From Ginglymostoma cirratum (taxonomy: Eukaryota), in assembly GCA_024137785.1 (NCBI GenBank), contig JAHRHZ010000014.1, positions 48,801,884 to 48,865,883 of the forward strand: 64,000 nt of DNA. The letters are read 5' to 3'. Shown here piece after piece: positions 1 to 64,000 of the stretch (positions within the stretch are counted from its first letter, which is position 1; each line of letters opens with the position of its first letter). Below the pieces are notes generated by a model. The model saw nothing but the letters and a program-made list of their open reading frames with translations. It was not told the DNA's origin and did no database searches. The translations under genes were made by a program, and so were the position numbers.

Positions 1-89
1 TACAATTAAAGCAGACTTTGCTGGAGCTCATTAACTTAGCATTAGCGTCCCACTTCTAGACTTTTTAACCAGATCTGTCAAAGGGAGGA

Positions 90-1000
90 TTTCTAATGAA
101 ATGGTCCATGGCAGGGTTGAGAATAGCTGAACGATATTTTGATTTATTAGGTCCTGCTGTGGGACCTGATCTAAGCTGTTCTATCGCAAAGCTGGGTGAA
201 AGAGGCCAGCTTCTGAAACGAAACAGACATGGCAGCGAGTGACAGATGTAGTACGCAGCAGGAGTGTGGTCGTTTACACTCTGACTCAGTACTGCAGGAG
301 ATACAATGAAGGTAGAAAGTTTGGGAAGCGTGTTCCATTTTCAGGTTCAGTACTCATGGCAATCCTCATAAATGTATCTGGTAGCTCCACTCTTTGCTCC
401 CTCTCTTCAGCCACACCTCCCATCTCAGCAGCAGTGCTGATGCTTTTCGTGTTCTCATCTCTGACGTTGACCTCCCACAAATGATAGCTTTCCCAACCCT
501 TTGACATTCCATGATGCGTCACGTAGCTCGCATTCTCTTCTGCAAGGAGAGAAAGCAGCCCATGGAGACAGAGAAATGCAGGGTTATAGAAGGGACAACC
601 AACAGTAGTTAACTTTATAGCCACTAGCAATGCCACCCTTACCTGGTTCTCCACTAGTTATGAGGTCTTAGTTTCAGGAGGAGGCTGTAGATGTCAGCAA
701 CAATCCTGAAAGGTTGAGTTTGCTCAGGGGCAGGCACTCCCACATGTCGAGACAGCTCATGCTCTGTCTGTAAACCCTGCTTTGAGTTTCTTGTCTCCTT
801 TGAACTGTACCTTTTAGCAGAATCTCAGCAGGCTCTGAGCAATGTGTGGCTACAACAGGACATGCAGCAGAATTGAGCGAGATATTTGGTGAGGCCCATC
901 TTGACAGAGATGTCTCACCGCGTATCATACTAAGCAGATTTTGACTAAGCTGCAGCAAATTCCCAATTGGTGATCATTATTGTGCATTAAACACTGTCCT
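90..1000. mobile_element. Decayed PIF/Harbinger DNA transposon relic (Myb/SANT-like ORF on +, HARBI1-like transposase fragment on -)
   Basis: + frame 176-310 reads LFYRKAG*KRPASETKQTWQRVTDVVRSRSVVVYTLTQYCRRYNE, a Myb/SANT-like W..V...V.....R....C..R.N pattern. The - strand at 600-800 reads RRQETQSRVYRQSMSCLDM...VALLVAIKLTT, resembling the Harbinger transposase N-terminus. Stops and frameshifts present; boundaries approximate. Confidence 0.55.
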
Positions 1001-2799
1001 AACAGCCCAAATTACCAAGGTTCCAATCTTACCAACCATGCCATACAAATGATCCATCAGCAACACGGGCAATGGACTTTTTGTTCGCTTTAACTTTACA
1101 CTTGCTGCAAACAACTTTCATGTTGTGCATCAGGTGCGTGAAGTCAAGGGGTCTATAGCCTTCACACTGAGGATCCCAGGCAGAGGAAGCTATGGATAGC
1201 CTCAATACCAGTCCTGGGCTCGGTCGAGGCAATCAGAACTGTGATGGTGATGTCGTGGTTTGGGGTAGTGCCAACGAATGGCAGAGATGTTGCAGGCAAT
1301 AACAAGTGTGGTAAAACATGAGCTTTGGTGAAAGGTGAGTGCAGTAGCAGAGATGGAGTGAGTGTGAGATGTAGCAAATTGAAGATGGTGGCTGTTAGCC
1401 CAGTGGAGTGGAGATCATCAATGGCCTACGGTGCTGAGTGTTCCTTTCAACGCTGAGACTGCTTTGACCCTGGAGGGAATCACGGACCAGGCTGGCATGT
1501 CTGGCCTCATGGTCTCCGCTGCGTGGAGAAGAGGGCATCTCACCTATCCCTCACCCTGTCCAACAGGACCTCCGGGACTTAGGAATTAGGATAGTTGGGT
1601 GATTGTCTTTATCTTTGACCAGTGCAGACTCAGTGGACTGAAGGGACATTTTCTGTGCTTCAGACCTCTATGAATGCAGAGTTAAATTAAAAGATTAATG
1701 ATTTGTTTGTGTCCTTTATTGACTCTCCCAGTAGCTGCACAAGCGCACTGCTGTCACCTACCACACACTGGGGTCAAACCTGGGAGTGGGAGGAATTGGG
1801 TTGGGTTCCTGACCTGTTTCACCCACACACAGCCTGCCTCTCCTTAGCATTGAAATGTCCCACCAAAGTTTTTTAGACCAGGACGTATAGATTAGAATAA
1901 CTATATTGATGTCAAATCATGTGCAGAAAAGAAATTAAAGGGAGGAAAGGTAGATCGGATTAAAAGAGATAAAAGTTGAGAGCAAAATGCTTTTAAACAT
2001 TGAAAATCTCGAACATGAATTTAATTCTAAAGGAATGAGACTTCATATTTATTAAATAGAACTTCCAGGACCAGATAGGATGTTCTGAAGTTGGTAAGTC
2101 TCATCACACCATTTAAACTGATTTCTGCCTGAAGACACCAGTCTTAACATTTTTTGCAGTGTTTTGTGGATAAGCAGTAGTTACATTCAACAAGTTCATG
2201 CCCCTTGTGTGATGTTACATGACAGAGTCTTTCTTCATGGCACCATTGCAGTGAAGCTTGTGGCGCAACAGGGTAAACTGCACTGATTTTTACATTTAAC
2301 CATGAATGTGCACTCTCCAGAAATTGCTGTCGAATTTTTTCCCTAGTAACGGTGAGTGCTAACAGCCTTTGTTATCCTTGCTACACAACCTGAATCCAAA
2401 GTTTGCTTTGGAGTTCACAGTGACATTCCTTTCCTGAGACAAATGAAAGGTTTTGTTTTTGTTGCAGATATTTTTTACAGTGAAAACATTTAAACAATTT
2501 CATGTTTACATTTTCATATCTTAAAGCTGCAGATGTGTTTCATGTCAATGATGCAGACATCTTCGAAAAGTGTAGGGTGCAGCTGTGTATCAGAAGTGCT
2601 CGACAGTGTGGGAAATCTAAGCCCTACTGCAGACGCAACTATAATGGTGCCTCTTCTGGATTGTGGTAAGCAATCTTGACGTGACACTAACCTGGTTGCT
2701 GTTAATGAACCAAAGCATTGAATTAAGGTGAGTGTGTCTTGCTACAAATCTCGGCAAACAGTGATAGAAGTAGTTACTTTGACTCTGGTATGTAGTTTT

Positions 2800-3230
2800 A
2801 ACAAAGAACAGTACAGCATAGCAGCAGGCCCTTTGGCTCACCAAGCTTGCACTAACATGATGCCTTTCTAAACTTTAAAAACTTTTTGACTCTATGTGGT
2901 CAGTTTCCCTCTATTCCCTGCCTAATCATATATCTTTCAAGAGATAGTAGGTGAAGAAGGGTCTCAAGAAGGGTTTAGGCCCGAAACGTCAGCCTTCCTG
3001 CTCCTCTGATGCTGCTTGGCCTGCTGTGTTCATCCAGCTCTACACCTTGTTATCTCATATATCTGTCAAGATGCCTCTTCAACATTGCTATTGTATCTGC
3101 TTCAACTACATCCTGTCAGTACATTCCAGACACTTACCACCCTCTGTGAAAAAAATTGCCCCTCACATCTCCTTTAAACTTGCCCCCCTTTTATTTTGAA
3201 CATATGTTAATTGATGTTTCTACTGTGGAA
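2800..3230 (-). mobile_element. CR1 LINE 3' fragment, interrupted by a Penelope-like insertion
   Basis: Begins with the reverse complement of a CR1 3' tail (AACAAAGAACAGTACAGCATAGCAGCAGGCCCTTTGGCTC) and continues into ORF2-end-like sequence. Confidence 0.65.
2943..3054 (+). mobile_element. Penelope-like (PLE) short insertion, family A, with partial hammerhead motif
   Basis: GAAGGGTTTAGGCCCGAAACGTCAGCCTTCCTGCTCCTCTGATGCTGC...GTTATC. Flanked by a 17-bp TSD TCATATATCT(T/G)TCAAGA at 2926-2942 and 3055-3071. Confidence 0.8.
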
Positions 3231-3469
3231 AAAGCACAGTAGTTTGATTCTAACAGGTTGGTCTTTGGGAAAGGTGCATCAGCCTCTTTCTTGTTAGCTC
3301 TTATGACAGAGACTGTACACTCTAAACTTAAAAACAATAATTTGGCAACAGGTAAGTTACTGTACTGGTTGAATTTTTGAGGTAAAATTATTTCACTGTG
3401 TTACTCACAGTCAAGAATATGAGTTTTTAATTGGTCCATTGTTATGGTGAATTAGTTTCTCTGGCCACC

Positions 3470-4320
3470 AATGATGCACTTGGGCAGGACAAACAAGGCA
3501 AGGGAATACATAATGAATGGTAGGACCTTGGGGAGCACCAAGGATCAGAGGGATCTTGGTGTGCTTGCATATCAGTCCCTTAAAGTATCAGGGCAGGTAA
3601 AGTGGTTAAGAAGGTATATGGGATACTTGCCCTTATTAGCTGAGGCAAAGAGTTTGAGCAGGGAGGTTATCCTAGAACTGCATAAAATGCGAGTGAGGCC
3701 ACAACTAGAGTACAGTGTGCAGTTCTGGAATCCACATTATAAGAATGATGTGATTGCACTGGAGAGAGTGAAGAGGAGGTTGACCAGGATGTTGTCTGGG
3801 CTAAAGAGTTTGAGTTATGAGGAGAGATTGGATAGACTGGATAATACAGTGTGGAGCTGGAGGAACACTGCAAGTCAGGCAGCATCAGAGGAACAGGAAA
3901 GCTGACATTTCGGGTGGGGACCCTTTGGTTTTACGCAGGGTAGAGGAGATTGAGAGGGCACCTGAATGAGGGCATAAAATTATGGGGAGCATAGATACAG
4001 AAGAGACCTTTTCCCTGGGAGAGGGTTTAGTGACCAGGGTGCATAGATTTAAGGTAAGGCCAGGAGGTTTAGCAGGGAGGTTAAGGAAACTTTTTTTTAC
4101 CCACAGCGTGATGGGAATTTGGAACTCACTGCCTGAGGGATGGTAGAAGCATTAACCCTCATAACATTTTAGCAATATTTAGGTGTACACTTGTAATGCC
4201 AAGATGTACAAAGCCAAAGCTGGAAAATAGGATTGGAATAATTAGGTGGTGGTTTTTGACTGGCATAGACTTGATGTACTAAAGGACCTTTTTCTATGCC
4301 ATAGACTTCTATGACCATGA
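3470..4320 (+). mobile_element. CR1 LINE 3' fragment (ORF2 C-terminus and tail)
   Basis: ORF 3471-3905 MHLGRTN...QRDLGV...VRPQLEYSVQFWNPHYKNDVIALERVKRR...LSYEERL is homologous to the ORF2 end at 59150-59550. Confidence 0.9.
3840..3925 (-). mobile_element. PLE family A fragment inserted into CR1
   Basis: GATAATACAGTGTGGAGCTGGAGGAACAC...GCAGCATCAGAGGAACAGGAAAGCTGACATTTCGGGTGGGGACCCTT matches the copies at 16403-16496 and 43186-43281. Confidence 0.8.
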
Positions 4321-4539
4321 ATATTTTGAAAGATTCTGTGATTTGGTGCAAATTGCATGCTTAAAATTGTTCCATGGGCCTTATGAACTCTTAACTTGCA
4401 AGCTTTTGATTGACTGAAAACCTGACCTTCAAATTCAGTTTTCAGTGAAATTACACATTTTTAAAAAAGTGCCAGCATACAAACTGAGTGCTGTTTGATT
4501 GTGGTAACATCGAACAAGCATTTGAGCAGCTCCCTTTCT

Positions 4540-5000
4540 TCATACTGGTTTTAACATAGGGAAACATCCTGAGGTGCTTCAGGGGAATGTTATTAATCAA
4601 AACTTGACAAAAAAGCCATTTGAGATATTAAGGAAGATGACCGTAAACTTGCTCAAAGAGGTTTTAACAAGTACCGTAAAGAAAAAGGTAAAGAGAAAAC
4701 AGCCTGGGGAGGAAATTCGATAACTTACGGCCCATGCTGCCAAAACCATGGCTGTTAATAGTGAAGCAGAATAAATTGGGGAAGTGAAAGAAACCAAAAT
4801 TGGAGAAGCAGAAAGACTGCCAAGGTTGTGGAACTGATTGCAAAAATGGGGTAAGTTGAACACATGGAACAGTTTGCAAATGAAATTATTTTAAAATTTG
4901 AAGAATGCTAAACTGGAAGTCACTGTAGATTGAGAAGTGAAAGGGTAATGTGTGGATGGAACTTTTGAAAGTGAGAACATAGGCAATAAGATTTTGGATG
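4540..5000 (-). mobile_element. L2-like LINE 3' fragment
   Basis: Similar to 19035-19830 (CCAAGGTGCTTCACAG...CAAAAC...GGAATT motif order); highly diverged. Confidence 0.5.
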
Positions 5001-5049
5001 AGCTTGATTTACCTGACTGCAATCTCACATCTGAATCAAATATGACAGC

Positions 5050-6550
5050 ATAAGTCACAGAAGGAGGAGTAGACTGTTTGTCCACTTGAACATTCACCAC
5101 CATTCAGTACAATTACAGACCTGATCCTTTTGCTCAGCTCCACATTCCTGTCCAGTTCTGATTTTGATTTTCTGTGAGATCAGTAGGGCAGTCAGTCTTG
5201 ATCATAAATATACCGAATGATGCAGCATCAGGAATTTTCTGGGCCAGACAAACTTAAAAGGTTCACAGCCATCTGGGTTGTTTTTTTTTTCCCTCTTCTC
5301 AGTCCTAAATGATGCTATTTTATGCTGAGACTGTGATCCATGCAGGAAATAACCTTTCAGTATCTACCTTGCTAAGGCCCATTGAGATGTTTTCTGTTTC
5401 AATGAAATTATATCTCAATAGCTCTTGTTGCTAAAGTGATGAAGTGACACTAGGGTGGGGTAGGGGGACAGATTAGGGTCTTGAGCTCAATAATCAGCCA
5501 TGACTATATTGAAACGCAGAGAAAGCCTCTTGCTCCTATCTTCTTTTATTTTAAACTCCACAAAATATAGGGCCAGTTTACTTAGTCTTGTATCCCAACT
5601 GATTTAAGCTTCATTGTCTAGTCTGCAAGAAAAGTATTTCCTTCCTTAGATATAGAGACAAAACCTACGCATTGCAATTGAGGTGAGGTGACCCTACACA
5701 ATTCTAACATTCTTCCATGTTCTACTTCAGTCTTCTTCTAACAAAGTCCTTCCTTGCCAATTCTCTCTCTACTGGCGTGCTATCGTCTAATCATTGAACA
5801 AGTCCATCTGAGTATTCCTGAGCATCGTTATTTAAACATTTCAAGCACTTTTTTAAAAAAAAATCTCTTGTTGCTGCCAAAATGAATAAACTCATCCCTC
5901 CCACATTTTATACAAATCCTGCCACCTTGTTGCCCACTTATGCAGTCTATCTCACTCTGTCATCCTCAGAGCTCATAATTAAATTCCAACAAATTTATAT
6001 CTCTTAGTTTCTTTGTCTAATTATTCTAACTAGTAACTAACTGAATCCACGGTCCTGACCCTTGAGGTGCTGTATTAGTTATAACCTGCCCTCTTGAAAA
6101 TGCCCGCCTAGCCATACTGTTCGTTACCTGTCTGTTAATTAATCCTCGATCCAAGCTAACGTATTACCCTAAATACAGTAGCCCATATCTAGTGTATTAC
6201 CCTTTTGGAAATCCAAGTAAACTACTTCTACTATTTTCCCTTTATCCATCGTTATATTTTTTAAATCATTAAAAAGTTCCAATAAATTTTTCTAGCAAAC
6301 TTCCAATTTTCTAAGACCATCTGGGATCCAGGAAATTTTGGAAAAGTATTAATCAGTGCATCAGCTATTTGCAGCTACCTCTTTTCGAGCCCTCTGGTGT
6401 AAGCCAGCAAGCTTTGGGAATTTGTTATATTTTAGTTCCTTATGTACCTCCAACACTTTCACTCTGATGATCTTCATTGCCTTAAGTTCTTCACCCAAGT
6501 TAGCTTGGTTACCTCTTATTTCTGGTGTGCTGTTTGTATCTTCTACCATG
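5050..6550 (-). mobile_element. Old CR1 LINE fragments
   Basis: Degenerate reverse-complement CR1 ORF2 and tail motifs, e.g. GACCCTTGAGGTGCTGTATTAGTTA (GVPQGS region); ORF 6361-6549 resembles the APE-RT linker. Confidence 0.5.
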
Positions 6551-6785
6551 AATATAGGCAGGTAATATTTTCCAGCATCTCTGTCAGTTCATCATTCTCC
6601 TGTCTCTGCGTTCATGGGTCTAGTATTTACTTTAGCTACTTTTTAAAAAATTTATCAACATTCTCACAGTCTGTTTTTCTATTCTGCTAGCTTACTCTTA
6701 TTCTGTTTTACCCCTTTTCATCGACATTTTGATTATTCTTTGCTGATTTATAAACCTCTGAGTCCTCAAGCTTATTGCTATTTTA

Positions 6786-6970
6786 GAAATCACGCAACAC
6801 CAGGTTATAGTCCAACAGGTTTATTTAAAAACACAAGCTTTCGGAGTGTTAGTCCTTCTTCAGGTGTTAGTGAGAGAGGTAGTATCAGACACAGAATTTA
6901 TAAGCAAAAGATCAAAGGGTCACACCACTGATGAGGATGTATTAAACAAACCGAAGATGCTATAAAATTC
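6786..6970 (-). mobile_element. PLE family D terminal fragment
   Basis: GAAATCACGCAACACCAGGTTATAGTCCAACAGGTTTATTT...GCTTTCGGAG...CTTCTTCAGGTG is homologous to both ends of 47458-47960. Confidence 0.75.
6830..6868 (-). ncRNA. Minimal type I hammerhead ribozyme motif (family D)
   Basis: Minus strand: AACAC CUGAAGA A GGA cuaacac UCC GAAA GC UU GUGUU. It has a 5-bp stem I (AACAC/GUGUU), an intact core and a palindromic AAGCUU stem III. Confidence 0.75.
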
Positions 6971-8049
6971 TCACTGGTCATGACGCCACAACCTGGTTTG
7001 CACTGAGGGGACAAATCTCTTTCTCCATTCACTTTGTTGTGCATATTTTTGCTTTCTGCAAATAAAAACTGTATGTGATGTTCCCCAATTGGACAATGAT
7101 AAGCTGCAGGTCTGCCGTGGGCATCGGGTACAAGGTAGTTGCTGACTTAGAGGGTCGACATGCAGGATGTGTTGTGGACAGGTGAAGTGTGTGGCCTGGC
7201 GGCTAAAAGGTGACTAGAGTGAGAGAATGGGCTTGTATGTGTGAAGGCCTTAAAACTCCCTCAAAAGCTGTTCTTTCATGGAGTGCTTAACTGACAGCCC
7301 ACATCCTGACCTCCTTTCCTGGGTCTATGCCCTCTTGAATTCTTGGAATTTGCACTTCCAGCACTTGCTGAAGGTGTAACTTCATCTTTACACAGATAGC
7401 TAGCTTCATCTTCCTGGATTTGTTTGCAAAGCTGTAACCTGGCTCAGTTGCACCATGTAATTACATGCTTTCAACCCCCATTCTGCTGCGCTGAGCTATT
7501 AACTGTGCACAAGCTTCATATAAGCCCTTCCTAGCTTCAAGGATTTCCCTGAGCATCACCACAGAGAGTTATTGAACTACTTTAGGACTTTGCTGAGTCC
7601 AACTATTCAGAACCCATATTTTTCAATGCCCAACTATCAATAGTGTGTAGGCGTCTTTGGAACACTTCACAGCTCCTGGGACTTATCTGAGCCCTCAGAA
7701 TATGGTGCTATTCAGCTATTTTACGACTTCTTTAAGTCCAAAATACATAGACCCCCCCCCCCTTTAGTTCAGCTACCTTTAGCAGCACAGCTACCAACAA
7801 TGCTGCCTCACATGGAGTCTGCTTCTCTCTTATCTTGTCTTCCTCTGCAACTAGCTGCGACTCTCAGAACTACTCCTACTAACCACTGAACTGGCCTGAG
7901 TGACCTATTGAGATATTGTCATGGCTCCATCCCTGTAGCTGGACAGAAGTGAATGGAGCTAGTCTTTTGGAAGTGTCAGATGTAGCTAACCCTTGGATTT
8001 CCCTGTTCCTTAAACATTGCCATGTTTTACAGAATTTTGGCTTATTCCA

Positions 8050-8650
8050 TAATTTGCATACAACAAAAAGAACAGGAAATCATCACAATAGCCAATGAAG
8101 TACTTTTAAACAAAAACAGAAGTTGTTGGAAAAGCTCAGCAGGTCTGGCGGCATCTGTAAAGAAAAAATCAGAGTCAATGTTTCGGTGACCCTTCTTCAG
8201 AACAGAAGTACTTTTGAAGTCTGGTTGCTAGTGCCATGGAGGAAGTGCAGGAGTCAATTTACGCACAAAAACTTGCCGCAAAACAGCAATTTGGGCAGTA
8301 AGTAATGGCCTAGCTAGTGTCACCTACATTCCATGCGTAAATAAAACAAGATTTGATGACGACGATGTCATCTACATCAATGAAGTTGGATGCATAAGTA
8401 TTAGTCACGAAACTAGCGAGAAATTCCAGCTGTTCGTCAATGAGGCTTAGGGGATCTTTTGAATTTAGCATATTGGAACTCACTTTAACATCTCATCCGA
8501 CAGGCGGCACCTTTGATAATGCGGCACTTTAGGGTGACACTCCAGTGCATGCCAGTGAATGTTTTTGTGCTCAACTCTTTTTTGAGTGGGGTAACCCATA
8601 CTTTCTGACCTCTAGGTAAGTGTGATATCAACTGAGCCACAACTGACACC
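8050..8650 (-). mobile_element. Deu-domain tRNA-SINE (SacSINE1/AmnSINE1-like)
   Basis: tRNA-like head (minus strand GGTGTCAGTTGTGGCTCAGTTG at about 8630-8650) and Deu/tail motifs AGCCAATGAAGTACTTTTGAAG...TTTACGCACAAAAACTTGCCGCAAAACAGCAAT. Confidence 0.65.
8108..8204 (-). mobile_element. PLE family B short insertion
   Basis: AAAACAGAAGTTGTTGGAAAAGCTCAGCAGGTCTGGCGGCATCTGT...GTTTCGGTGACCCTTCTTCAGAAC. Perfect 11-bp TSD GAAGTACTTTT at 8097-8107 and 8205-8215. Confidence 0.85.
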
Positions 8651-10384
8651 TTGGTGTTAGTGAGACCATGGGTGCTAGTTAACTGATCTGTAATGGCTAG
8701 TAACAGTTGCTGTTTTTCTTAAACTGCATTAAAGTAGACAAATTTGAATTATTATCATTGGTAACAAATAATAATTTATTTTTAACCTTGGATCTTATTT
8801 TTGAGGCTTCAATTGAATTCTGTTACAGACAATTGATTGTGCTGACCTAGCAACAACAGACGATAGGCAGTCGGGACTAGAGATTGTGTCAAGTGTGCCC
8901 AAACTTGAAGTAATTTTAAAATTAAGCATGGAATACATGAGGGAGAGATATGGAGAAAGTTGCCTCGGACAAATGATGCAGGGAGATGAGGTCAAGTAAG
9001 AGAGCTCGGAACGAAGCCAGTGAGGATCAGTAGAAATTTGCTAAAGCAACGAAAGAAAGGAAGCTGCTGGGAAAGGAGACCATTGGGCCCCTAACTCAAC
9101 AACCAGAAGGACTGGTATGCCAGGAATGAAGAGCTAAGTGGCAGTGATTAAACAATCTTATTGTTTCAAGGGGTTCCAGTGAGTTGAAGTTAAAACGTGC
9201 TTTCTCTTGTCCAGTTATTTATCATTTATTTTTAAGAATGTTTAATGTTCCAGTTGTCTTTTTATATAATTTTAAATTGATCTGCTAAATGTCCTGCATT
9301 CACTGCCAGTGTTTCACATTTACTCACAAATGTAGTTCAAGCAGTTGCAGCTTTGCTCCACATCATTTTGTGGTGACCTCGGGGCACAATGGGAAGTTTA
9401 AACTCTGTGCTGATTTTTATCAGTAAATGCTGACATGTTGACATTACCTGGGAAACACAAACAGTTGACAGTTTAATGTATAGCGCAGGTTTGTTGCATA
9501 TGTTACAAATAGAACTCCCAGTGGTTGATGTGTGAATGCATGAATGCGTGTTGTTAATTGATCAAGCTGTTTGTGCCAGACCTGCCGCACCATATGTTAT
9601 CTTGGTACATATTGTACAAGGTCACCTGTCAGATCGTTTTAGTTTAATTCACTCAAAATATTCTGTTTAGCAAATAATTTACGTTGGATAAGTATGTAAT
9701 TGCACTTGCCTGGCTGCTCCAAGCTCCCAGGGCAACTTTCTTCAATTCTGTTAATTATTCTGTTATTCTGTAGGGAAAGAGTTTGAAAAGGGAGTCAGTG
9801 AAGGTGCTAATAGAAGGAAGAAAGGACATTCAATTGGCATAATTTTCATAAAACAAATGGATTTAGGTAAAAGCGACATGAACTTGTATTTACATAGCAC
9901 CTTTATAATAACACTTTGAATAATATAAAATAAAAATAATAAATATTGTAAGAAAAAAATTCGAAGTAAATTTTACATAGATTTAGGAATGTGAAATTGA
10001 ACCAAGTAACAGCTTAACTGAAAGAAAGGAAATTTATTCACACATGTCCTTTAAAAACAAGCCCAGGTGAAAATTTAGCTTGTCATTCGGACCACAGAAG
10101 TTAGAACTGAATAACAGTAACTACATTTATTATCAATGGTACATTGAGATAATATTTACGTCAATGTAAAATATTGAGCAAAGTTCATTGTGAGCAACCA
10201 ATGAGCAACCACCGCATCAAGTGCAGCAAGTCCAATATTCGGGAAAATTGTCTTTACAGTTATTTGAGTAAAGTTACTGGTCTCCAGCAACCTGCGTGAC
10301 TGAGTAAAGAAAGACAAATATAAACAGTTCTGAGAAAAAAATATCAGGTCTACCTATCAACTTGCCTACCTGAACTTCTTGACA

Positions 10385-10552
10385 TGGCCTGGTCTAAATT
10401 TCTGGAACTACCTCCCTAACAGTATGATGGAAGGAGCTACACCAAATGGACAGCAGCAGTTCAAGAAGGGAGCTCACACCTCCTACTCTAGGACAGCTAG
10501 GAATGGATAATAAATGCTGACCCAGCTAACAACAAATGAGGGAATAAAAAAA
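10385..10552 (+). mobile_element. 3' fragment of the LINE family at 26186-29160
   Basis: CTGGAACTACCTCCCTAACAG...CAGCAGTTCAAGAAGGGAGCTCAC...ATAAATGCTG matches the reverse complement of 26190-26360. Confidence 0.7.
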
Positions 10553-10879
10553 CTTCTTTTGACTGAATTTTGGGATTGCACTGTACGCTCTGGGCATCTG
10601 TGCACATCTGCCCTTTCAGGTGACCCTTCGCAATCTCATTATCCTTCAGACGTCCACATTCCCAATGTTAAGCCTTTTATAATAGTTCACAGACCCCTGG
10701 CAAACAATGTGATAACTAAAAATTGGTAGTTGCTGAGGACTCTTGTTCATGACCAGCACACTTGGTTCAAACATGCCAATAGCTGTGGCTTAGTCGCAAG
10801 TGGTGGCTTTCCATTTTGACTTCTCTGTTTATATTCGAAATGATTCCATATGAAAAGTTTCTCCCTCAGGAGGCCACGT

Positions 10880-11660
10880 GTCATAGAGTTTTTACTACAT
10901 GGAACTATGATGGTAATCAAATATTCATCTAGTCTAATCTATTTCACAGCGCTCAACACAAAACCTTGTATGCAATGGCCTTTCAAATTTTCATCTCGAT
11001 AGTTCTTAAATATCTTAAGGGTTCCTGCCTTCTCCATACTTTCAGGCAGTGAGTTCCAGACACCCACAACCTGCTGGGTGAAAAAAAAAGCTTTTCCCTC
11101 AATTCCTCTCTCAACCTTCAGCACCTTACCATAAAACTCTGCACCCTGTTTATTGACCCCTCTACTAAGGGGAAATGTTTCTGCCTCTCTACCTTGTGTA
11201 TTTCCCTCAGGACTTTGTACACCTCAATAATATCTTCCCCACCACCACAACCCCACCTTCCCACAGCCATCCTTTTCTGGTCTAAGAAAACATCTCAAGT
11301 CTATTTAGACTTCCTTCATCACAGGAATTGTCCAGCTCAGGCACATCCTGGTGAATCTCTTCTGCACCCTCCCTATTGCAACCACATCCTATGGTATGGT
11401 GACCAGAACTGTACACAGCACTTCAGCTGTAGCCTAATATCATACAAAGTTCCTTCATAACCTCCATGCTCTTGTATTCAGTGTCTTGACTCATAAAGGC
11501 AAATATCCCATATACTACCTTAAGCACATGATCTACTTGTCCTGCTATCTTCAAGAATCTATGGACGTGCAGACCAGGGATTCTCTGTACGTCTCAGTGC
11601 CCTGCCATTTCAATTTGTCCTCCCTTACCTTGTTAGTTCTCACAAAATGCATCACTTTTC
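10880..11660 (-). mobile_element. CR1 LINE 3' fragment
   Basis: ORF 10939-11124 (-) FFTQQVVGVWNSLPESM..AGTLKIFK is the CR1 ORF2 C-terminal motif. Confidence 0.85.
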
Positions 11661-13634
11661 GCTTTGTTTTCTTTTTGTCCCTTTTCATGTTGAGGCTGCA
11701 CTCTGGAACTCAGGAAGAGCAGAACGGTTTCCTTACTGTGATTGAGGGAGAGAATGCACAGGGAAAATTCCAATTGTGACAACTAAAATATTTTTAAAAA
11801 ATATATTAAAATGAGGGATGAAATAAGTAATTTAAAATTTGGTACGAACTTAAAAGAAAAAGCAAGCGCGAAGGTTAGCTGAAAATTGTGACGTGAGCAT
11901 TTAACAGGCAAGAATTTGGATAAAATCAATTAAAGCATACTTATGCAGTAAATTTTTATATCATTTTCCAACATGAGTGGCATGCAAGCTATTAGACTGT
12001 GACTTTTCTTTTACCGTTGATGGTATGTAGTGCACTTCATAGAACACTTGAGATTTTCATTTTAGGAAATTTCTCCATGCTTTAAGAATCCCTGTTGTTT
12101 TTGAAAATTGCATTCTGCCCTTTGTAACAGTCTTGAAAACCTTGAGTGAGCTCATGTTTCTTTTTAATGATTGAAATAGCTTGCATTATCACTGTAGTTA
12201 CATCCCATGAAACAGATAAAAGTTTGACATGTACTTTTTGTGCAAGCATTTTTCATGGAAGAGCAAAATGAATATTTGCGTTTTTTTAAAGTGTGCTGCT
12301 GCTGAATCAATGCAGACTTTTAATATTAAAAATTGAATTGAACATAAGAGGGAGCTCTTGTTCAGCGTTTTCTTAAAACAGTAGACTATTCCTAATTCTG
12401 TAAACATTTGTTTTTCTCAATGGTTCATGTGCTGTCAATATTTCAACATTATTAGTTTTTGTGTGATTGTGTTCTATAGATCGACCTGAGCATCCACCCA
12501 CTCTGCCTCAATGATCAGTGAATATTATAGCGTGTCTTATGAATTTCTAACAAGCACATTCCTTATCAATAAGAGACTTTTTTTAACTTAATGCTTAAAT
12601 ATCTTAGCAATTCCAGCATTGTAAATAAAAATACACATATTTATGCAAAGATAAATATTACTTCAAGACATCTATTCAGAATTTTAATTTGTTCATTCAA
12701 ATGCTCTATAATTTGAAATGGTTTTGATTCATTACTTGGGATGAGGAGGATAGATAGTGATCACCGGGAACTTGTCTTGGCATTGCACCAGTTGAAGCCA
12801 AAAAGACCTTTGGGTACTTTCTGCATTTCTGTTCCTGAATATCCCACAACTTTTTTATGGATAGAATGTAATTTTTTTTTAAAGCAGAACTTTTTTTTTG
12901 AAAAGGGCAGATCAGTGTGTGTTCTCAAAGCTCCTTGAAATAGTGGAAACCATAGTGAAAGTTTCACAATCGCTGCAAACTAAAACACTTGGATGTACAT
13001 GTTGAGCTGTGCCGTTTTAGATTTTGTAGCGTTAAAGCCAAAGGAAGAAGAACCAGATGAAATATGTGTGCAGGCTCCTAATAACAGTTAATATAACTTT
13101 GTTTGTCATAAAGCAGAGTTTGCAGAAACTGGTCATCTTACAGCATGCCCAGTTATATTTTCTTCTTGCAGCCTTTAGTTTGAAATCCTAGTTCTAGACG
13201 GCTGCAAGAAGTCAGAGTTAATAATGGCACAAAGAGGGCAGCAGAGCATCTGGGATCTTGGTGAATGATGTGTCCAACATTATATCCCCGTAACTAATGA
13301 AATATAGGGATTAAGAAATAAACAGATGGAGGATTGGAAGGAGGGTGAGTTAGAGGGTTTAAATCAATGACAAATCTGTTAATGAAAGAGAAAGTCCTAG
13401 TGATGAAAGCTATTGTTGACAATGCTGTCTGTTCGCTTTGTTTTGTATTTGCTTTCAGACAGAGCCGTCCATTATTTTACAATTAACACCGAGTCTGGAC
13501 AACTGTTTTCTTTCTTTGCTAGAGCTGCTACCACTCCCGTTGTCTTTTATTCCATGACATCTTTGTTGTTCAGTCTCTCTAGCCCTTTATTCAGTCTCAG
13601 ACTTTAATTCCCATCATGTTTCTATATCCTTTCT

Positions 13635-13778
13635 GTTACGATGAAGAATCTTATTTGACTTAAAGCATTAACTCTCAAACTCTGTTTTTCCTACAGATAC
13701 TGTCAGACTTTGAGTTTTTCCAAAACATTCTGTTTTTATTTGAGACTTCCGGCATCTGCAGTACTTTGCTTTTATTGT
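13635..13778 (+). mobile_element. Old PLE family B-like 3' end
   Basis: GATGAAGAATC...ATTAACTCT...CAGATACTGTCAGAC...CGGCATCTGCAGTACTTTGCTTTTATT aligns with the right arms at 14690-14820 and 17558-17689. Confidence 0.6.
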
Positions 13779-14614
13779 GTAAATATTGTTTGAGAAAGCT
13801 ATATATTCAGCTGTTCATTCCTCTACTTAAAAGTTTTATGGTGGGCTTACTGGATAATTAATATCTAAAGGCAGCAACTTAACTGAACTTCTCGGATTGT
13901 TAACAATGCCCTCATGTTTCTCTGAAGCTAACAGCTGAGTATAAAGACTGCATCTTTTTATTTTCCTGTATTTTGACTGTGAACTGATAGGAAATGAACT
14001 GTTTATAAATCAAAAATTGAAGATAGGATTGCTGCCATTTTTTAAAAGCAAGTTAGTTGACATTCATCACCAGTATTGTTCATACTACTGCTTGTTGAAG
14101 CAGTGGGAGAAGTTAGTACAGATGAGAGAGAGCTAGGGGATGTGTACTGATGGAGATTTGGCTGACAACAAGTAGCTGATTGGTCTGTGGAGTGGTGACC
14201 ATTGTCAGTGTCAAGTCAATGACTTTCTGCCTGCCAACAACTATGTAATTGGCTCTCTGGCAGCTGTACAGCTTGTGGATGTGAATGTTTGGTCAGAAGC
14301 CATTGAACCTTCGAAAAGAATGGAGCTGTATTTTTCTCTGCAGGTAAAACAAAAATCTCACCCCTGAAGAAAGCAATTTACCTTTCCTCCTCAGTTGCTG
14401 CAAGCTGTCGACCTTAACCAATGAGTCAGAGATTTTATAAGAGTGAACCAGGTCCCCCCTCTGGCTCCTACGTGCAAGTGAAAGAGGGAGAATCAAGGAG
14501 CAGCAGGTCCTGACAGGACAAAATGATCATCTCGGTGAACCCTGCAGATAAGGGCCATTCAATTGCATTCCCAAATTTTCCTTTCACCTATAACATCATT
14601 TTCTGTTTCACAAA

Positions 14615-14822
14615 GAAAAATGGAAATGACTATCAAAAATGAGCAGGTCTAGCAACATCTGTAGAGAGAAAGCAGAGTTGACATTTGGGACTGAGGAAGG
14701 GTCGCTGGACCCAAAATGTTAACTCTGCTTTCTCTCCACAGATGCTGCCACATTTGCTGAGCTTTTCCAGCAATTTCTGTTTCGTTTCTGATTCCAGCAT
14801 CCCTAGTCATTTGTTTTATTTT
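14615..14822. mobile_element. PLE family B palindromic insertion
   Basis: Left arm GAGCAGGTCTAGCAACATCTGTAGAGAGAAAGCAGAGTTGACATTT is inverted relative to right arm CTGAGGAAGGGTCGCTGGACCCAAAATGTTAACTCTGCTTTCTCTCCACAGATGCTGCC. Confidence 0.8.
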
Positions 14823-15100
14823 TGTTTACCATTATCTTTATGTCTGACTGAATGTGTAGTGGGGTTGGGGGGTTAGAGTTTTGAGTAATAGATTAATGTA
14901 TTTATGGTTCCTAGCTATTTGCATGTCATTAGAAGTTATTTATTATTAATAAATAGTAAGTCTTCACAAGTACAAATACCACGTTCATGTTTTTTGTCAA
15001 CTGTGGTAATAACAACATTTAAATTGGGGAACTTTGTAGAATTTAATAAAATCTTTAACTTGTGTGATTACCCAGGAATAGCTGGGCTTGATTCCCAGAG

Positions 15101-15182
15101 GTTTAGGCCCGAAACGTCAAGTTTTCCTGCTCCTATGATGCTGCTTGACCTGCTGTGTTCATCCAGCCCCATGCTTGTTATC
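15101..15182 (+). mobile_element. PLE family A short insertion (young)
   Basis: Perfect 14-bp TSD CTTGATTCCCAGAG at 15087-15100 and 15183-15196. Identical to the reverse complement of 62675-62756. Confidence 0.9.
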
Positions 15183-16402
15183 CTTGATTCCCAGAGTGTT
15201 AACCCAGTGAGGCAGAACACAAGTGATAGATTTGTGGTGAGTCATAATTCACCACCAGTTTCTTGTTGATTTTTACAGATACAATTTTATTTCAAACAAA
15301 TTTAGCCCATTTCCTTTGAGAAACAAAAACTAGAACATGATTGTTTTCTTTTTTCAATGTCTACATGGATTACCAGCTAAATGTTTCTCTTAGTCAAGTT
15401 TTTGTGAAATTATGCTGCCCACTTCAAGCCTGACTACTGAGTGTTATATTTGGCCTGTGTGTCTGGCTTCAGATTGTTACCTGTGCCAAATGAATCCAGG
15501 AGACATTCAAACCTTAATCAAGCTTTTGACATTTGCTGTTAGAAATCCTGGTTTCGCAGTGTTTCTCAGCAATTTCAGATCTGCAACATTTTGAGATTCA
15601 TCTGATAACTGTTTGTTAACAAGCCTCTAAGAATTGTCAAGCTAAGGATATGGGCCAGAAGCAGTTTAGTTTGGGATTAAGTTTGGCATGGACTGGTTGG
15701 ATCGAAGGGTCTGTTTTCATGCTGTATGGCTCTATATGATATAATTTCTATTGAGTAGGAACTGGAGATATTCTGAAGTACAGTTGAACTGTAAGGTGAT
15801 GTACGAGGGGGTTGGTGGGTGAGTGCTGTGCTGCACAATTGGAAGGTAACTTCTGGGAAGTACTGTTAAATTTTAGCTTTTCTGCACCAGCAATGAACTT
15901 ATTTGTACCATATACATTCAAAGCCAGAATCTTGCTCAAATCCATTGCTTCAATCAAGTCCCCAGTTGCCCTTCCTAATATGTTCCTGGTTGGTTTAGCA
16001 TCCATCTTTCTTATGCCCAGTCATGAATGTCTTGAGTTAACATAACATATCTGGAGCAGCTGGCTAATTTTAAACCATCGCTGCGGTTCACCCACTGGAT
16101 ATTGGCCTTGAGTTCAAAATGGAGGTATATCAAGTTTTGTTTTCAGTGACCAGATACAGCCACAAGTAAAATTTGCTAACTAAATCTTATTTGAAATTTC
16201 CTCTGTTGATATAGTACTTATTTTTAAAATTCAGAATAAAGGTGATTCTGTTAATTTATATTAGAGGGATCAACTATAACATACATACACTTTCACACTT
16301 TTCTTGGATCGAAATGCCTGGAACTGAATCAAAATGAATGGACAAACAAATTCTTTTCCAAAAGTAAATCAGCGTATGAAAGAGAACACCATTCAATCTA
16401 TT

Positions 16403-17029
16403 CGTAACACAGTGTGGAACTGGATGAACACAGCAGGCCAGGCAGCATCAGAGGAGCAGGAAAGCTGATGTTTCGGGTCGAGACCCTTCTTCAGAAATGT
16501 TGACATTGAATATTGGATTGTGATGTNNNNNNNNNNNNNNNNNNNNNNNNNNNNNNNNNNNNNNNNNNNNNNNNNNNNNNNNNNNNNNNNNNNNNNNNNN
16601 NNNNNNNNNNNNNNNNNNNNNNNNNNNNNNNNNNNNNNNNNNNNNNNNNNNNNNNNNNNNNNNNNNNNNNNNNNNNNNNNNNNNNNNNNNNNNNNNNNNN
16701 NNNNNNNNNNNNNNNNNNNNNNNNNNNNNNNNNNNNNNNNNNNNNNNNNNNNNNNNNNNNNNNNNNNNNNNNNNNNNNNNNNNNNNNNNNNNNNNNNNNN
16801 NNNNNNNNNNNNNNNNNNNNNNNNNNNNNNNNNNNNNNNNNNNNNNNNNNNNNNNNNNNNNNNNNNNNNNNNNNNNNNNNNNNNNNNNNNNNNNNNNNNN
16901 NNNNNNNNNNNNNNNNNNNNNNNNNNATGCCAGCTTTCCTGCTCCTCTGATGCTGCCTGGCCTGCTGTGTTCCCCCAGCTGCACACCGTGTTATCTCAGA
17001 CTTCAGCATCGGCAGTTCTTACTATCTCT
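16403..17029. mobile_element. PLE family A inverted-repeat insertion spanning an assembly gap
   Basis: Left arm 16403-16496 is inverted relative to right arm 16927-17028. 12-bp TSD ATTCAATCTATT at 16391-16402 and 17030-17041. Confidence 0.85.
16527..16926. other. Assembly gap (400 N)
   Basis: Run of N. Confidence 1.
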
Positions 17030-17478
17030 ATTCAATCTATTGAGCCTTTTACATCATTCTCAAGTTGCTGCAAAGTTGAGTTGAGTTCATAATGTTTATT
17101 TCTCATTCCTCTGGGAGAGTCCTGTGTAAGTACTTGTTGATTTTGAAATCGTCTCTTGTACAATAGCATTCAGTAGTAATGATTCTGGGAGACAGCTAAC
17201 TCCTTGCCTTTCCTATGGTAAATTCTGTTCATTTAGTTAGTAGCAGAATTGTAGATCCATGAAAACTCCATCTGTAACAGTGCTAATCTGGATAAGACAG
17301 TTGAATTTAGCAGAATAAATATAGGGAATGATCTCGTGGTTTCATGTTTCACCGATTACAAAATAAGCAAACCCCAGCCAGCAATTTACTATCCAGCTAC
17401 CCATTCCTTCTTATCAGTCATGATTTTTTTCTTCGACAGTGATGTTTTCCATCTCCCTAGATCCAATAATGCAAGAAT

Positions 17479-17689
17479 CAGCAGCAAGTCTGGCACCATC
17501 TGTGGAGAGAAATCAGAGTTAAAGTTTTGGGTCCGGTGACCCTTCCTCAGAACTGATCTGTGGAAGGGTGATTGGCCTTGAAACATTAACTCTAATTTCT
17601 AATCGCAGATGCTGCCAGACCTGCTGAGTTTTTCAAGCAATTTCTGTTTTTGTTTCTGATTTACAGCATCCGCAATTCTTTCGGTTTTT
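17479..17689. mobile_element. PLE family B palindromic insertion
   Basis: Inverted arms GTCTGGCACCATCTGTGGAGAGAAATCAGAGTTAA...GACCCTTCCTCAGAAC and CTGTGGAAGGGTGA...TTAACTCT...CAGATGCTGCCAGAC. TSD TGCAAGAAT at 17470-17478 and 17692-17700. Confidence 0.85.
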
Positions 17690-18534
17690 AGTGCAAGAAT
17701 TATGTTGAGTATTTATCATCCAGTAAATACCTGAAAAGGCAAATACAAAACTGCTTGCATTCTTTGGGTTGTCTGTTATTGACCTGAACAGATCTTTGCA
17801 TTTAATAGAATGGCTGCTTTTAAGGGGTTTTGTGCAAGCATCCTACATGTGATCCAAGCTTATTTGAAAAAAAAATTGCTCAGGTAATTCATTCCAATGT
17901 TCTCTAATGGATGAGAAGAAGGAGCGAGAGTTTATTCAAAGTCATCCAATCATCCTTCTGGTCTTAAACCAATCAGAAATTTGCCAATGATTCAAACTGC
18001 AAAAAGTGGCTTTCTATTCAAGTTAGAGATTATACAATTAATATTTCAGACTATTCAAAGAGAGGGAAAACATTCCAAACATGTTCATTCTTGCTAATTT
18101 AATGGCTAAGTTAAACATTACGAGCTATCCTTCTGTAAATGTTGTTTTAAAGAAGCAGATTTATGACCCACAAAGAGAATTTACTGCTGATTCGCTCATC
18201 TTTACACTAAATAATTTAGACCATGAACTTTGTGTTTTCATGCAACACCATTTTTTACTAAAAACCTATATAAAGTGGCTTTATTGTAACAGTGTTTTTT
18301 ATAACACACTTTTCACATTAGATTAAGGAGATAGCTTCTTGAATAACTTCCACAGCCTTTTGGATTATTTTGATGACTAATTTAGTTACATTGCCTGTCT
18401 AGTTATGTTTGTGTTATCAAAAAAGAGGAGCAAAATTTCTGGTTGTCCTGGTTAACATTCTATCCTTGACCGAAAGCACACAAAAAAATTTAGGCTATAT
18501 TACCATCCGTCCCGTTTGTATTCGTCAAATTAAG

Positions 18535-18925
18535 GGGAGGCCTTGTCCTAGTGGTATTATTGCTGCGCTGTTAATCCAAAAACCCAGGAATTGTTCTGGG
18601 GACTGGGGTTTGAATCCTGCCACAGCAGATGGTAGAATTTGAATTCAGTAAAAAAGTGGAATTAACAAGTGTACTGATGATCATGAATCCATTGTCGATT
18701 GTTGGGAAAACCCATCTGGTTCACTAATATCCTTTATGGGAGGAAACTGCTGCCCTTACCTGGCCTTGCCTTTATGTGATTCCAGACCCACAGCTATGTG
18801 GTTTTCTCTTAACTGTGGTCTCTCTTAACTTTCTCTTAACTATGTGGTTTTCTCTTAACCCTCCAGGATGGGCAATAAATACTGGCCTGGCCAGTGATAC
18901 CTTCAACCCATGAATAAATAGAGAA
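18535..18925 (+). mobile_element. tRNA-derived SINE sharing its 3' tail with the LINE at 26186-29160
   Basis: A-box-like TGTCCTAGTGG and B-box-like GGTTTGAATCC. Body homologous to 29965-30108+31357-31540, 35630-35950 and 54010-54320. Tail GGCAATAAATACTGGCCTGGCCAGTGATACC. Confidence 0.8.
18794..18859 (+). repeat. Irregular tandem duplication of TCTCTTAAC units inside a SINE
   Basis: CTATGTGGTTTTCTCTTAA CTGTGGTCTCTCTTAA CTTTCTCTTAA CTATGTGGTTTTCTCTTAAC. Confidence 0.9.
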
Positions 18926-19034
18926 GAAAAGTCTTGGCATGTAGGGTGGCTATATTAATAACGATTACTTTGTCTCCTGTTGAGACATAGTACAAATGTG
19001 CAATATCGATACAACAGTTTACAGTTATAGAGTG

Positions 19035-19830
19035 TCTTCAGTACAGTAACATATTCCAAGGTGCTTCACAGAAACATTTTCAGGTGACATAAAGCAAGAG
19101 AGGGGTAGATGGCCAAAACATTGATTTTGTCTTAAAGGAGGGACGGGAGGCAGCATGTTTTAAAGTGGGAATTTTGGCACTCAGTTTACAGGCAGAAGGT
19201 CCAACTCCAACTGGTGGAGCAACTAAAATTAGGAATGTTTATGAGGCTAGAATCTGTTGAGTACACATATCTTGGAGGATTGATGGGCTAGAGGAGATTA
19301 CTGAGATAGGAAGAGATGTGGCCATGACTGGATTTGGAAATTAGTTTTGAAAGCAAGGCATTGCTTTACTGGGACTCAGTAAAGGTCGTCATCGGTGTGA
19401 TGGATGAACAGAACTTGTTATGGACGTGGATATCAGAGTTTTAAATGAGTGCAGGTTGCTCAAATGTGAGAGGCCAGCAAAGAGTATATTACAATAGTCA
19501 AATCTCAAATTAACAAAGAGTTGTCTGAAACCTCGAGCAGCTGACGAGGTGGGACAGGGGTAAAATAGAAAGTTGTTACTGAGGTGAAAATAAGAATCTT
19601 TGTGGGGAAATAAAGCTGGAAGCTGAGGTCAGGATTAAATATAATACTGTTAGCAGCCTCTGTTGTGACAGAAGCATTATAGCTACCTAGGGAGCAGAAT
19701 TAGGACCTGGGACTGAAGATGATGGCTTCAGCCTTCCCAATATTTCATTGCAGCACATTTCTGTTCATTCAGTACTGGATATCAACAGTTTAGAGACATT
19801 GGAGGTGCCAGTGAGGTGAAATGGACAAGC
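19035..19830 (-). mobile_element. L2-like LINE 3' fragment
   Basis: Diverged; similar to 4540-5000 and to the reverse complement of 61860-62110. Confidence 0.5.
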
Positions 19831-20769
19831 CAGTTTTTCTTTTTGTTTGTTTTAGCAAATTAATCCTTTTTCTGCCATAAAGTAACAAGCATTTTAAATT
19901 TGACAGATTTGTCCTATGGAATATGATCTTCTTGTCAAAGCTGATACAATAGAGTTGCTGTATGGGCTATCATTACAGACTGATGGTGAGGTGTTCCTTT
20001 ACTTGGGGAGAGCATTAACACAGTTATACTTAGTAGAGGCTTGACTGGAAAGAAGTCAGCTGTTCACCCCAGTGGCTGGGCAGTAATGAAGGATAATGAA
20101 CAGCGCAAGTGGAAGTATAATTTAAATAAAATACATACTTTGCCAGAAAATCCATTACCTATCACCTCGTACTTGTTAACCTACGCAGGTTCCCAGCAAG
20201 TCTAAAATCACCATTTGTGCTTATCCAGATTGAAATTGTGCCAGTAAAACTGCCTGTGTCATTTTTTAACCCTAAACCCCTTTTGATCTTGCTGTGCCCA
20301 GCTTAATTTATAATGTAACCAACTGCTGCCATGAGTTTTCTGAAGATGCTATGGGTTATAGACAAGAATTTTTTGCTTTACTCAGTGATATGCCTAAGAT
20401 TGGTATTTTGCATAAGCATACATGTGGGAGTTGGAGAAGTTACCATCATGCTGCCCCATGCTTTTCTGTTTATCATTTCTATCTTTTCTGTAGCTTTTCT
20501 TATCACACAACATTAAAAGCAAAGTTGCTCCTGGTCATAACATAATCCTCTGACAGGATTTAGGAAACTTGAAAGGAAAACACCTTGAACAGGTTCCAGA
20601 ATTACACCTTACTGCATGTGGATGCAAAAAGTCATGTCTTCCTTTTCTTGGTCTTGTATTATATGACTGGACGGCATGGTGGCTCGGTGATCAGCACTGC
20701 TGCCTCACAGCACCCAAGGTCTTGGATAACAAGAAAAATGAGGATACTTTCCTGGCACCTTGACTGATA

Positions 20770-22140
20770 TGATGAATATTTCAAGCAACGACATGAAATC
20801 AAAGAAAATAATCTGGTTATTCACACACTTGCTATTGGTGAGACTTTTCTCTGCAGGAACTGCTTGCTGTATTTGCTTACACAATGGATGTGATTACATT
20901 TAGAACATAGAACATAGAACATTACAGCGCAGTGCAGGCCCTTCGGCCCTCGATGTTGCGCCGACCTGTGAAACCAATCTGAAGCCTATCTAACCTACAC
21001 TATTCCATTATCATCCATATGTTTATCCAACGACCATTTAAATGCCCTTAAAGTTGGCGAGTCTACAACTGCTGCAGGCAAGGCATTCCATGCCGTTAGT
21101 ACTCTCTGAGTAAAGAATCTACCTCTGACATTTGTCCTATATCTTTCACCCCTCAATTTAAAGCTATGTCCCCTCGTGCTAGCCGTCACCATCCGAGGAA
21201 AAAGGCTCTCACGGTCCACCCTATCTAATCTTCTGATCTATTTGTATGTCTCTATTTAAGTCCCCTCTTGACCTTCTTCTCTCTAATGAAAACAGCCTCA
21301 AGTCCTTCAGCCTTTCCTCGTAAGACCTTCCCTCCATACCAGGCAACATCCTGGTAAATCTCCTCTGCACCCTTTCCAATGCTTCCACATCCTTCTTATA
21401 ATGCGGTGACCAGAACTGCACGCAATACTCCAAGTGCGGCCGCACCAGAGTTTTGTACAGCTGCAACATGACCTCACGGCTCCGAAACTCAACCCCTCTA
21501 CCAATAAAACCTAACACACCGTACGCCTTCTTAACAACCCTATCAACCTGGGTGGCAACTTTCAGGGATCTATGCACATGGACACCGAGATCTCTCTGCT
21601 CGTCCACACTACCATTAGCCCTGTACTCTGTATTCCTGTTACTCCTTCCAAAGTGGATCACCTCACACTTTTCTGCATTAAACTCCATTTTCCACCTCTC
21701 AGCCCAGCTCTACAGCTTATCTATATCTCTCTGTAACCTGCAACATCCTTCCGCACTATCCACAACTCCACCGACATTAGTGTCATCCGCAAATTTACTA
21801 ACCCATCCTTCTACGCCCTCATCCAGGTCATTTATAAAAATGACAAACAGCAGTGGCCCCAGAACAGATCCTTGCGGTACTCCAGTAGTAACTGAACTCC
21901 AGGATGAACATTTCCCTTCAACCACCACCCTCTGTCTTCTTCCAGCTAGCCAATTTCTGATCCAAACCGCTAAATCACCCTCAATCCCATGCCTCCGAAT
22001 TTTCTGCAATAGCCTACCATGAGAAACCTTATCAAACGCTTCAATCAAATGCTTTACTGAAATTTAATAAGTACTTAATTGAATTTTAAGCTTTAGGATG
22101 TCTCAGAGATGTGTAAAGTGCTGAGTAAATGCAAGTTCAT
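20770..22140 (+). mobile_element. Deu-domain SINE 3' half split by a CR1 insertion (20770-20900 plus 22064-22140)
   Basis: Left piece ATAATCTGGTTATTCACACACTTGCTATTGGTGAGAC...GTGATTACATT resumes on the right as TAATAAGTACTTAATT...GCTTTAGGATGTCTCAGAG...TAAATGCAAGT. Confidence 0.6.
20901..22063 (-). mobile_element. Young 5'-truncated CR1 LINE (RT C-terminal part plus 3' UTR)
   Basis: ORFs 21710-22048, 21221-21688 and 20995-21219 contain [20 protein letters not shown] and VRPHLEYCVQFWSP. (CTATGTT)n tail. Closely similar to 58755-59902. Confidence 0.97.
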
Positions 22141-22171
22141 TTGTTATTTATGCAAATCAATTTATGAATGA

Positions 22172-22270
22172 GACACAAAAACAAAGTTGCTGGAAAAGCT
22201 CAGCAGGTCTAGCGGCATCTGTGAAGGATGAAACAGAGTTAACGTTTCGGGTCAGGTGACCCTCAGAATT
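22172..22270 (-). mobile_element. PLE family B short insertion
   Basis: CAAAAACAAAGTTGCTGGAAAAGCTCAGCAGGTCTAGCGGCATCTGTG...GAGTTAACGTTTCGGGTCAGGTGACCCTCAGAA. Confidence 0.85.
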
Positions 22271-23813
22271 CAGGATTTATGCAATGTCAAAAGCAAGTTA
22301 TTTATAAAGAGGCGAACGCTCCGCAACAAGCACATGCAACCTTTCAGCCCATAGCCTAGTGTTTCCTGTCAGTTTATTTTATACATCAGTGTTTTAAACA
22401 CTCATTTCGAAGATAATGTTTTAACTTTCTTGTTTCGTCAAGAGTTGGACATGTTTCCGAATGTTAACTATGACAGCTGCTGCCACTGTTGATAAATGTT
22501 TAGCTCAACGGTATACTTTAAAAATTGAGCTTTGATTAATGTGCTGGTAAATCGAACCGAGTGAAGTGCGTGTTGAGCCTCAAAAGATCAGCTGGTTATG
22601 ATCTGTCTTAATGTCCATCTAAACAGATAGTAAGGACCTTGGTTTTTGCAGTTTACCAGCAAAACTACTTGTTGCAATGCAGATTCTTTTCTTCTGCTCT
22701 GAAGTGTCATGCTAGATGATGTGCAAAGTTCTTGGAGTGAGACATGGAGGAGCAATCTTCTCAAAGGTGAAAGTGCTACTAACTGAGCAATTTGTAATCG
22801 ACCAAGGAATTCAGATATTCCAAGGTAATGCGAACAACATCTGATCACTGTGGTTGAACTTCAGCCTTTGCACATTCTTCAGTGTTCTTTATGCTATTCG
22901 AACACAACATTGTTGTCCACTTAGCTATGAAAACAATGGCTACAAAGCAGCTTAAGAAGGTTATCGTCATGCTCATAGGGCTGGCAACAAATCTAGCCTT
23001 ACCAATGCCACTCAAATTGTGAGGAAAAGATAACTTAATGTGTCAGAAATCATGGTTTAAGATCATTTCTAACTTCACAGGAAAAATGCACGTGTTGTGA
23101 TGTAATAATCCTGAGACAATAAAAATAACGTATAACATAAAAAATTCTGAATTTATAATTAAGGACAGATTTACCTGAGCATTGTGAAAGTACTGAAAAT
23201 AAACAAGACTCACAAATAAATAAGAGTGAACACACAAATATCTTACCCATGAATTTGTTGACGTAAAATATGTTTTAATAAAGGATGTCATGACATTTGA
23301 CTGGAAATGTGAAGATCATCAGTGACGGTTGGTACTACCCTACATTCAGTAAGCTGCTTGTCTACTGCAGCTTTTAAATATGGAAGAAAACTTTAGGTAA
23401 ATCATTGACCAGTATTGGTCATTGCATGTTCAAACTCACAATATGGTTGGTGTAAGATTTTGTTAAATGCACTCAAGAAGCACAAATGTAATCATTTGGA
23501 GCTATTCACTGCAGGTAGACCAGGTGTGTGTTTGCTTTGTTAGTTTGTTCTGGCTTGATTGCACAATGAGTTTTTATCAGGAAATGGGTGGCGTGGTCTC
23601 AAGGATGTGCTGCTAGCCGGCTGGTTAATATTTTCCTAAAACAGCTTTACTACCTTAGCACTGGAAATGTTTTCCTTTTCCCTGTTCACCTGCTGTGACT
23701 TTTAAGAAAACCTCTTGTTTTAAAAGTGAAAATGCTGCATCACTGTTCTTTGCTTTCCTTAACTTGGCTCAAAACACTGAAATTAAACTTGCTGGCTTGT
23801 TCTTTTTTTCCAG

Positions 23814-23852
23814 GTTGTGACACCGTGCTTGCCACCAGTCAACTATGAGCTG
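23814..23852 (+). CDS. Putative 39-nt internal coding exon (VVTPCLPPVNYEL) of an unidentified host gene
   Basis: Strong acceptor TTGTTCTTTTTTTCCAG and consensus donor CTG|GTAAGT. Length is a multiple of 3 and only phase 0 is stop-free. It lies in a repeat-poor block of about 2.7 kb. Confidence 0.65.
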
Positions 23853-25019
23853 GTAAGTGGTTCTTAATGCTGATAGCTGGTTCTTACAGTAATATTGTTG
23901 ACGAATGACATGTGATCTTTACATTAAGTTGGCAAGTATCAAGTAGGCAAGCATTAAGCAAAACCGAACAGCAGTTCAGTCTTAGTATGGTAACTTGTTA
24001 CAGGATGACAGAAATGGTTACAGGTATGTGTTTTGATTACTGATTTTCACGTTGAGACATACTGTGCTGAAGGGACCTTTGACTCAGTATTGTCACATGA
24101 TTGGAAAAGTCAGTACTGGCAGTGAGAAGCTAGATGTCAGTATTAAAGTTCACATTTGCCAACTGAGCAGCAGAATGTCACTATTCTCCTCAGTAGAAGT
24201 TTAGTGCCCAACGAAGTAATAGGATTCGGTCTTTAATCAGCGTCTGGGTGAATGAAAACGTTGTTTGGTAGACATACGGGAACATAATGCATGTTAAGAA
24301 GTAGCATATGCCTGCTGGACAGTATAAATCCCCAGTGACAAAGGCAGTGCCTTGTGTTCTGGTTTTCTGTTTATTAGTACTGAGCTCAGCCTGAAGCACC
24401 ATTTATGTAACTCACGTGGCCTTTCACCCTGTGGAGCAGAAATGGATTATCCCATGGTCAACTGTGAAACAAAATTGCAAATAGGTTTGTTTGTTTTCTG
24501 AGGGAGGGACAACACATTTCTCATATCTCCACTTCAAAAAGTTCTTGATACTTAAATGACACAGTTCGAACAGTTTAATCCCAAGTATTAATTCAATGCT
24601 GGAACATTATCACCAAGCGGCATTAGCGAATAATAAATCGTTTCAAAGTGAGTCATGTATGTTGCTACACATTGTTACTGCTAACTTGAATACAATGAAG
24701 TTTTCAGTGTCTGTACTTCAAGCTCAAGGCTATAAATACCATTGTGTACTGTGTTTCTATTCCCTAATTATCCAGTTTGAGAATGCTTGTAACGTTTGAT
24801 AGCTGTGTCACCAGATCAAAACCAGCCAAACTCAACTTTAGACTTCGGAATAAAGATAGTTCAATACGATTAGGTTGTGCTGGATTTTAATTCAGGGCTG
24901 CAGAGATTAAAATTTTCGACCTGACTGGGCCTGGTATAAATACAAAATGTGATTCTCACTTTTTGGTTTTCTGTTGAGCTCAGTGGCAGTTCTACTTCCA
25001 AATGTACTCAGGGTATCTC

Positions 25020-25390
25020 TCTGAGACAAAGCAATTTACAATATTGAAGGGGGCCATTTGGCCCATTATGTCTGTGCCATCTGACAATGAGTTATCCAGC
25101 CTCCTCTCACTTTCCAGCTGTCATTCTGTAGCCTTGCGACATTTCAAATTCACCAACATGTGGCTACAAAAGATTCTCCTCGACTCTTTCCGCTAAATTA
25201 TGTCAGTGTTGTGCCCACTTAATTATTGGGTCCTCTGCTAAATGAAAGAAGTCTTTCCTATTGATTATATTTAAGCACCTCATAATTTTGTACACTTCAT
25301 TTAAAATCAGCCCCATTTAAAAGAAAGCAATCCCAGCTTATTCAATCATAGCTTAACTTTTCTTGTCCTGGCACCATCTTTCTAAAAATC
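25020..25390 (-). mobile_element. Old CR1 3' fragment
   Basis: GGGGCCATTTGGCCCATTATGTCTGTGCC tail-like motif and CCTCATAATTTTGTACAC (reverse complement of the V/YKIMRG region). Confidence 0.5.
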
Positions 25391-25397
25391 CATTATG

Positions 25398-25592
25398 AAA
25401 GGAAAATACTACAGATATTGGAGATCTGAATCAAAAAACAAAAAGGGCTGGAAATGCTCAGTGGGTAAAGCACCATCTGTGGATAAAAACGAGGCTAATG
25501 TTTCAGCTCAAATCAGAACACTCGTTGAGTTGAAACATTAACTCTTTCTCTTCATAGAAGTTGCCTGAATTGCTCTCTTCCAGCAGTTTTTC
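25398..25592. mobile_element. Old PLE family B-like palindromic insertion
   Basis: GGCTGGAAATGCTCAG...CATCTGTGGA...TAATGTTTCA is inverted relative to TGAAACATTAACTC...TTCCAGCAG. Confidence 0.6.
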
Positions 25593-26185
25593 TTATAAAG
25601 CGTAATAAATCTGCTCTGTGTCCTCCCTATTTAAATACAATAAAAAAATTCATCTCAGGAGTACACCACGCTGCCTAATTACAAAATACCATATTCCAAG
25701 TGTGTAGCAACATCCCCTCCTTGTGATCAGAATTTCATAGCGCCTTTCATTTGACTCACGATTTATGACTTAAAAACATTTTTGAGAGACACGTCCAGAA
25801 AACAATTGTTAAACTGCTGCAGTTGAGTACATGAAGGACCATAGGCACCACTCTCTTCACTAGAAAGAAAGAGAGAGGAAGAGAATTAGTCCTATGTAAT
25901 CTGTGGACTACAGGAAGGAGAGATTCCTCCATGAACTACCACAGCCAGTGCAGGGATTGAACCAACTCCTTGGGTATTATTCGGCTTCGCCAGTTAAGAT
26001 CAGTTTTACTATAGTGCTGTATGACTAATATTTAAAGCTTGAATAATATCCTAATGATGGACATGCTTTCTGGTCTATGTTGAAACATCCCAAGAAAGGT
26101 CCCTGTTGGAATTGTTTTGAAAGCTATTGTTGCAAAATTTAGTCCATGGTTCATTTTAACAGTTTAAAAGTAATTCGTTCCAGAA

Positions 26186-29160
26186 TTTTTTTTATTCACT
26201 TGTGCAGCATGGGTATCGCTGGCTGTCCAGCATTTATTGCCTGCCTGTGGTTGCTGTTGAGGCAGTGGTGGTGAACTGCCTTTTTCAGTCACTGCAGACC
26301 ATGTGCTGTCAGTAAACCCACAATGCCTTTAGGGAGGGAATTCCAAGATTTTGACCCAGCAACAGTGAATGAATAGCGATATATTTCCAAGTTGGGATGG
26401 TTAATGACTTAGAGGTACTTGCAGGTGCTAGTGTTCTTATATATCTATTGCCCTTCTTTTTCTAGATGGATGTGATTGTGGGTGTTTGGGAGGTGTTGTC
26501 TCAGGATCTTGTAGATAGTACACACTGCTGCTACTGAGCATTGGTGGTGGAGGGAATGGATGTTTGTGGGTGTGGTACCAGTCAAATGGGCTGCTTTGTC
26601 TTGGATGGTGTCAAACTGCTTCAGTGTTGTTGGATCTGCACCCATCCAAGCAAGGGGGGAGTGTTCTGTCACACTCCTGACTTGTGCCTTGCAGATGATG
26701 GATAGGCTTTGGAGAGTCAGGAGATGAGCTACTCACCGCAGTATTCCCAGCCGCTGCCCAGCTGTTGTAGCCACTGTATTTATATGAAGTATTCAGTTGA
26801 GTTTCTGGTCAATGGTAATCCCAGGCTGTTGATAGCAGGGGATTCAGTGATGATAACACTGTTGAACGTCAAGGGGGTGATTAGATTGCCTCTTATTGCT
26901 GATCATTGCCTGGCATTTGTGTGGTATGAATGTCACTTGTCAACCCAAACCTGGATATCATCTAGATCTTGTGGCATTTGCAACATAGCATACACCTAGA
27001 TAAACTGAAATTGGAGGTCCTTTTTAAGCTGCACCCATCTCCGTGACAACATAGTCGGCACTGGATTGCTTCAGTGTCTGTGGAGTCATGAGTAGTGCTG
27101 AACATTGTGCAGTCATCAGCGAACACTACTGCCCTTATAATAGAGGGAAGGTTATTGATGAAGCAGCTGAAAATGGTTGGGCCTAGGACACTATCCTGAG
27201 GAACTCCTGCAGTGATGTCCTGGAGCTGAGATGATTGACCTCCCACAACTACGACCATCTTCCTATGTGTCAGGTATGACTCCAACTACCGGAGCATTTC
27301 CCCCCGATACCCATTGAGTCCAGTTTTGCTAGGGCTCCTTGATGCCACACTCAGTTGAATGCAGCCTTGATATCAAGGGCTGTCGCTCTCACCTCACCTC
27401 TGGAATTCAGCACTTTTGTCCATGTTTGAGCCAAGGCTGCAATGAGGTCAGGAGCTGAGTGGCCCTGGCAGAACCCAAACTGGGCGGGTGCTGAGCAGAT
27501 GCTGCTTGGTAGCACTGTTGATGACACCTTCCATCACTTTACTGCTGATCGAGAGTAGACTGATGGGGCGGTAATTCGCCGAGTTAGATTTGTCATGCTT
27601 TTTATGTACAGGACATACTTGGGCAATTTTCCACATTGTCGGGTAGATGCCAGTGTTGTAACTGTACTGGAACAGCTTGGCTCGGGGAGCAGCAAGTTCT
27701 GGAGCACAAGTCTTCAGTACAATTGCCAGAATATTGTCAGGCCCCGTAGCCTTTGCGGTATCCAATGTCTCCAACCGTTTCTTCATATCACATGGAGTGA
27801 ATTGAATTGGCTGAAGACTGGTATCTGTAATGCTGGGGACCACTGGAGGAGGCCAAGATGGATCATCCACTCGGCACTTCTGGCAGAAGATTGCTGCGAA
27901 TGCTTCAGCCTTATCTTTTGCACTGATGTGCTGGGCTCTTCCTTCATTTGAGGATGGGGATATTTGTGGAGCCACCTCCTCCAGTGGGCTGTGTGATTGT
28001 CCATAACCATTCATGACTGGATGTGCAGGACTGCAGAGCTTAGATCTGATCCGTTGGTTGTGGGATCGCTTAGCTCTGTCTATCACTTGCTGTTTTCACT
28101 GTTTGGCGTGCAAGTAGTCCCTTTTGGTATTTTCATCTGGATGATACCTCATCTTCAGGTATGCCTAGTGCTGCTCCTGGCCTGCCCTCCTGCACTCTCC
28201 ATTGAACCAGGGTTGATCCCCTGGTTTGATGGTAATTGTTGAGTGGGGGATATGCCGGGCCATGAGGTTACAGATTGTGTTGGAGTACAATTCTGCTGCT
28301 GTTGATGGCCCACAGTGCCTCATGGATGCCCAGTCTTGAGTTGTAGATATGTGCGAAGTCTGTCCCATTTAGCACAGTGATAGTGCCACACAACACGATG
28401 GAAGTTATTCTCAATGTGAAGGCGGGACTCCATCTCCACAACGCCTGTGCGATTGTCACTCTTACCGATACTGTCATGGACAGATGCAACTGCAGCTAGC
28501 AGGTTGGTGAGAATGAGGTTGAGTATATTTTTCCCTCTTGTTGGTTCCCTCACCACCTGCTGCAGACCTGGTCCAGCAGCTACGTCCTTTAGGACCCGAC
28601 CAGCTTGATCAGTAGTGCTGCTGCCAAGCCACTCTTGATGTTGGACATTGAAATCCCCCACCCAGAGTACATTTTGTGCCCTTGCCATCCTCAGTGTTTC
28701 CTCTAAGTGTTGTTCAATATTGAGGAGTACCGACTCATCAGCTAATGGAGGATGGTAAATGGTAATCAGCAGGAGGTTTCCTTGCCCATGTTTAACCTGA
28801 AGCCATGAGACTTCATGGAGTCTGGAGTCAGTGTTGAGCACTCCTAGAGTAACACCCTCCTGACTGTATACCACTGTGCTGCCGCTTCTGCTGGGTCTGT
28901 CCTGCTGATATAATCCAGGGACGGTGCTGGTGGTGCCTGGGACATTGCCTCTAAGGTATGAATCTGTGAATATGACCATGTCTGGCTGTTGCTTGACTAG
29001 TCTGTGAGACAGTACTCCCAATTTTGGCACTAGCCCCCAGATGTTAGTGAGGAGGACTTTGCATGGTCGACAGGGCTGTTTCTGCTGTTGCCTTTTCAGT
29101 GCCTAGGTCAATGCCAGGTGATCTGTCCGGTTTCATGTTCTTTGAGACTTCGATATCCAT
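26186..29160 (-). mobile_element. 5'-truncated APE-RT non-LTR retrotransposon (CR1/L2 group), frameshifted
   Basis: APE in ORF 28320-29030 (VGDFN, EPTRGKNILNLILT, SDN). RT in 27448-28086 (KATGPDNI, YRPISLLS) and 26962-27285 (GVPQDSVLGP, FADD). C-terminus 26445-26672; A-rich end at 26186. Confidence 0.93.
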
Positions 29161-29259
29161 TGATTCCAGTTTTGCAATGGCTCTTTGAATACGGTCTTGA
29201 TGTAAAAGATTGTCATCCTCATCTCATCTCTGGAACACAGCTGTTTTGTCCAGGTTTGA

Positions 29260-29656
29260 GGAGAGATCACTGGAGCATATGAGGTGAGAGATGACCATAT
29301 AGAAGTTTATAAAATCATGAGGGGTATAGATCGAGTTAGTGGTAGGTGTCTTTTCCCTAGGATGGGGGATTTCAAGACTCGGGGGTACATTTTTAAAGTG
29401 AGAGGAGAGAAATTTAAAAAAGACATGAGAGGTAAGGTTTTTACACGGAGTGTGTGGAATGAACTTCCTGAGAAAGTGGTGGATGTGGGCACATTTACAA
29501 CACTTCAGACTTTTGGATAAGTCCATGAATAGGAGAGGTTTGGGGGGATACGGTCCAGGAGCAGGCAGGTGGGATTAGTTTAGTTTGGGATTATGTTTGG
29601 CACGGACTGGTTGGACCAAAGTGTCTGTTTCCGTGCTGTTTGACTTTATGACTCTA
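29260..29656 (+). mobile_element. CR1 3' fragment
   Basis: ORF 29284-29520 IEVYKIMRGIDRV...TRG...VWNELPEKVV plus CR1 tail ending GACTTTATGACTCTA. Confidence 0.9.
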
Positions 29657-29964
29657 GAAGTATAAAACTAACGACAATATGATAATTTGTTTGCCGGAAC
29701 ACCTGGCAATGATGTGCAAAGTTCATCCAAAGTTAAGGCAGTTCAGAGGTTTCCCATGTTTGTCTAATAGTTTTGATAAGTTTAATTCAGTGCTGACTAC
29801 ATTGTCATGGAGCTGGGTGGAGCTTGAGAATGCTGTCCAGTTTCTGTTTATCTGGATGTTTGCAATGTTGCTATGAATTTATTTCCAGTTTGGACCTTGT
29901 ATGATTTTCAACTTGATGAGAGACATCGATTTTAAAAAAAAATGACTGTTGGACAGACCAGTGC

Positions 29965-31540
29965 TAATGGCCTAATGATATTGTCACTGAACTAATAGTC
30001 TAGAGACCAGTTAATGTTCTAGGGACCATTTCGAGTCCTGCAATGGCAGTTGATAGATTTTGAATTCATTTGAAATCTGGAATTAATAATCTAATGGTGA
30101 CCATGAAATATAGAAGAAGATCGGAGCAGAAGTGTGTCATTTGACCCCTCGAGTCTACTCCGATTCGGTATGATCAATGCTGATCATTGAGCTCAGTACC
30201 CTAATCCAACCCTCCCCCCATGTGCTTTGATCCCTTTGGTCAAAGGAGTTATATCTACCTGCTCCTTGAGCACATAGTTTTGGCCTGAACCACTTGCTGT
30301 GGTAGTGAGTTCCACAGGCTCACCACTCTCTGGGTGAAGAAATTTCTCCTCATCTTTGTCCTCTCAGGCTTACCCCTTATCCTTAAGCTATGACTACCAT
30401 CGGGGGCATTCTTCCGGTATCTAACCTGTCTTGTCCTGTTCAAATTTTATTGGTTTCTATGAGATCTCTCCTCGCTCTTCTAAACTAAAATGAATACAAT
30501 CCTAACAAAGTCAATTTCTCCTCACAGGTCAGCCCTGCCATCCCAGGAATCAATTTGGTTAACCTCTGCAGCACTTCCTCCATTAGCAAGAATATCCTTC
30601 CTCAGATAAGGAGAACAAACCTGCACAGAGCTTTCCAAGTGTGGCCTCACCGATGCCCTCTACAATTGCAGAAAAACATTCTTGTTCCTGTCTTGAATTC
30701 TCTTGCTATGAAGACCAACATACTGTTTGCCTTCTTTACTGCCTGCTGCACCCACACGGTTACTTGCAGCAACTGGTGCCCAAGGACACCCAGATCCATA
30801 CAATCACAGAGTCATAGAGATGTACAGCACGGATACAGACCTTTTGGTTCAACTCATCCATGCAGACCAGATATCCTTGATAAATCCAGTCCCATTTGGC
30901 CACTGAACCCTTCCTATTCATATACCCATCCAGAAGCCTGTTAAATGTTGTAATTGTACCAGCCTCCACAATGTCGCGATTAACATTCCCCCTGACAATT
31001 TACAACCAGTCAAATAACAATCTACCTTCCTACTTTTGCTCCCAAAGTGACTAACCTCACATATATCTGCATTATACTTCATCTGCCATGCAATTGCTCA
31101 CTCACTCAAACTGTCCAGATTACACTGAAGCATCTCTACATCCTCCTCAAAGCTCATCCTTCAATCCAATTTTGTGTCATTTGCAAGTTTTGTGATATTA
31201 CATTTAGTTCCCCCATTTAAATTGTTAACATATATTCTGAATAGCTAGGGTCTTAGCACCGATCCCTGCGGCACCCCACTAGTCACTGCCTGCCATTTTG
31301 AAAAAGACTCATTTATTCCTACACAATGTTTCATGCCTGCTAATCAATTTTCTATCAATATTGATTGTCAGAATACCCCAGGGAAGGAAATCTTAACATG
31401 CTTACCTGGTCTGGACTGCATGTGACTTCAGACCCATAGCAATGTGGTTGACTTTTAACTGCCCTCGAGGCAGTTAGGGATGGGCAAAAATGTGGGCCCA
31501 ACCAGCGGCATCTATGCCCTGTTAATAAATGATGAAATAA
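29965..31540 (+). mobile_element. tRNA-SINE (18535 family) split by nested CR1 insertions (29965-30108 plus 31357-31540)
   Basis: The 5' part ends GGTGACCATGAAA and the 3' part resumes ATTGATTGTCAGAATACCCCAGGGAAGGAAATC...GGGATGGGCAA. Confidence 0.75.
30110..31356 (-). mobile_element. CR1 3' fragment containing a second CR1 tail (about 30797-30972)
   Basis: ORF 30255-30443 NFFTQRVVSLWNSLPQ; GATCCCTGCGGCACCCCAC (reverse complement of GVPQGS) at 31261; inner ORF 30760-30969 EAGTITTFNRLLDGYM. Confidence 0.85.
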
Positions 31541-31940
31541 CACATTATTGAGTGTGGAAGGTGGTTCAGGCTTTGTCCCAGATTTTTGAGAGGTTTTATA
31601 TTTGGCAAAAATAGCAGGACTGGCTGAAAATTGTGTGCCTGTTCTCCAAAGGCAACATTCCTATTTACCTGGAGCATTTGCATATGCATGACTTACAGAT
31701 GAGCTCACCATTTAAACCGTCAGCTGCCACCACCGAAGGAGGACTTTGGTAACCTTGAAGTTTGCAGCTAAGACTTGGAAAAGCAGCTCTGGTCTTTGTG
31801 GATGTTTGTTTGAATAGCCAGGGTAGCCTGTGGAGAGGAAATGTGACCTTTTTGATCTGGCTGAGGTCACCTTTGGAGGAGATAAAATGTCCATTTGAGG
31901 AGGTAATTGTTAAAGTAGGCATGAATGTGTGTCAAAACCT

Positions 31941-32056
31941 GATGCCAGAAATCTGAAACAAAACCAGAAACTGTTGGAGAAACTCAGCAGCACTAGCAGC
32001 ATCTGTGGAGAGAAGCGAGAGTTAACATTTCAGGTGCTGTGACCCTTCTTCAGAAC
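31941..32056 (-). mobile_element. PLE family B 3' end
   Basis: GATGCCAGAAATCTGAAACAAAACCAGAAACTGTTGGAGAAACTCAGCAG...GAGTTAACATTTCAGGTGCTGTGACCCTTCTTCAGAAC. Confidence 0.8.
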
Positions 32057-33394
32057 TACAAGTTGTAGCTGTTGTTAAGGCATTTAAAAGATCTTGCCTT
32101 TAAGTCTTAAAATGTCTGGATTGTTTGAAACAAAAATAATTGGTTGCTATTTTATCCTGTTGACATAGGCCAGAGGACTTCTGTTACTGGGTTATAGCCT
32201 CAGGGCAGACTTCAAAACTATCTGTTTGCATGGAGTGGTGCCTTCCTTTCCATAGTTTGCTCATTGCATATTATTATGGACTGTTTGAAGTGAGCCTATG
32301 AATAAATTCCAATGTATGTTGTTATTATGGATTGCGCTCTTGAATAATATTGAATAATTGTTGTAAGACCGTATCTAGTTAAAGGAATGTAAAAATGATA
32401 ATATGTTTAAAATGTGTACCTTTTCTTCCAATACAATGTAACCTGTAATAGACATTTAGAATTTTATTTTATAGAACTTCCTTTTATATGATCTTTGTAT
32501 GGGTTCTAAAGTATGCCCATGGTAGATTCTAGTTAAGTTAACATCATATTTGTAAGGGAAGAGCAAAGTTGGGGGCTTGTATTGGCATGAATTCCCATTA
32601 ATTTGCCATTGGAACTATAAAGGACAGTGGGGATGTTGGCAGGGGGAGAGGGAATCTGCTGGTAGTGTGGGGAATATGTTGATACGGAGCATATTGGAGG
32701 CTGTGAGAGTTGGACAGAAGTGTGTAGATGAGATGGAGGCTATGAGGAGTCATGGACATGGATCAGTGTAATAACTAGACATGGGGGCATGAGGGGCCCT
32801 TGTTTTGGGACATACTTTGGAGGAGTGGATGAGAGGCATATCGTGGCATGGACAGAGCATGTTGCGTGTGAGAGGGCTGGAATGATATTTCATGTTTTGT
32901 TCATTTTTAAAAATTAAACTTTAACACTGCGCTGGTGCACCAAGGCATGACTTCCATGTGGCCAGTCTCCCCACACATTCCAGAGTTACCTAGCCTCCGT
33001 CCGAGGGAGCCTTGCTACCTCAGAGAGAAATTCCAACTTTGCAAGTCATTTCCACCCCAGGCAGGATTTGTGAAGCTAGGTGGTGACCTGACTCTGCCCA
33101 TCCAACCTGGGAGCAAACACCCAAATTAATCCCAGCTTGAAATAGGTGAGGAACAGAAGCAGCAAGATTACCTAATTTGCTGGAATCTACTATGGGCCTC
33201 ACAGTGTCACATTACAAAAGAAAGTGACCAAAGGATTAGCTTGAAAATACTGAAAAATATTCAGAACAAAAGACTGAGGTCTCCATAGACAATAGAGGAT
33301 AAATTATAGAGAATAGATGCAGTTGAGGAGAATTTTCCTGAGGCTGGTGGTATACTTACAGATGGTCCCTATAGAAGTAAATAACTTGCAATTA

Positions 33395-33540
33395 CAGTGT
33401 CTGTGTAGGAGATAAACCAGAGTCACTTCACATCAGCTTTGATGAAGAGTCATCTAGACTTGAAGTGTTAGTTTCCTTTCTCTGTGTGGATGCTTCCTGA
33501 TTCACCGTGATCTCCACCATTCCTTTTTGTTTTCATTCAG
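33395..33540 (+). mobile_element. Diverged PLE-like end with decayed hammerhead core
   Basis: GCTTTGATGAAGAGTCATCTAGACTTGAAGTGTTAGT follows the CTGATGA-A-GAGTC-loop-GACTC-GAAACGTT pattern with substitutions. Confidence 0.55.
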
Positions 33541-35214
33541 GTTCATAGGTCATATTACTGTTAATAGCTCTTGTTTTGTGCAATCGTTTTATGTAAAAGA
33601 GAAGTTTGTTCCATTTAAAATTTTAGTGAAATCTTGTGACACAGTTTGGTTTAGACAAGGTATTCAGACGTCTTTTTAAACGTGAACAATTACGAACTGG
33701 ATTGTCATAGAGTCATATAGCACTGAATGTGGTCATTTTAATTGACCTATTTGGACATATAATGACACACTTTGTAGGGGCAGCTGGGACTTGAACCTAG
33801 ACCTTCTGGCCCAGGGGTAGGGACACAACTGCTGCACCACAATAGCTTTCCTAACCAAACAGGATTGTAACTGTATGACAAATAAGCAATGATGGAAACT
33901 CTGGATGCACCCTATTAGTTTCGTGTTGTTTTTACTTCATTTTGGGCTGAATGTACACAAGGCTCGGGGTAGATTTTACCGGCTATAATGTGATATTTCT
34001 CAGCACAGATCACCACTGCTTAGTCTTGCAGGGTTATTTAGAGCACATCTCCTCCCAAAAATAAAACTTCTAAAAATTTTGCTTTGTCGGTGCACTCCAG
34101 TTTGAAGACTGCTGGTCTTCCACATGAAGGATCATAGCCAGCCCACAGTCCAAAATTATCATCCTGGGATCTTCTACTGAGATCAAGACCCAAACTGAAA
34201 ATTGAAATCAACATCCAGCCTATTCCATGCAGGAGTGCCAGGAACTGATCTAAGGGATTATTTGAATATTGAGCTGGATTGGTCTTTGGCAGCTAGTGAG
34301 CAAAATTTGCAAGTTAAAAATATTGCATCTGTCTACTGTGTGTTTTTCTACGAAACATTTGCCCTTAAAATCAATTGGAGGGGGAGAAAAGTGATGTTAA
34401 TTTTTGCATTTTACACACACCCCGTTGATAAAACTTGGTTAGAAGCCAAGCTGATAGCAAACCAGCTTACTTGTAATGGTATGTTGCCATGTGTAGGATT
34501 GCAATATCAGTTCTTAGCTCAAACACTTGAGGGTGCTCCTGCAACTGTTTGGGATTATTAATAGTAGTTTGCACGCTTTGTAACCTCAAACAACCAATTG
34601 GGACATTTGTTTGAGACAGCTTGTACCATCACAAGCTCCTTGAGTCTAGATTCACTGCTGTCTGTTGAGGTGTAATAATTGATGTCTTCAGCCTATAACT
34701 CCTGCTGTAATTCTGCAGTTTTTATATGGTTGTAACCCCGCCTGAGCAAAAGGTAAGCACTGAAACATTCAGATAAAATGCCGAGTGCTCATAGGTGTTT
34801 TGTTGATAAAGTAACTGGAGTTGTTTGTAATTTTAAGGAGGCCAAGTATCTGAACTTTGTGTGGAGCAATTCTAAACTAATCTCACCCACTGCCTTTGTA
34901 TCTCCTCATGGCCCTGAATATTGTCCTGCTTCATATGTTTGTCTACTTTCCCTTGAAAGACATGGTAGATTCTGCCTCATCCTTGACGTGTTCTGACACT
35001 CATACAGATGAATGTCACTGATACAAAGGCAGCCAATTAAAAAAAACTGTATTAATGATTAAAAATAGCAGACTTTTGGTTGGAACTGAGAGTCTTTGTG
35101 GGACCACTTCTGCTTTGTGAGCATTTAAATTCCAAATTTGAATAAGAGAGGAAGATTGAAAGGAACCATGACGATAATGATAATGAGAATCCTAAAAGGC
35201 AAGAATATTAGAGT

Positions 35215-35620
35215 GAGACAGAACTGATACAGCACACAGGAAGTCATTCAGCCCAGCATGTTGTGCTAGCTCTCCAGAGGAGCAATCTATCTTGTGCCAC
35301 TCCCGATCTTTCCTGTAGCTTTACATATTCTTCCTTTTCGGATAATAACGCAATTCCATTTTGAAAACCTTGATTGAACCTGCCTCCACTTCACTGCCAG
35401 GTAATGCCTCCCAAATCCCAAGCACTCACTGTGTGAAAAAGTAATTCCTCACTTCACCATTATTTCTTTAACAATTAACTTTACTCTGTGACCTCTTGTT
35501 CTTGACTTTTCCACCAATGGGAACAGTCTTTTCTCAGTCTAGACCATCATCATTTTTAAATATCTTTATCAAATTCTCTTTCTCTTTCCCTTTCCTAAGG
35601 AAAAAACAGTCCAAACTACT
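35215..35620 (-). mobile_element. CR1 3' fragment
   Basis: ACAGCACACAGGAAGTCATTCAGCCC tail and CACTCACTGTGTGAAAAAG (reverse complement of FFTQ) motifs. Confidence 0.65.
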
Positions 35621-35629
35621 TTATGTAAT

Positions 35630-35950
35630 GAGGGAATGGTGGAAAAGTGGTAATATCACTGGGCTAGTTATCCAGATTTCCAGCATAATGCTGTGGTGAC
35701 AAGGGTTCAAATCCCACCAGGGACATAGTGAAATTTGCATTCAATTTAAAAATTTGGAATTAAAAATCTAGCCTAGTGGTGACCCTGTAAACCACTACTG
35801 ATTGTCACAAAGACCCATCTCGTTCGTTAATGTCTTTTAAGGTAGGAAATCTGCTCTTCTTACCTGGTCTAGCTTGCGACTATATGTGACTCCAGACCCA
35901 TCTCAATGTAGCTGATGCTTAACTGCCCTTCATTATCGCAGAAGCAAGCC
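35630..35950 (+). mobile_element. tRNA-SINE (18535 family)
   Basis: B-box GGTTCAAATCC; body CCCATCT...TACCTGGTCTAG...ATGTGACTCCAGACCCA. Confidence 0.75.
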
Positions 35951-37619
35951 ACTAAGCATTTACCCATCCAGTGGCACCACATTTAGAAACAAACTCGTGG
36001 CTACATAACTACCAAAGTTTCTCACCCCTGCTGCTATTCTTGTGAATCTTTTTGGCACTTTCATGTTTTTGTGATGGAGCAAGAGAGAGAAGCAAGAAGG
36101 GAAAGAAAGTTTGAGAAAATTATCTTGCATTGTGTGCTGGAGCGAGATCAATCGTCTTTAAAAGGGAAATGATTATATCTTTGGTGTACATCTTAATACC
36201 TTATAATTTATCACAATTTTTTTCTTGATAGCCATATAGCAGTCAGCAGAATCAGTTGTTGCATTTTACCCTAAGCAGACCTCATTAAATGAAGTCATGA
36301 TGTAAGTTCCAAATTTGTAAAATAATAAACTTAGGAGTCAATTAAGCAAAGGTGAGATCTAGCAGGTACTAGGCAATACCAACTATCATTCAAATGACAG
36401 ACTTTGGGGCAGCTCTGTTCTATGTGGTAGTAATGAGGACCAGGCCCAAAAAATACTTTTTGTAATGTCTGGGTTTTATCATAACATCCATTTCATTTTG
36501 TGGCTGCTTTATTGTGTTGTCAGTGCATAATAGTGTGGTAACTTCGAATGATTTCCACGATTCAATTTATTTCTGGCTGGATTTTGGTTGTGCTGACTCA
36601 CATGTTGAATACTCTGCAAATCGATATAATGATACTTTTCAGGTGAATCATCCAATCAAATCAAACCTTAGGGGCAAAGACGCAATCGTAACTGATGATT
36701 AAAATGACTTCTCCGGCTAATATTAGGATGACTATGAAAGGACGAATTGCTATTAGTTATGATTTCCTGCCCACATCAGTGATTCCCATGAAATTGATTT
36801 CTTTTACCCTATCATCATTGCCCTTTACCTTGGAATGGTGCATGACCTTGGCTGTCAAAAGTCCAGATGGCAAACTATAACACTGCTGAGAAAAACATGT
36901 TCTTAGCTTTTGGGCATTGGATAAAATTACAGAACATGATATTTCATGACACGAAACTGATTTAGAATTCTTCAGCTAACAAGCATTCCAAATACTAGGA
37001 TGTAATTAGCCATACAATTTCAGATCACCTTCACAATAGTTTTCTTTTGAAATATGGCTGAACTGAAGGTTGAACTCTTGCTTAGTAGTGAGGAGTAATG
37101 ACATATTCAGAGCAATATAATGAATTCACTAAATTTGCACTATTGGTCAATATGACACAGAAGTATTTCTGTTACCATATAGCATGACTAATACTTATAT
37201 ATAAAAATGTAAGTGATATCATCTTTTAATTCAGGGCTGGCTTGTCATAATGGTATGCTACATAAAGTATGCAGGTACTTTTAGACCTCGTGGGGGTGAA
37301 TTTCAATCATTGTAAAATTGGACGTAGAAATCACGGTGTGCATGTTGATTGCAATGCCGAAAGAATGCACTCTTCTTGTTGTCTGCTGTTGGAAAATAGT
37401 TTGCTGTCCAACCAGCAGAAGCCACAGTGCTTACTTTAACCTTGCTTTGATGACCAGGCACTATCATGAGTGGCACCATCAGAAGTTAACCTGCACCTTT
37501 TCTGGTGCTATGGGCCTAGTGATAGACAGTGGGACTAGTGTGGATTTAGTGTCACTTTGGTAGTACAGACTTTATGGGCTGAAGGGCCATTTCTGTACTG
37601 TATGATTCTCGGTGAATTG

Positions 37620-39350
37620 AGGCTGCATTATGTGTTGGCAGAAATGAAGAAGTGAATCTGACCTGTGAAAAATTGAACAAGCTAGGAGAGTGTGAACTCC
37701 AAAATATCTAGATGCTCTAGAGGAGGCCATGTTACTGAGACAGGAGGGAATGAAAGGTCCTGTATTTGCAGGGGTCAGAAATCCCTTAAGACAGGCACTC
37801 GGAAGCCACTGGAGGTAATGAAATGTCAATAACAGGAGTTGAGCCCTGAGGCTTTGGATATAAAGTGACAAGAGGTTTCACAACTTCACATTTCACAGAA
37901 TCCCTACAGTGTGGAAACAGGCCCTTCGGCCCAACAAGTCCACGCCGAACCTCAGAGCATCCCACTCAGACCCACCCCCCCAACAACCCACCTAACCTAC
38001 ACCGCCCTGAACACTACGGGCAATTTAGCATGGCCAATCCACCTAACCGGCACATCTTTGGACTGTGGGAGGAAACCGGAGCACCCGGAGGAAACCCACG
38101 CAGACACGGGGAGAATGTGCAAACACCACACAGACAGATGCCCAAGGCTGGAATCGAACCCGGGTCCCTGGCGCTGTGAGGCAGCAGTGCTAACCACTGA
38201 GCCACCATGCCGCTCCAAATCTTTAAATGTGTCTCCTACCAGTTGAAATATTAGCCATTGGCAGTCTTCAATTCACCACAGTCCTCATCCTTCAACTACC
38301 AGCCCTCCCTATCATTCATATTAGACATTATGTGCTTCACTGAACCCTCACACTAGTGCAGTCAGTGGTGCAAGCCTCATAGCCATGACTCTACAGCTTT
38401 CAAATGAGATGCCCCGTCAGCCAGATGGATTGCCCAGCACTTTGTCATGTATTGTCCTTTCTCACAGGAGAAGGTGGTGCATATCCAGAAGCACTAAGAG
38501 CCAGCAGGCAGAGATTGAACACACTTGCAGATCCTGATTGCTATGAAGTCTATCATGCTTGTCATCATTTAGACACCTATTGCTGAGGCACTGGCTAAGG
38601 AAAGGGCTGAAACCGGTGATGATGATGATAGTATTTATCATACCTTATCCTTCTGTTTGTATCCCAGTTTCCCAACACACCACAATCTGTTCCGACGACC
38701 AAGCTGCTGCTGATATACACAGGCACATCTGATGTCCCTCTCCTTGCACTTCAGCCTTGACCTTATTATTTTCTCCTTTTGAGATACAAAAGAGATATTG
38801 CTTGCCAAAACAATGGAGGTGCAGTGAGGGGACAGTGATTGTGAAGATGGCCGACAACTTGAATTCACACTCCTAGCCACAGCATACATAAAGAAATTGT
38901 GCAGTTTAGAGGCTGGCCTAGAAAAAAAATCTGCACACAGCAGGATATTGGGCTTGAGTGACTTGTAGCCAGGATTGTGGGCAAGGACAGGGCAGTACCT
39001 GCTTGCGGGAGGGTAAAGTTGCATCTGAGTTTTGTTGCAATGCATTCAGGTGAGCTGTTCATCGGGTGGATTACAGAAGGACATTAATGCATATGTACCA
39101 CAAAATGCTTCGTGTGTTGCGAAACCTGCCACCGAGCCTGTTATCAAGGAAAATGGAGGAGTTCAGTACTAACTCAAAACAAGACCTTATATGCATGTTT
39201 GTGAACCCAACAGGAAGAATTGTCAGGCTGATATCTCTGTTTCCGTAACAACACAAGCTGCTTTCAACTGAAGTCAAGAGTGTTAGAGTGAAACGTCAGA
39301 CTGCTACCAATATGGTGATGGACTGAAGTGTGCAAAAGCTGTTTTAGGGT
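37620..39350. mobile_element. Decayed PIF/Harbinger relic (Myb/SANT-like on +, transposase-like on -), interrupted by an HE1 SINE
   Basis: + 37680-37890 reads TPKYLDALEEAM...NPLRQALGSHWR..NVNNRS*ALRLWI*SDKRFHNF across frameshifts. On -, 38640-39280 has weak transposase-like motifs (LPQAGTALSL; LWCVGKLGY). Boundaries approximate. Confidence 0.4.
37893..38215 (-). mobile_element. HE1-like V-SINE, full length
   Basis: A box TGGCTCAGTGG, B box GGTTCGATTCC, V-domain GTGGGTTTCCTCCGGGTGCTCCGGTTTCCTCCCACAGTCCAAAGA, CR1-type tail GGGCCGAAGGGCCTGTTTCCACACTGTAGGGATTC. Confidence 0.92.
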
Positions 39351-39539
39351 GTTGCAGTGTCTAGCCATTTGTACTTCAACATGTTGTTTGGGAAGTGGAG
39401 GCACCACCCTGATAAAGTGGCGGTGGCTTTGTGCAGTATGAAGCTGCTGTTCTTTGTTAGCAAGTGCTCACTCCTGGCAAAGGGGTGGTAAAGTGTGGGA
39501 CTATATCGAAGGTGGAGTTGGTGTTACAGTTGCAGAAAG

Positions 39540-40540
39540 ATAAACAGAAGCAAAAGTAGATCACATAATTGCTTGAGCCATGTTCTTCATTTTTAAAATA
39601 ATTAAGGCTGATCTTTCAGAGGTATATCTTCCTGCACTATCCGTTGATTCCATCAATGTTCAAAAATCTAATAATCCCTGCCTTGAATCTACTTGATGAC
39701 TGAGCACCCACAGCTCTTGGTGCTGGGGAGTTCTAAGGATACACAATTCTTTGAGTAAAGAATGCTTGCCTCATCTCAATCCTTTAAAGCTGACTCTTTA
39801 ATTTGGGACTGAGTTCTAGGCTCCTCAGTTCGTGGAAGTATCTTCTGAGAATCCACCCTATCAAATTTGCTAATACTTTTATATCTATATATGTGTACTA
39901 ACAAGATCTCTTATCTGCTAAAATCTGGGCTGTAAGCATAGTTTACTCAAATGCTCCTCACAGGACAAACCCCTGATACCCTCATGACTGCAATCTGTTG
40001 AATGAAGATTTCCTGCCTTCTCTCTGAGGCAAGTGTATATGTTAGAAAGGAGATCAGTACTGGACACAGCAGTTCAGGTCAACGTACCTTCTGATTTGAG
40101 TATCTGATTCATTTAAATGTGTGGGCTGTTTAACTTTTTCCATGAGTTTTTGCACATAAGATAAATTAAGCCAATGTGCACAGGCCTATGCAGAGAATGT
40201 CCAAGTGTGGTTTTGTGGGAATATTTGTCTGCGTCTGGTCTCACCAAGGACCTCTACAATTGCAATAAGAATTTTTTTGTGCCTGTTCTCCAATTCCTTG
40301 TAGGTAAAGACAAGCATGACGTTTATTTTCGTAACTACCTATATCTGTATGTTAATGTTCTGTGATTCATGTATAGGGACTCTCAAATACTCCCAAACAC
40401 CAACATTTCCCGTTCTCTGACCATTTAAACAGTATTTTTCAATATGATTTTTTATCCCAAAATGTATAGCTTTCACAATTGTCTGCATTATTTTCCATCT
40501 TCCACATTCTTTCCACTCATCAATCTGTCTAAATGCTGTC
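39540..40540 (-). mobile_element. Old CR1 fragments
   Basis: Degenerate reverse-complement ORF2-end motifs such as CTTTGAGTAAAGAATG and CCAAGTGTGGT. Confidence 0.5.
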
Positions 40541-41214
40541 TAAAACCTGCCTAAATTGTCTAGTTTGTCCAGTCCAGATACAGAATGGGTATTTCCTATT
40601 GCCAGCACAAATATAAAGATTCTTTTGACAATTGAGTGAGTGGTGGGATAGTGATGCAGTTTATTGGTGTCTTAAGGCATAATGAATAGACACAGAACTG
40701 TTGTGACGCGGCAGGTAATTTTTTTTATAGTTTACCATACATTAACCTTTGAAGGGAGAGAAACGTTGAGGGAAGCAATAGTGGAACATTGGCCTATGTG
40801 ATTTTTTTTTCAACTATGGGTTTTATAGCTGATCCATTTACTACGATGAGTGCAGAAAGGGAGTTTGTGGCTAAGACCTTGTGCTACAGAAGCAAGGAAA
40901 GATAACATCCTGAGTTATGAAAAAGTAATATTTTGTGATGACTTAGTTGCTCACATATTATTTGTTACCATCAGTGTGCTTGGCATAGGTCATGTGAGTT
41001 CTGAAATTTTTGATTACGAAGAAAAAGAGTCAAATGATCACACTCAGCTGATTTGTGAAGTCTAGAAGAGGTACTCACTGGCATTTTTGGGTTGAGTTCA
41101 ATTTTTTACACTCAGTTCCTGAAACTGCTATTATGACCCTGAGTTCATATTGCAGTAAATGCGCAATGCTAACTACACAAATTTTCTCTTAGTGAAACCC
41201 ATGATTTTTAAAAG

Positions 41215-41292
41215 CATAAGACCATAAGACATAGGAGTGGAAGTAAGGCCATTCGGCCCATCGAGTCCACTCTGCCATTTAATCATGGCTGA
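41215..41292 (-). mobile_element. Young CR1 3' tail
   Basis: CATAAGACCATAAGACATAGGAGTGGAAGTAAGGCCATTCGGCCCATCGAGTCCACTC. Confidence 0.8.
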
Positions 41293-42844
41293 AAAAGCAT
41301 ATAAGTAAGTACATCATAAATATGAGCAGAAGTATGTCATATGGTCCAGGAATATTGTAACTTATTCTTTATCTCAACTCCATTTTCTCCCTGATCCCTG
41401 TTTCTCTCCGTTTCCTTAGGAGCCAAACATCTACCAGTCTCAGCCTTGAAAGTATTCATTGACTGATTATCCCAGATCTCTCAGGTAGATTCCACATTCC
41501 CAAGATTCTAAAGACATACCAGTGCACTGGCACACAAGGAAGAATCTTTCTTTGCATTGATGATTCTGGTCTTCCACATTGAATTACCAAATATGTGGTT
41601 AGCAATCAAATGCCATTGTATGAATTATTAATTACTTCTCAAAGTTTTGATAATTTACCTGCATCGATTACAGATAGAGCAATAGTAGAAACTAAATGAG
41701 CAGGAAGTTGTGGGGTGGTTTATGAAGAAGTGGCGAACCCAGGATATGTATTTACTATGGGTGCACTGAATAATACTTTTTCTAGTATTTCATGAACTAA
41801 TAGCCTGGAATTTGTGATACTATTGCATGAAACTGTCAGCAATTTGTGGGACGAGATTTTGCTCTCCTGTTGTCAAGAAACTGCACATCAGGCAGGGGAG
41901 ACTCAGTTCTGGACCTCATTCCCATTGTTTGCTGTTTTCCCGAGTGCCCCATATGGGTGAACTTGTGTAAGGCTATGCCAGTGGCTCCAATGCAGGGGTG
42001 GCAATCTCAGAAACCCTTGCAGTGAGCATGGAGTCGAGTTGGCTTCAGAAGACTTCTAAACACAAATGGATCATGCCAGGTCAGCAGAATGGGCATCCAT
42101 AGGGGAAACCTATCCTGGAGTCAGGAATCTTTTAACAGATAAGTTTAAAAGTTGTTACCTTCACGTCATCATAATTAGATGCTATGTAACATAGAAATGT
42201 TTTCAATGTAATTATTGATGATAGACCTTCATTCTTAGAAGTTAAGTCACCTTTAAGTTGAGCATGATTATGTAAGTGTTCAGGTACATTGCAACATTTA
42301 ACCAGCGGAGAAAGAGGTTTTCTTTACTGAATTGCATTTAGATTCAGATTTTATCGTGTCATTTGGAGCCCTTCCTTTGATCTTTACATTATGTATGCAG
42401 CCATCATATCAACTTTTGATGCAGTGAGGCAGAGCATCATCCATTCAATGTTTCATCTATTCACCTCTATAAGTTTTTTGACACATTTGTGCACTGAAAT
42501 CTCATTGTGAATGCTTGGCTGAGCTCTGAATCTGTGCAATGGTTCAGCTCAGCCTAGATGGTTCACGTATCTGTCAAGAGGACTATGAATCTTATTTTTA
42601 TTGATTTGTTTTATGAGTTCCGAACCAAGTTGTATTGTAAAGTGGATCTTTTTTATTTTGTTAGCATAACACGATTTTTTCAGCTAGGCTGAATGGCCGT
42701 GCTTGTTTGACAGTTTAGTGAACTGAAAAACTTTGAGTAGTTTTTTTCAAGTGGAGTTTGAATTAACGCTTGTTTATTTTGAAAATTTTAAGAATATATA
42801 GAAGACTTCCCAAAGTTATCACGGCATTTATGGTTTTCATCAAT

Positions 42845-42968
42845 AGTGGGTACATGGAGGGTGAGGAGAATAGGATTGAGAAGAATATCAGCCATGATTG
42901 AATGGTGGAGCAGACTTGATGGGCTGAATGGCCTAATTATGTTCCTATATATTATGGTCTTATGGTCT
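42845..42968 (+). mobile_element. CR1 3' tail
   Basis: ATCAGCCATGATTGAATGGTGGAGCAGACTTGATGGGCTGAATGGCC...TTATGGTCTTATGGTCT. Confidence 0.8.
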
Positions 42969-43185
42969 AAAATTGCCCCTCATGTAATGCCGGCTTCAGA
43001 GACAAACATTTTACGTATGCACTGTTTAACATAGATGTCCAGAGAGTGTTGTCAGTGATGCCGTGCTTCTCCACAGGACATGTAGTTTCAGCCATGGCAG
43101 ATGAAATTAATGGAGATCAGTGATTTGACAAATTTAATCTATTTTCACACTATTCATGCAAGAAAAAAGCAATGAAAACGTGTAA

Positions 43186-43375
43186 CAGACAACACAGTGT
43201 GGAGCTGGCGAAACACAGCAGGCCAAGCAGCATCAGAGGAGCAGGAAAGTTGACGTTTCAGTTTGGGACCCTTCTTCAGAAAATGCTCCTCTGATGTTGC
43301 CTGGCCTGCTGTGTTCCTCCAGCTCTATACTGTGCTGTCTCTGACTCCCACATTTGCAGTTCTTGCTATCTCTCT
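43186..43375. mobile_element. PLE family A palindromic insertion
   Basis: Left arm 43188-43281 is inverted relative to right arm 43284-43345, which continues into a tail ending CTATCTC. 14-bp TSD ATGAAAAC(G/A)TGTAA at 43172-43185 and 43376-43389. Confidence 0.88.
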
Positions 43376-43599
43376 ATGAAAACATGTAAGCCTTTCTGAA
43401 TCGTTACTGGCAGTCTAGAAGGGAATGATGACTTGGTGGGAACGTCACTAGAGTAATTATCCAGAGGCCCTGACCATTATCCTGGAATGAGTGGGTAAAT
43501 GTGACATCATTTGCTAGGGATTTGAGAAAAACAAATTTAAACCAATAAATTTAAAAAGTTGGTTAATGGTTACAAGTTGCAAAAACTTTTTAAATAAAG

Positions 43600-44090
43600 T
43601 GTACAAGCTCCTTCTTTTAAAAATAGAGACTTGCATAGAAAGGACATATTATTATGACCTTATTAAATAGCATAATGTTTTGCCTCATGATGGAATATTG
43701 TGGCCAGTTTTTGACATCACACTTCGAGAGTGATGCCAAAACCGTGGCGGGAGTGCACTAAATATGTTTTTCTAGAATGATGCCAAATTAAGCATCAAGG
43801 ATTTCAGTTTGATGGACAGATGAGGGAAGCTGGTTTCCCTCAGAGCAGAGAACATTAAGGGGAGATTTCTTAGCGTAAAATGCTGCTATGTTTTTGAGAG
43901 TATCCTTCAGAAGAATCAGTTTTCCAGTGGCAAAGGAACCAGAAGTGACATCAGGAAACATTTTTAAGACAGAGGGTTGTTGTGAACTGGATTGCATTTC
44001 TTGAACATGAGATAGAAGCAAATTCAACAGTAGTTTGGGAGATAGGCATGGAGGACTAAGTAGCTTCCTGCTTTTTCTGTATACTCTGTA
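43600..44090 (+). mobile_element. Old CR1 3' fragment
   Basis: Degenerate motifs GGAATATTGTGGCCAGTTTT (EYC.QF) and GAGCAGAGAACATTAAGGGGAGATTT (EQRRLRGDL). Confidence 0.55.
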
Positions 44091-44554
44091 TAATTTTATT
44101 AGTAAGTCCTTATGATAGATTCATGCCTCTAGATGAGTAAAAGAGGTTAGGTGTCTATGGGCAATAAGTAGTGCACAAATATCGGAAAAACAAGTGGAAT
44201 GTTAGCCTTTATCTCAATGGAGTTGGGATCTGCAAGTGAAGTGTTGATGGCTCATTTTATAGAATGGGCTAGAATCCTCTGGAAAGATGTATTGGATTTG
44301 GTAGATCTCCTGCACTTGAGTTTAGTACATTTTATGATGAGAATGTGCTTAACGTGAGACTGAATTGATTGTGTAAATGGAGAGAAACAAGAGCAAGGGC
44401 TAAAATGAACTTTGGGCTAGCTCATTGAAAGGGTGAAATCGATTTGTCTTTGTTTGTGGTATAATCTCTCTAAGTTGTCATACTTATATAAAAAAAACTG
44501 TTGTTCTCTGTAATAAAATTGTGTTCTTTTTGTAAAGGCAGCATTGGTGTATTA

Positions 44555-44810
44555 GAACATAAGAACAAGGACCATGAGTAGGCATATCAGCTCTCAAGCC
44601 CGCTCCACCATTTAACTTAATCATGGCTTGTTCTCATCTCAGTCTCACCTCCACTTTCCTGCCCACTGTCCATAACCCTTTAACCCATTGCTCATTAAAA
44701 ATGTCTGTCTCCTCTATAAATGTATTCAGCGTCCCAGTAACCACCACACTTTGGGGTTGTGAATTCCACAGATTCATAACTGTTTGAGTGAAGCCGTTCC
44801 TCTCTGTCTC
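44555..44810 (-). mobile_element. CR1 3' fragment
   Basis: AGAACATAAGAACAAGGACCATGAGTAGGC tail; GAATTCCACAGATTCATAAC (reverse complement of VNLWNS). Confidence 0.75.
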
Positions 44811-46827
44811 TGTTTGTCTTTCAGAATGCTAACACTTGAACTGCTGTTAAGTTTTCAGTTCTACAATCTTTACTTCCTTTTGAAAATTCGACCGTAAATT
44901 GTGAATACTCTGAAATGTTTTTTAACCTCATTGTTCAATCTCATTTCTTAGTTTAAAAAAAAGTTTTGAGAGCCAATAAAATGGGATTAGGCCCTTAATG
45001 GTATTAATTGCCGAATTTAAGGGCTTCATCTGATGGTGGGGCAGGAAGCTGATCCACAAATCTTCCCACCCGAGACTTTGTCGGAGCAAACACGGGAATG
45101 TGGCTGAGTCCCTTCCTTCTTGATTCAAAACTTGACTAAATGTTTTGGGGGGAAAGGCATTAAATTCCAGCCAAGGATTCTTTATTACAGGAAATTTGGC
45201 TTGAACATGAGGAAAAGTCAACCAACGTGCCTTTCAAATGGTCCTTTGGGATCATTATTGTCCAGGGAGCAGCCAACAGATTTAACGCTTCACTTAGTAG
45301 ATGGAAACAACCATTCTACTGTGAGGAAACAGATGTCCTCAAATTTCTCCACTGTCCTTTTGCCATTGGAATCTGCGCATAAACCCAGAAGCACATTTTG
45401 GGATTGATGTTGTATCAGTTCACCGATTGTATGTGCGGCTAGTCATTTGGTTGAAATGTAAGATGACACCCCGTTGTTTATGCAAGTGTACCCTGACTTC
45501 CAGGAAAGGTTGCACAGTATTGTACACTTGTATGCTGGCGCAATGTTCCAACAGTAAGTTGGGGTTTAAAAAGAGTCATAAGAACTTTGGTATTTCACAA
45601 TTGCATAAAAAGGAACTGTAAGGGTCATGTCACAGGCAGCAAGGGCCCTGGCAAAGCAAATGATAAGACTGTGTGTTGTTGGAAGAAGCCTTTCTGGAGA
45701 AGAAATTAGCTGGAATTTACAAGAACCCCTTTGAACTGATTTAAGGTATGTTTTGTGGAGAAAAAAAATCTGTTAAGCTAAACAGCTGCTTTCTGAGAGT
45801 TGAAGATGTGTGCAGCACTATCAGTTCAAGGTTTGAAACTTCACCTTGGGCAAAATATTCCAATTAGTCACAGAGTACTTGACTATGGTTTTCTAAAACA
45901 TATTGAAGCAGCAAGCGATGGAGAGAGAAGAACGGAGATTAGCAGTTGGTTGCTGTATGTAGAATTTTCATTAATGTAACATGTTCATGCTTGAAAGTTT
46001 TATATTTGTGTGTCCTAACTTCATAGATTGGAATGTTTTTATAGTAACTGATTAAATTCATTCACAATCTAGATTCTTTTCTGTTTTTTTAAAAAAAAGC
46101 CTGTTGCCCTTGGATTCTACTGATATGCGAGTCAAGATCAGAAATATGAAGAGTGGTCACCATTCAGAGACCTGTATAGCCAGAGTCACTACTGTTCAGG
46201 GGTGGTGTAAAGTGAATGTAGTTTGGACCACTTTTGTGGACCTGGGTCCTGTGTTCAAGAAGTGGCTGAAAGAAATCAGGTTGGAACAGGGCAGAAGCTG
46301 GGTCTGGGTCCGGGTCCATCTGGAACTCTTCAGAGTTCTAATAAGACAATCAGTACTTTATTTAAAAGAAAGTATTAAGCATCTTTATAGAGTCAGGAGG
46401 AGCTTTGTTTGGAAGAAACAGATTCTTGAGCCTAAGGCTTTATGATGGACTTGCACTTGAGTATTCTGAAGGTAAGTAGTTATTCACTTCAGTTTCAAGT
46501 ATCAAACTCTCCCTTTTGTGATGAACTGTTCAAAGCAAATGACTGGAATAAAGTAAGGGAGAAACACTTTAGTTTGATAAAATATTGTGGCTTATGATTT
46601 GCTCGAAAGCCCCAGGCAGCCACGGTCACAGCAGATGGAAACTGGCATGGGATGAAATTTTGATTTCATTTTTATCCTATGGAATGTTTTCTCTTCCCCA
46701 TCACCGCTTGACTGTAAGGGCAAAGGTGTTTTCAACCCTTACAACTCTTGCTGTCTGGTGGAAAGTGCAGTCATGAAAAAAGTGGGTGGAGTAGGGGCAA
46801 GTATAAACCAGTAAAACTGGCGAAAGA

Positions 46828-47015
46828 AACAATAAATTGCTGGAGAATCTGCTGGAACATGTCTGGTAGTATCTGTTGGGAAAAAGAAGAGTCAGAAAGT
46901 CAGAACTGGACTTAGAGAGTTTTCTCACCACTGATGCTGTAGGACCTGCTTAGATTCTCCAGCAATGTCAGTTTGTGCTTTAGATCTCCAGCATTTTAAG
47001 TTCTTTGCTCTATTT
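46828..47015. mobile_element. Older PLE family B palindromic insertion
   Basis: AATTGCTGGAGAATCT...GTATCTG is inverted relative to GATGCTGTAGGACCTGCTTAGATTCTCCAGCAAT. TSD TGGC(G/A)AAAGA at 46818-46827 and 47016-47025. Confidence 0.7.
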
Positions 47016-47457
47016 TGGCAAAAGAGGTATGTTTAACAGATTAATCTCGTATACTTCAAAATGGAGCTCCTGGAGGATCTGTGCATTTGTTTCCAAATAT
47101 TAGTCTTTTTTTAACTCCTTTTTTTTTAACTCCTCTTTCCTCAACCATCCCACCTTCTCCTCCCTCCTAGAGAGAGTGAGGAGTGAGAGTGAGATTAAAG
47201 GATGTGGAGAGGAGTTTGTTATGGGAGTGGAAGACCAAAATACTATTAAAGTTGGTTCCCCAGCTGGAATGCTGCTCAGTGTTTGGTTGGGAAAGTTAGT
47301 GGCCTACATGCTTCTCTCTCTGTCTATGTGGGTGTGGTGCTGCTGGTGGTGCTGGTTACTGATGGGAATGGGTGAAAGAACACAAGATTTTAATGCAGCT
47401 CATTGTCGGCTGGTAGGTGTCTTAATAATGTATGGTGCCGGTCTTGGAATGGGGTGG

Positions 47458-47960
47458 CCGAAGTCAGAAGTCACACAACACCAGGTTATAGTCAAACAAG
47501 ATGTTTGTTTATTTATAGGAGCATTCTATTTTGTTCAAAAAACACACAGTTTGTAGTAACAGTCAGTCAGTGTGGCATCTTATAAATTTCAGCCTTCGGA
47601 GTAAAACCAACCTGATTCCAGGAGGCAGATTCTGGACAAGGCCTCACACTTACCATTCAGTGTCCGACCCGAGATATCACCTTTTGTATATTCCTATCTC
47701 TCTGCCCGATTGTCACGACAGCCTAGCACTGACATTGACTTTATAAACACTTTACACACCATCTAACACTCTTGCTTACCCGCAGAAAGTTATCATCTAA
47801 CACCCCATTCACACCAGTTGTATGATCTTTTGATCTCTCTGCCTAAAAACTGTGTGTCTGTGTGCCGTGCTGTCTCACTACACCTGACGAAGGGGCTGCT
47901 CTCTGAAAGTTTGTGTGAATCCAAACAAACCTGTTGGACTACACTCTGGTGTTGTGTGAC
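47458..47960 (+). mobile_element. PLE family D 3' region with an inverted terminal fragment
   Basis: Left GTCACACAACACCAGGTTATAGTC is inverted relative to right GACTACACTCTGGTGTTGTGTGAC. Hammerhead-like ACAC CTGACGA A GGGG ctgct CTCT GAAA GT TT GTGT at 47880-47916. Confidence 0.75.
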
Positions 47961-49637
47961 AGATGTCTTAATGTCATCTGCCAGCCTGTTCTGGCTCAGT
48001 GGGACAGTGGATATAAAGGAATAGGGCCACGTGTATAGTTGCAGCTTTGGATGAGAAACTTTATTCAGCAGTGGGGCTTATTGGCAGAGTGTGACAACAA
48101 ACATAGTTAAACTAGCGTGGGATGAGACTACAGTGTGGGGATTGATACTGCCAGAGAATTGTTAAAGCAAAGGTAACTGCACAGGTAAGTTTTGAGTAAC
48201 CAGAAATGGGCCACAGCTGTAGTCAGTATTGCTAATATTTCCATTAAATTGCAATGATTTTACTAGCTCAGTGTTTTGGAGGTAACAAATTCCTAAAGCT
48301 CTAAATTATGCAGTGGAACTTGAATGTTTTCGTTGTATTTTAAGTTATGGCATTGAACCACTCACTACAGCTTCTCAAAATATCACTGAGGGAGCTTATT
48401 TTTCTTACTCTGTATTGTTTACATGACCACTTAACAGTGTGTTACAGTTCCCATGGTTTGAAATACTGTCAGAGGCATATATTTTTCTCTTTCCTATCTT
48501 TATTACTCAGTCAGAAGCCATGACCAGGATGAACAGGATTTTAAGGTCCATACCCCTGCAGAGATATGCACCTTTCTGTCGTTTCTATGGAGAAACACAA
48601 CAATTAAAGAGCGGGGTTTACTTTAACTTACCTGCTGCATTTGATCAGTTGATGATCTGAAGGTAAAAGCTGAATGTGCATTTTCTGGAAGAGGACCAAT
48701 TATTAACTTTAGATTCAAAAGAATTAGAATTAGTTACAAGTAACTCACATTTTTGTCTACATTATGCTTGTCGTAAATTTTAAAATAAAGACATTTACAA
48801 TCCTACAGACAAAGCATGTAAATTTAGCTGGGAAGTGATAGGATTGATTCAGACAAGATTACAGCACTGAGAGCTTCCATGTTTGAATTGAAAATGATGA
48901 CGATGCTTTAACCTCAAACGTCCTCTTGTATTCTCTTGCTTTTCTTTAAAGTGTAGAATTTTTGATTTGATTTTGATAATGGGAAGGTACAATGTGCAGC
49001 TTTCTGCATAATGTTTTGTGGTTGCCAACTGTTGACAATGTGATTGGACAGAGATGAAGAAGGAGATGGCATTGATGCTGGTCTCAAACTTCGCTTGTTT
49101 ATCCGCTGTTGGAGGAAGGTGAGAGTTTGACAGGGGAACTGCTCTGCAGATAGTTGAGAATCCAAGTTGAGACACACTTTGGGTTAGTTTTCTCATGAGT
49201 TTACTTAATCAGGAGTCCTGTCGTAACAGTTGGGGGTAACCTTTGAGACCTTGTCAGGTCGCGGATACAACTGCGCCAGTCAGATTGTTTTCTTCCATTT
49301 GTGTTTGCTTCTGAAACCTCAGGATGCATGTAGAGGTGCGGTTGCCCCGTTCCCAGAACTGTGTTTGCTCTGATCATGCAGGATTAAAACTACATTTTGG
49401 TGAGGATTATTCATTATCTGTTACACATGACTATGGTGTAAGCCTGTGAGAAGGTCCTAATGTGGGTGCTAATTCACACAAAAAATGTCAACTGTTTAAC
49501 TTCTCTCCAGAGCATTTTTTTTGACAACGTACCAATGTTAAACGGTGAGTCATGTTTTGACAAATACGCAATTCGATGGTAAAATCATGTAAAATAAATA
49601 AGTTTCAACAGTAACCTCCTTTCTCTTTTGTTCACAG

Positions 49638-49679
49638 CCTGATAACTCGGATACGTTTGTAAACCATGTAACCAATCCG
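49638..49679 (+). CDS. Putative 42-nt internal coding exon (PDNSDTFVNHVTNP) of the same unidentified host gene
   Basis: Branch-like GTAAC plus acceptor CTCCTTTCTCTTTTGTTCACAG, and donor CCG|GTACGT. Length is a multiple of 3 and only phase 0 is stop-free. CpGs retained; repeat-poor flanks. Confidence 0.65.
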
Positions 49680-51079
49680 GTACGTAATGTTTTATTTCAT
49701 GACTAATTCAGAATTAATGCAATCAGCAAAAACAAAAGTTCCGTTTGTCTCTCCAGGACTAACAGCAGTTGTTAAATAAAGAATTTCCCCCTGTGTCTAT
49801 AGGGTAAAAAGAAACCTTGCAAAATTCTGGCATTATTTTGTAAAATTGGCCTTCAGTTAAGTATTCCATTTCACTGCTTGAGAATGTTTGGCGGGAAATG
49901 ATGGAAATTGAATTCATATTTAATCGTATTTTAGATTGACCTCTTCATGGTCCTGTGTTTCTTCACTAGTGGTTGTTGGTGTATTACTAAACTGTCAGCT
50001 CCATAGCATTTAAACAACTCAAAACACATCCTAATGCCCTGGGACCCAGCTCACCACTATTTTCAGCAAATATTCCTTTGTGTTAATCAGGGCTTGTCTT
50101 GGGGAAAAAAGCTATTGTTTAGGAATTGATTAGGAGTTGTGTTTCTTCTAAAAATGGCAGATTCTAAGATCTGTTGAGGCTAATTGCTGCAAGACATTTC
50201 AGTAGATTGGCAGGTCTTTTTATATCTCTGCCTCTGACACAAACAAGTGCCAAGTTACCAAGCAGAAAAAACAGTCAATAACGTTTTTTAAAAATTAAGA
50301 TTTGATTTCATTTTTCATCTGGAGGTTGCAGACCCGGAAGAGGAGTTTCCTTGGGATGGGAGTTCCTTAATATTTCAGAGATTCAAAACACAACCATTTG
50401 ATACAATTGTTAACAAAATGCTCTCGAAGCGTTGCAGTAATTCAGTTCCGCATGTGGTTTGGTATGCCCGTATTACCTGCCTCAGTAACTCCACTTTTAG
50501 AGGTTCTTTCCTGTTGTTCTCCATCACTATTTAAAGAAAATGGCAGACACTTCATCATAGTACTTTAAAAATTCTTTCTTTTTTTGGAGGAGGGAGTCAA
50601 AAGGCCTGGGTGGCAGTGAAAATTTTAGCATTACAACCCAACTGGGATTAAGATGTTGCCTTATTTGCCAGTACTTGGGTCCTGAGGTTGTCCCAGTTCC
50701 TTATTGGCAAGATGTCCTAGTTCAAGGGTGCAATTAATCTGAGATTAAATGTGCATGACCGCTGAGGGTCCATGGTAATATTATAGGAAGTGGAATAATC
50801 ATTTTGTGCAGCTGAAATTGCTTTCTTGAGACTGATAACACAGCAAATGGTTGAGTTAAGGTGGAGGGAGTCCTCTTGTGGACTCTTACCTGATGTAGAT
50901 GTACTTGATCCCAGCACCAGTTACTTTAAGTAGGAAATTGTTCCCTTCTATGATAGATATATTTTAGTGAGCAGGAGAATTTTGCATGGATGTAAAATTG
51001 CTCACTAAAAGTTACTAATAAACCAAAGTCGGTTTATTAAAAATATTGCATTTTAATTATACATTGCAGAACATCAACT

Positions 51080-51232
51080 AGGACATAAAACAATACAGCA
51101 CAGGAACAGGCTCTTCAGCCCACAATCTCTGTGCCGACCATGATGCCATTCTAAACTAATCCCATCTGCCTGCATGTGGTCCATATCTCTATTCACTGCC
51201 TGTTTGTGTGTCTGTCTAAATACCTCTTAAAC
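51080..51232 (-). mobile_element. CR1 3' tail
   Basis: ACAATACAGCACAGGAACAGGCTCTTCAGCCCACAATCTCTGTGCCGACCATGATGCC. Confidence 0.75.
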
Positions 51233-52384
51233 TGTTTCACTTCATTGTAGTTTTGTTCTAACAAAATAATACAGATTCAGAATTTAACAAATACGGTTCC
51301 CACCACTTACGTGCTTATGTCAGAAGTCTGCCTATATCAGCAAGCCTGAGACATCAGTTACAAAGCCGCTGCTTAAACCATGTTAGGCACACTGAATAGT
51401 TCAGACTGTTCAAGCAGCTGTTGGCAGTCTGTAATTGCATGTTATTATGTTACTCCCTGGTTGCAAGCAGGAATTTTGTTTTGAGAATTCCTCAATTGAT
51501 TTTGCTTCACAGATAAAAATGTCTCGAACTCTTACAAGAATAAAATTATTTTTAACTAACCTCCCAAGCTGTTGCTGCTGCTGCAAATCCTTCTTTTCAG
51601 CTTGTTGAGTCTGGGACCTTTCTGCTTTGTTTTAAAATTATAATGATAATACTTAGATCCTTTTTTTGAAATCTCCCTCTACTTGAAGAAGCATCTGTCT
51701 GCTGTTTTTTGTTGATTTTTCATCAGTAGCAGTTACATTTTATTTTGATGAAATTTTTGACATCCAGTGAAATAGCTCCTGATGGTGTGTTAAAAATTTT
51801 AGCATGCTTTCTCCCAACTTCTTCGTACAAACAATTTATCTTTTTAAAATTGGTGAATGCGCCTTTCAGTGCTGACTGACTGCTTGATGTGATCATTTGT
51901 CTTTGGTCATGTCCTCATCTATCCTCCATAAACATATCTTTGTCAGTTGAACAGACATCAAGAGTGGAAATCCCAGCTGATTACTTAGCCACTCCAGCCT
52001 CTTCCCCACCTCAGCCATCGTCGCCAAGGAGCAGTGAATTTTTATTTCCTTGCTTTGAAGTTCACAATCTGTTGTGGTTAGTATTCCAAAGCAATTTTAC
52101 AGGAAAACTAGAAAATAAAATGTGAATTAATCATCTCGAGGCATCTTTCAATCAGATGTGCTCTTTGCCCATCCCTCATTTTTGGCGATAACTAATTTAA
52201 AATATCATAACCGTAGTCTGCAACCATTTAAATTTACAAATACAATAATGAAAGTTGAATGAAAATGTATCATCACTAGATATTATAATTACCCAAGAAA
52301 GGAGCAAAGTGAACTGACATCAAGTTTTGGAGTCTTTTAAGAGGTTTAACTTGAGACAAACCAATTGGTACTCTGTTCACCACC

Positions 52385-52760
52385 TTTAACATTCACTCAC
52401 TCTGACACTGATGCACATGTGCGGCTGTGTGTACCATCTACAAGATGTACTGGTGCAGTTCACCAGGATCGCTCTGACATCACCTTCCAAACCCATGGCC
52501 TCTATCGTCTTGAAGGATGAGGACAGTAGTTTCACTGGACTGCCACCCCTGCAAGTTCCACTCCAAGCCACAACATTCTGACCTGGAATAATATTGCCAT
52601 TCCTTCACTACCACTGGGATAAAATCCTGGAATTCCCTTCCTAACAGCATCATACGTGTGCTTGCACCCCCATGGACTTGAGCAGTTCAAGAAGACAGCT
52701 CACTGCCACCTTCTCAAGGGCAGTTAAGGATAGATAACAAATACTGGCCAGGAGAGCGAA
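52385..52760 (+). mobile_element. 3' fragment of the LINE family at 26186-29160
   Basis: GTGTGTACCATCTACAAGATG...AAAATCCTGGAATTCCCTTCCTAACAGCAT...AAATACTGGCCAG matches the reverse complement of 26200-26560. Confidence 0.8.
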
Positions 52761-53623
52761 GGTGTGAGTGAGTAAGTGGTGAAAAGAATGGTAGGAGAGA
52801 AGTCAGCGAGAAGGAAGAAAGAATAAAGGGAGAAAAATGAACAAAATGAAATTTGAGTTTAATATTTCATTGGTTATTTGTGAATCTTTAAAACATTAAA
52901 AACTGTCAAAAGTTAAAACATTAATTTAAAAGAGAAAGAAATGAGGGAGCCTTAGTAGAAAGTTGGCATGAGACAGAAAACATATATTCCCATCAATAAA
53001 AGTTCCAGGAGGTAGATGGAAAAAAAGAGAGGAATTTTGGCCTTATTAAGCCAGACATGACTTCAGCCATAGAAAGTTTTTATTGATTTTAATGCTCAGA
53101 CAGAGACTGTCTCAGTAGAAATAATGACAAATTTTGCATTTACCATTCAGCCCAAAATAAATGAAAATTGAGAAAATGAGTATTCTAGGAGTAGTTATTG
53201 AATTGATACGATAGAGTGCAACCTCAAAAGGTAGACTAAGGATAAACTTGCACATTCCAGTTTATAGAATGGGATTTAATGAATGCTTAGAAAGGCATCG
53301 ACTAATTAATAAAAATGGTATGGACTATATAATTGTTCAAACAGCATGAATTTCAAGCTGTTCACAGTGTGTTGTGATAAACAGAGTCTAGTAAATGATC
53401 AATAGGCCCTAACTTCACAGCTATCTGGAAAAGGGTGGGGTGATGTCATCATAAGGGGAAATGAAAATTGAGCATTGATCGGCATATCTTATCTATGGTG
53501 GAAGACCAGTTGAACTTCTCAGTCATGCTTTGTCTTGTATGGGAGCATACAAAGATAGTGAAGAGAAGCTACTGATCCCCTTTACTTTTTGCAAAGTCCA
53601 CCACTTTCACCTCTCTTGTAAAG

Positions 53624-53738
53624 TCATAGAGACCTAGAGCATAGACAAAGACCCTTTAGCCTGTTGTGCCCACACTGGTCAAAAACAATCACCTAACTCT
53701 TCTAATTCCAGAATTTGGCCCATCGCTTTGAATGCCTT
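53624..53738 (-). mobile_element. CR1 3' tail (subfamily of 4140-4320 and 61090-61268)
   Basis: GTCATAGAGACCTAGAGCATAG...GGTCAAAAACAATCACCTAACTCTTCTAATTCC. Confidence 0.7.
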
Positions 53739-54009
53739 TTGTATGGGAAGGTGTGATGTTTCTGGCACCTAGGAAACAGTATACCAATAACCTGCTTTAT
53801 TGCTGTGACCACAACAAACTGAGAGATGCGACCAATGTTAAAAGAAGGTTGATACTTAAAAGATCAGCATAAAGCAACCATCACAGCCTCAGGCAATGTG
53901 ATGGTGCTCTGATGCTGGAAACAAATTATTGGCTTTGGAGGTGACAGAATTCAAATACTGAGAGAGAACCAGAATCATTTGATGCACTGCTCTGCTGCTC
54001 TTAAAAAGT

Positions 54010-54320
54010 TTGTGATACTATCACTAGACTATTAATCCGAGACCCTGGTAATGGTCTTGGGGCTCAGGTTCAAATTCTGCCATGACAGATAGTGGAATTC
54101 CTGGAATGAGGAGTGTAATGATGTCCATGAAACTCATTGTCGATTTTGAAAAGCCCTTCTGTTTCACTAATGTCTTTCAGGAAAGGAAACTGCCATTCTT
54201 ACCTGGTCTGTTCTACATGTGACTCTAACCACAGGAATATCATTGGCACTTAGCTGCTTTCTAAGCAATTAGGGATGGGCAATAAATGCTGTTCTGGCTA
54301 ATAATGCCCACAACTCTTTG
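54010..54320 (+). mobile_element. tRNA-SINE (18535 family)
   Basis: ACTAGACTATTAATCCGAGACCC...GGTTCAAATTC...GGGATGGGCAATAAATGCTG. Confidence 0.8.
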
Positions 54321-55089
54321 TAAAACAAACAAAAGTATTTTGTACAAAATACTTGAGACCGATTTCTATGTACCAAAACACCAACATCCTAAATGTACCT
54401 TCTTCGGACTGGCGATGTCACAGGCAGTTCATTGCCATCACATATTCAACAGCTAACGTATTTTCAACATGTACTTTCTATCCTTTGTACTGGATCTCAG
54501 ATCTCAATCTCAGATTAAATTTAACAATTGGCAGTGTTCATTAGAAAAGCATCCACTACAATCCCATTCAAAGAGTGGCTCCAAAACATGAGCAGCCTTA
54601 AGCAAGAGCTACCACATTCATTTGCAAGTAATTCACTACCTCAGAGATTTTAAGCTTTTCTTGTTCCTTTGTTGACCCCAATGAAACTGTTCTGTCTTTT
54701 CTGCAGGCTCTTTCCTCTTTCCTTTTCTTAGACCCTGCTTCTCTCTCCTACCTTCCCCACCCCACCATGAAACTTGCCCCTCTCCCAATTCCCCTTGAAA
54801 CCTCCCTCAGTCTTTCACTCGCCTCCCAGCCATGTGCACCATCTCTGTTTGTCTCACATGCTATCACAGCCTGCTCCCTCTCCAAGCCTCCCTGTCTGAC
54901 TTCATTACACTTGAGGTACCACGAGCTCACCTAACCCTTTGTGTCCCTTGTATCACCCACCTCCCTGGCCCATTTTTCCAAGGGCCCCTTTTATGACCCC
55001 GTTTTCCTTCTATCACCTGCAACCTTCTAACTGCAAAACAAAACTGAATCACAGGACGATAGCATCCAAGTTCATGGGTGATAGGGAAG

Positions 55090-55700
55090 ACAAATGCAAT
55101 GTGAGCCTTCATTTTAAAGTGATTGGAATATGAAAGTAGGGAGGATTTGCTAAGACTATACAATGCAGAAGTCACACCGCAGCTGGAATATTGTGAGCAA
55201 TTTGGACCCCTTATCTAAAAGAAGATATGTTACATTGGAGACATTCCAGAAGAGGCTAAGAAGGCTGATGTGGGCCTTATGAGAAGAGAATGAGTAAGTT
55301 GGACTTTTACTCATTGGAATTTATAAGAATAAGAGGATCCTTAGTGAAATGCCCAAGATCTTGTACTTGGCAGGGTAGATGTGGAGAGATTATTTCCCCT
55401 TCTGGAAAAGCCTGGGACCAAGGGGCATAACCTTAGTATAAGGGGTTACACATTTAAGGCAGACATTAGAAGGTGTTTCTTCTCTCCGAGAGTACTCTGT
55501 GGAATCCTGTACTGCAGAGGACAGCAGAGGTACGGTCATTAAGTGTATTCGAGCATGAGTTTAGTCGATATTTAGTAAGTTGGGAATCAATGTTTATAGG
55601 GCAAAGATAAGAACACGGAGCTGAGGGTTATCAGATCAGCCATGATCTCATTGATTAATGGAGCAGACTTAATGGGCTGAATGCCTGCTTCTGCTCATAG
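55090..55700 (+). mobile_element. CR1 3' fragment
   Basis: CCGCAGCTGGAATATTGTGAGCAATTTTGG (PQLEYCEQFW) through tail ATCAGCCATGATCTCATTG. Confidence 0.8.
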
Positions 55701-55708
55701 ATAGAATT

Positions 55709-56029
55709 ATCATAGAATCCCTACAGTGTGGAAACAGGCCCTTCGGCCCAATAAGTCCACACCCACCCACAGAGCATCCCACCCAGACCCAACCCCCTAT
55801 AACCCACCTAATCTACACATCCCTGAACACTACGGGCAATTTAACACGGCCAATCCACCTAACCTGCACATCTTTGGACTGTGGGAGGAAACCGGAGCAC
55901 CCGGAGGAAACCCATACAGACACGGAGATAATGTGCAAACTCCACACAGTCGCCCGAGGGTGGAATCGAAACCCGGGTCCCTGGTGCTGTGAGGCAGCAG
56001 TGCTGACCACTGAGCCACTGTGCCACTCC
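55709..56029 (-). mobile_element. HE1-like V-SINE, full length
   Basis: Closely similar to 37893-38215 in A box, V-domain and CR1-type tail. Confidence 0.92.
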
Positions 56030-56664
56030 AAGTGTTCCTTCATCTTATACTCTTCTAATATCAACAGACTCGCTGGAAGGCAGGTTTCCTGCCCCCAGTT
56101 GTCCTGTTGTCATATTACAGCCTGACCTGAGTTTCTGCTGCATATATCTGTGATTCATTGAATTCCCTTGGTTATCACTTTCATCCACACACAAAAACTG
56201 ACTTCCTATGCCCTTAATGCTGGGCTAATAATTGTCACAAGTTGCTTGCGAATCTCTTGGCAATGGTTGTTGATTTTCCTGGACATTACCCGAGCTCAGT
56301 CTGGCAGCTTACCTTCCTTATGGAGGAGGAATTGGCCACATGCAAGTTGAAAGAAGACTTTGAACTCAGTGGCACCTTTACGTCCCTGCAAATTGCTACC
56401 TACTCAGCCCAGAAATTTCACTCAGCAACTTCTCAGAATCCAGCCCTCCCCATGACGTCAAACTGGGCTGGAGCAAAGCATCTTACAGATGGGTGCATGG
56501 AGCTCCTCACATGCTCAGTTTATTTGGATATTAGCTAACATTCAAGCAGGATTAAGACCACCTCCTCCCCACTGCCCCCCCACAACCCCTACCCCTATTG
56601 TCCCCACTCCCGCCATTCCCACTTTCTCAACCAGCTCAAAACCAAACAAGAAAATGATTCAATA

Positions 56665-56950
56665 ATTCAAGGAGCTAGGGTGGAAGCTGAGAGCTAGAAC
56701 AAACAGAGCTGTTATCTCTGGTTTGTTACCCGTGCCACGTGCTAGCGAGGCGAGGAATAGGGAGAGAGAGCAGTTGAACATGTGGCTACAGGGATGGTGC
56801 AGGAGGGAGGGATTCAGATACCTGGATAATTGGAGCTCATTCTGGGATAGGTGGGACCTCTACAAACGGGATGGTCTGCACCTCAACCAGAGGGGTGCCA
56901 ATATCCTGGGGGGGAAATTTGCTAATGCGCTTCGGGAGGGTTTAAACTAA
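56665..56950 (+). pseudogene. CR1 ORF1 C-terminal SGNH-esterase domain fragment
   Basis: LLPVPRAS...LNMWLQGWCRREGFRYLDNW..FWDRWDLYKRDGLHLN..GANILG, containing the DGLH block. Confidence 0.85.
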
Positions 56951-57015
56951 TTCAGCTGGGGGATGGGAATCCGACTTGTAGCTCCGGTGTGCAGGAAGTT
57001 GAGAGTAATGAGGTC

Positions 57016-59820
57016 ATGAATAGGGTTTCAAGGTCGCAGGAGTGTAGCGGGAGGCAGGAAGGTTTGAAGTGTGTCTACTTCAATGCCAGGAGCATCCGGA
57101 ATAAGGTCGGTGAACTTGCAGCATGAGTTGGTACCTGGGACTTTGATGTTGTGGCCATTTCGGAGACATGGATAGAGCAGGGACAGGAATGGTTGTTGCA
57201 GGTTCCGGGGTTTAGATGTTTCAGTAAGATGAGGGAAGGTGGTAAAAGAGGGGGAGGTGTGGCATTGTTAGTCAAGGACAGTATTACGGTGGTAGAAAGG
57301 ACGTTTGATGAGGACTCGTCTACTGAGGTAGTGTGGGCTGAGGTTAGAAACAGGAAAGGAGAGGTCACCCTGTTGGGAGTTTTCTATAGGCCTCCAAATA
57401 GTTCCAGAGATGCAGAGGAAAGGATAGCAAAGATGATTCTGGATAGGCGCGAAAGGAACAGGGTAGTTGTTATGGGGGACTTTAACTTTCCAAATATTGA
57501 CTGGAAACGCTATAGTTCGAGTACTTTAGATGGATCAGTTTTTGTCCAATGTGTGCAGGAGGGTTTCCTGACACAGTATGTAGATAGGCCAACAAGAGGC
57601 AAGGCCACATTGGATTTGGTACTGGGTAATGAACCAGGCCAGGTGTTAGATTTGAAGATAGGCGAGCACTTTGCCGACAGTGACCACAATTTGGTTACGT
57701 TTACTTTAGCGATGGAACGGGATAGGTATATACCACAGGGCAACAGTTATAGCTGGGGGAAAGGCAATTATGAGGCGATTTGGCAAGACTTAGGATGCAT
57801 AAGATGGGGAAGGAAACTGCAGGGGCTGGGCACAATTGGAATGTGGAGCTTGTTCAAGGAACAGCTACTGCGTGTCCTTGATAAATATGTATCTGTCAGG
57901 CAGGGAGGAAGTGGTCGAGCGAGGGAACCGTGGTTTACTAAAGAAGTTGAATCTCTTGTCAAGAGGAAGAAGGAGGCTTATGTAAAGATGAGGCGCAAAG
58001 GCTCAGTTAGGGTGCTTGAGAGTTACAAGTTAGCCAGGAACGACCTAAAGACAGAGCTAAGAAGAGCCAGGAGGGGACATGAGAAGTCTTTGGCAGGTAG
58101 GATCAAGGAAAACCCTAAAGCTTTCTATAGGTATGTCAGGAATAAAAGAATGACCAGAGTCGGATTAGAGCCAGTCAAGGACAGTAGTGGGAAGTAGTGC
58201 GTGGAGTCCAAAGAGATAGGAGAGGCACTAAATGAGTATTTTTCATCAGTATTCACACATGAAAAAGACAATGTTGTCGAGGAGAACACTGAGATACAGG
58301 CTATTAGACTAGACGGGATTGAGGTTGATAAGGAGGTGGTGTTAGCAATCCTGGAAAGTCTGAAGAGATAAGTCCCCTGGGCCGGATGGGATTTATCCTA
58401 GGATTCTCTGGGAAGCTAGGGAGGAGATTGCAGAGCCTTTGGCTTTGATCTTTTTGTCGTCATTGTCTACAGGAATAGTGCCAGAAGACTGGAGGATAGC
58501 AAATGTTGTCCCCTTGTTCAAGAAGGGGAGTAGAGACAACCTGGTAATTATAGACCAGTGAGCCTTACTTCGGTTGTGGGTAAAGTGTTGGAAAGGATTA
58601 TAAGAGACAGGATTTATAATCATTTAGAAAGGAATAATTTGATTAGGGATAGTCAATACGGTTTTGTGAAGGGTAGGTCATGCCTCACAAACAAGTTCTT
58701 TGAGAAGGTGACCAATCAGGTAGATGAGGGTAAAGTGGTTGATGTGGAGTATATGGATTTCAGTAAAGCGTTTGATAAGGTTCCCCACGGTAGGCTATTG
58801 CAGAAAATTTGGAGGCATGGGATTGAGGGTGATTTAGCGGTTTGGATCAGAAATTGGCTAGCTGGAAGAAGACAGAGGGTGGTGGTTGATGGGAAATGTT
58901 CATCCTGGAGTTCAGTTACTAGCGGTGTACCGCAAGGATCTGTTTTGGGGCCACTGCTGTTTGTCATTTTTATAAATGACCTGGATGAGGGCATAGAAGG
59001 ATGGGTTAGTAAATGTGCGGATGACACTAAAGTTGGTGGAGTTGTGGATAGTGAGGAAGGATGTTGCAGGTTACAGAGGGACATAGATAAGCTGCAGAGC
59101 TGGGCTGAGAGGTGTCAAATGGAGTTTAATGCGGAAAAATGTGAGGTGATTCACTTTGGAAGGAGTAACAGGAATACAGAGTACTGGGCTCATGGTAAGA
59201 TTCTTCATTGTGTAGACGAGCAGAGAGATCTCTGTGTCCATGTGCATAGATCCCTGAAAGTTGCCACCCAGGTTGATAGGGTTGTTAAGAAGGCGTACGG
59301 TGTGTCAGGTTTTATTGATAGAGGGATAGAGTTTCGGAGCCGTGAGGTCATGTTGCAGCTGTACAAAACTCTGGTGCGGCCGCACTTGGAGTATTGCATG
59401 CAGTCCTGGTCACCGCATTATAAGAAGGATGTGGAAGCATTGGAAAGGGTGCAAAGGAGATTTACCAGGATGTTGCCTGGTATGGAGGGAAGGTCTTATG
59501 AGGAAAGGCTGAGGGACTTGAGGCTGTTTTCATTAGAGAGAAGAAGGTTATGAGGTGACTTAATAGAGACATACAAGATAATCAGAGGATTAGACAGGGT
59601 GGACTGTGAGAGCCTTTTTCCTCGGATGGTGACGGCTGGCACGAGGGGACATAGCTTTAAATTGAGGGATGATAGATATAGGACAGATGTCAGAGGTAGG
59701 TTCTTTACACAGAGTAGTAAGGGCATGGAATGCCCTGCCTGCAGCAGTTGTAGACTCGCCACCTTTAAGGGCATTTAAATGGTCGTTGGGTAAACAATGG
59801 ATGATAGTGGAATAGTGTAG
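57016..59820 (+). pseudogene. CR1 ORF2 (APE endonuclease plus reverse transcriptase), disrupted
   Basis: YFNARSI, AISETW, GDFN, LDLVL, SDH; then [31 protein letters not shown]. Stops at 57124, 58195 and 59551 and a frameshift near 58365. Confidence 0.95.
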
Positions 59821-60099
59821 GTTAGATGGGCTTCAGATTGGTTTCACAGGTCGGCACAACATTGAGGGCCGAAGGGCCTGTACTGCGCTGTTATGTTCTA
59901 TGATTGGCCATGTGTACATGTATCGCTTTGTAATGTTGCACAAAATGCCCCTTACAGCCCTAATATTGTATCTGTTGCTGATGAAGATTCTTCAGTGCTC
60001 AACCTGTCCTCTATCTTGTAAGATACCAGCACCAGTCAATGTGAGGATGGGGGAAAATCCAGAATTCCACTAAATGTGGAAGGACTACAGAGCATCAAG

Positions 60100-60630
60100 A
60101 ACTGAATGCAGTTTTGGTTTCCTTATCTGAGGGAGGATGTTCTGGCTTTGGAGACACTGCAACAAAGGTTTATCAGACTGATTCGTGGGACGGTAGGATG
60201 GTTGTACAAAGAAAGACTCCATTCGCTTGGACTGTATTCATTGGGGTTCAGAAGAATGGAGGTTGAGATCTCATAGGAATGTTAAAAAGTCTTAACAGGA
60301 CTAGACAGGGTACATGCCGGAAGGATATTCCTGATGACTAGAAAGTTCAGAACAAGGGCTCACAGTCTAACATTACAGGCTAGGCCATTTAAGACTGAGA
60401 TGAGGAGAAATCCCTTCTCCCAGAGGATTCACTGCTGTAGAAAGTAGCTGGAGTTAAAACATTGAATGTTTTCAAGAAGGAGTTTGATCTAGTTCTTAGG
60501 GCAAAACAGATCAAAGGGTATGGAGAAAGTGAGAAGAGGGAACTGAGTTGGATGATCAGCCATGATCATATTGAATGATGGAGCAGGCTTGAAGGGCTGA
60601 ATAGCCCACTCCTGCTGTTTTCTATGTTTG
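60100..60630 (+). mobile_element. CR1 3' fragment
   Basis: TGCAGTTTTGGTTTCCTTATCTGAGGGAGGATG through tail GATCAGCCATGATCATATTGAATGATGGAGCAGGC. Confidence 0.8.
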
Positions 60631-61089
60631 AATGAGTAGGATTATGGCGTTGAGTTCACTGTGTGACTGTAAAAGGGCTTTGAGATATCACTTCAGCAGA
60701 ATTAAGATATATTTTGATAATACCTATGTTAACATAGCGAACAATGGAATGATTCACATTCAGTGTTAAATGTTTGGCTGCATATATCAGAAATAATTAC
60801 TTTCAGACTTTAATTCTCAATGTTTAATAATGGTGCACAACCTCTGAGAAACAAAGCAGCTTTTGTTTCACTTTGCAGTATAATGTAGTAATCTATGGAG
60901 TTTGGCTTGTGTTGTTTCTGTAATTAGTTGGGAAATCTGCTGTAAGATTATAGTACATGAATCATTTATTCAGAAAGTAACTTGTCATTTAAAATAATAC
61001 GGTTAAATTAAATGGATTTATTCCTTAAACCATCATATGTTTCTTGTCAAAAGTACAATTTCAGTAGCTGTTGAAAAGAACTAGACAAT

Positions 61090-61268
61090 GTAATCTTGAC
61101 ACTTCAAATATTTAAGAAATATTTAGACGTACATGTGCGATGCCATGGCATTCATGACTATGGGCCAAGCTGGAAAATGGGATTAGAATAATTAGGTGGT
61201 TGTTTTGACCAGCACAGATTTGATGGGCCAAAGGGACTTTTTCTGTGCCATAGACATCTATGACTGTA
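61090..61268 (+). mobile_element. CR1 3' tail
   Basis: AAGCTGGAAAATGGGATTAGAATAATTAGGTGG...TGTGCCATAGACATCTATGAC is similar to 4215-4320. Confidence 0.75.
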
Positions 61269-62185
61269 TAAATGACCATCAAACGAGAGTCATTATGGAT
61301 AGTGCATAGCAGTGGAGTGACAGTGAAGAAAAGGAATAAGAATGGCGTTTCCTTCAGTACTGAATCAGGGATTGACTTATAAGGTTCACAAGGGATTGTT
61401 AGCTTTCACCATGCACTTCACATCTTCTAGAAATGTGGCAGTGAATAAGAGTACTTAGCTAGGACAAGAAATTTTCTTCATATCTATTGCAACAAAATGA
61501 AAACGGAGAAGTCCTATAAACTGTGGCATTGATTCAGCACTTTTTATCTGGGCCAGTCTTGGAGATTTTATGAATGAATCCTTTGTATGCCAAAATGAAA
61601 AGATCAGTGCGTGCTGCAAAGTGCCTCATTGATGCAGTCATCTCCTGTTCACTTTGGCCATGAGGCTTGTATTTTGCAAAAGAAAGAGTTGATTCTTCTT
61701 TTTACTGTGTGTTGTGTACATGAAAGTTCTAGCCTAGCAGCAGATTGTTCACCAAGTATTGCTGAATAAATGGTAAAATCAATGTCAAGATTGTTATCAT
61801 TTTAAAAACTTTCCATTGATGCACACTTGGGGTTACTTTCAACTTTGCTACCTCAATGGTATTCTCGCAGAATGGATCACTCACCTTAGGATTACCTTCA
61901 AATCATTTCATGGCCTTGCCTCTCTTCTTCTGTAACCTACTGCAACCTCTCTAATGCTCTTTGTATCCTTGAAATATTCCTTAGCATCTGTGTCTTTGAC
62001 TAAGCTTTTGCTGGCCTTTCTTAATATGCCCTGAGGTGGTTCATGTCAAATTTCATTTGACAATGCTCCTGTGAAGCACTTTGAAATGTTTTTCTCAGTA
62101 AAAGGTGTTAAGTTATAGCCATTAAATCATCCAAATTTTTGTTCTGTTTAAATCATGGGGAATTGAGCAGTTTTCATAAACCACA

Positions 62186-62290
62186 ACAGGAACAAAAACA
62201 AAGTTGCTGGAAAAGCTGAGCAGGTCTGGCAGCAGCTGTGAAGGAGAAAACAGAGTTAATGTTTCGGGCCTGGTGACCCTTCCTCAGAAC
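62186..62290 (-). mobile_element. PLE family B short insertion
   Basis: 12-bp TSD TCATAAACC(A/G)CA at 62174-62185 and 62291-62302. Confidence 0.88.
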
Positions 62291-62291
62291 T
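62254..62291 (-). ncRNA. Minimal type I hammerhead ribozyme motif (family B)
   Basis: Minus strand: AGUU CUGAGGA A GGGUC acca GGCCC GAAA CA UU AACU, with stem I AGUU/AACU. Confidence 0.7.
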
Positions 62292-62735
62292 CATAAACCG
62301 CAGTCTGCTTTGCGAAGTCACCATCCTGGGAATATGGCTCAAAGTTAGCTCCAACTTTTGAAGGAAATATAATCTTTGCTAGTTCTGTAATTAAATTTTA
62401 CATCTGTGTGCATGACATAAACTTGTAAAAATGCTTTTAAAAATCTGTTCACTGATGCCACTCCACATCTGAGATCATTGCCAGATTACAAGCTTAAGAA
62501 GTAATGGCTTGTGCATACACAGTATTTCATTTTTTAGAAGTGAACTATAATTGGGGCAGATTTATGAAGCAGAGATGGTTGGATATGCTACCAGTTTTTG
62601 GTTTTGGGACGGTAATTGAGTGGTTGATATCAGAAAACCTAGTCCCAACAAATACATTTGTGCTGTGAATTCGAGATAACAAGCATGGGGCTGGATGAAC
62701 ACAGCAGGTCAAGCAGCATCATAGGAGCAGGAAAA

Positions 62736-62768
62736 CTTGACGTTTCGGGCCTAAACCCTTCATCAGAT
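62736..62768 (-). ncRNA. Hammerhead ribozyme core (family A)
   Basis: Minus strand: U CUGAUGA A GGGU uuag GCCC GAAA CG UC A. Intact core and GUC triplet, but stem I is weak. Confidence 0.6.
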
Positions 62769-62772
62769 TTCA

Positions 62773-63172
62773 NNNNNNNNNNNNNNNNNNNNNNNNNNNN
62801 NNNNNNNNNNNNNNNNNNNNNNNNNNNNNNNNNNNNNNNNNNNNNNNNNNNNNNNNNNNNNNNNNNNNNNNNNNNNNNNNNNNNNNNNNNNNNNNNNNNN
62901 NNNNNNNNNNNNNNNNNNNNNNNNNNNNNNNNNNNNNNNNNNNNNNNNNNNNNNNNNNNNNNNNNNNNNNNNNNNNNNNNNNNNNNNNNNNNNNNNNNNN
63001 NNNNNNNNNNNNNNNNNNNNNNNNNNNNNNNNNNNNNNNNNNNNNNNNNNNNNNNNNNNNNNNNNNNNNNNNNNNNNNNNNNNNNNNNNNNNNNNNNNNN
63101 NNNNNNNNNNNNNNNNNNNNNNNNNNNNNNNNNNNNNNNNNNNNNNNNNNNNNNNNNNNNNNNNNNNNNNNN
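62773..63172. other. Assembly gap (400 N)
   Basis: Run of N. Confidence 1.
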
Positions 63173-64000
63173 GTTATCTTGGATTCTCCAGCATCTGCAG
63201 TACCTTTTATCTCTGTGCTGTGAATTAGTTTTTGATGTCAGGCACTAATGGTACAATAAGTTCATGCTTCACAAAGTCTTTTCATATCTAATATTTCTGG
63301 TATTCTCCTGTATCATCTTGCTGTAAATTCCTGCCTTTTGTAATCCCCTGTTGTCTGTCTGTCTTTTCCTGATCACCATTTCGGTGTTGATTCATTGAGA
63401 TTTTGCATATATGCTTCCTCCTTGACCTTCAATGCAACAAATAGTCTCATGTGGATCTAGTAACTTACCTGTCTTTTTCTGACATATCAAGTTTAAATGT
63501 TTCCTCATTGCTTTCTCAAAATTCTTTCTAAATTTATTCTGGATAAGTTCGGATGGAGCATTTCTCTCCTGTTATCAGTTTATTTTCTTCAGAAAGTATC
63601 ACCAGTTATTTACGAAGGTAGGATTGCTGCATTTGCAACAGCTTGATCGATACTCTTTCTGATGTCAAGTTCGTTGATGAACTCCCTTCACCTCAAAACC
63701 AGAAGTCTGTCAGAGGGCACTACATCTCATTCTGCATCAGAGTTTGGTTGCTCTTGTCAGGTCTGTGGCTTTTAAAGTTTCTATATTATCTAGTTCATTT
63801 GTCTGCATCTCTTCCTGTCCCTATTAAATTTCCTCTAACCTTTCTTCAACGGATATTACTGTAACTGAGGTGGACAATTCTCCATCCTGAGGGTGTTATT
63901 TTTGTGGCCATCCACGCTTCTAAACAAATAACTCTCCATATTTTGTCTGTGCCTCAGCTGGCCCCTTTAATTTTCCAGCTTCTTAATCTTATGTGACCTT

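Follow-up and report, generated by a model that had tools for sequence, protein, structure and literature searches.

Short hammerhead-bearing insertions in Ginglymostoma cirratum as probable terminal pieces of Penelope-like elements, and what their junctions suggest about copying

Minimal hammerhead ribozymes are known from the pLTRs of metazoan Penelope-like elements (PLEs), such as Xena, Poseidon and Neptune of fish (Cervera and de la Pena 2014, PMC4209133). In the accessible portion of that paper, which like the other sources is cited here for that portion, several consensus families occur per genome, mostly as single motifs of truncated elements and with some opposite-strand pairs; sharks are not among the genomes named there. 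EN+ PLEs of the Neptune/Nematis type encode an RT, a CX4CxxC linker and, at the C-terminus, a GIY-YIG nuclease, and are characterised by partial tandems, an inverted 5' copy, a 30-40 bp tail that is often present at one end only, and TSDs of variable length (Craig et al. 2021, PMC8557442; Arkhipova et al. 2013, PMC3846280). A defining trait of these PLEs is that a Zn-finger-like CX2-5CxxC linker lies between the RT and the EN, and high 5' truncation is the rule (PMC8557442). Head-to-head junctions have been credited to self-priming on an antisense template (PMC3846280). Another relevant system is the Poseidon element of Anolis carolinensis, PAc, for which in vitro work reports two internal RT start sites that define the tail, the use of uncut RNA as template and the cutting of both strands (Frangieh et al. 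2024, PMC11167929). Non-LTR retrozymes, finally, are tandem repeats with a type I hammerhead in each unit, of pLTR origin and without a protein of their own (Li et al. 2026, bioRxiv 10.64898/2026.07.22.740005; see also PMC7229834).

The insertions considered here lie in a window of 64,000 nucleotides, the whole stretch of contig JAHRHZ010000014.1 that was analysed. They are very probably terminal pieces (a pLTR plus an optional 30-35 nt tail) of EN+ PLEs of the Neptune or Nematis type, two groups that are left undivided here, and are likely dead-end by-products of copying that arose repeatedly. The shark motifs have the same core boxes as the published ones with an extra base before helix II, and share the G10.1-C11.1 pair, the palindromic 15.2/16.2 positions and the short helix I, which in family A has just 2-4 bp; their copy number, about one per 4 kb, is far higher than in the genomes of PMC4209133. 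As such, the elements are ordinary, with minimal hammerheads in truncated PLE ends already published and a window that is typical of its genome. A literature search, with most subscription papers outside its reach, turned up nothing on PLE hammerheads in sharks or on stubs with a fixed start, and the accessible portions of PMC8557442 and PMC3846280 contain no mention of short copies that begin at a fixed 5' position. What is of value are the junction statistics, which bear on the origin of inverted copies, tails and tandems in PLEs and on the role of the ribozyme.

A profile search of the window recovered all 17 short insertions at the places originally predicted, as 24 matched arms (Table 1), and gave no match to the insertion profiles in the reversed sequence. 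Six insertions belong to family A, nine to B and two to D, and seven show inverted arms. The three predicted families are present, with the exception that D, at 6786 and 47458, consists of two subfamilies, D1 and D2. The reported lack of ORFs holds for the visible sequence; the insertions at 16403 and 62672 are each interrupted by a 400-N gap, and coding relatives exist elsewhere for each of the families. What had been called a dense population is close to the genomic background, with one insertion per 3.72 kb in the window and one per 3.85 kb in a 320-kb sample from other parts of the same genome, and the idea of an unusually rich window was rejected on this ground. TSDs of variable length (9-17 nt) flank about 10 of the 17 insertions, in agreement with the ten reported before, and only 1 of 272 mismatched flank pairs used as a control gave an exact match of 9 nt. 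For the host context, a putative intron according to the original prediction, no exon was identified: Pfam searches of non-repeat frames of at least 45 aa, a length at which shorter exons would be missed, found nothing in 149/149 frames of the plus strand and 150/166 of the minus strand.

Table 1. Insertions and hammerhead motifs in the window (positions counted from its first nucleotide)
Feature	Position	Strand	Details
Family A stub	2943..3054	+	9-nt inverted tail remnant, doubled start; first core half broken; 17-nt TSD with 1 mismatch (2926, 3055)
Family A stub	3838..3925	-	begins inside helix II; sits in old LINE fragment; TSD not clear
Family D1 copy	6785..6968	-	~104 nt of 3' UTR; TSD not clear
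D1 hammerhead, only complete minimal one in window	C3 at 6863	-	helix I 5 bp, helix II 3 bp, palindrome intact
Family B stub	8108..8206	-	both core halves; deletion shortens helix II; 11-nt TSD
Old family B stub	13635..13782	+	cores lost
Family B head-to-head pair	14608..14830	both	minus arm untailed, plus arm tailed; cores incomplete
Young family A stub	15101..15182	+	begins inside helix II; 82/82 nt as end of coding copy L128; 14-nt TSD
Family A inverted pair	16403..17029	both	400-N gap between arms; minus arm with both cores, palindrome decayed; 12-nt TSD
Family B head-to-head pair	17479..17691	both	both arms from common start; one core half mutated per arm; 9-nt TSD
Family B stub	22166..22272	-	first core half with deletion; 10-nt TSD
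Diverged B-like head-to-head pair	25391..25594	both	
Family B stub	31936..32058	-	both cores; palindrome decayed
Family A head-to-head pair	43186..43375	both	minus arm with both cores, helix II broken; 14-nt TSD with 1 mismatch
Old family B head-to-head pair	46809..47016	both	cores lost
Family D2	47435..47960	both	~460-nt plus arm (3' UTR and hammerhead) and short inverted tailed arm; 9-nt repeat in flanks
D2 hammerhead	C3 at 47884	+	G-U in palindrome
Family B stub	62186..62292	-	both cores; helices I and II 5 bp; palindrome decayed; 9-nt TSD
Young family A inverted pair	62672..63213	both	400-N gap; tailed plus-arm end after gap; 13-nt TSD
Minus arm of the pair at 62672		-	92/92 nt as end of coding copy L128; core and palindrome intact, helix I side altered

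The identity of the insertions rests on their relatives. In other copies, the A, B, D1 and D2 ends continue upstream into coding sequence for an RT, a Zn linker and a GIY-YIG domain, so that the upstream extension proposed in the original prediction leads to coding parents for A, B and D, which lie elsewhere in the genome and not within the window copies. Long frames just upstream of A ends match Pfam RVT_1 (30.0 bits, cut-off 29.6, in copy L126) and GIY-YIG (23.7 bits, cut-off 22.6, in L127), and a family A relative has a stop-free frame of 1005 aa with both domains. Across RT to EN, tblastn identity is about 50% for B, 27-38% for D1 and 24-36% for D2, and a CX4CxxC linker between RT and EN is visible in the A, B and D translations. 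The best 120 homologues among the matches listed are unnamed or uncharacterised proteins. A 240-aa RT piece used as a query gave 79,795 first-look candidates. The features of a pLTR, namely the partial tandem, the inverted 5' copy, the optional 30-40 bp tail and the variable TSD, are all present. Between the two options first offered, truncated PLEs with minimal type I hammerheads or a non-autonomous retrozyme-like class, the coding parents, variable TSDs, inverted arms and tails speak for the former.

The hammerhead motif itself, with CUGANGA and GAAA..UH cores and helices I and II, occurs well above chance. A minimal-hammerhead descriptor, a search suggested together with the original prediction, matched six times in the window, as opposed to 0-1 times in each of 10 shuffles, and 53 times over 567 kb, as opposed to 0-5 times in shuffles. 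In the window copies the motif is mostly decayed: both core halves stand in one arm in 8 of 17 copies, 6 of 17 pass the descriptor, and only one (6863, family D) combines the core with both helices, I and II, and with a Watson-Crick palindrome. Helix I sides pair better with their own partner than with those of other families in B (3.9 vs 2.0-2.9 of 5 positions) and D (4.9 vs 1.1-2.1), and about equally well in A (3.2 vs 3.0). Among 59 D rows, 87% of cells are paired with 38 two-sided changes, a value reached in none of 500 shuffles; the four covarying pairs were reached in 92 of 500, and in both counts few lineages carry the signal. With E values up to 10 allowed, an Rfam scan gave 12 matches, of which none reached the gathering score and none belonged to a hammerhead family. 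The single-strand folding energies of five window motifs (z from -1.03 to +0.52) speak neither for nor against the motif. We infer that the predicted ribozyme is kept by selection in the parent elements and not in the stubs.

Many of the stubs begin at a common point shortly before the ribozyme and for this reason do not look like random truncations. Counted from C3, 27 of 63 A arms and 25 of 48 B arms begin at -8..0, and only 4 and 3, respectively, at -60..-9. Two of nine full-length copies begin in the same interval; the other seven carry 3' UTR upstream of that site, which means that copying does not always stop there. A TATA-like motif is found at -35/-36 in 17/20 A parents and at -33 in 7/8 B parents, and an initiator-like A at -4 in 17/20 and 8/8. 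Judged from these sequence features, the element RNA likely starts at a common TATA/initiator-like site just before the ribozyme. Against this, a TATA-less internal promoter has been reported for Penelope of D. virilis (PMC2377424, accessible portion). In family D the pile-up is weak, with 0/8 arms at the shared start in an unbiased sample and about 10/60 search-selected loci beginning at -5..-12, some of which are indel artefacts, and a strict initiator pattern is absent in 29/29 D parents. A group of B ends at +22/23 (7/48) was set aside as probable alignment loss in the diverged helix II.

The strongest competing explanation, possible but rather unlikely, is plain random 5' truncation of the 3' repeat, in which the common start would be an RT stall or a favoured joining site (e.g., a pyrimidine tract or T-rich microhomology) and not an RNA start. 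It concerns the mechanism of the start only and leaves the identity of the elements unaffected. The known tendency of PLEs to 5' truncation (PMC8557442) fits it, as do the extra T residues that are common at family A junctions, and the RNA reads give no evidence of a start: 18,084 reads on a partial-tandem A copy have equal depth in both directions without start or end peaks, in a poly(A)-selected run whose reads are mostly 90-95% alike and in 72% of cases run on into unlike sequence, and a second run yielded five reads only. Random truncation does not, however, account well for the steep excess of ends at -8..0, for the two full-length copies that start at the same site, or for the fact that the sequences upstream of A and B differ and yet have the same start 29-31 nt behind the TATA-like motif.

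The 3' termini map to two positions separated by about 34 nt, and among 31 inverted pairs, 26 combine a tailed with an untailed arm, five have two short arms and none has two tailed arms (exact p = 5e-5). Together with the roughly half of A and B arms at the fixed start, the one-tailed pairs suggest that the 5' end of an uncut RNA is copied in run-off fashion, with priming on the two sides of the cut. In the proposed mechanism, the GIY-YIG nuclease would cut the target in a staggered fashion, hence the 9-17 nt duplications, and one of the two tail-end sites in the element RNA would serve the RT for internal priming; in PAc, the two RT start sites match the tail ends. Priming in the first (5') RNA repeat would run off at the transcript start after about 100-135 nt and leave a fixed-start stub copied from uncut RNA; if both cut ends primed, one per site, a head-to-head pair with one tail would result, and longer single copies would be ordinary 5' truncations. 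For head-to-head junctions, the self-priming on an antisense template put forward in PMC3846280 is a different explanation. The in vitro support comes from another PLE clade than that of the shark families, and the PAc ORF begins inside the ribozyme, whereas the in-frame ATG of shark family A lies about 165 nt after C3.

The chances are about even that some half of the short PLE copies are fossil cDNA of a "strong-stop"-like kind, with an RNA that starts 4 nt before the core, an uncut ribozyme as the 5' end of the message, and a dimeric PLE protein that primes at both staggered ends, one tail-end site each. If true, a single mechanism would explain why pLTRs are inverted, why the tail is one-sided and how partial tandems arise. 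A genome in which copies number on the order of a million, with a coding subfamily that is young and near-identical, allows sharp predictions on the start site, the paired priming sites and the uncut template, and it offers biochemists a Neptune-type element from a vertebrate.

A non-autonomous class that would propagate itself in the manner of a retrozyme or SINE, with units of about 100-135 nt transcribed at the stub loci and with PLE proteins acting in trans for their mobilisation, is very unlikely. A fixed start and two fixed ends do define unit sizes, the stubs resemble non-LTR retrozymes in their type I hammerhead, pLTR origin and lack of a protein, and trans mobilisation via pLTR sequences is known in a rotifer (PMC3846280). 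Retrozymes, however, have a ribozyme in each tandem unit, whereas the 24 window arms include no direct tandem units and the shark copies are single or head-to-head and nested among coding copies. Moreover, short and long A copies are intermixed on the tree (11 label changes vs a shuffled mean of 12.1; 157/500 shuffles as low), which does not support a separate class; the B tree, with only four long copies, is underpowered for this separation. Six young coding copies are 97.9-99.7% identical, and the end of one of them (L128) is matched without any difference by the stubs at 15101 and 62672. The stubs also lack an upstream TATA-like motif, and most of their cores are decayed.

Even less probable is that the stubs are copies of RNA fragments freed by hammerhead self-cleavage, a reading to which the conservation of the motif and its apparent covariation between lineages would lend some sense. 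Their 5' ends would then be expected at +28 (A) or +30 (B), where only 2/63 and 1/48 arms lie within 2 nt, so that a start at the cleavage site was rejected, and in most stubs the complete motif is present upstream of the cut. DNA transposons of the MITE type, with terminal inverted repeats, were named at the outset as a refuting alternative, and the seven window insertions with inverted arms would fit them; they can practically be dismissed, with TSDs of variable length, unequal arms, mostly one-armed copies and parents that encode RT and GIY-YIG. A strand bias of intact cores, 7/8 of which are on the minus strand in the window, was dropped as well, given that both flanks are balanced (5:5 and 5:4).

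The insertions of the window are real, ordinary in kind and typical in density. Family profiles, each derived from 30 loci in the genome, recovered 24 arms (single profile-matched ends) forming 17 insertions, six of family A, nine of B and two of D, and none on the reversed window sequence. The approximately 17 insertions of Penelope-like elements (PLEs) in the original prediction, short terminal pieces called "stubs" below, were all matched at their places. Target-site duplications (TSDs) of 9-17 nt surround about 10 of the 17, in agreement with the ten initially counted; among mismatched flank pairs, the control, 1 of 272 shared 9 nt exactly. In all sampled sequence, TSD lengths vary from 9 to 16, and an exact TSD of at least 9 nt was found in 28 of 134 insertions (null 0.6%). 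The idea of a dense population did not hold, as the window carries one insertion per 3.72 kb, compared to 83 insertions in 320 kb, or one per 3.85 kb, elsewhere in the genome (sixty 10-kb stretches of large contigs, chosen by round coordinates; 27 of them were all N). Since this density equals the sampled background and the flanks are sparser (one per 4.7 kb over 94 kb on one side, one per 6.0 kb over 90 kb on the other), the window is typical of the genome, for which a rough extrapolation from density would give about a million copies in 4.36 Gb.

The description of these copies as hammerhead-bearing stands in part. A minimal-hammerhead descriptor gave six matches in the window, where ten dinucleotide shuffles gave 0-1 apiece. 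Over 566,916 bases it gave 53, compared to 0-5 after shuffling; an Rfam scan of the window returned no hammerhead family matches. Both core halves are found within one arm in 8 of the 17 insertions, but the core, both helices and the Watson-Crick palindrome are all kept only in the D copy at 6863, the motif being broken by CpG decay or deletions in most other window copies. The core is constant between families, and helix I and the palindrome vary. In a partner-swap control, helix I paired preferentially within its own family in B (3.9 of 5 versus 2.0-2.9) and D (4.9 versus 1.1-2.1), and without preference in A (3.2 versus 3.0), where it has only 2-4 bp. Among 59 D rows, selected for intact cores, 87% of cells are paired and 38 changes are two-sided, a number reached by 0 of 500 shuffles; the four covarying pairs in the same rows were reached by 92 of 500 and reflect two or three subfamilies. 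The predicted ribozyme agrees with the minimal hammerhead published for PLEs, which had low activity in vitro (PMC4209133). Two more minimal-hammerhead families were seen outside the window, in the right-flank stretch L166, in L143 and in the left-flank stretches L160-L161; in one, helix II has 7 bp and helix I 4-5 bp, and in the other the helix II region measures 12 nt.

Genome searches with each family end revealed many copies with an upstream continuation, from hundreds of nt to over 1,400 nt long. The RT and GIY-YIG coding sequence expected upstream was found for A, where the upstream part is a long frame encoding RT, a CX4CxxC linker and GIY-YIG; one such parent, L126, is stop-free over 1005 aa with Pfam RVT_1 above cut-off, and another, L127, has GIY-YIG above cut-off. 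Just upstream of their ribozyme ends, B (about 50% identity) and the subfamilies D1 (27-38%) and D2 (24-36%) match the A protein. On the basis of the linker, the parents are assigned to the Neptune/Nematis type, with the two clades taken together (PMC8557442). A 240-aa RT piece gave 79,795 first-look candidates in the genome, and the closest named homologues of the element's protein, among the matches listed, are from carpet sharks (91%, 82% and 76% identity), which points to a shark as host. Six young coding copies share 97.9-99.7% identity across 1.5-1.75 kb, and the stubs 62672 (92/92 nt) and 15101 (82/82 nt) match the end of one such copy without any difference. In full-length A copies (L213, L226, L233), an in-frame ATG lies about 35 nt past the tail, the optional 3' extension of the arm, so that the part of the RNA represented in A stubs is its untranslated head alone. 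In D1 parents (L078, L080-L083), the GIY-YIG region is separated from the ribozyme end by a CA-rich microsatellite tract that is long and variable.

Junction positions refer to C3, with which the CUGANGA box begins, and come from an unbiased sample of 167 arms, of which 119 passed the score filter and were clear of gaps and edges. The 3' ends form two clusters, at about +94 and +128 in A and about +97 and +131 in B, which is the known optional tail. The 5' ends fall at -8..0 in 27/63 A and 25/48 B arms, at -60..-9 in 4/63 and 3/48, further upstream in 18 and 4, and inside the repeat in 14 and 16; few begin at the predicted ribozyme cut (2/63 and 1/48). A sense ribozyme precedes the ORF in 9 of 25 loci fetched with the ORF 5' end, two of them beginning at -5/-6 and seven carrying upstream 3' UTR. 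Just before the common start, extra T residues are common in A stubs and short repeated starts in B stubs, as though RT, on reaching the end of its template, had added bases or primed again. A TATA-like motif and an initiator-like A at -4 are present in 17/20 A parents each and in 7/8 and 8/8 B parents, respectively, the TATA-like motif lying 29-32 nt upstream of the A. In D parents the TATA-like motif is at -39 (25/29), which predicted, ahead of the D junction search, a start near -8. About 10 of 60 D loci end at -5..-12, some via indels, a weak signal; a strict initiator pattern was found in 0/29 D parents, and 0/8 unbiased D arms start at -8..0. The head-to-head pairs number 31: a tailed arm is joined to an untailed one in 26, both arms are short in 5, and two tails occur in none (exact p = 5e-5, with tail thresholds fixed after the two modes were seen).

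It is about an even call that the stub start is the RNA start, reached by run-off, and that inverted one-tailed pairs come from priming at both cut ends. RT priming in the first repeat of the RNA would run off at the transcript start after 100-135 nt, and priming from both cut ends, at one site each, would yield an inverted pair with a single tail. Ordinary truncations and full copies would arise from priming in the last repeat. For a Poseidon element, in vitro work showed that both DNA strands are cut, that RT starts at two internal sites coinciding with the ends of the tail, and that the main template is uncut RNA (PMC11167929). The weaker D start signal counts against run-off, as does the TATA-less promoter reported for D. 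virilis Penelope (PMC2377424), and no signal in the RNA reads supported a transcript start. A published model would have the same head-to-head junctions made by antisense self-priming, which also counts against the run-off reading (PMC3846280).

Gaps of 400 N, two in the window and others in L178 and L189 from the same genome, often lie between inverted arms, so that what lies inside some of the "short" elements is hidden. The 26-28 nt between the start of arm 16403 and its gap are identical to the unique flank of L013, a copy on another contig (G000:C62), and the arm matches L013 exactly near the gap, with differences further away. The likely explanation of this sharing is that the assembly has a chimeric contig end here, with 5' transduction as the alternative.

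That the stubs form a non-autonomous, retrozyme-like class of their own, as originally suggested, is not supported: the window copies include no direct tandem, short A copies occur in both old and young subfamilies, and short and long copies are intermixed in a tree built from 24 short and 15 long A ends (39 in all, 90 columns, rough support), which requires 11 changes of the label where shuffling gives a mean of 12.1. With just four long copies, the B tree carries little information. The insertions are new members of a class already known; the minimal PLE hammerhead (PMC4209133) and the one-sided tail of PLE copies (PMC8557442) have both been described before.

Pfam identified no host exons in the 299 of 315 non-repeat window frames scanned. 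Transcription is linked to strand skew, and the window plus strand, mostly G-rich and T-rich, is compatible with an intron. Several other repeats were seen beside the PLE insertions.

Gaps, shared flank and other repeats in the window
Position	Feature	Observation
16500-16526	Flank shared with L013	Between arm 16403 and N gap
16527-16926	N gap	400 N
62773-63172	N gap	400 N
20913-22063 and 57127-59902	LINE copies, which we take to be CR1-type	Opposite orientation, 92-96% complementary, long endonuclease and RT frames
26445-29102	Broken LINE of another family	Minus strand; endonuclease- and RT-like frames
37893-38223 and 55710-56036	SINE-like repeat, 330 nt	Two copies, 90-92% identical
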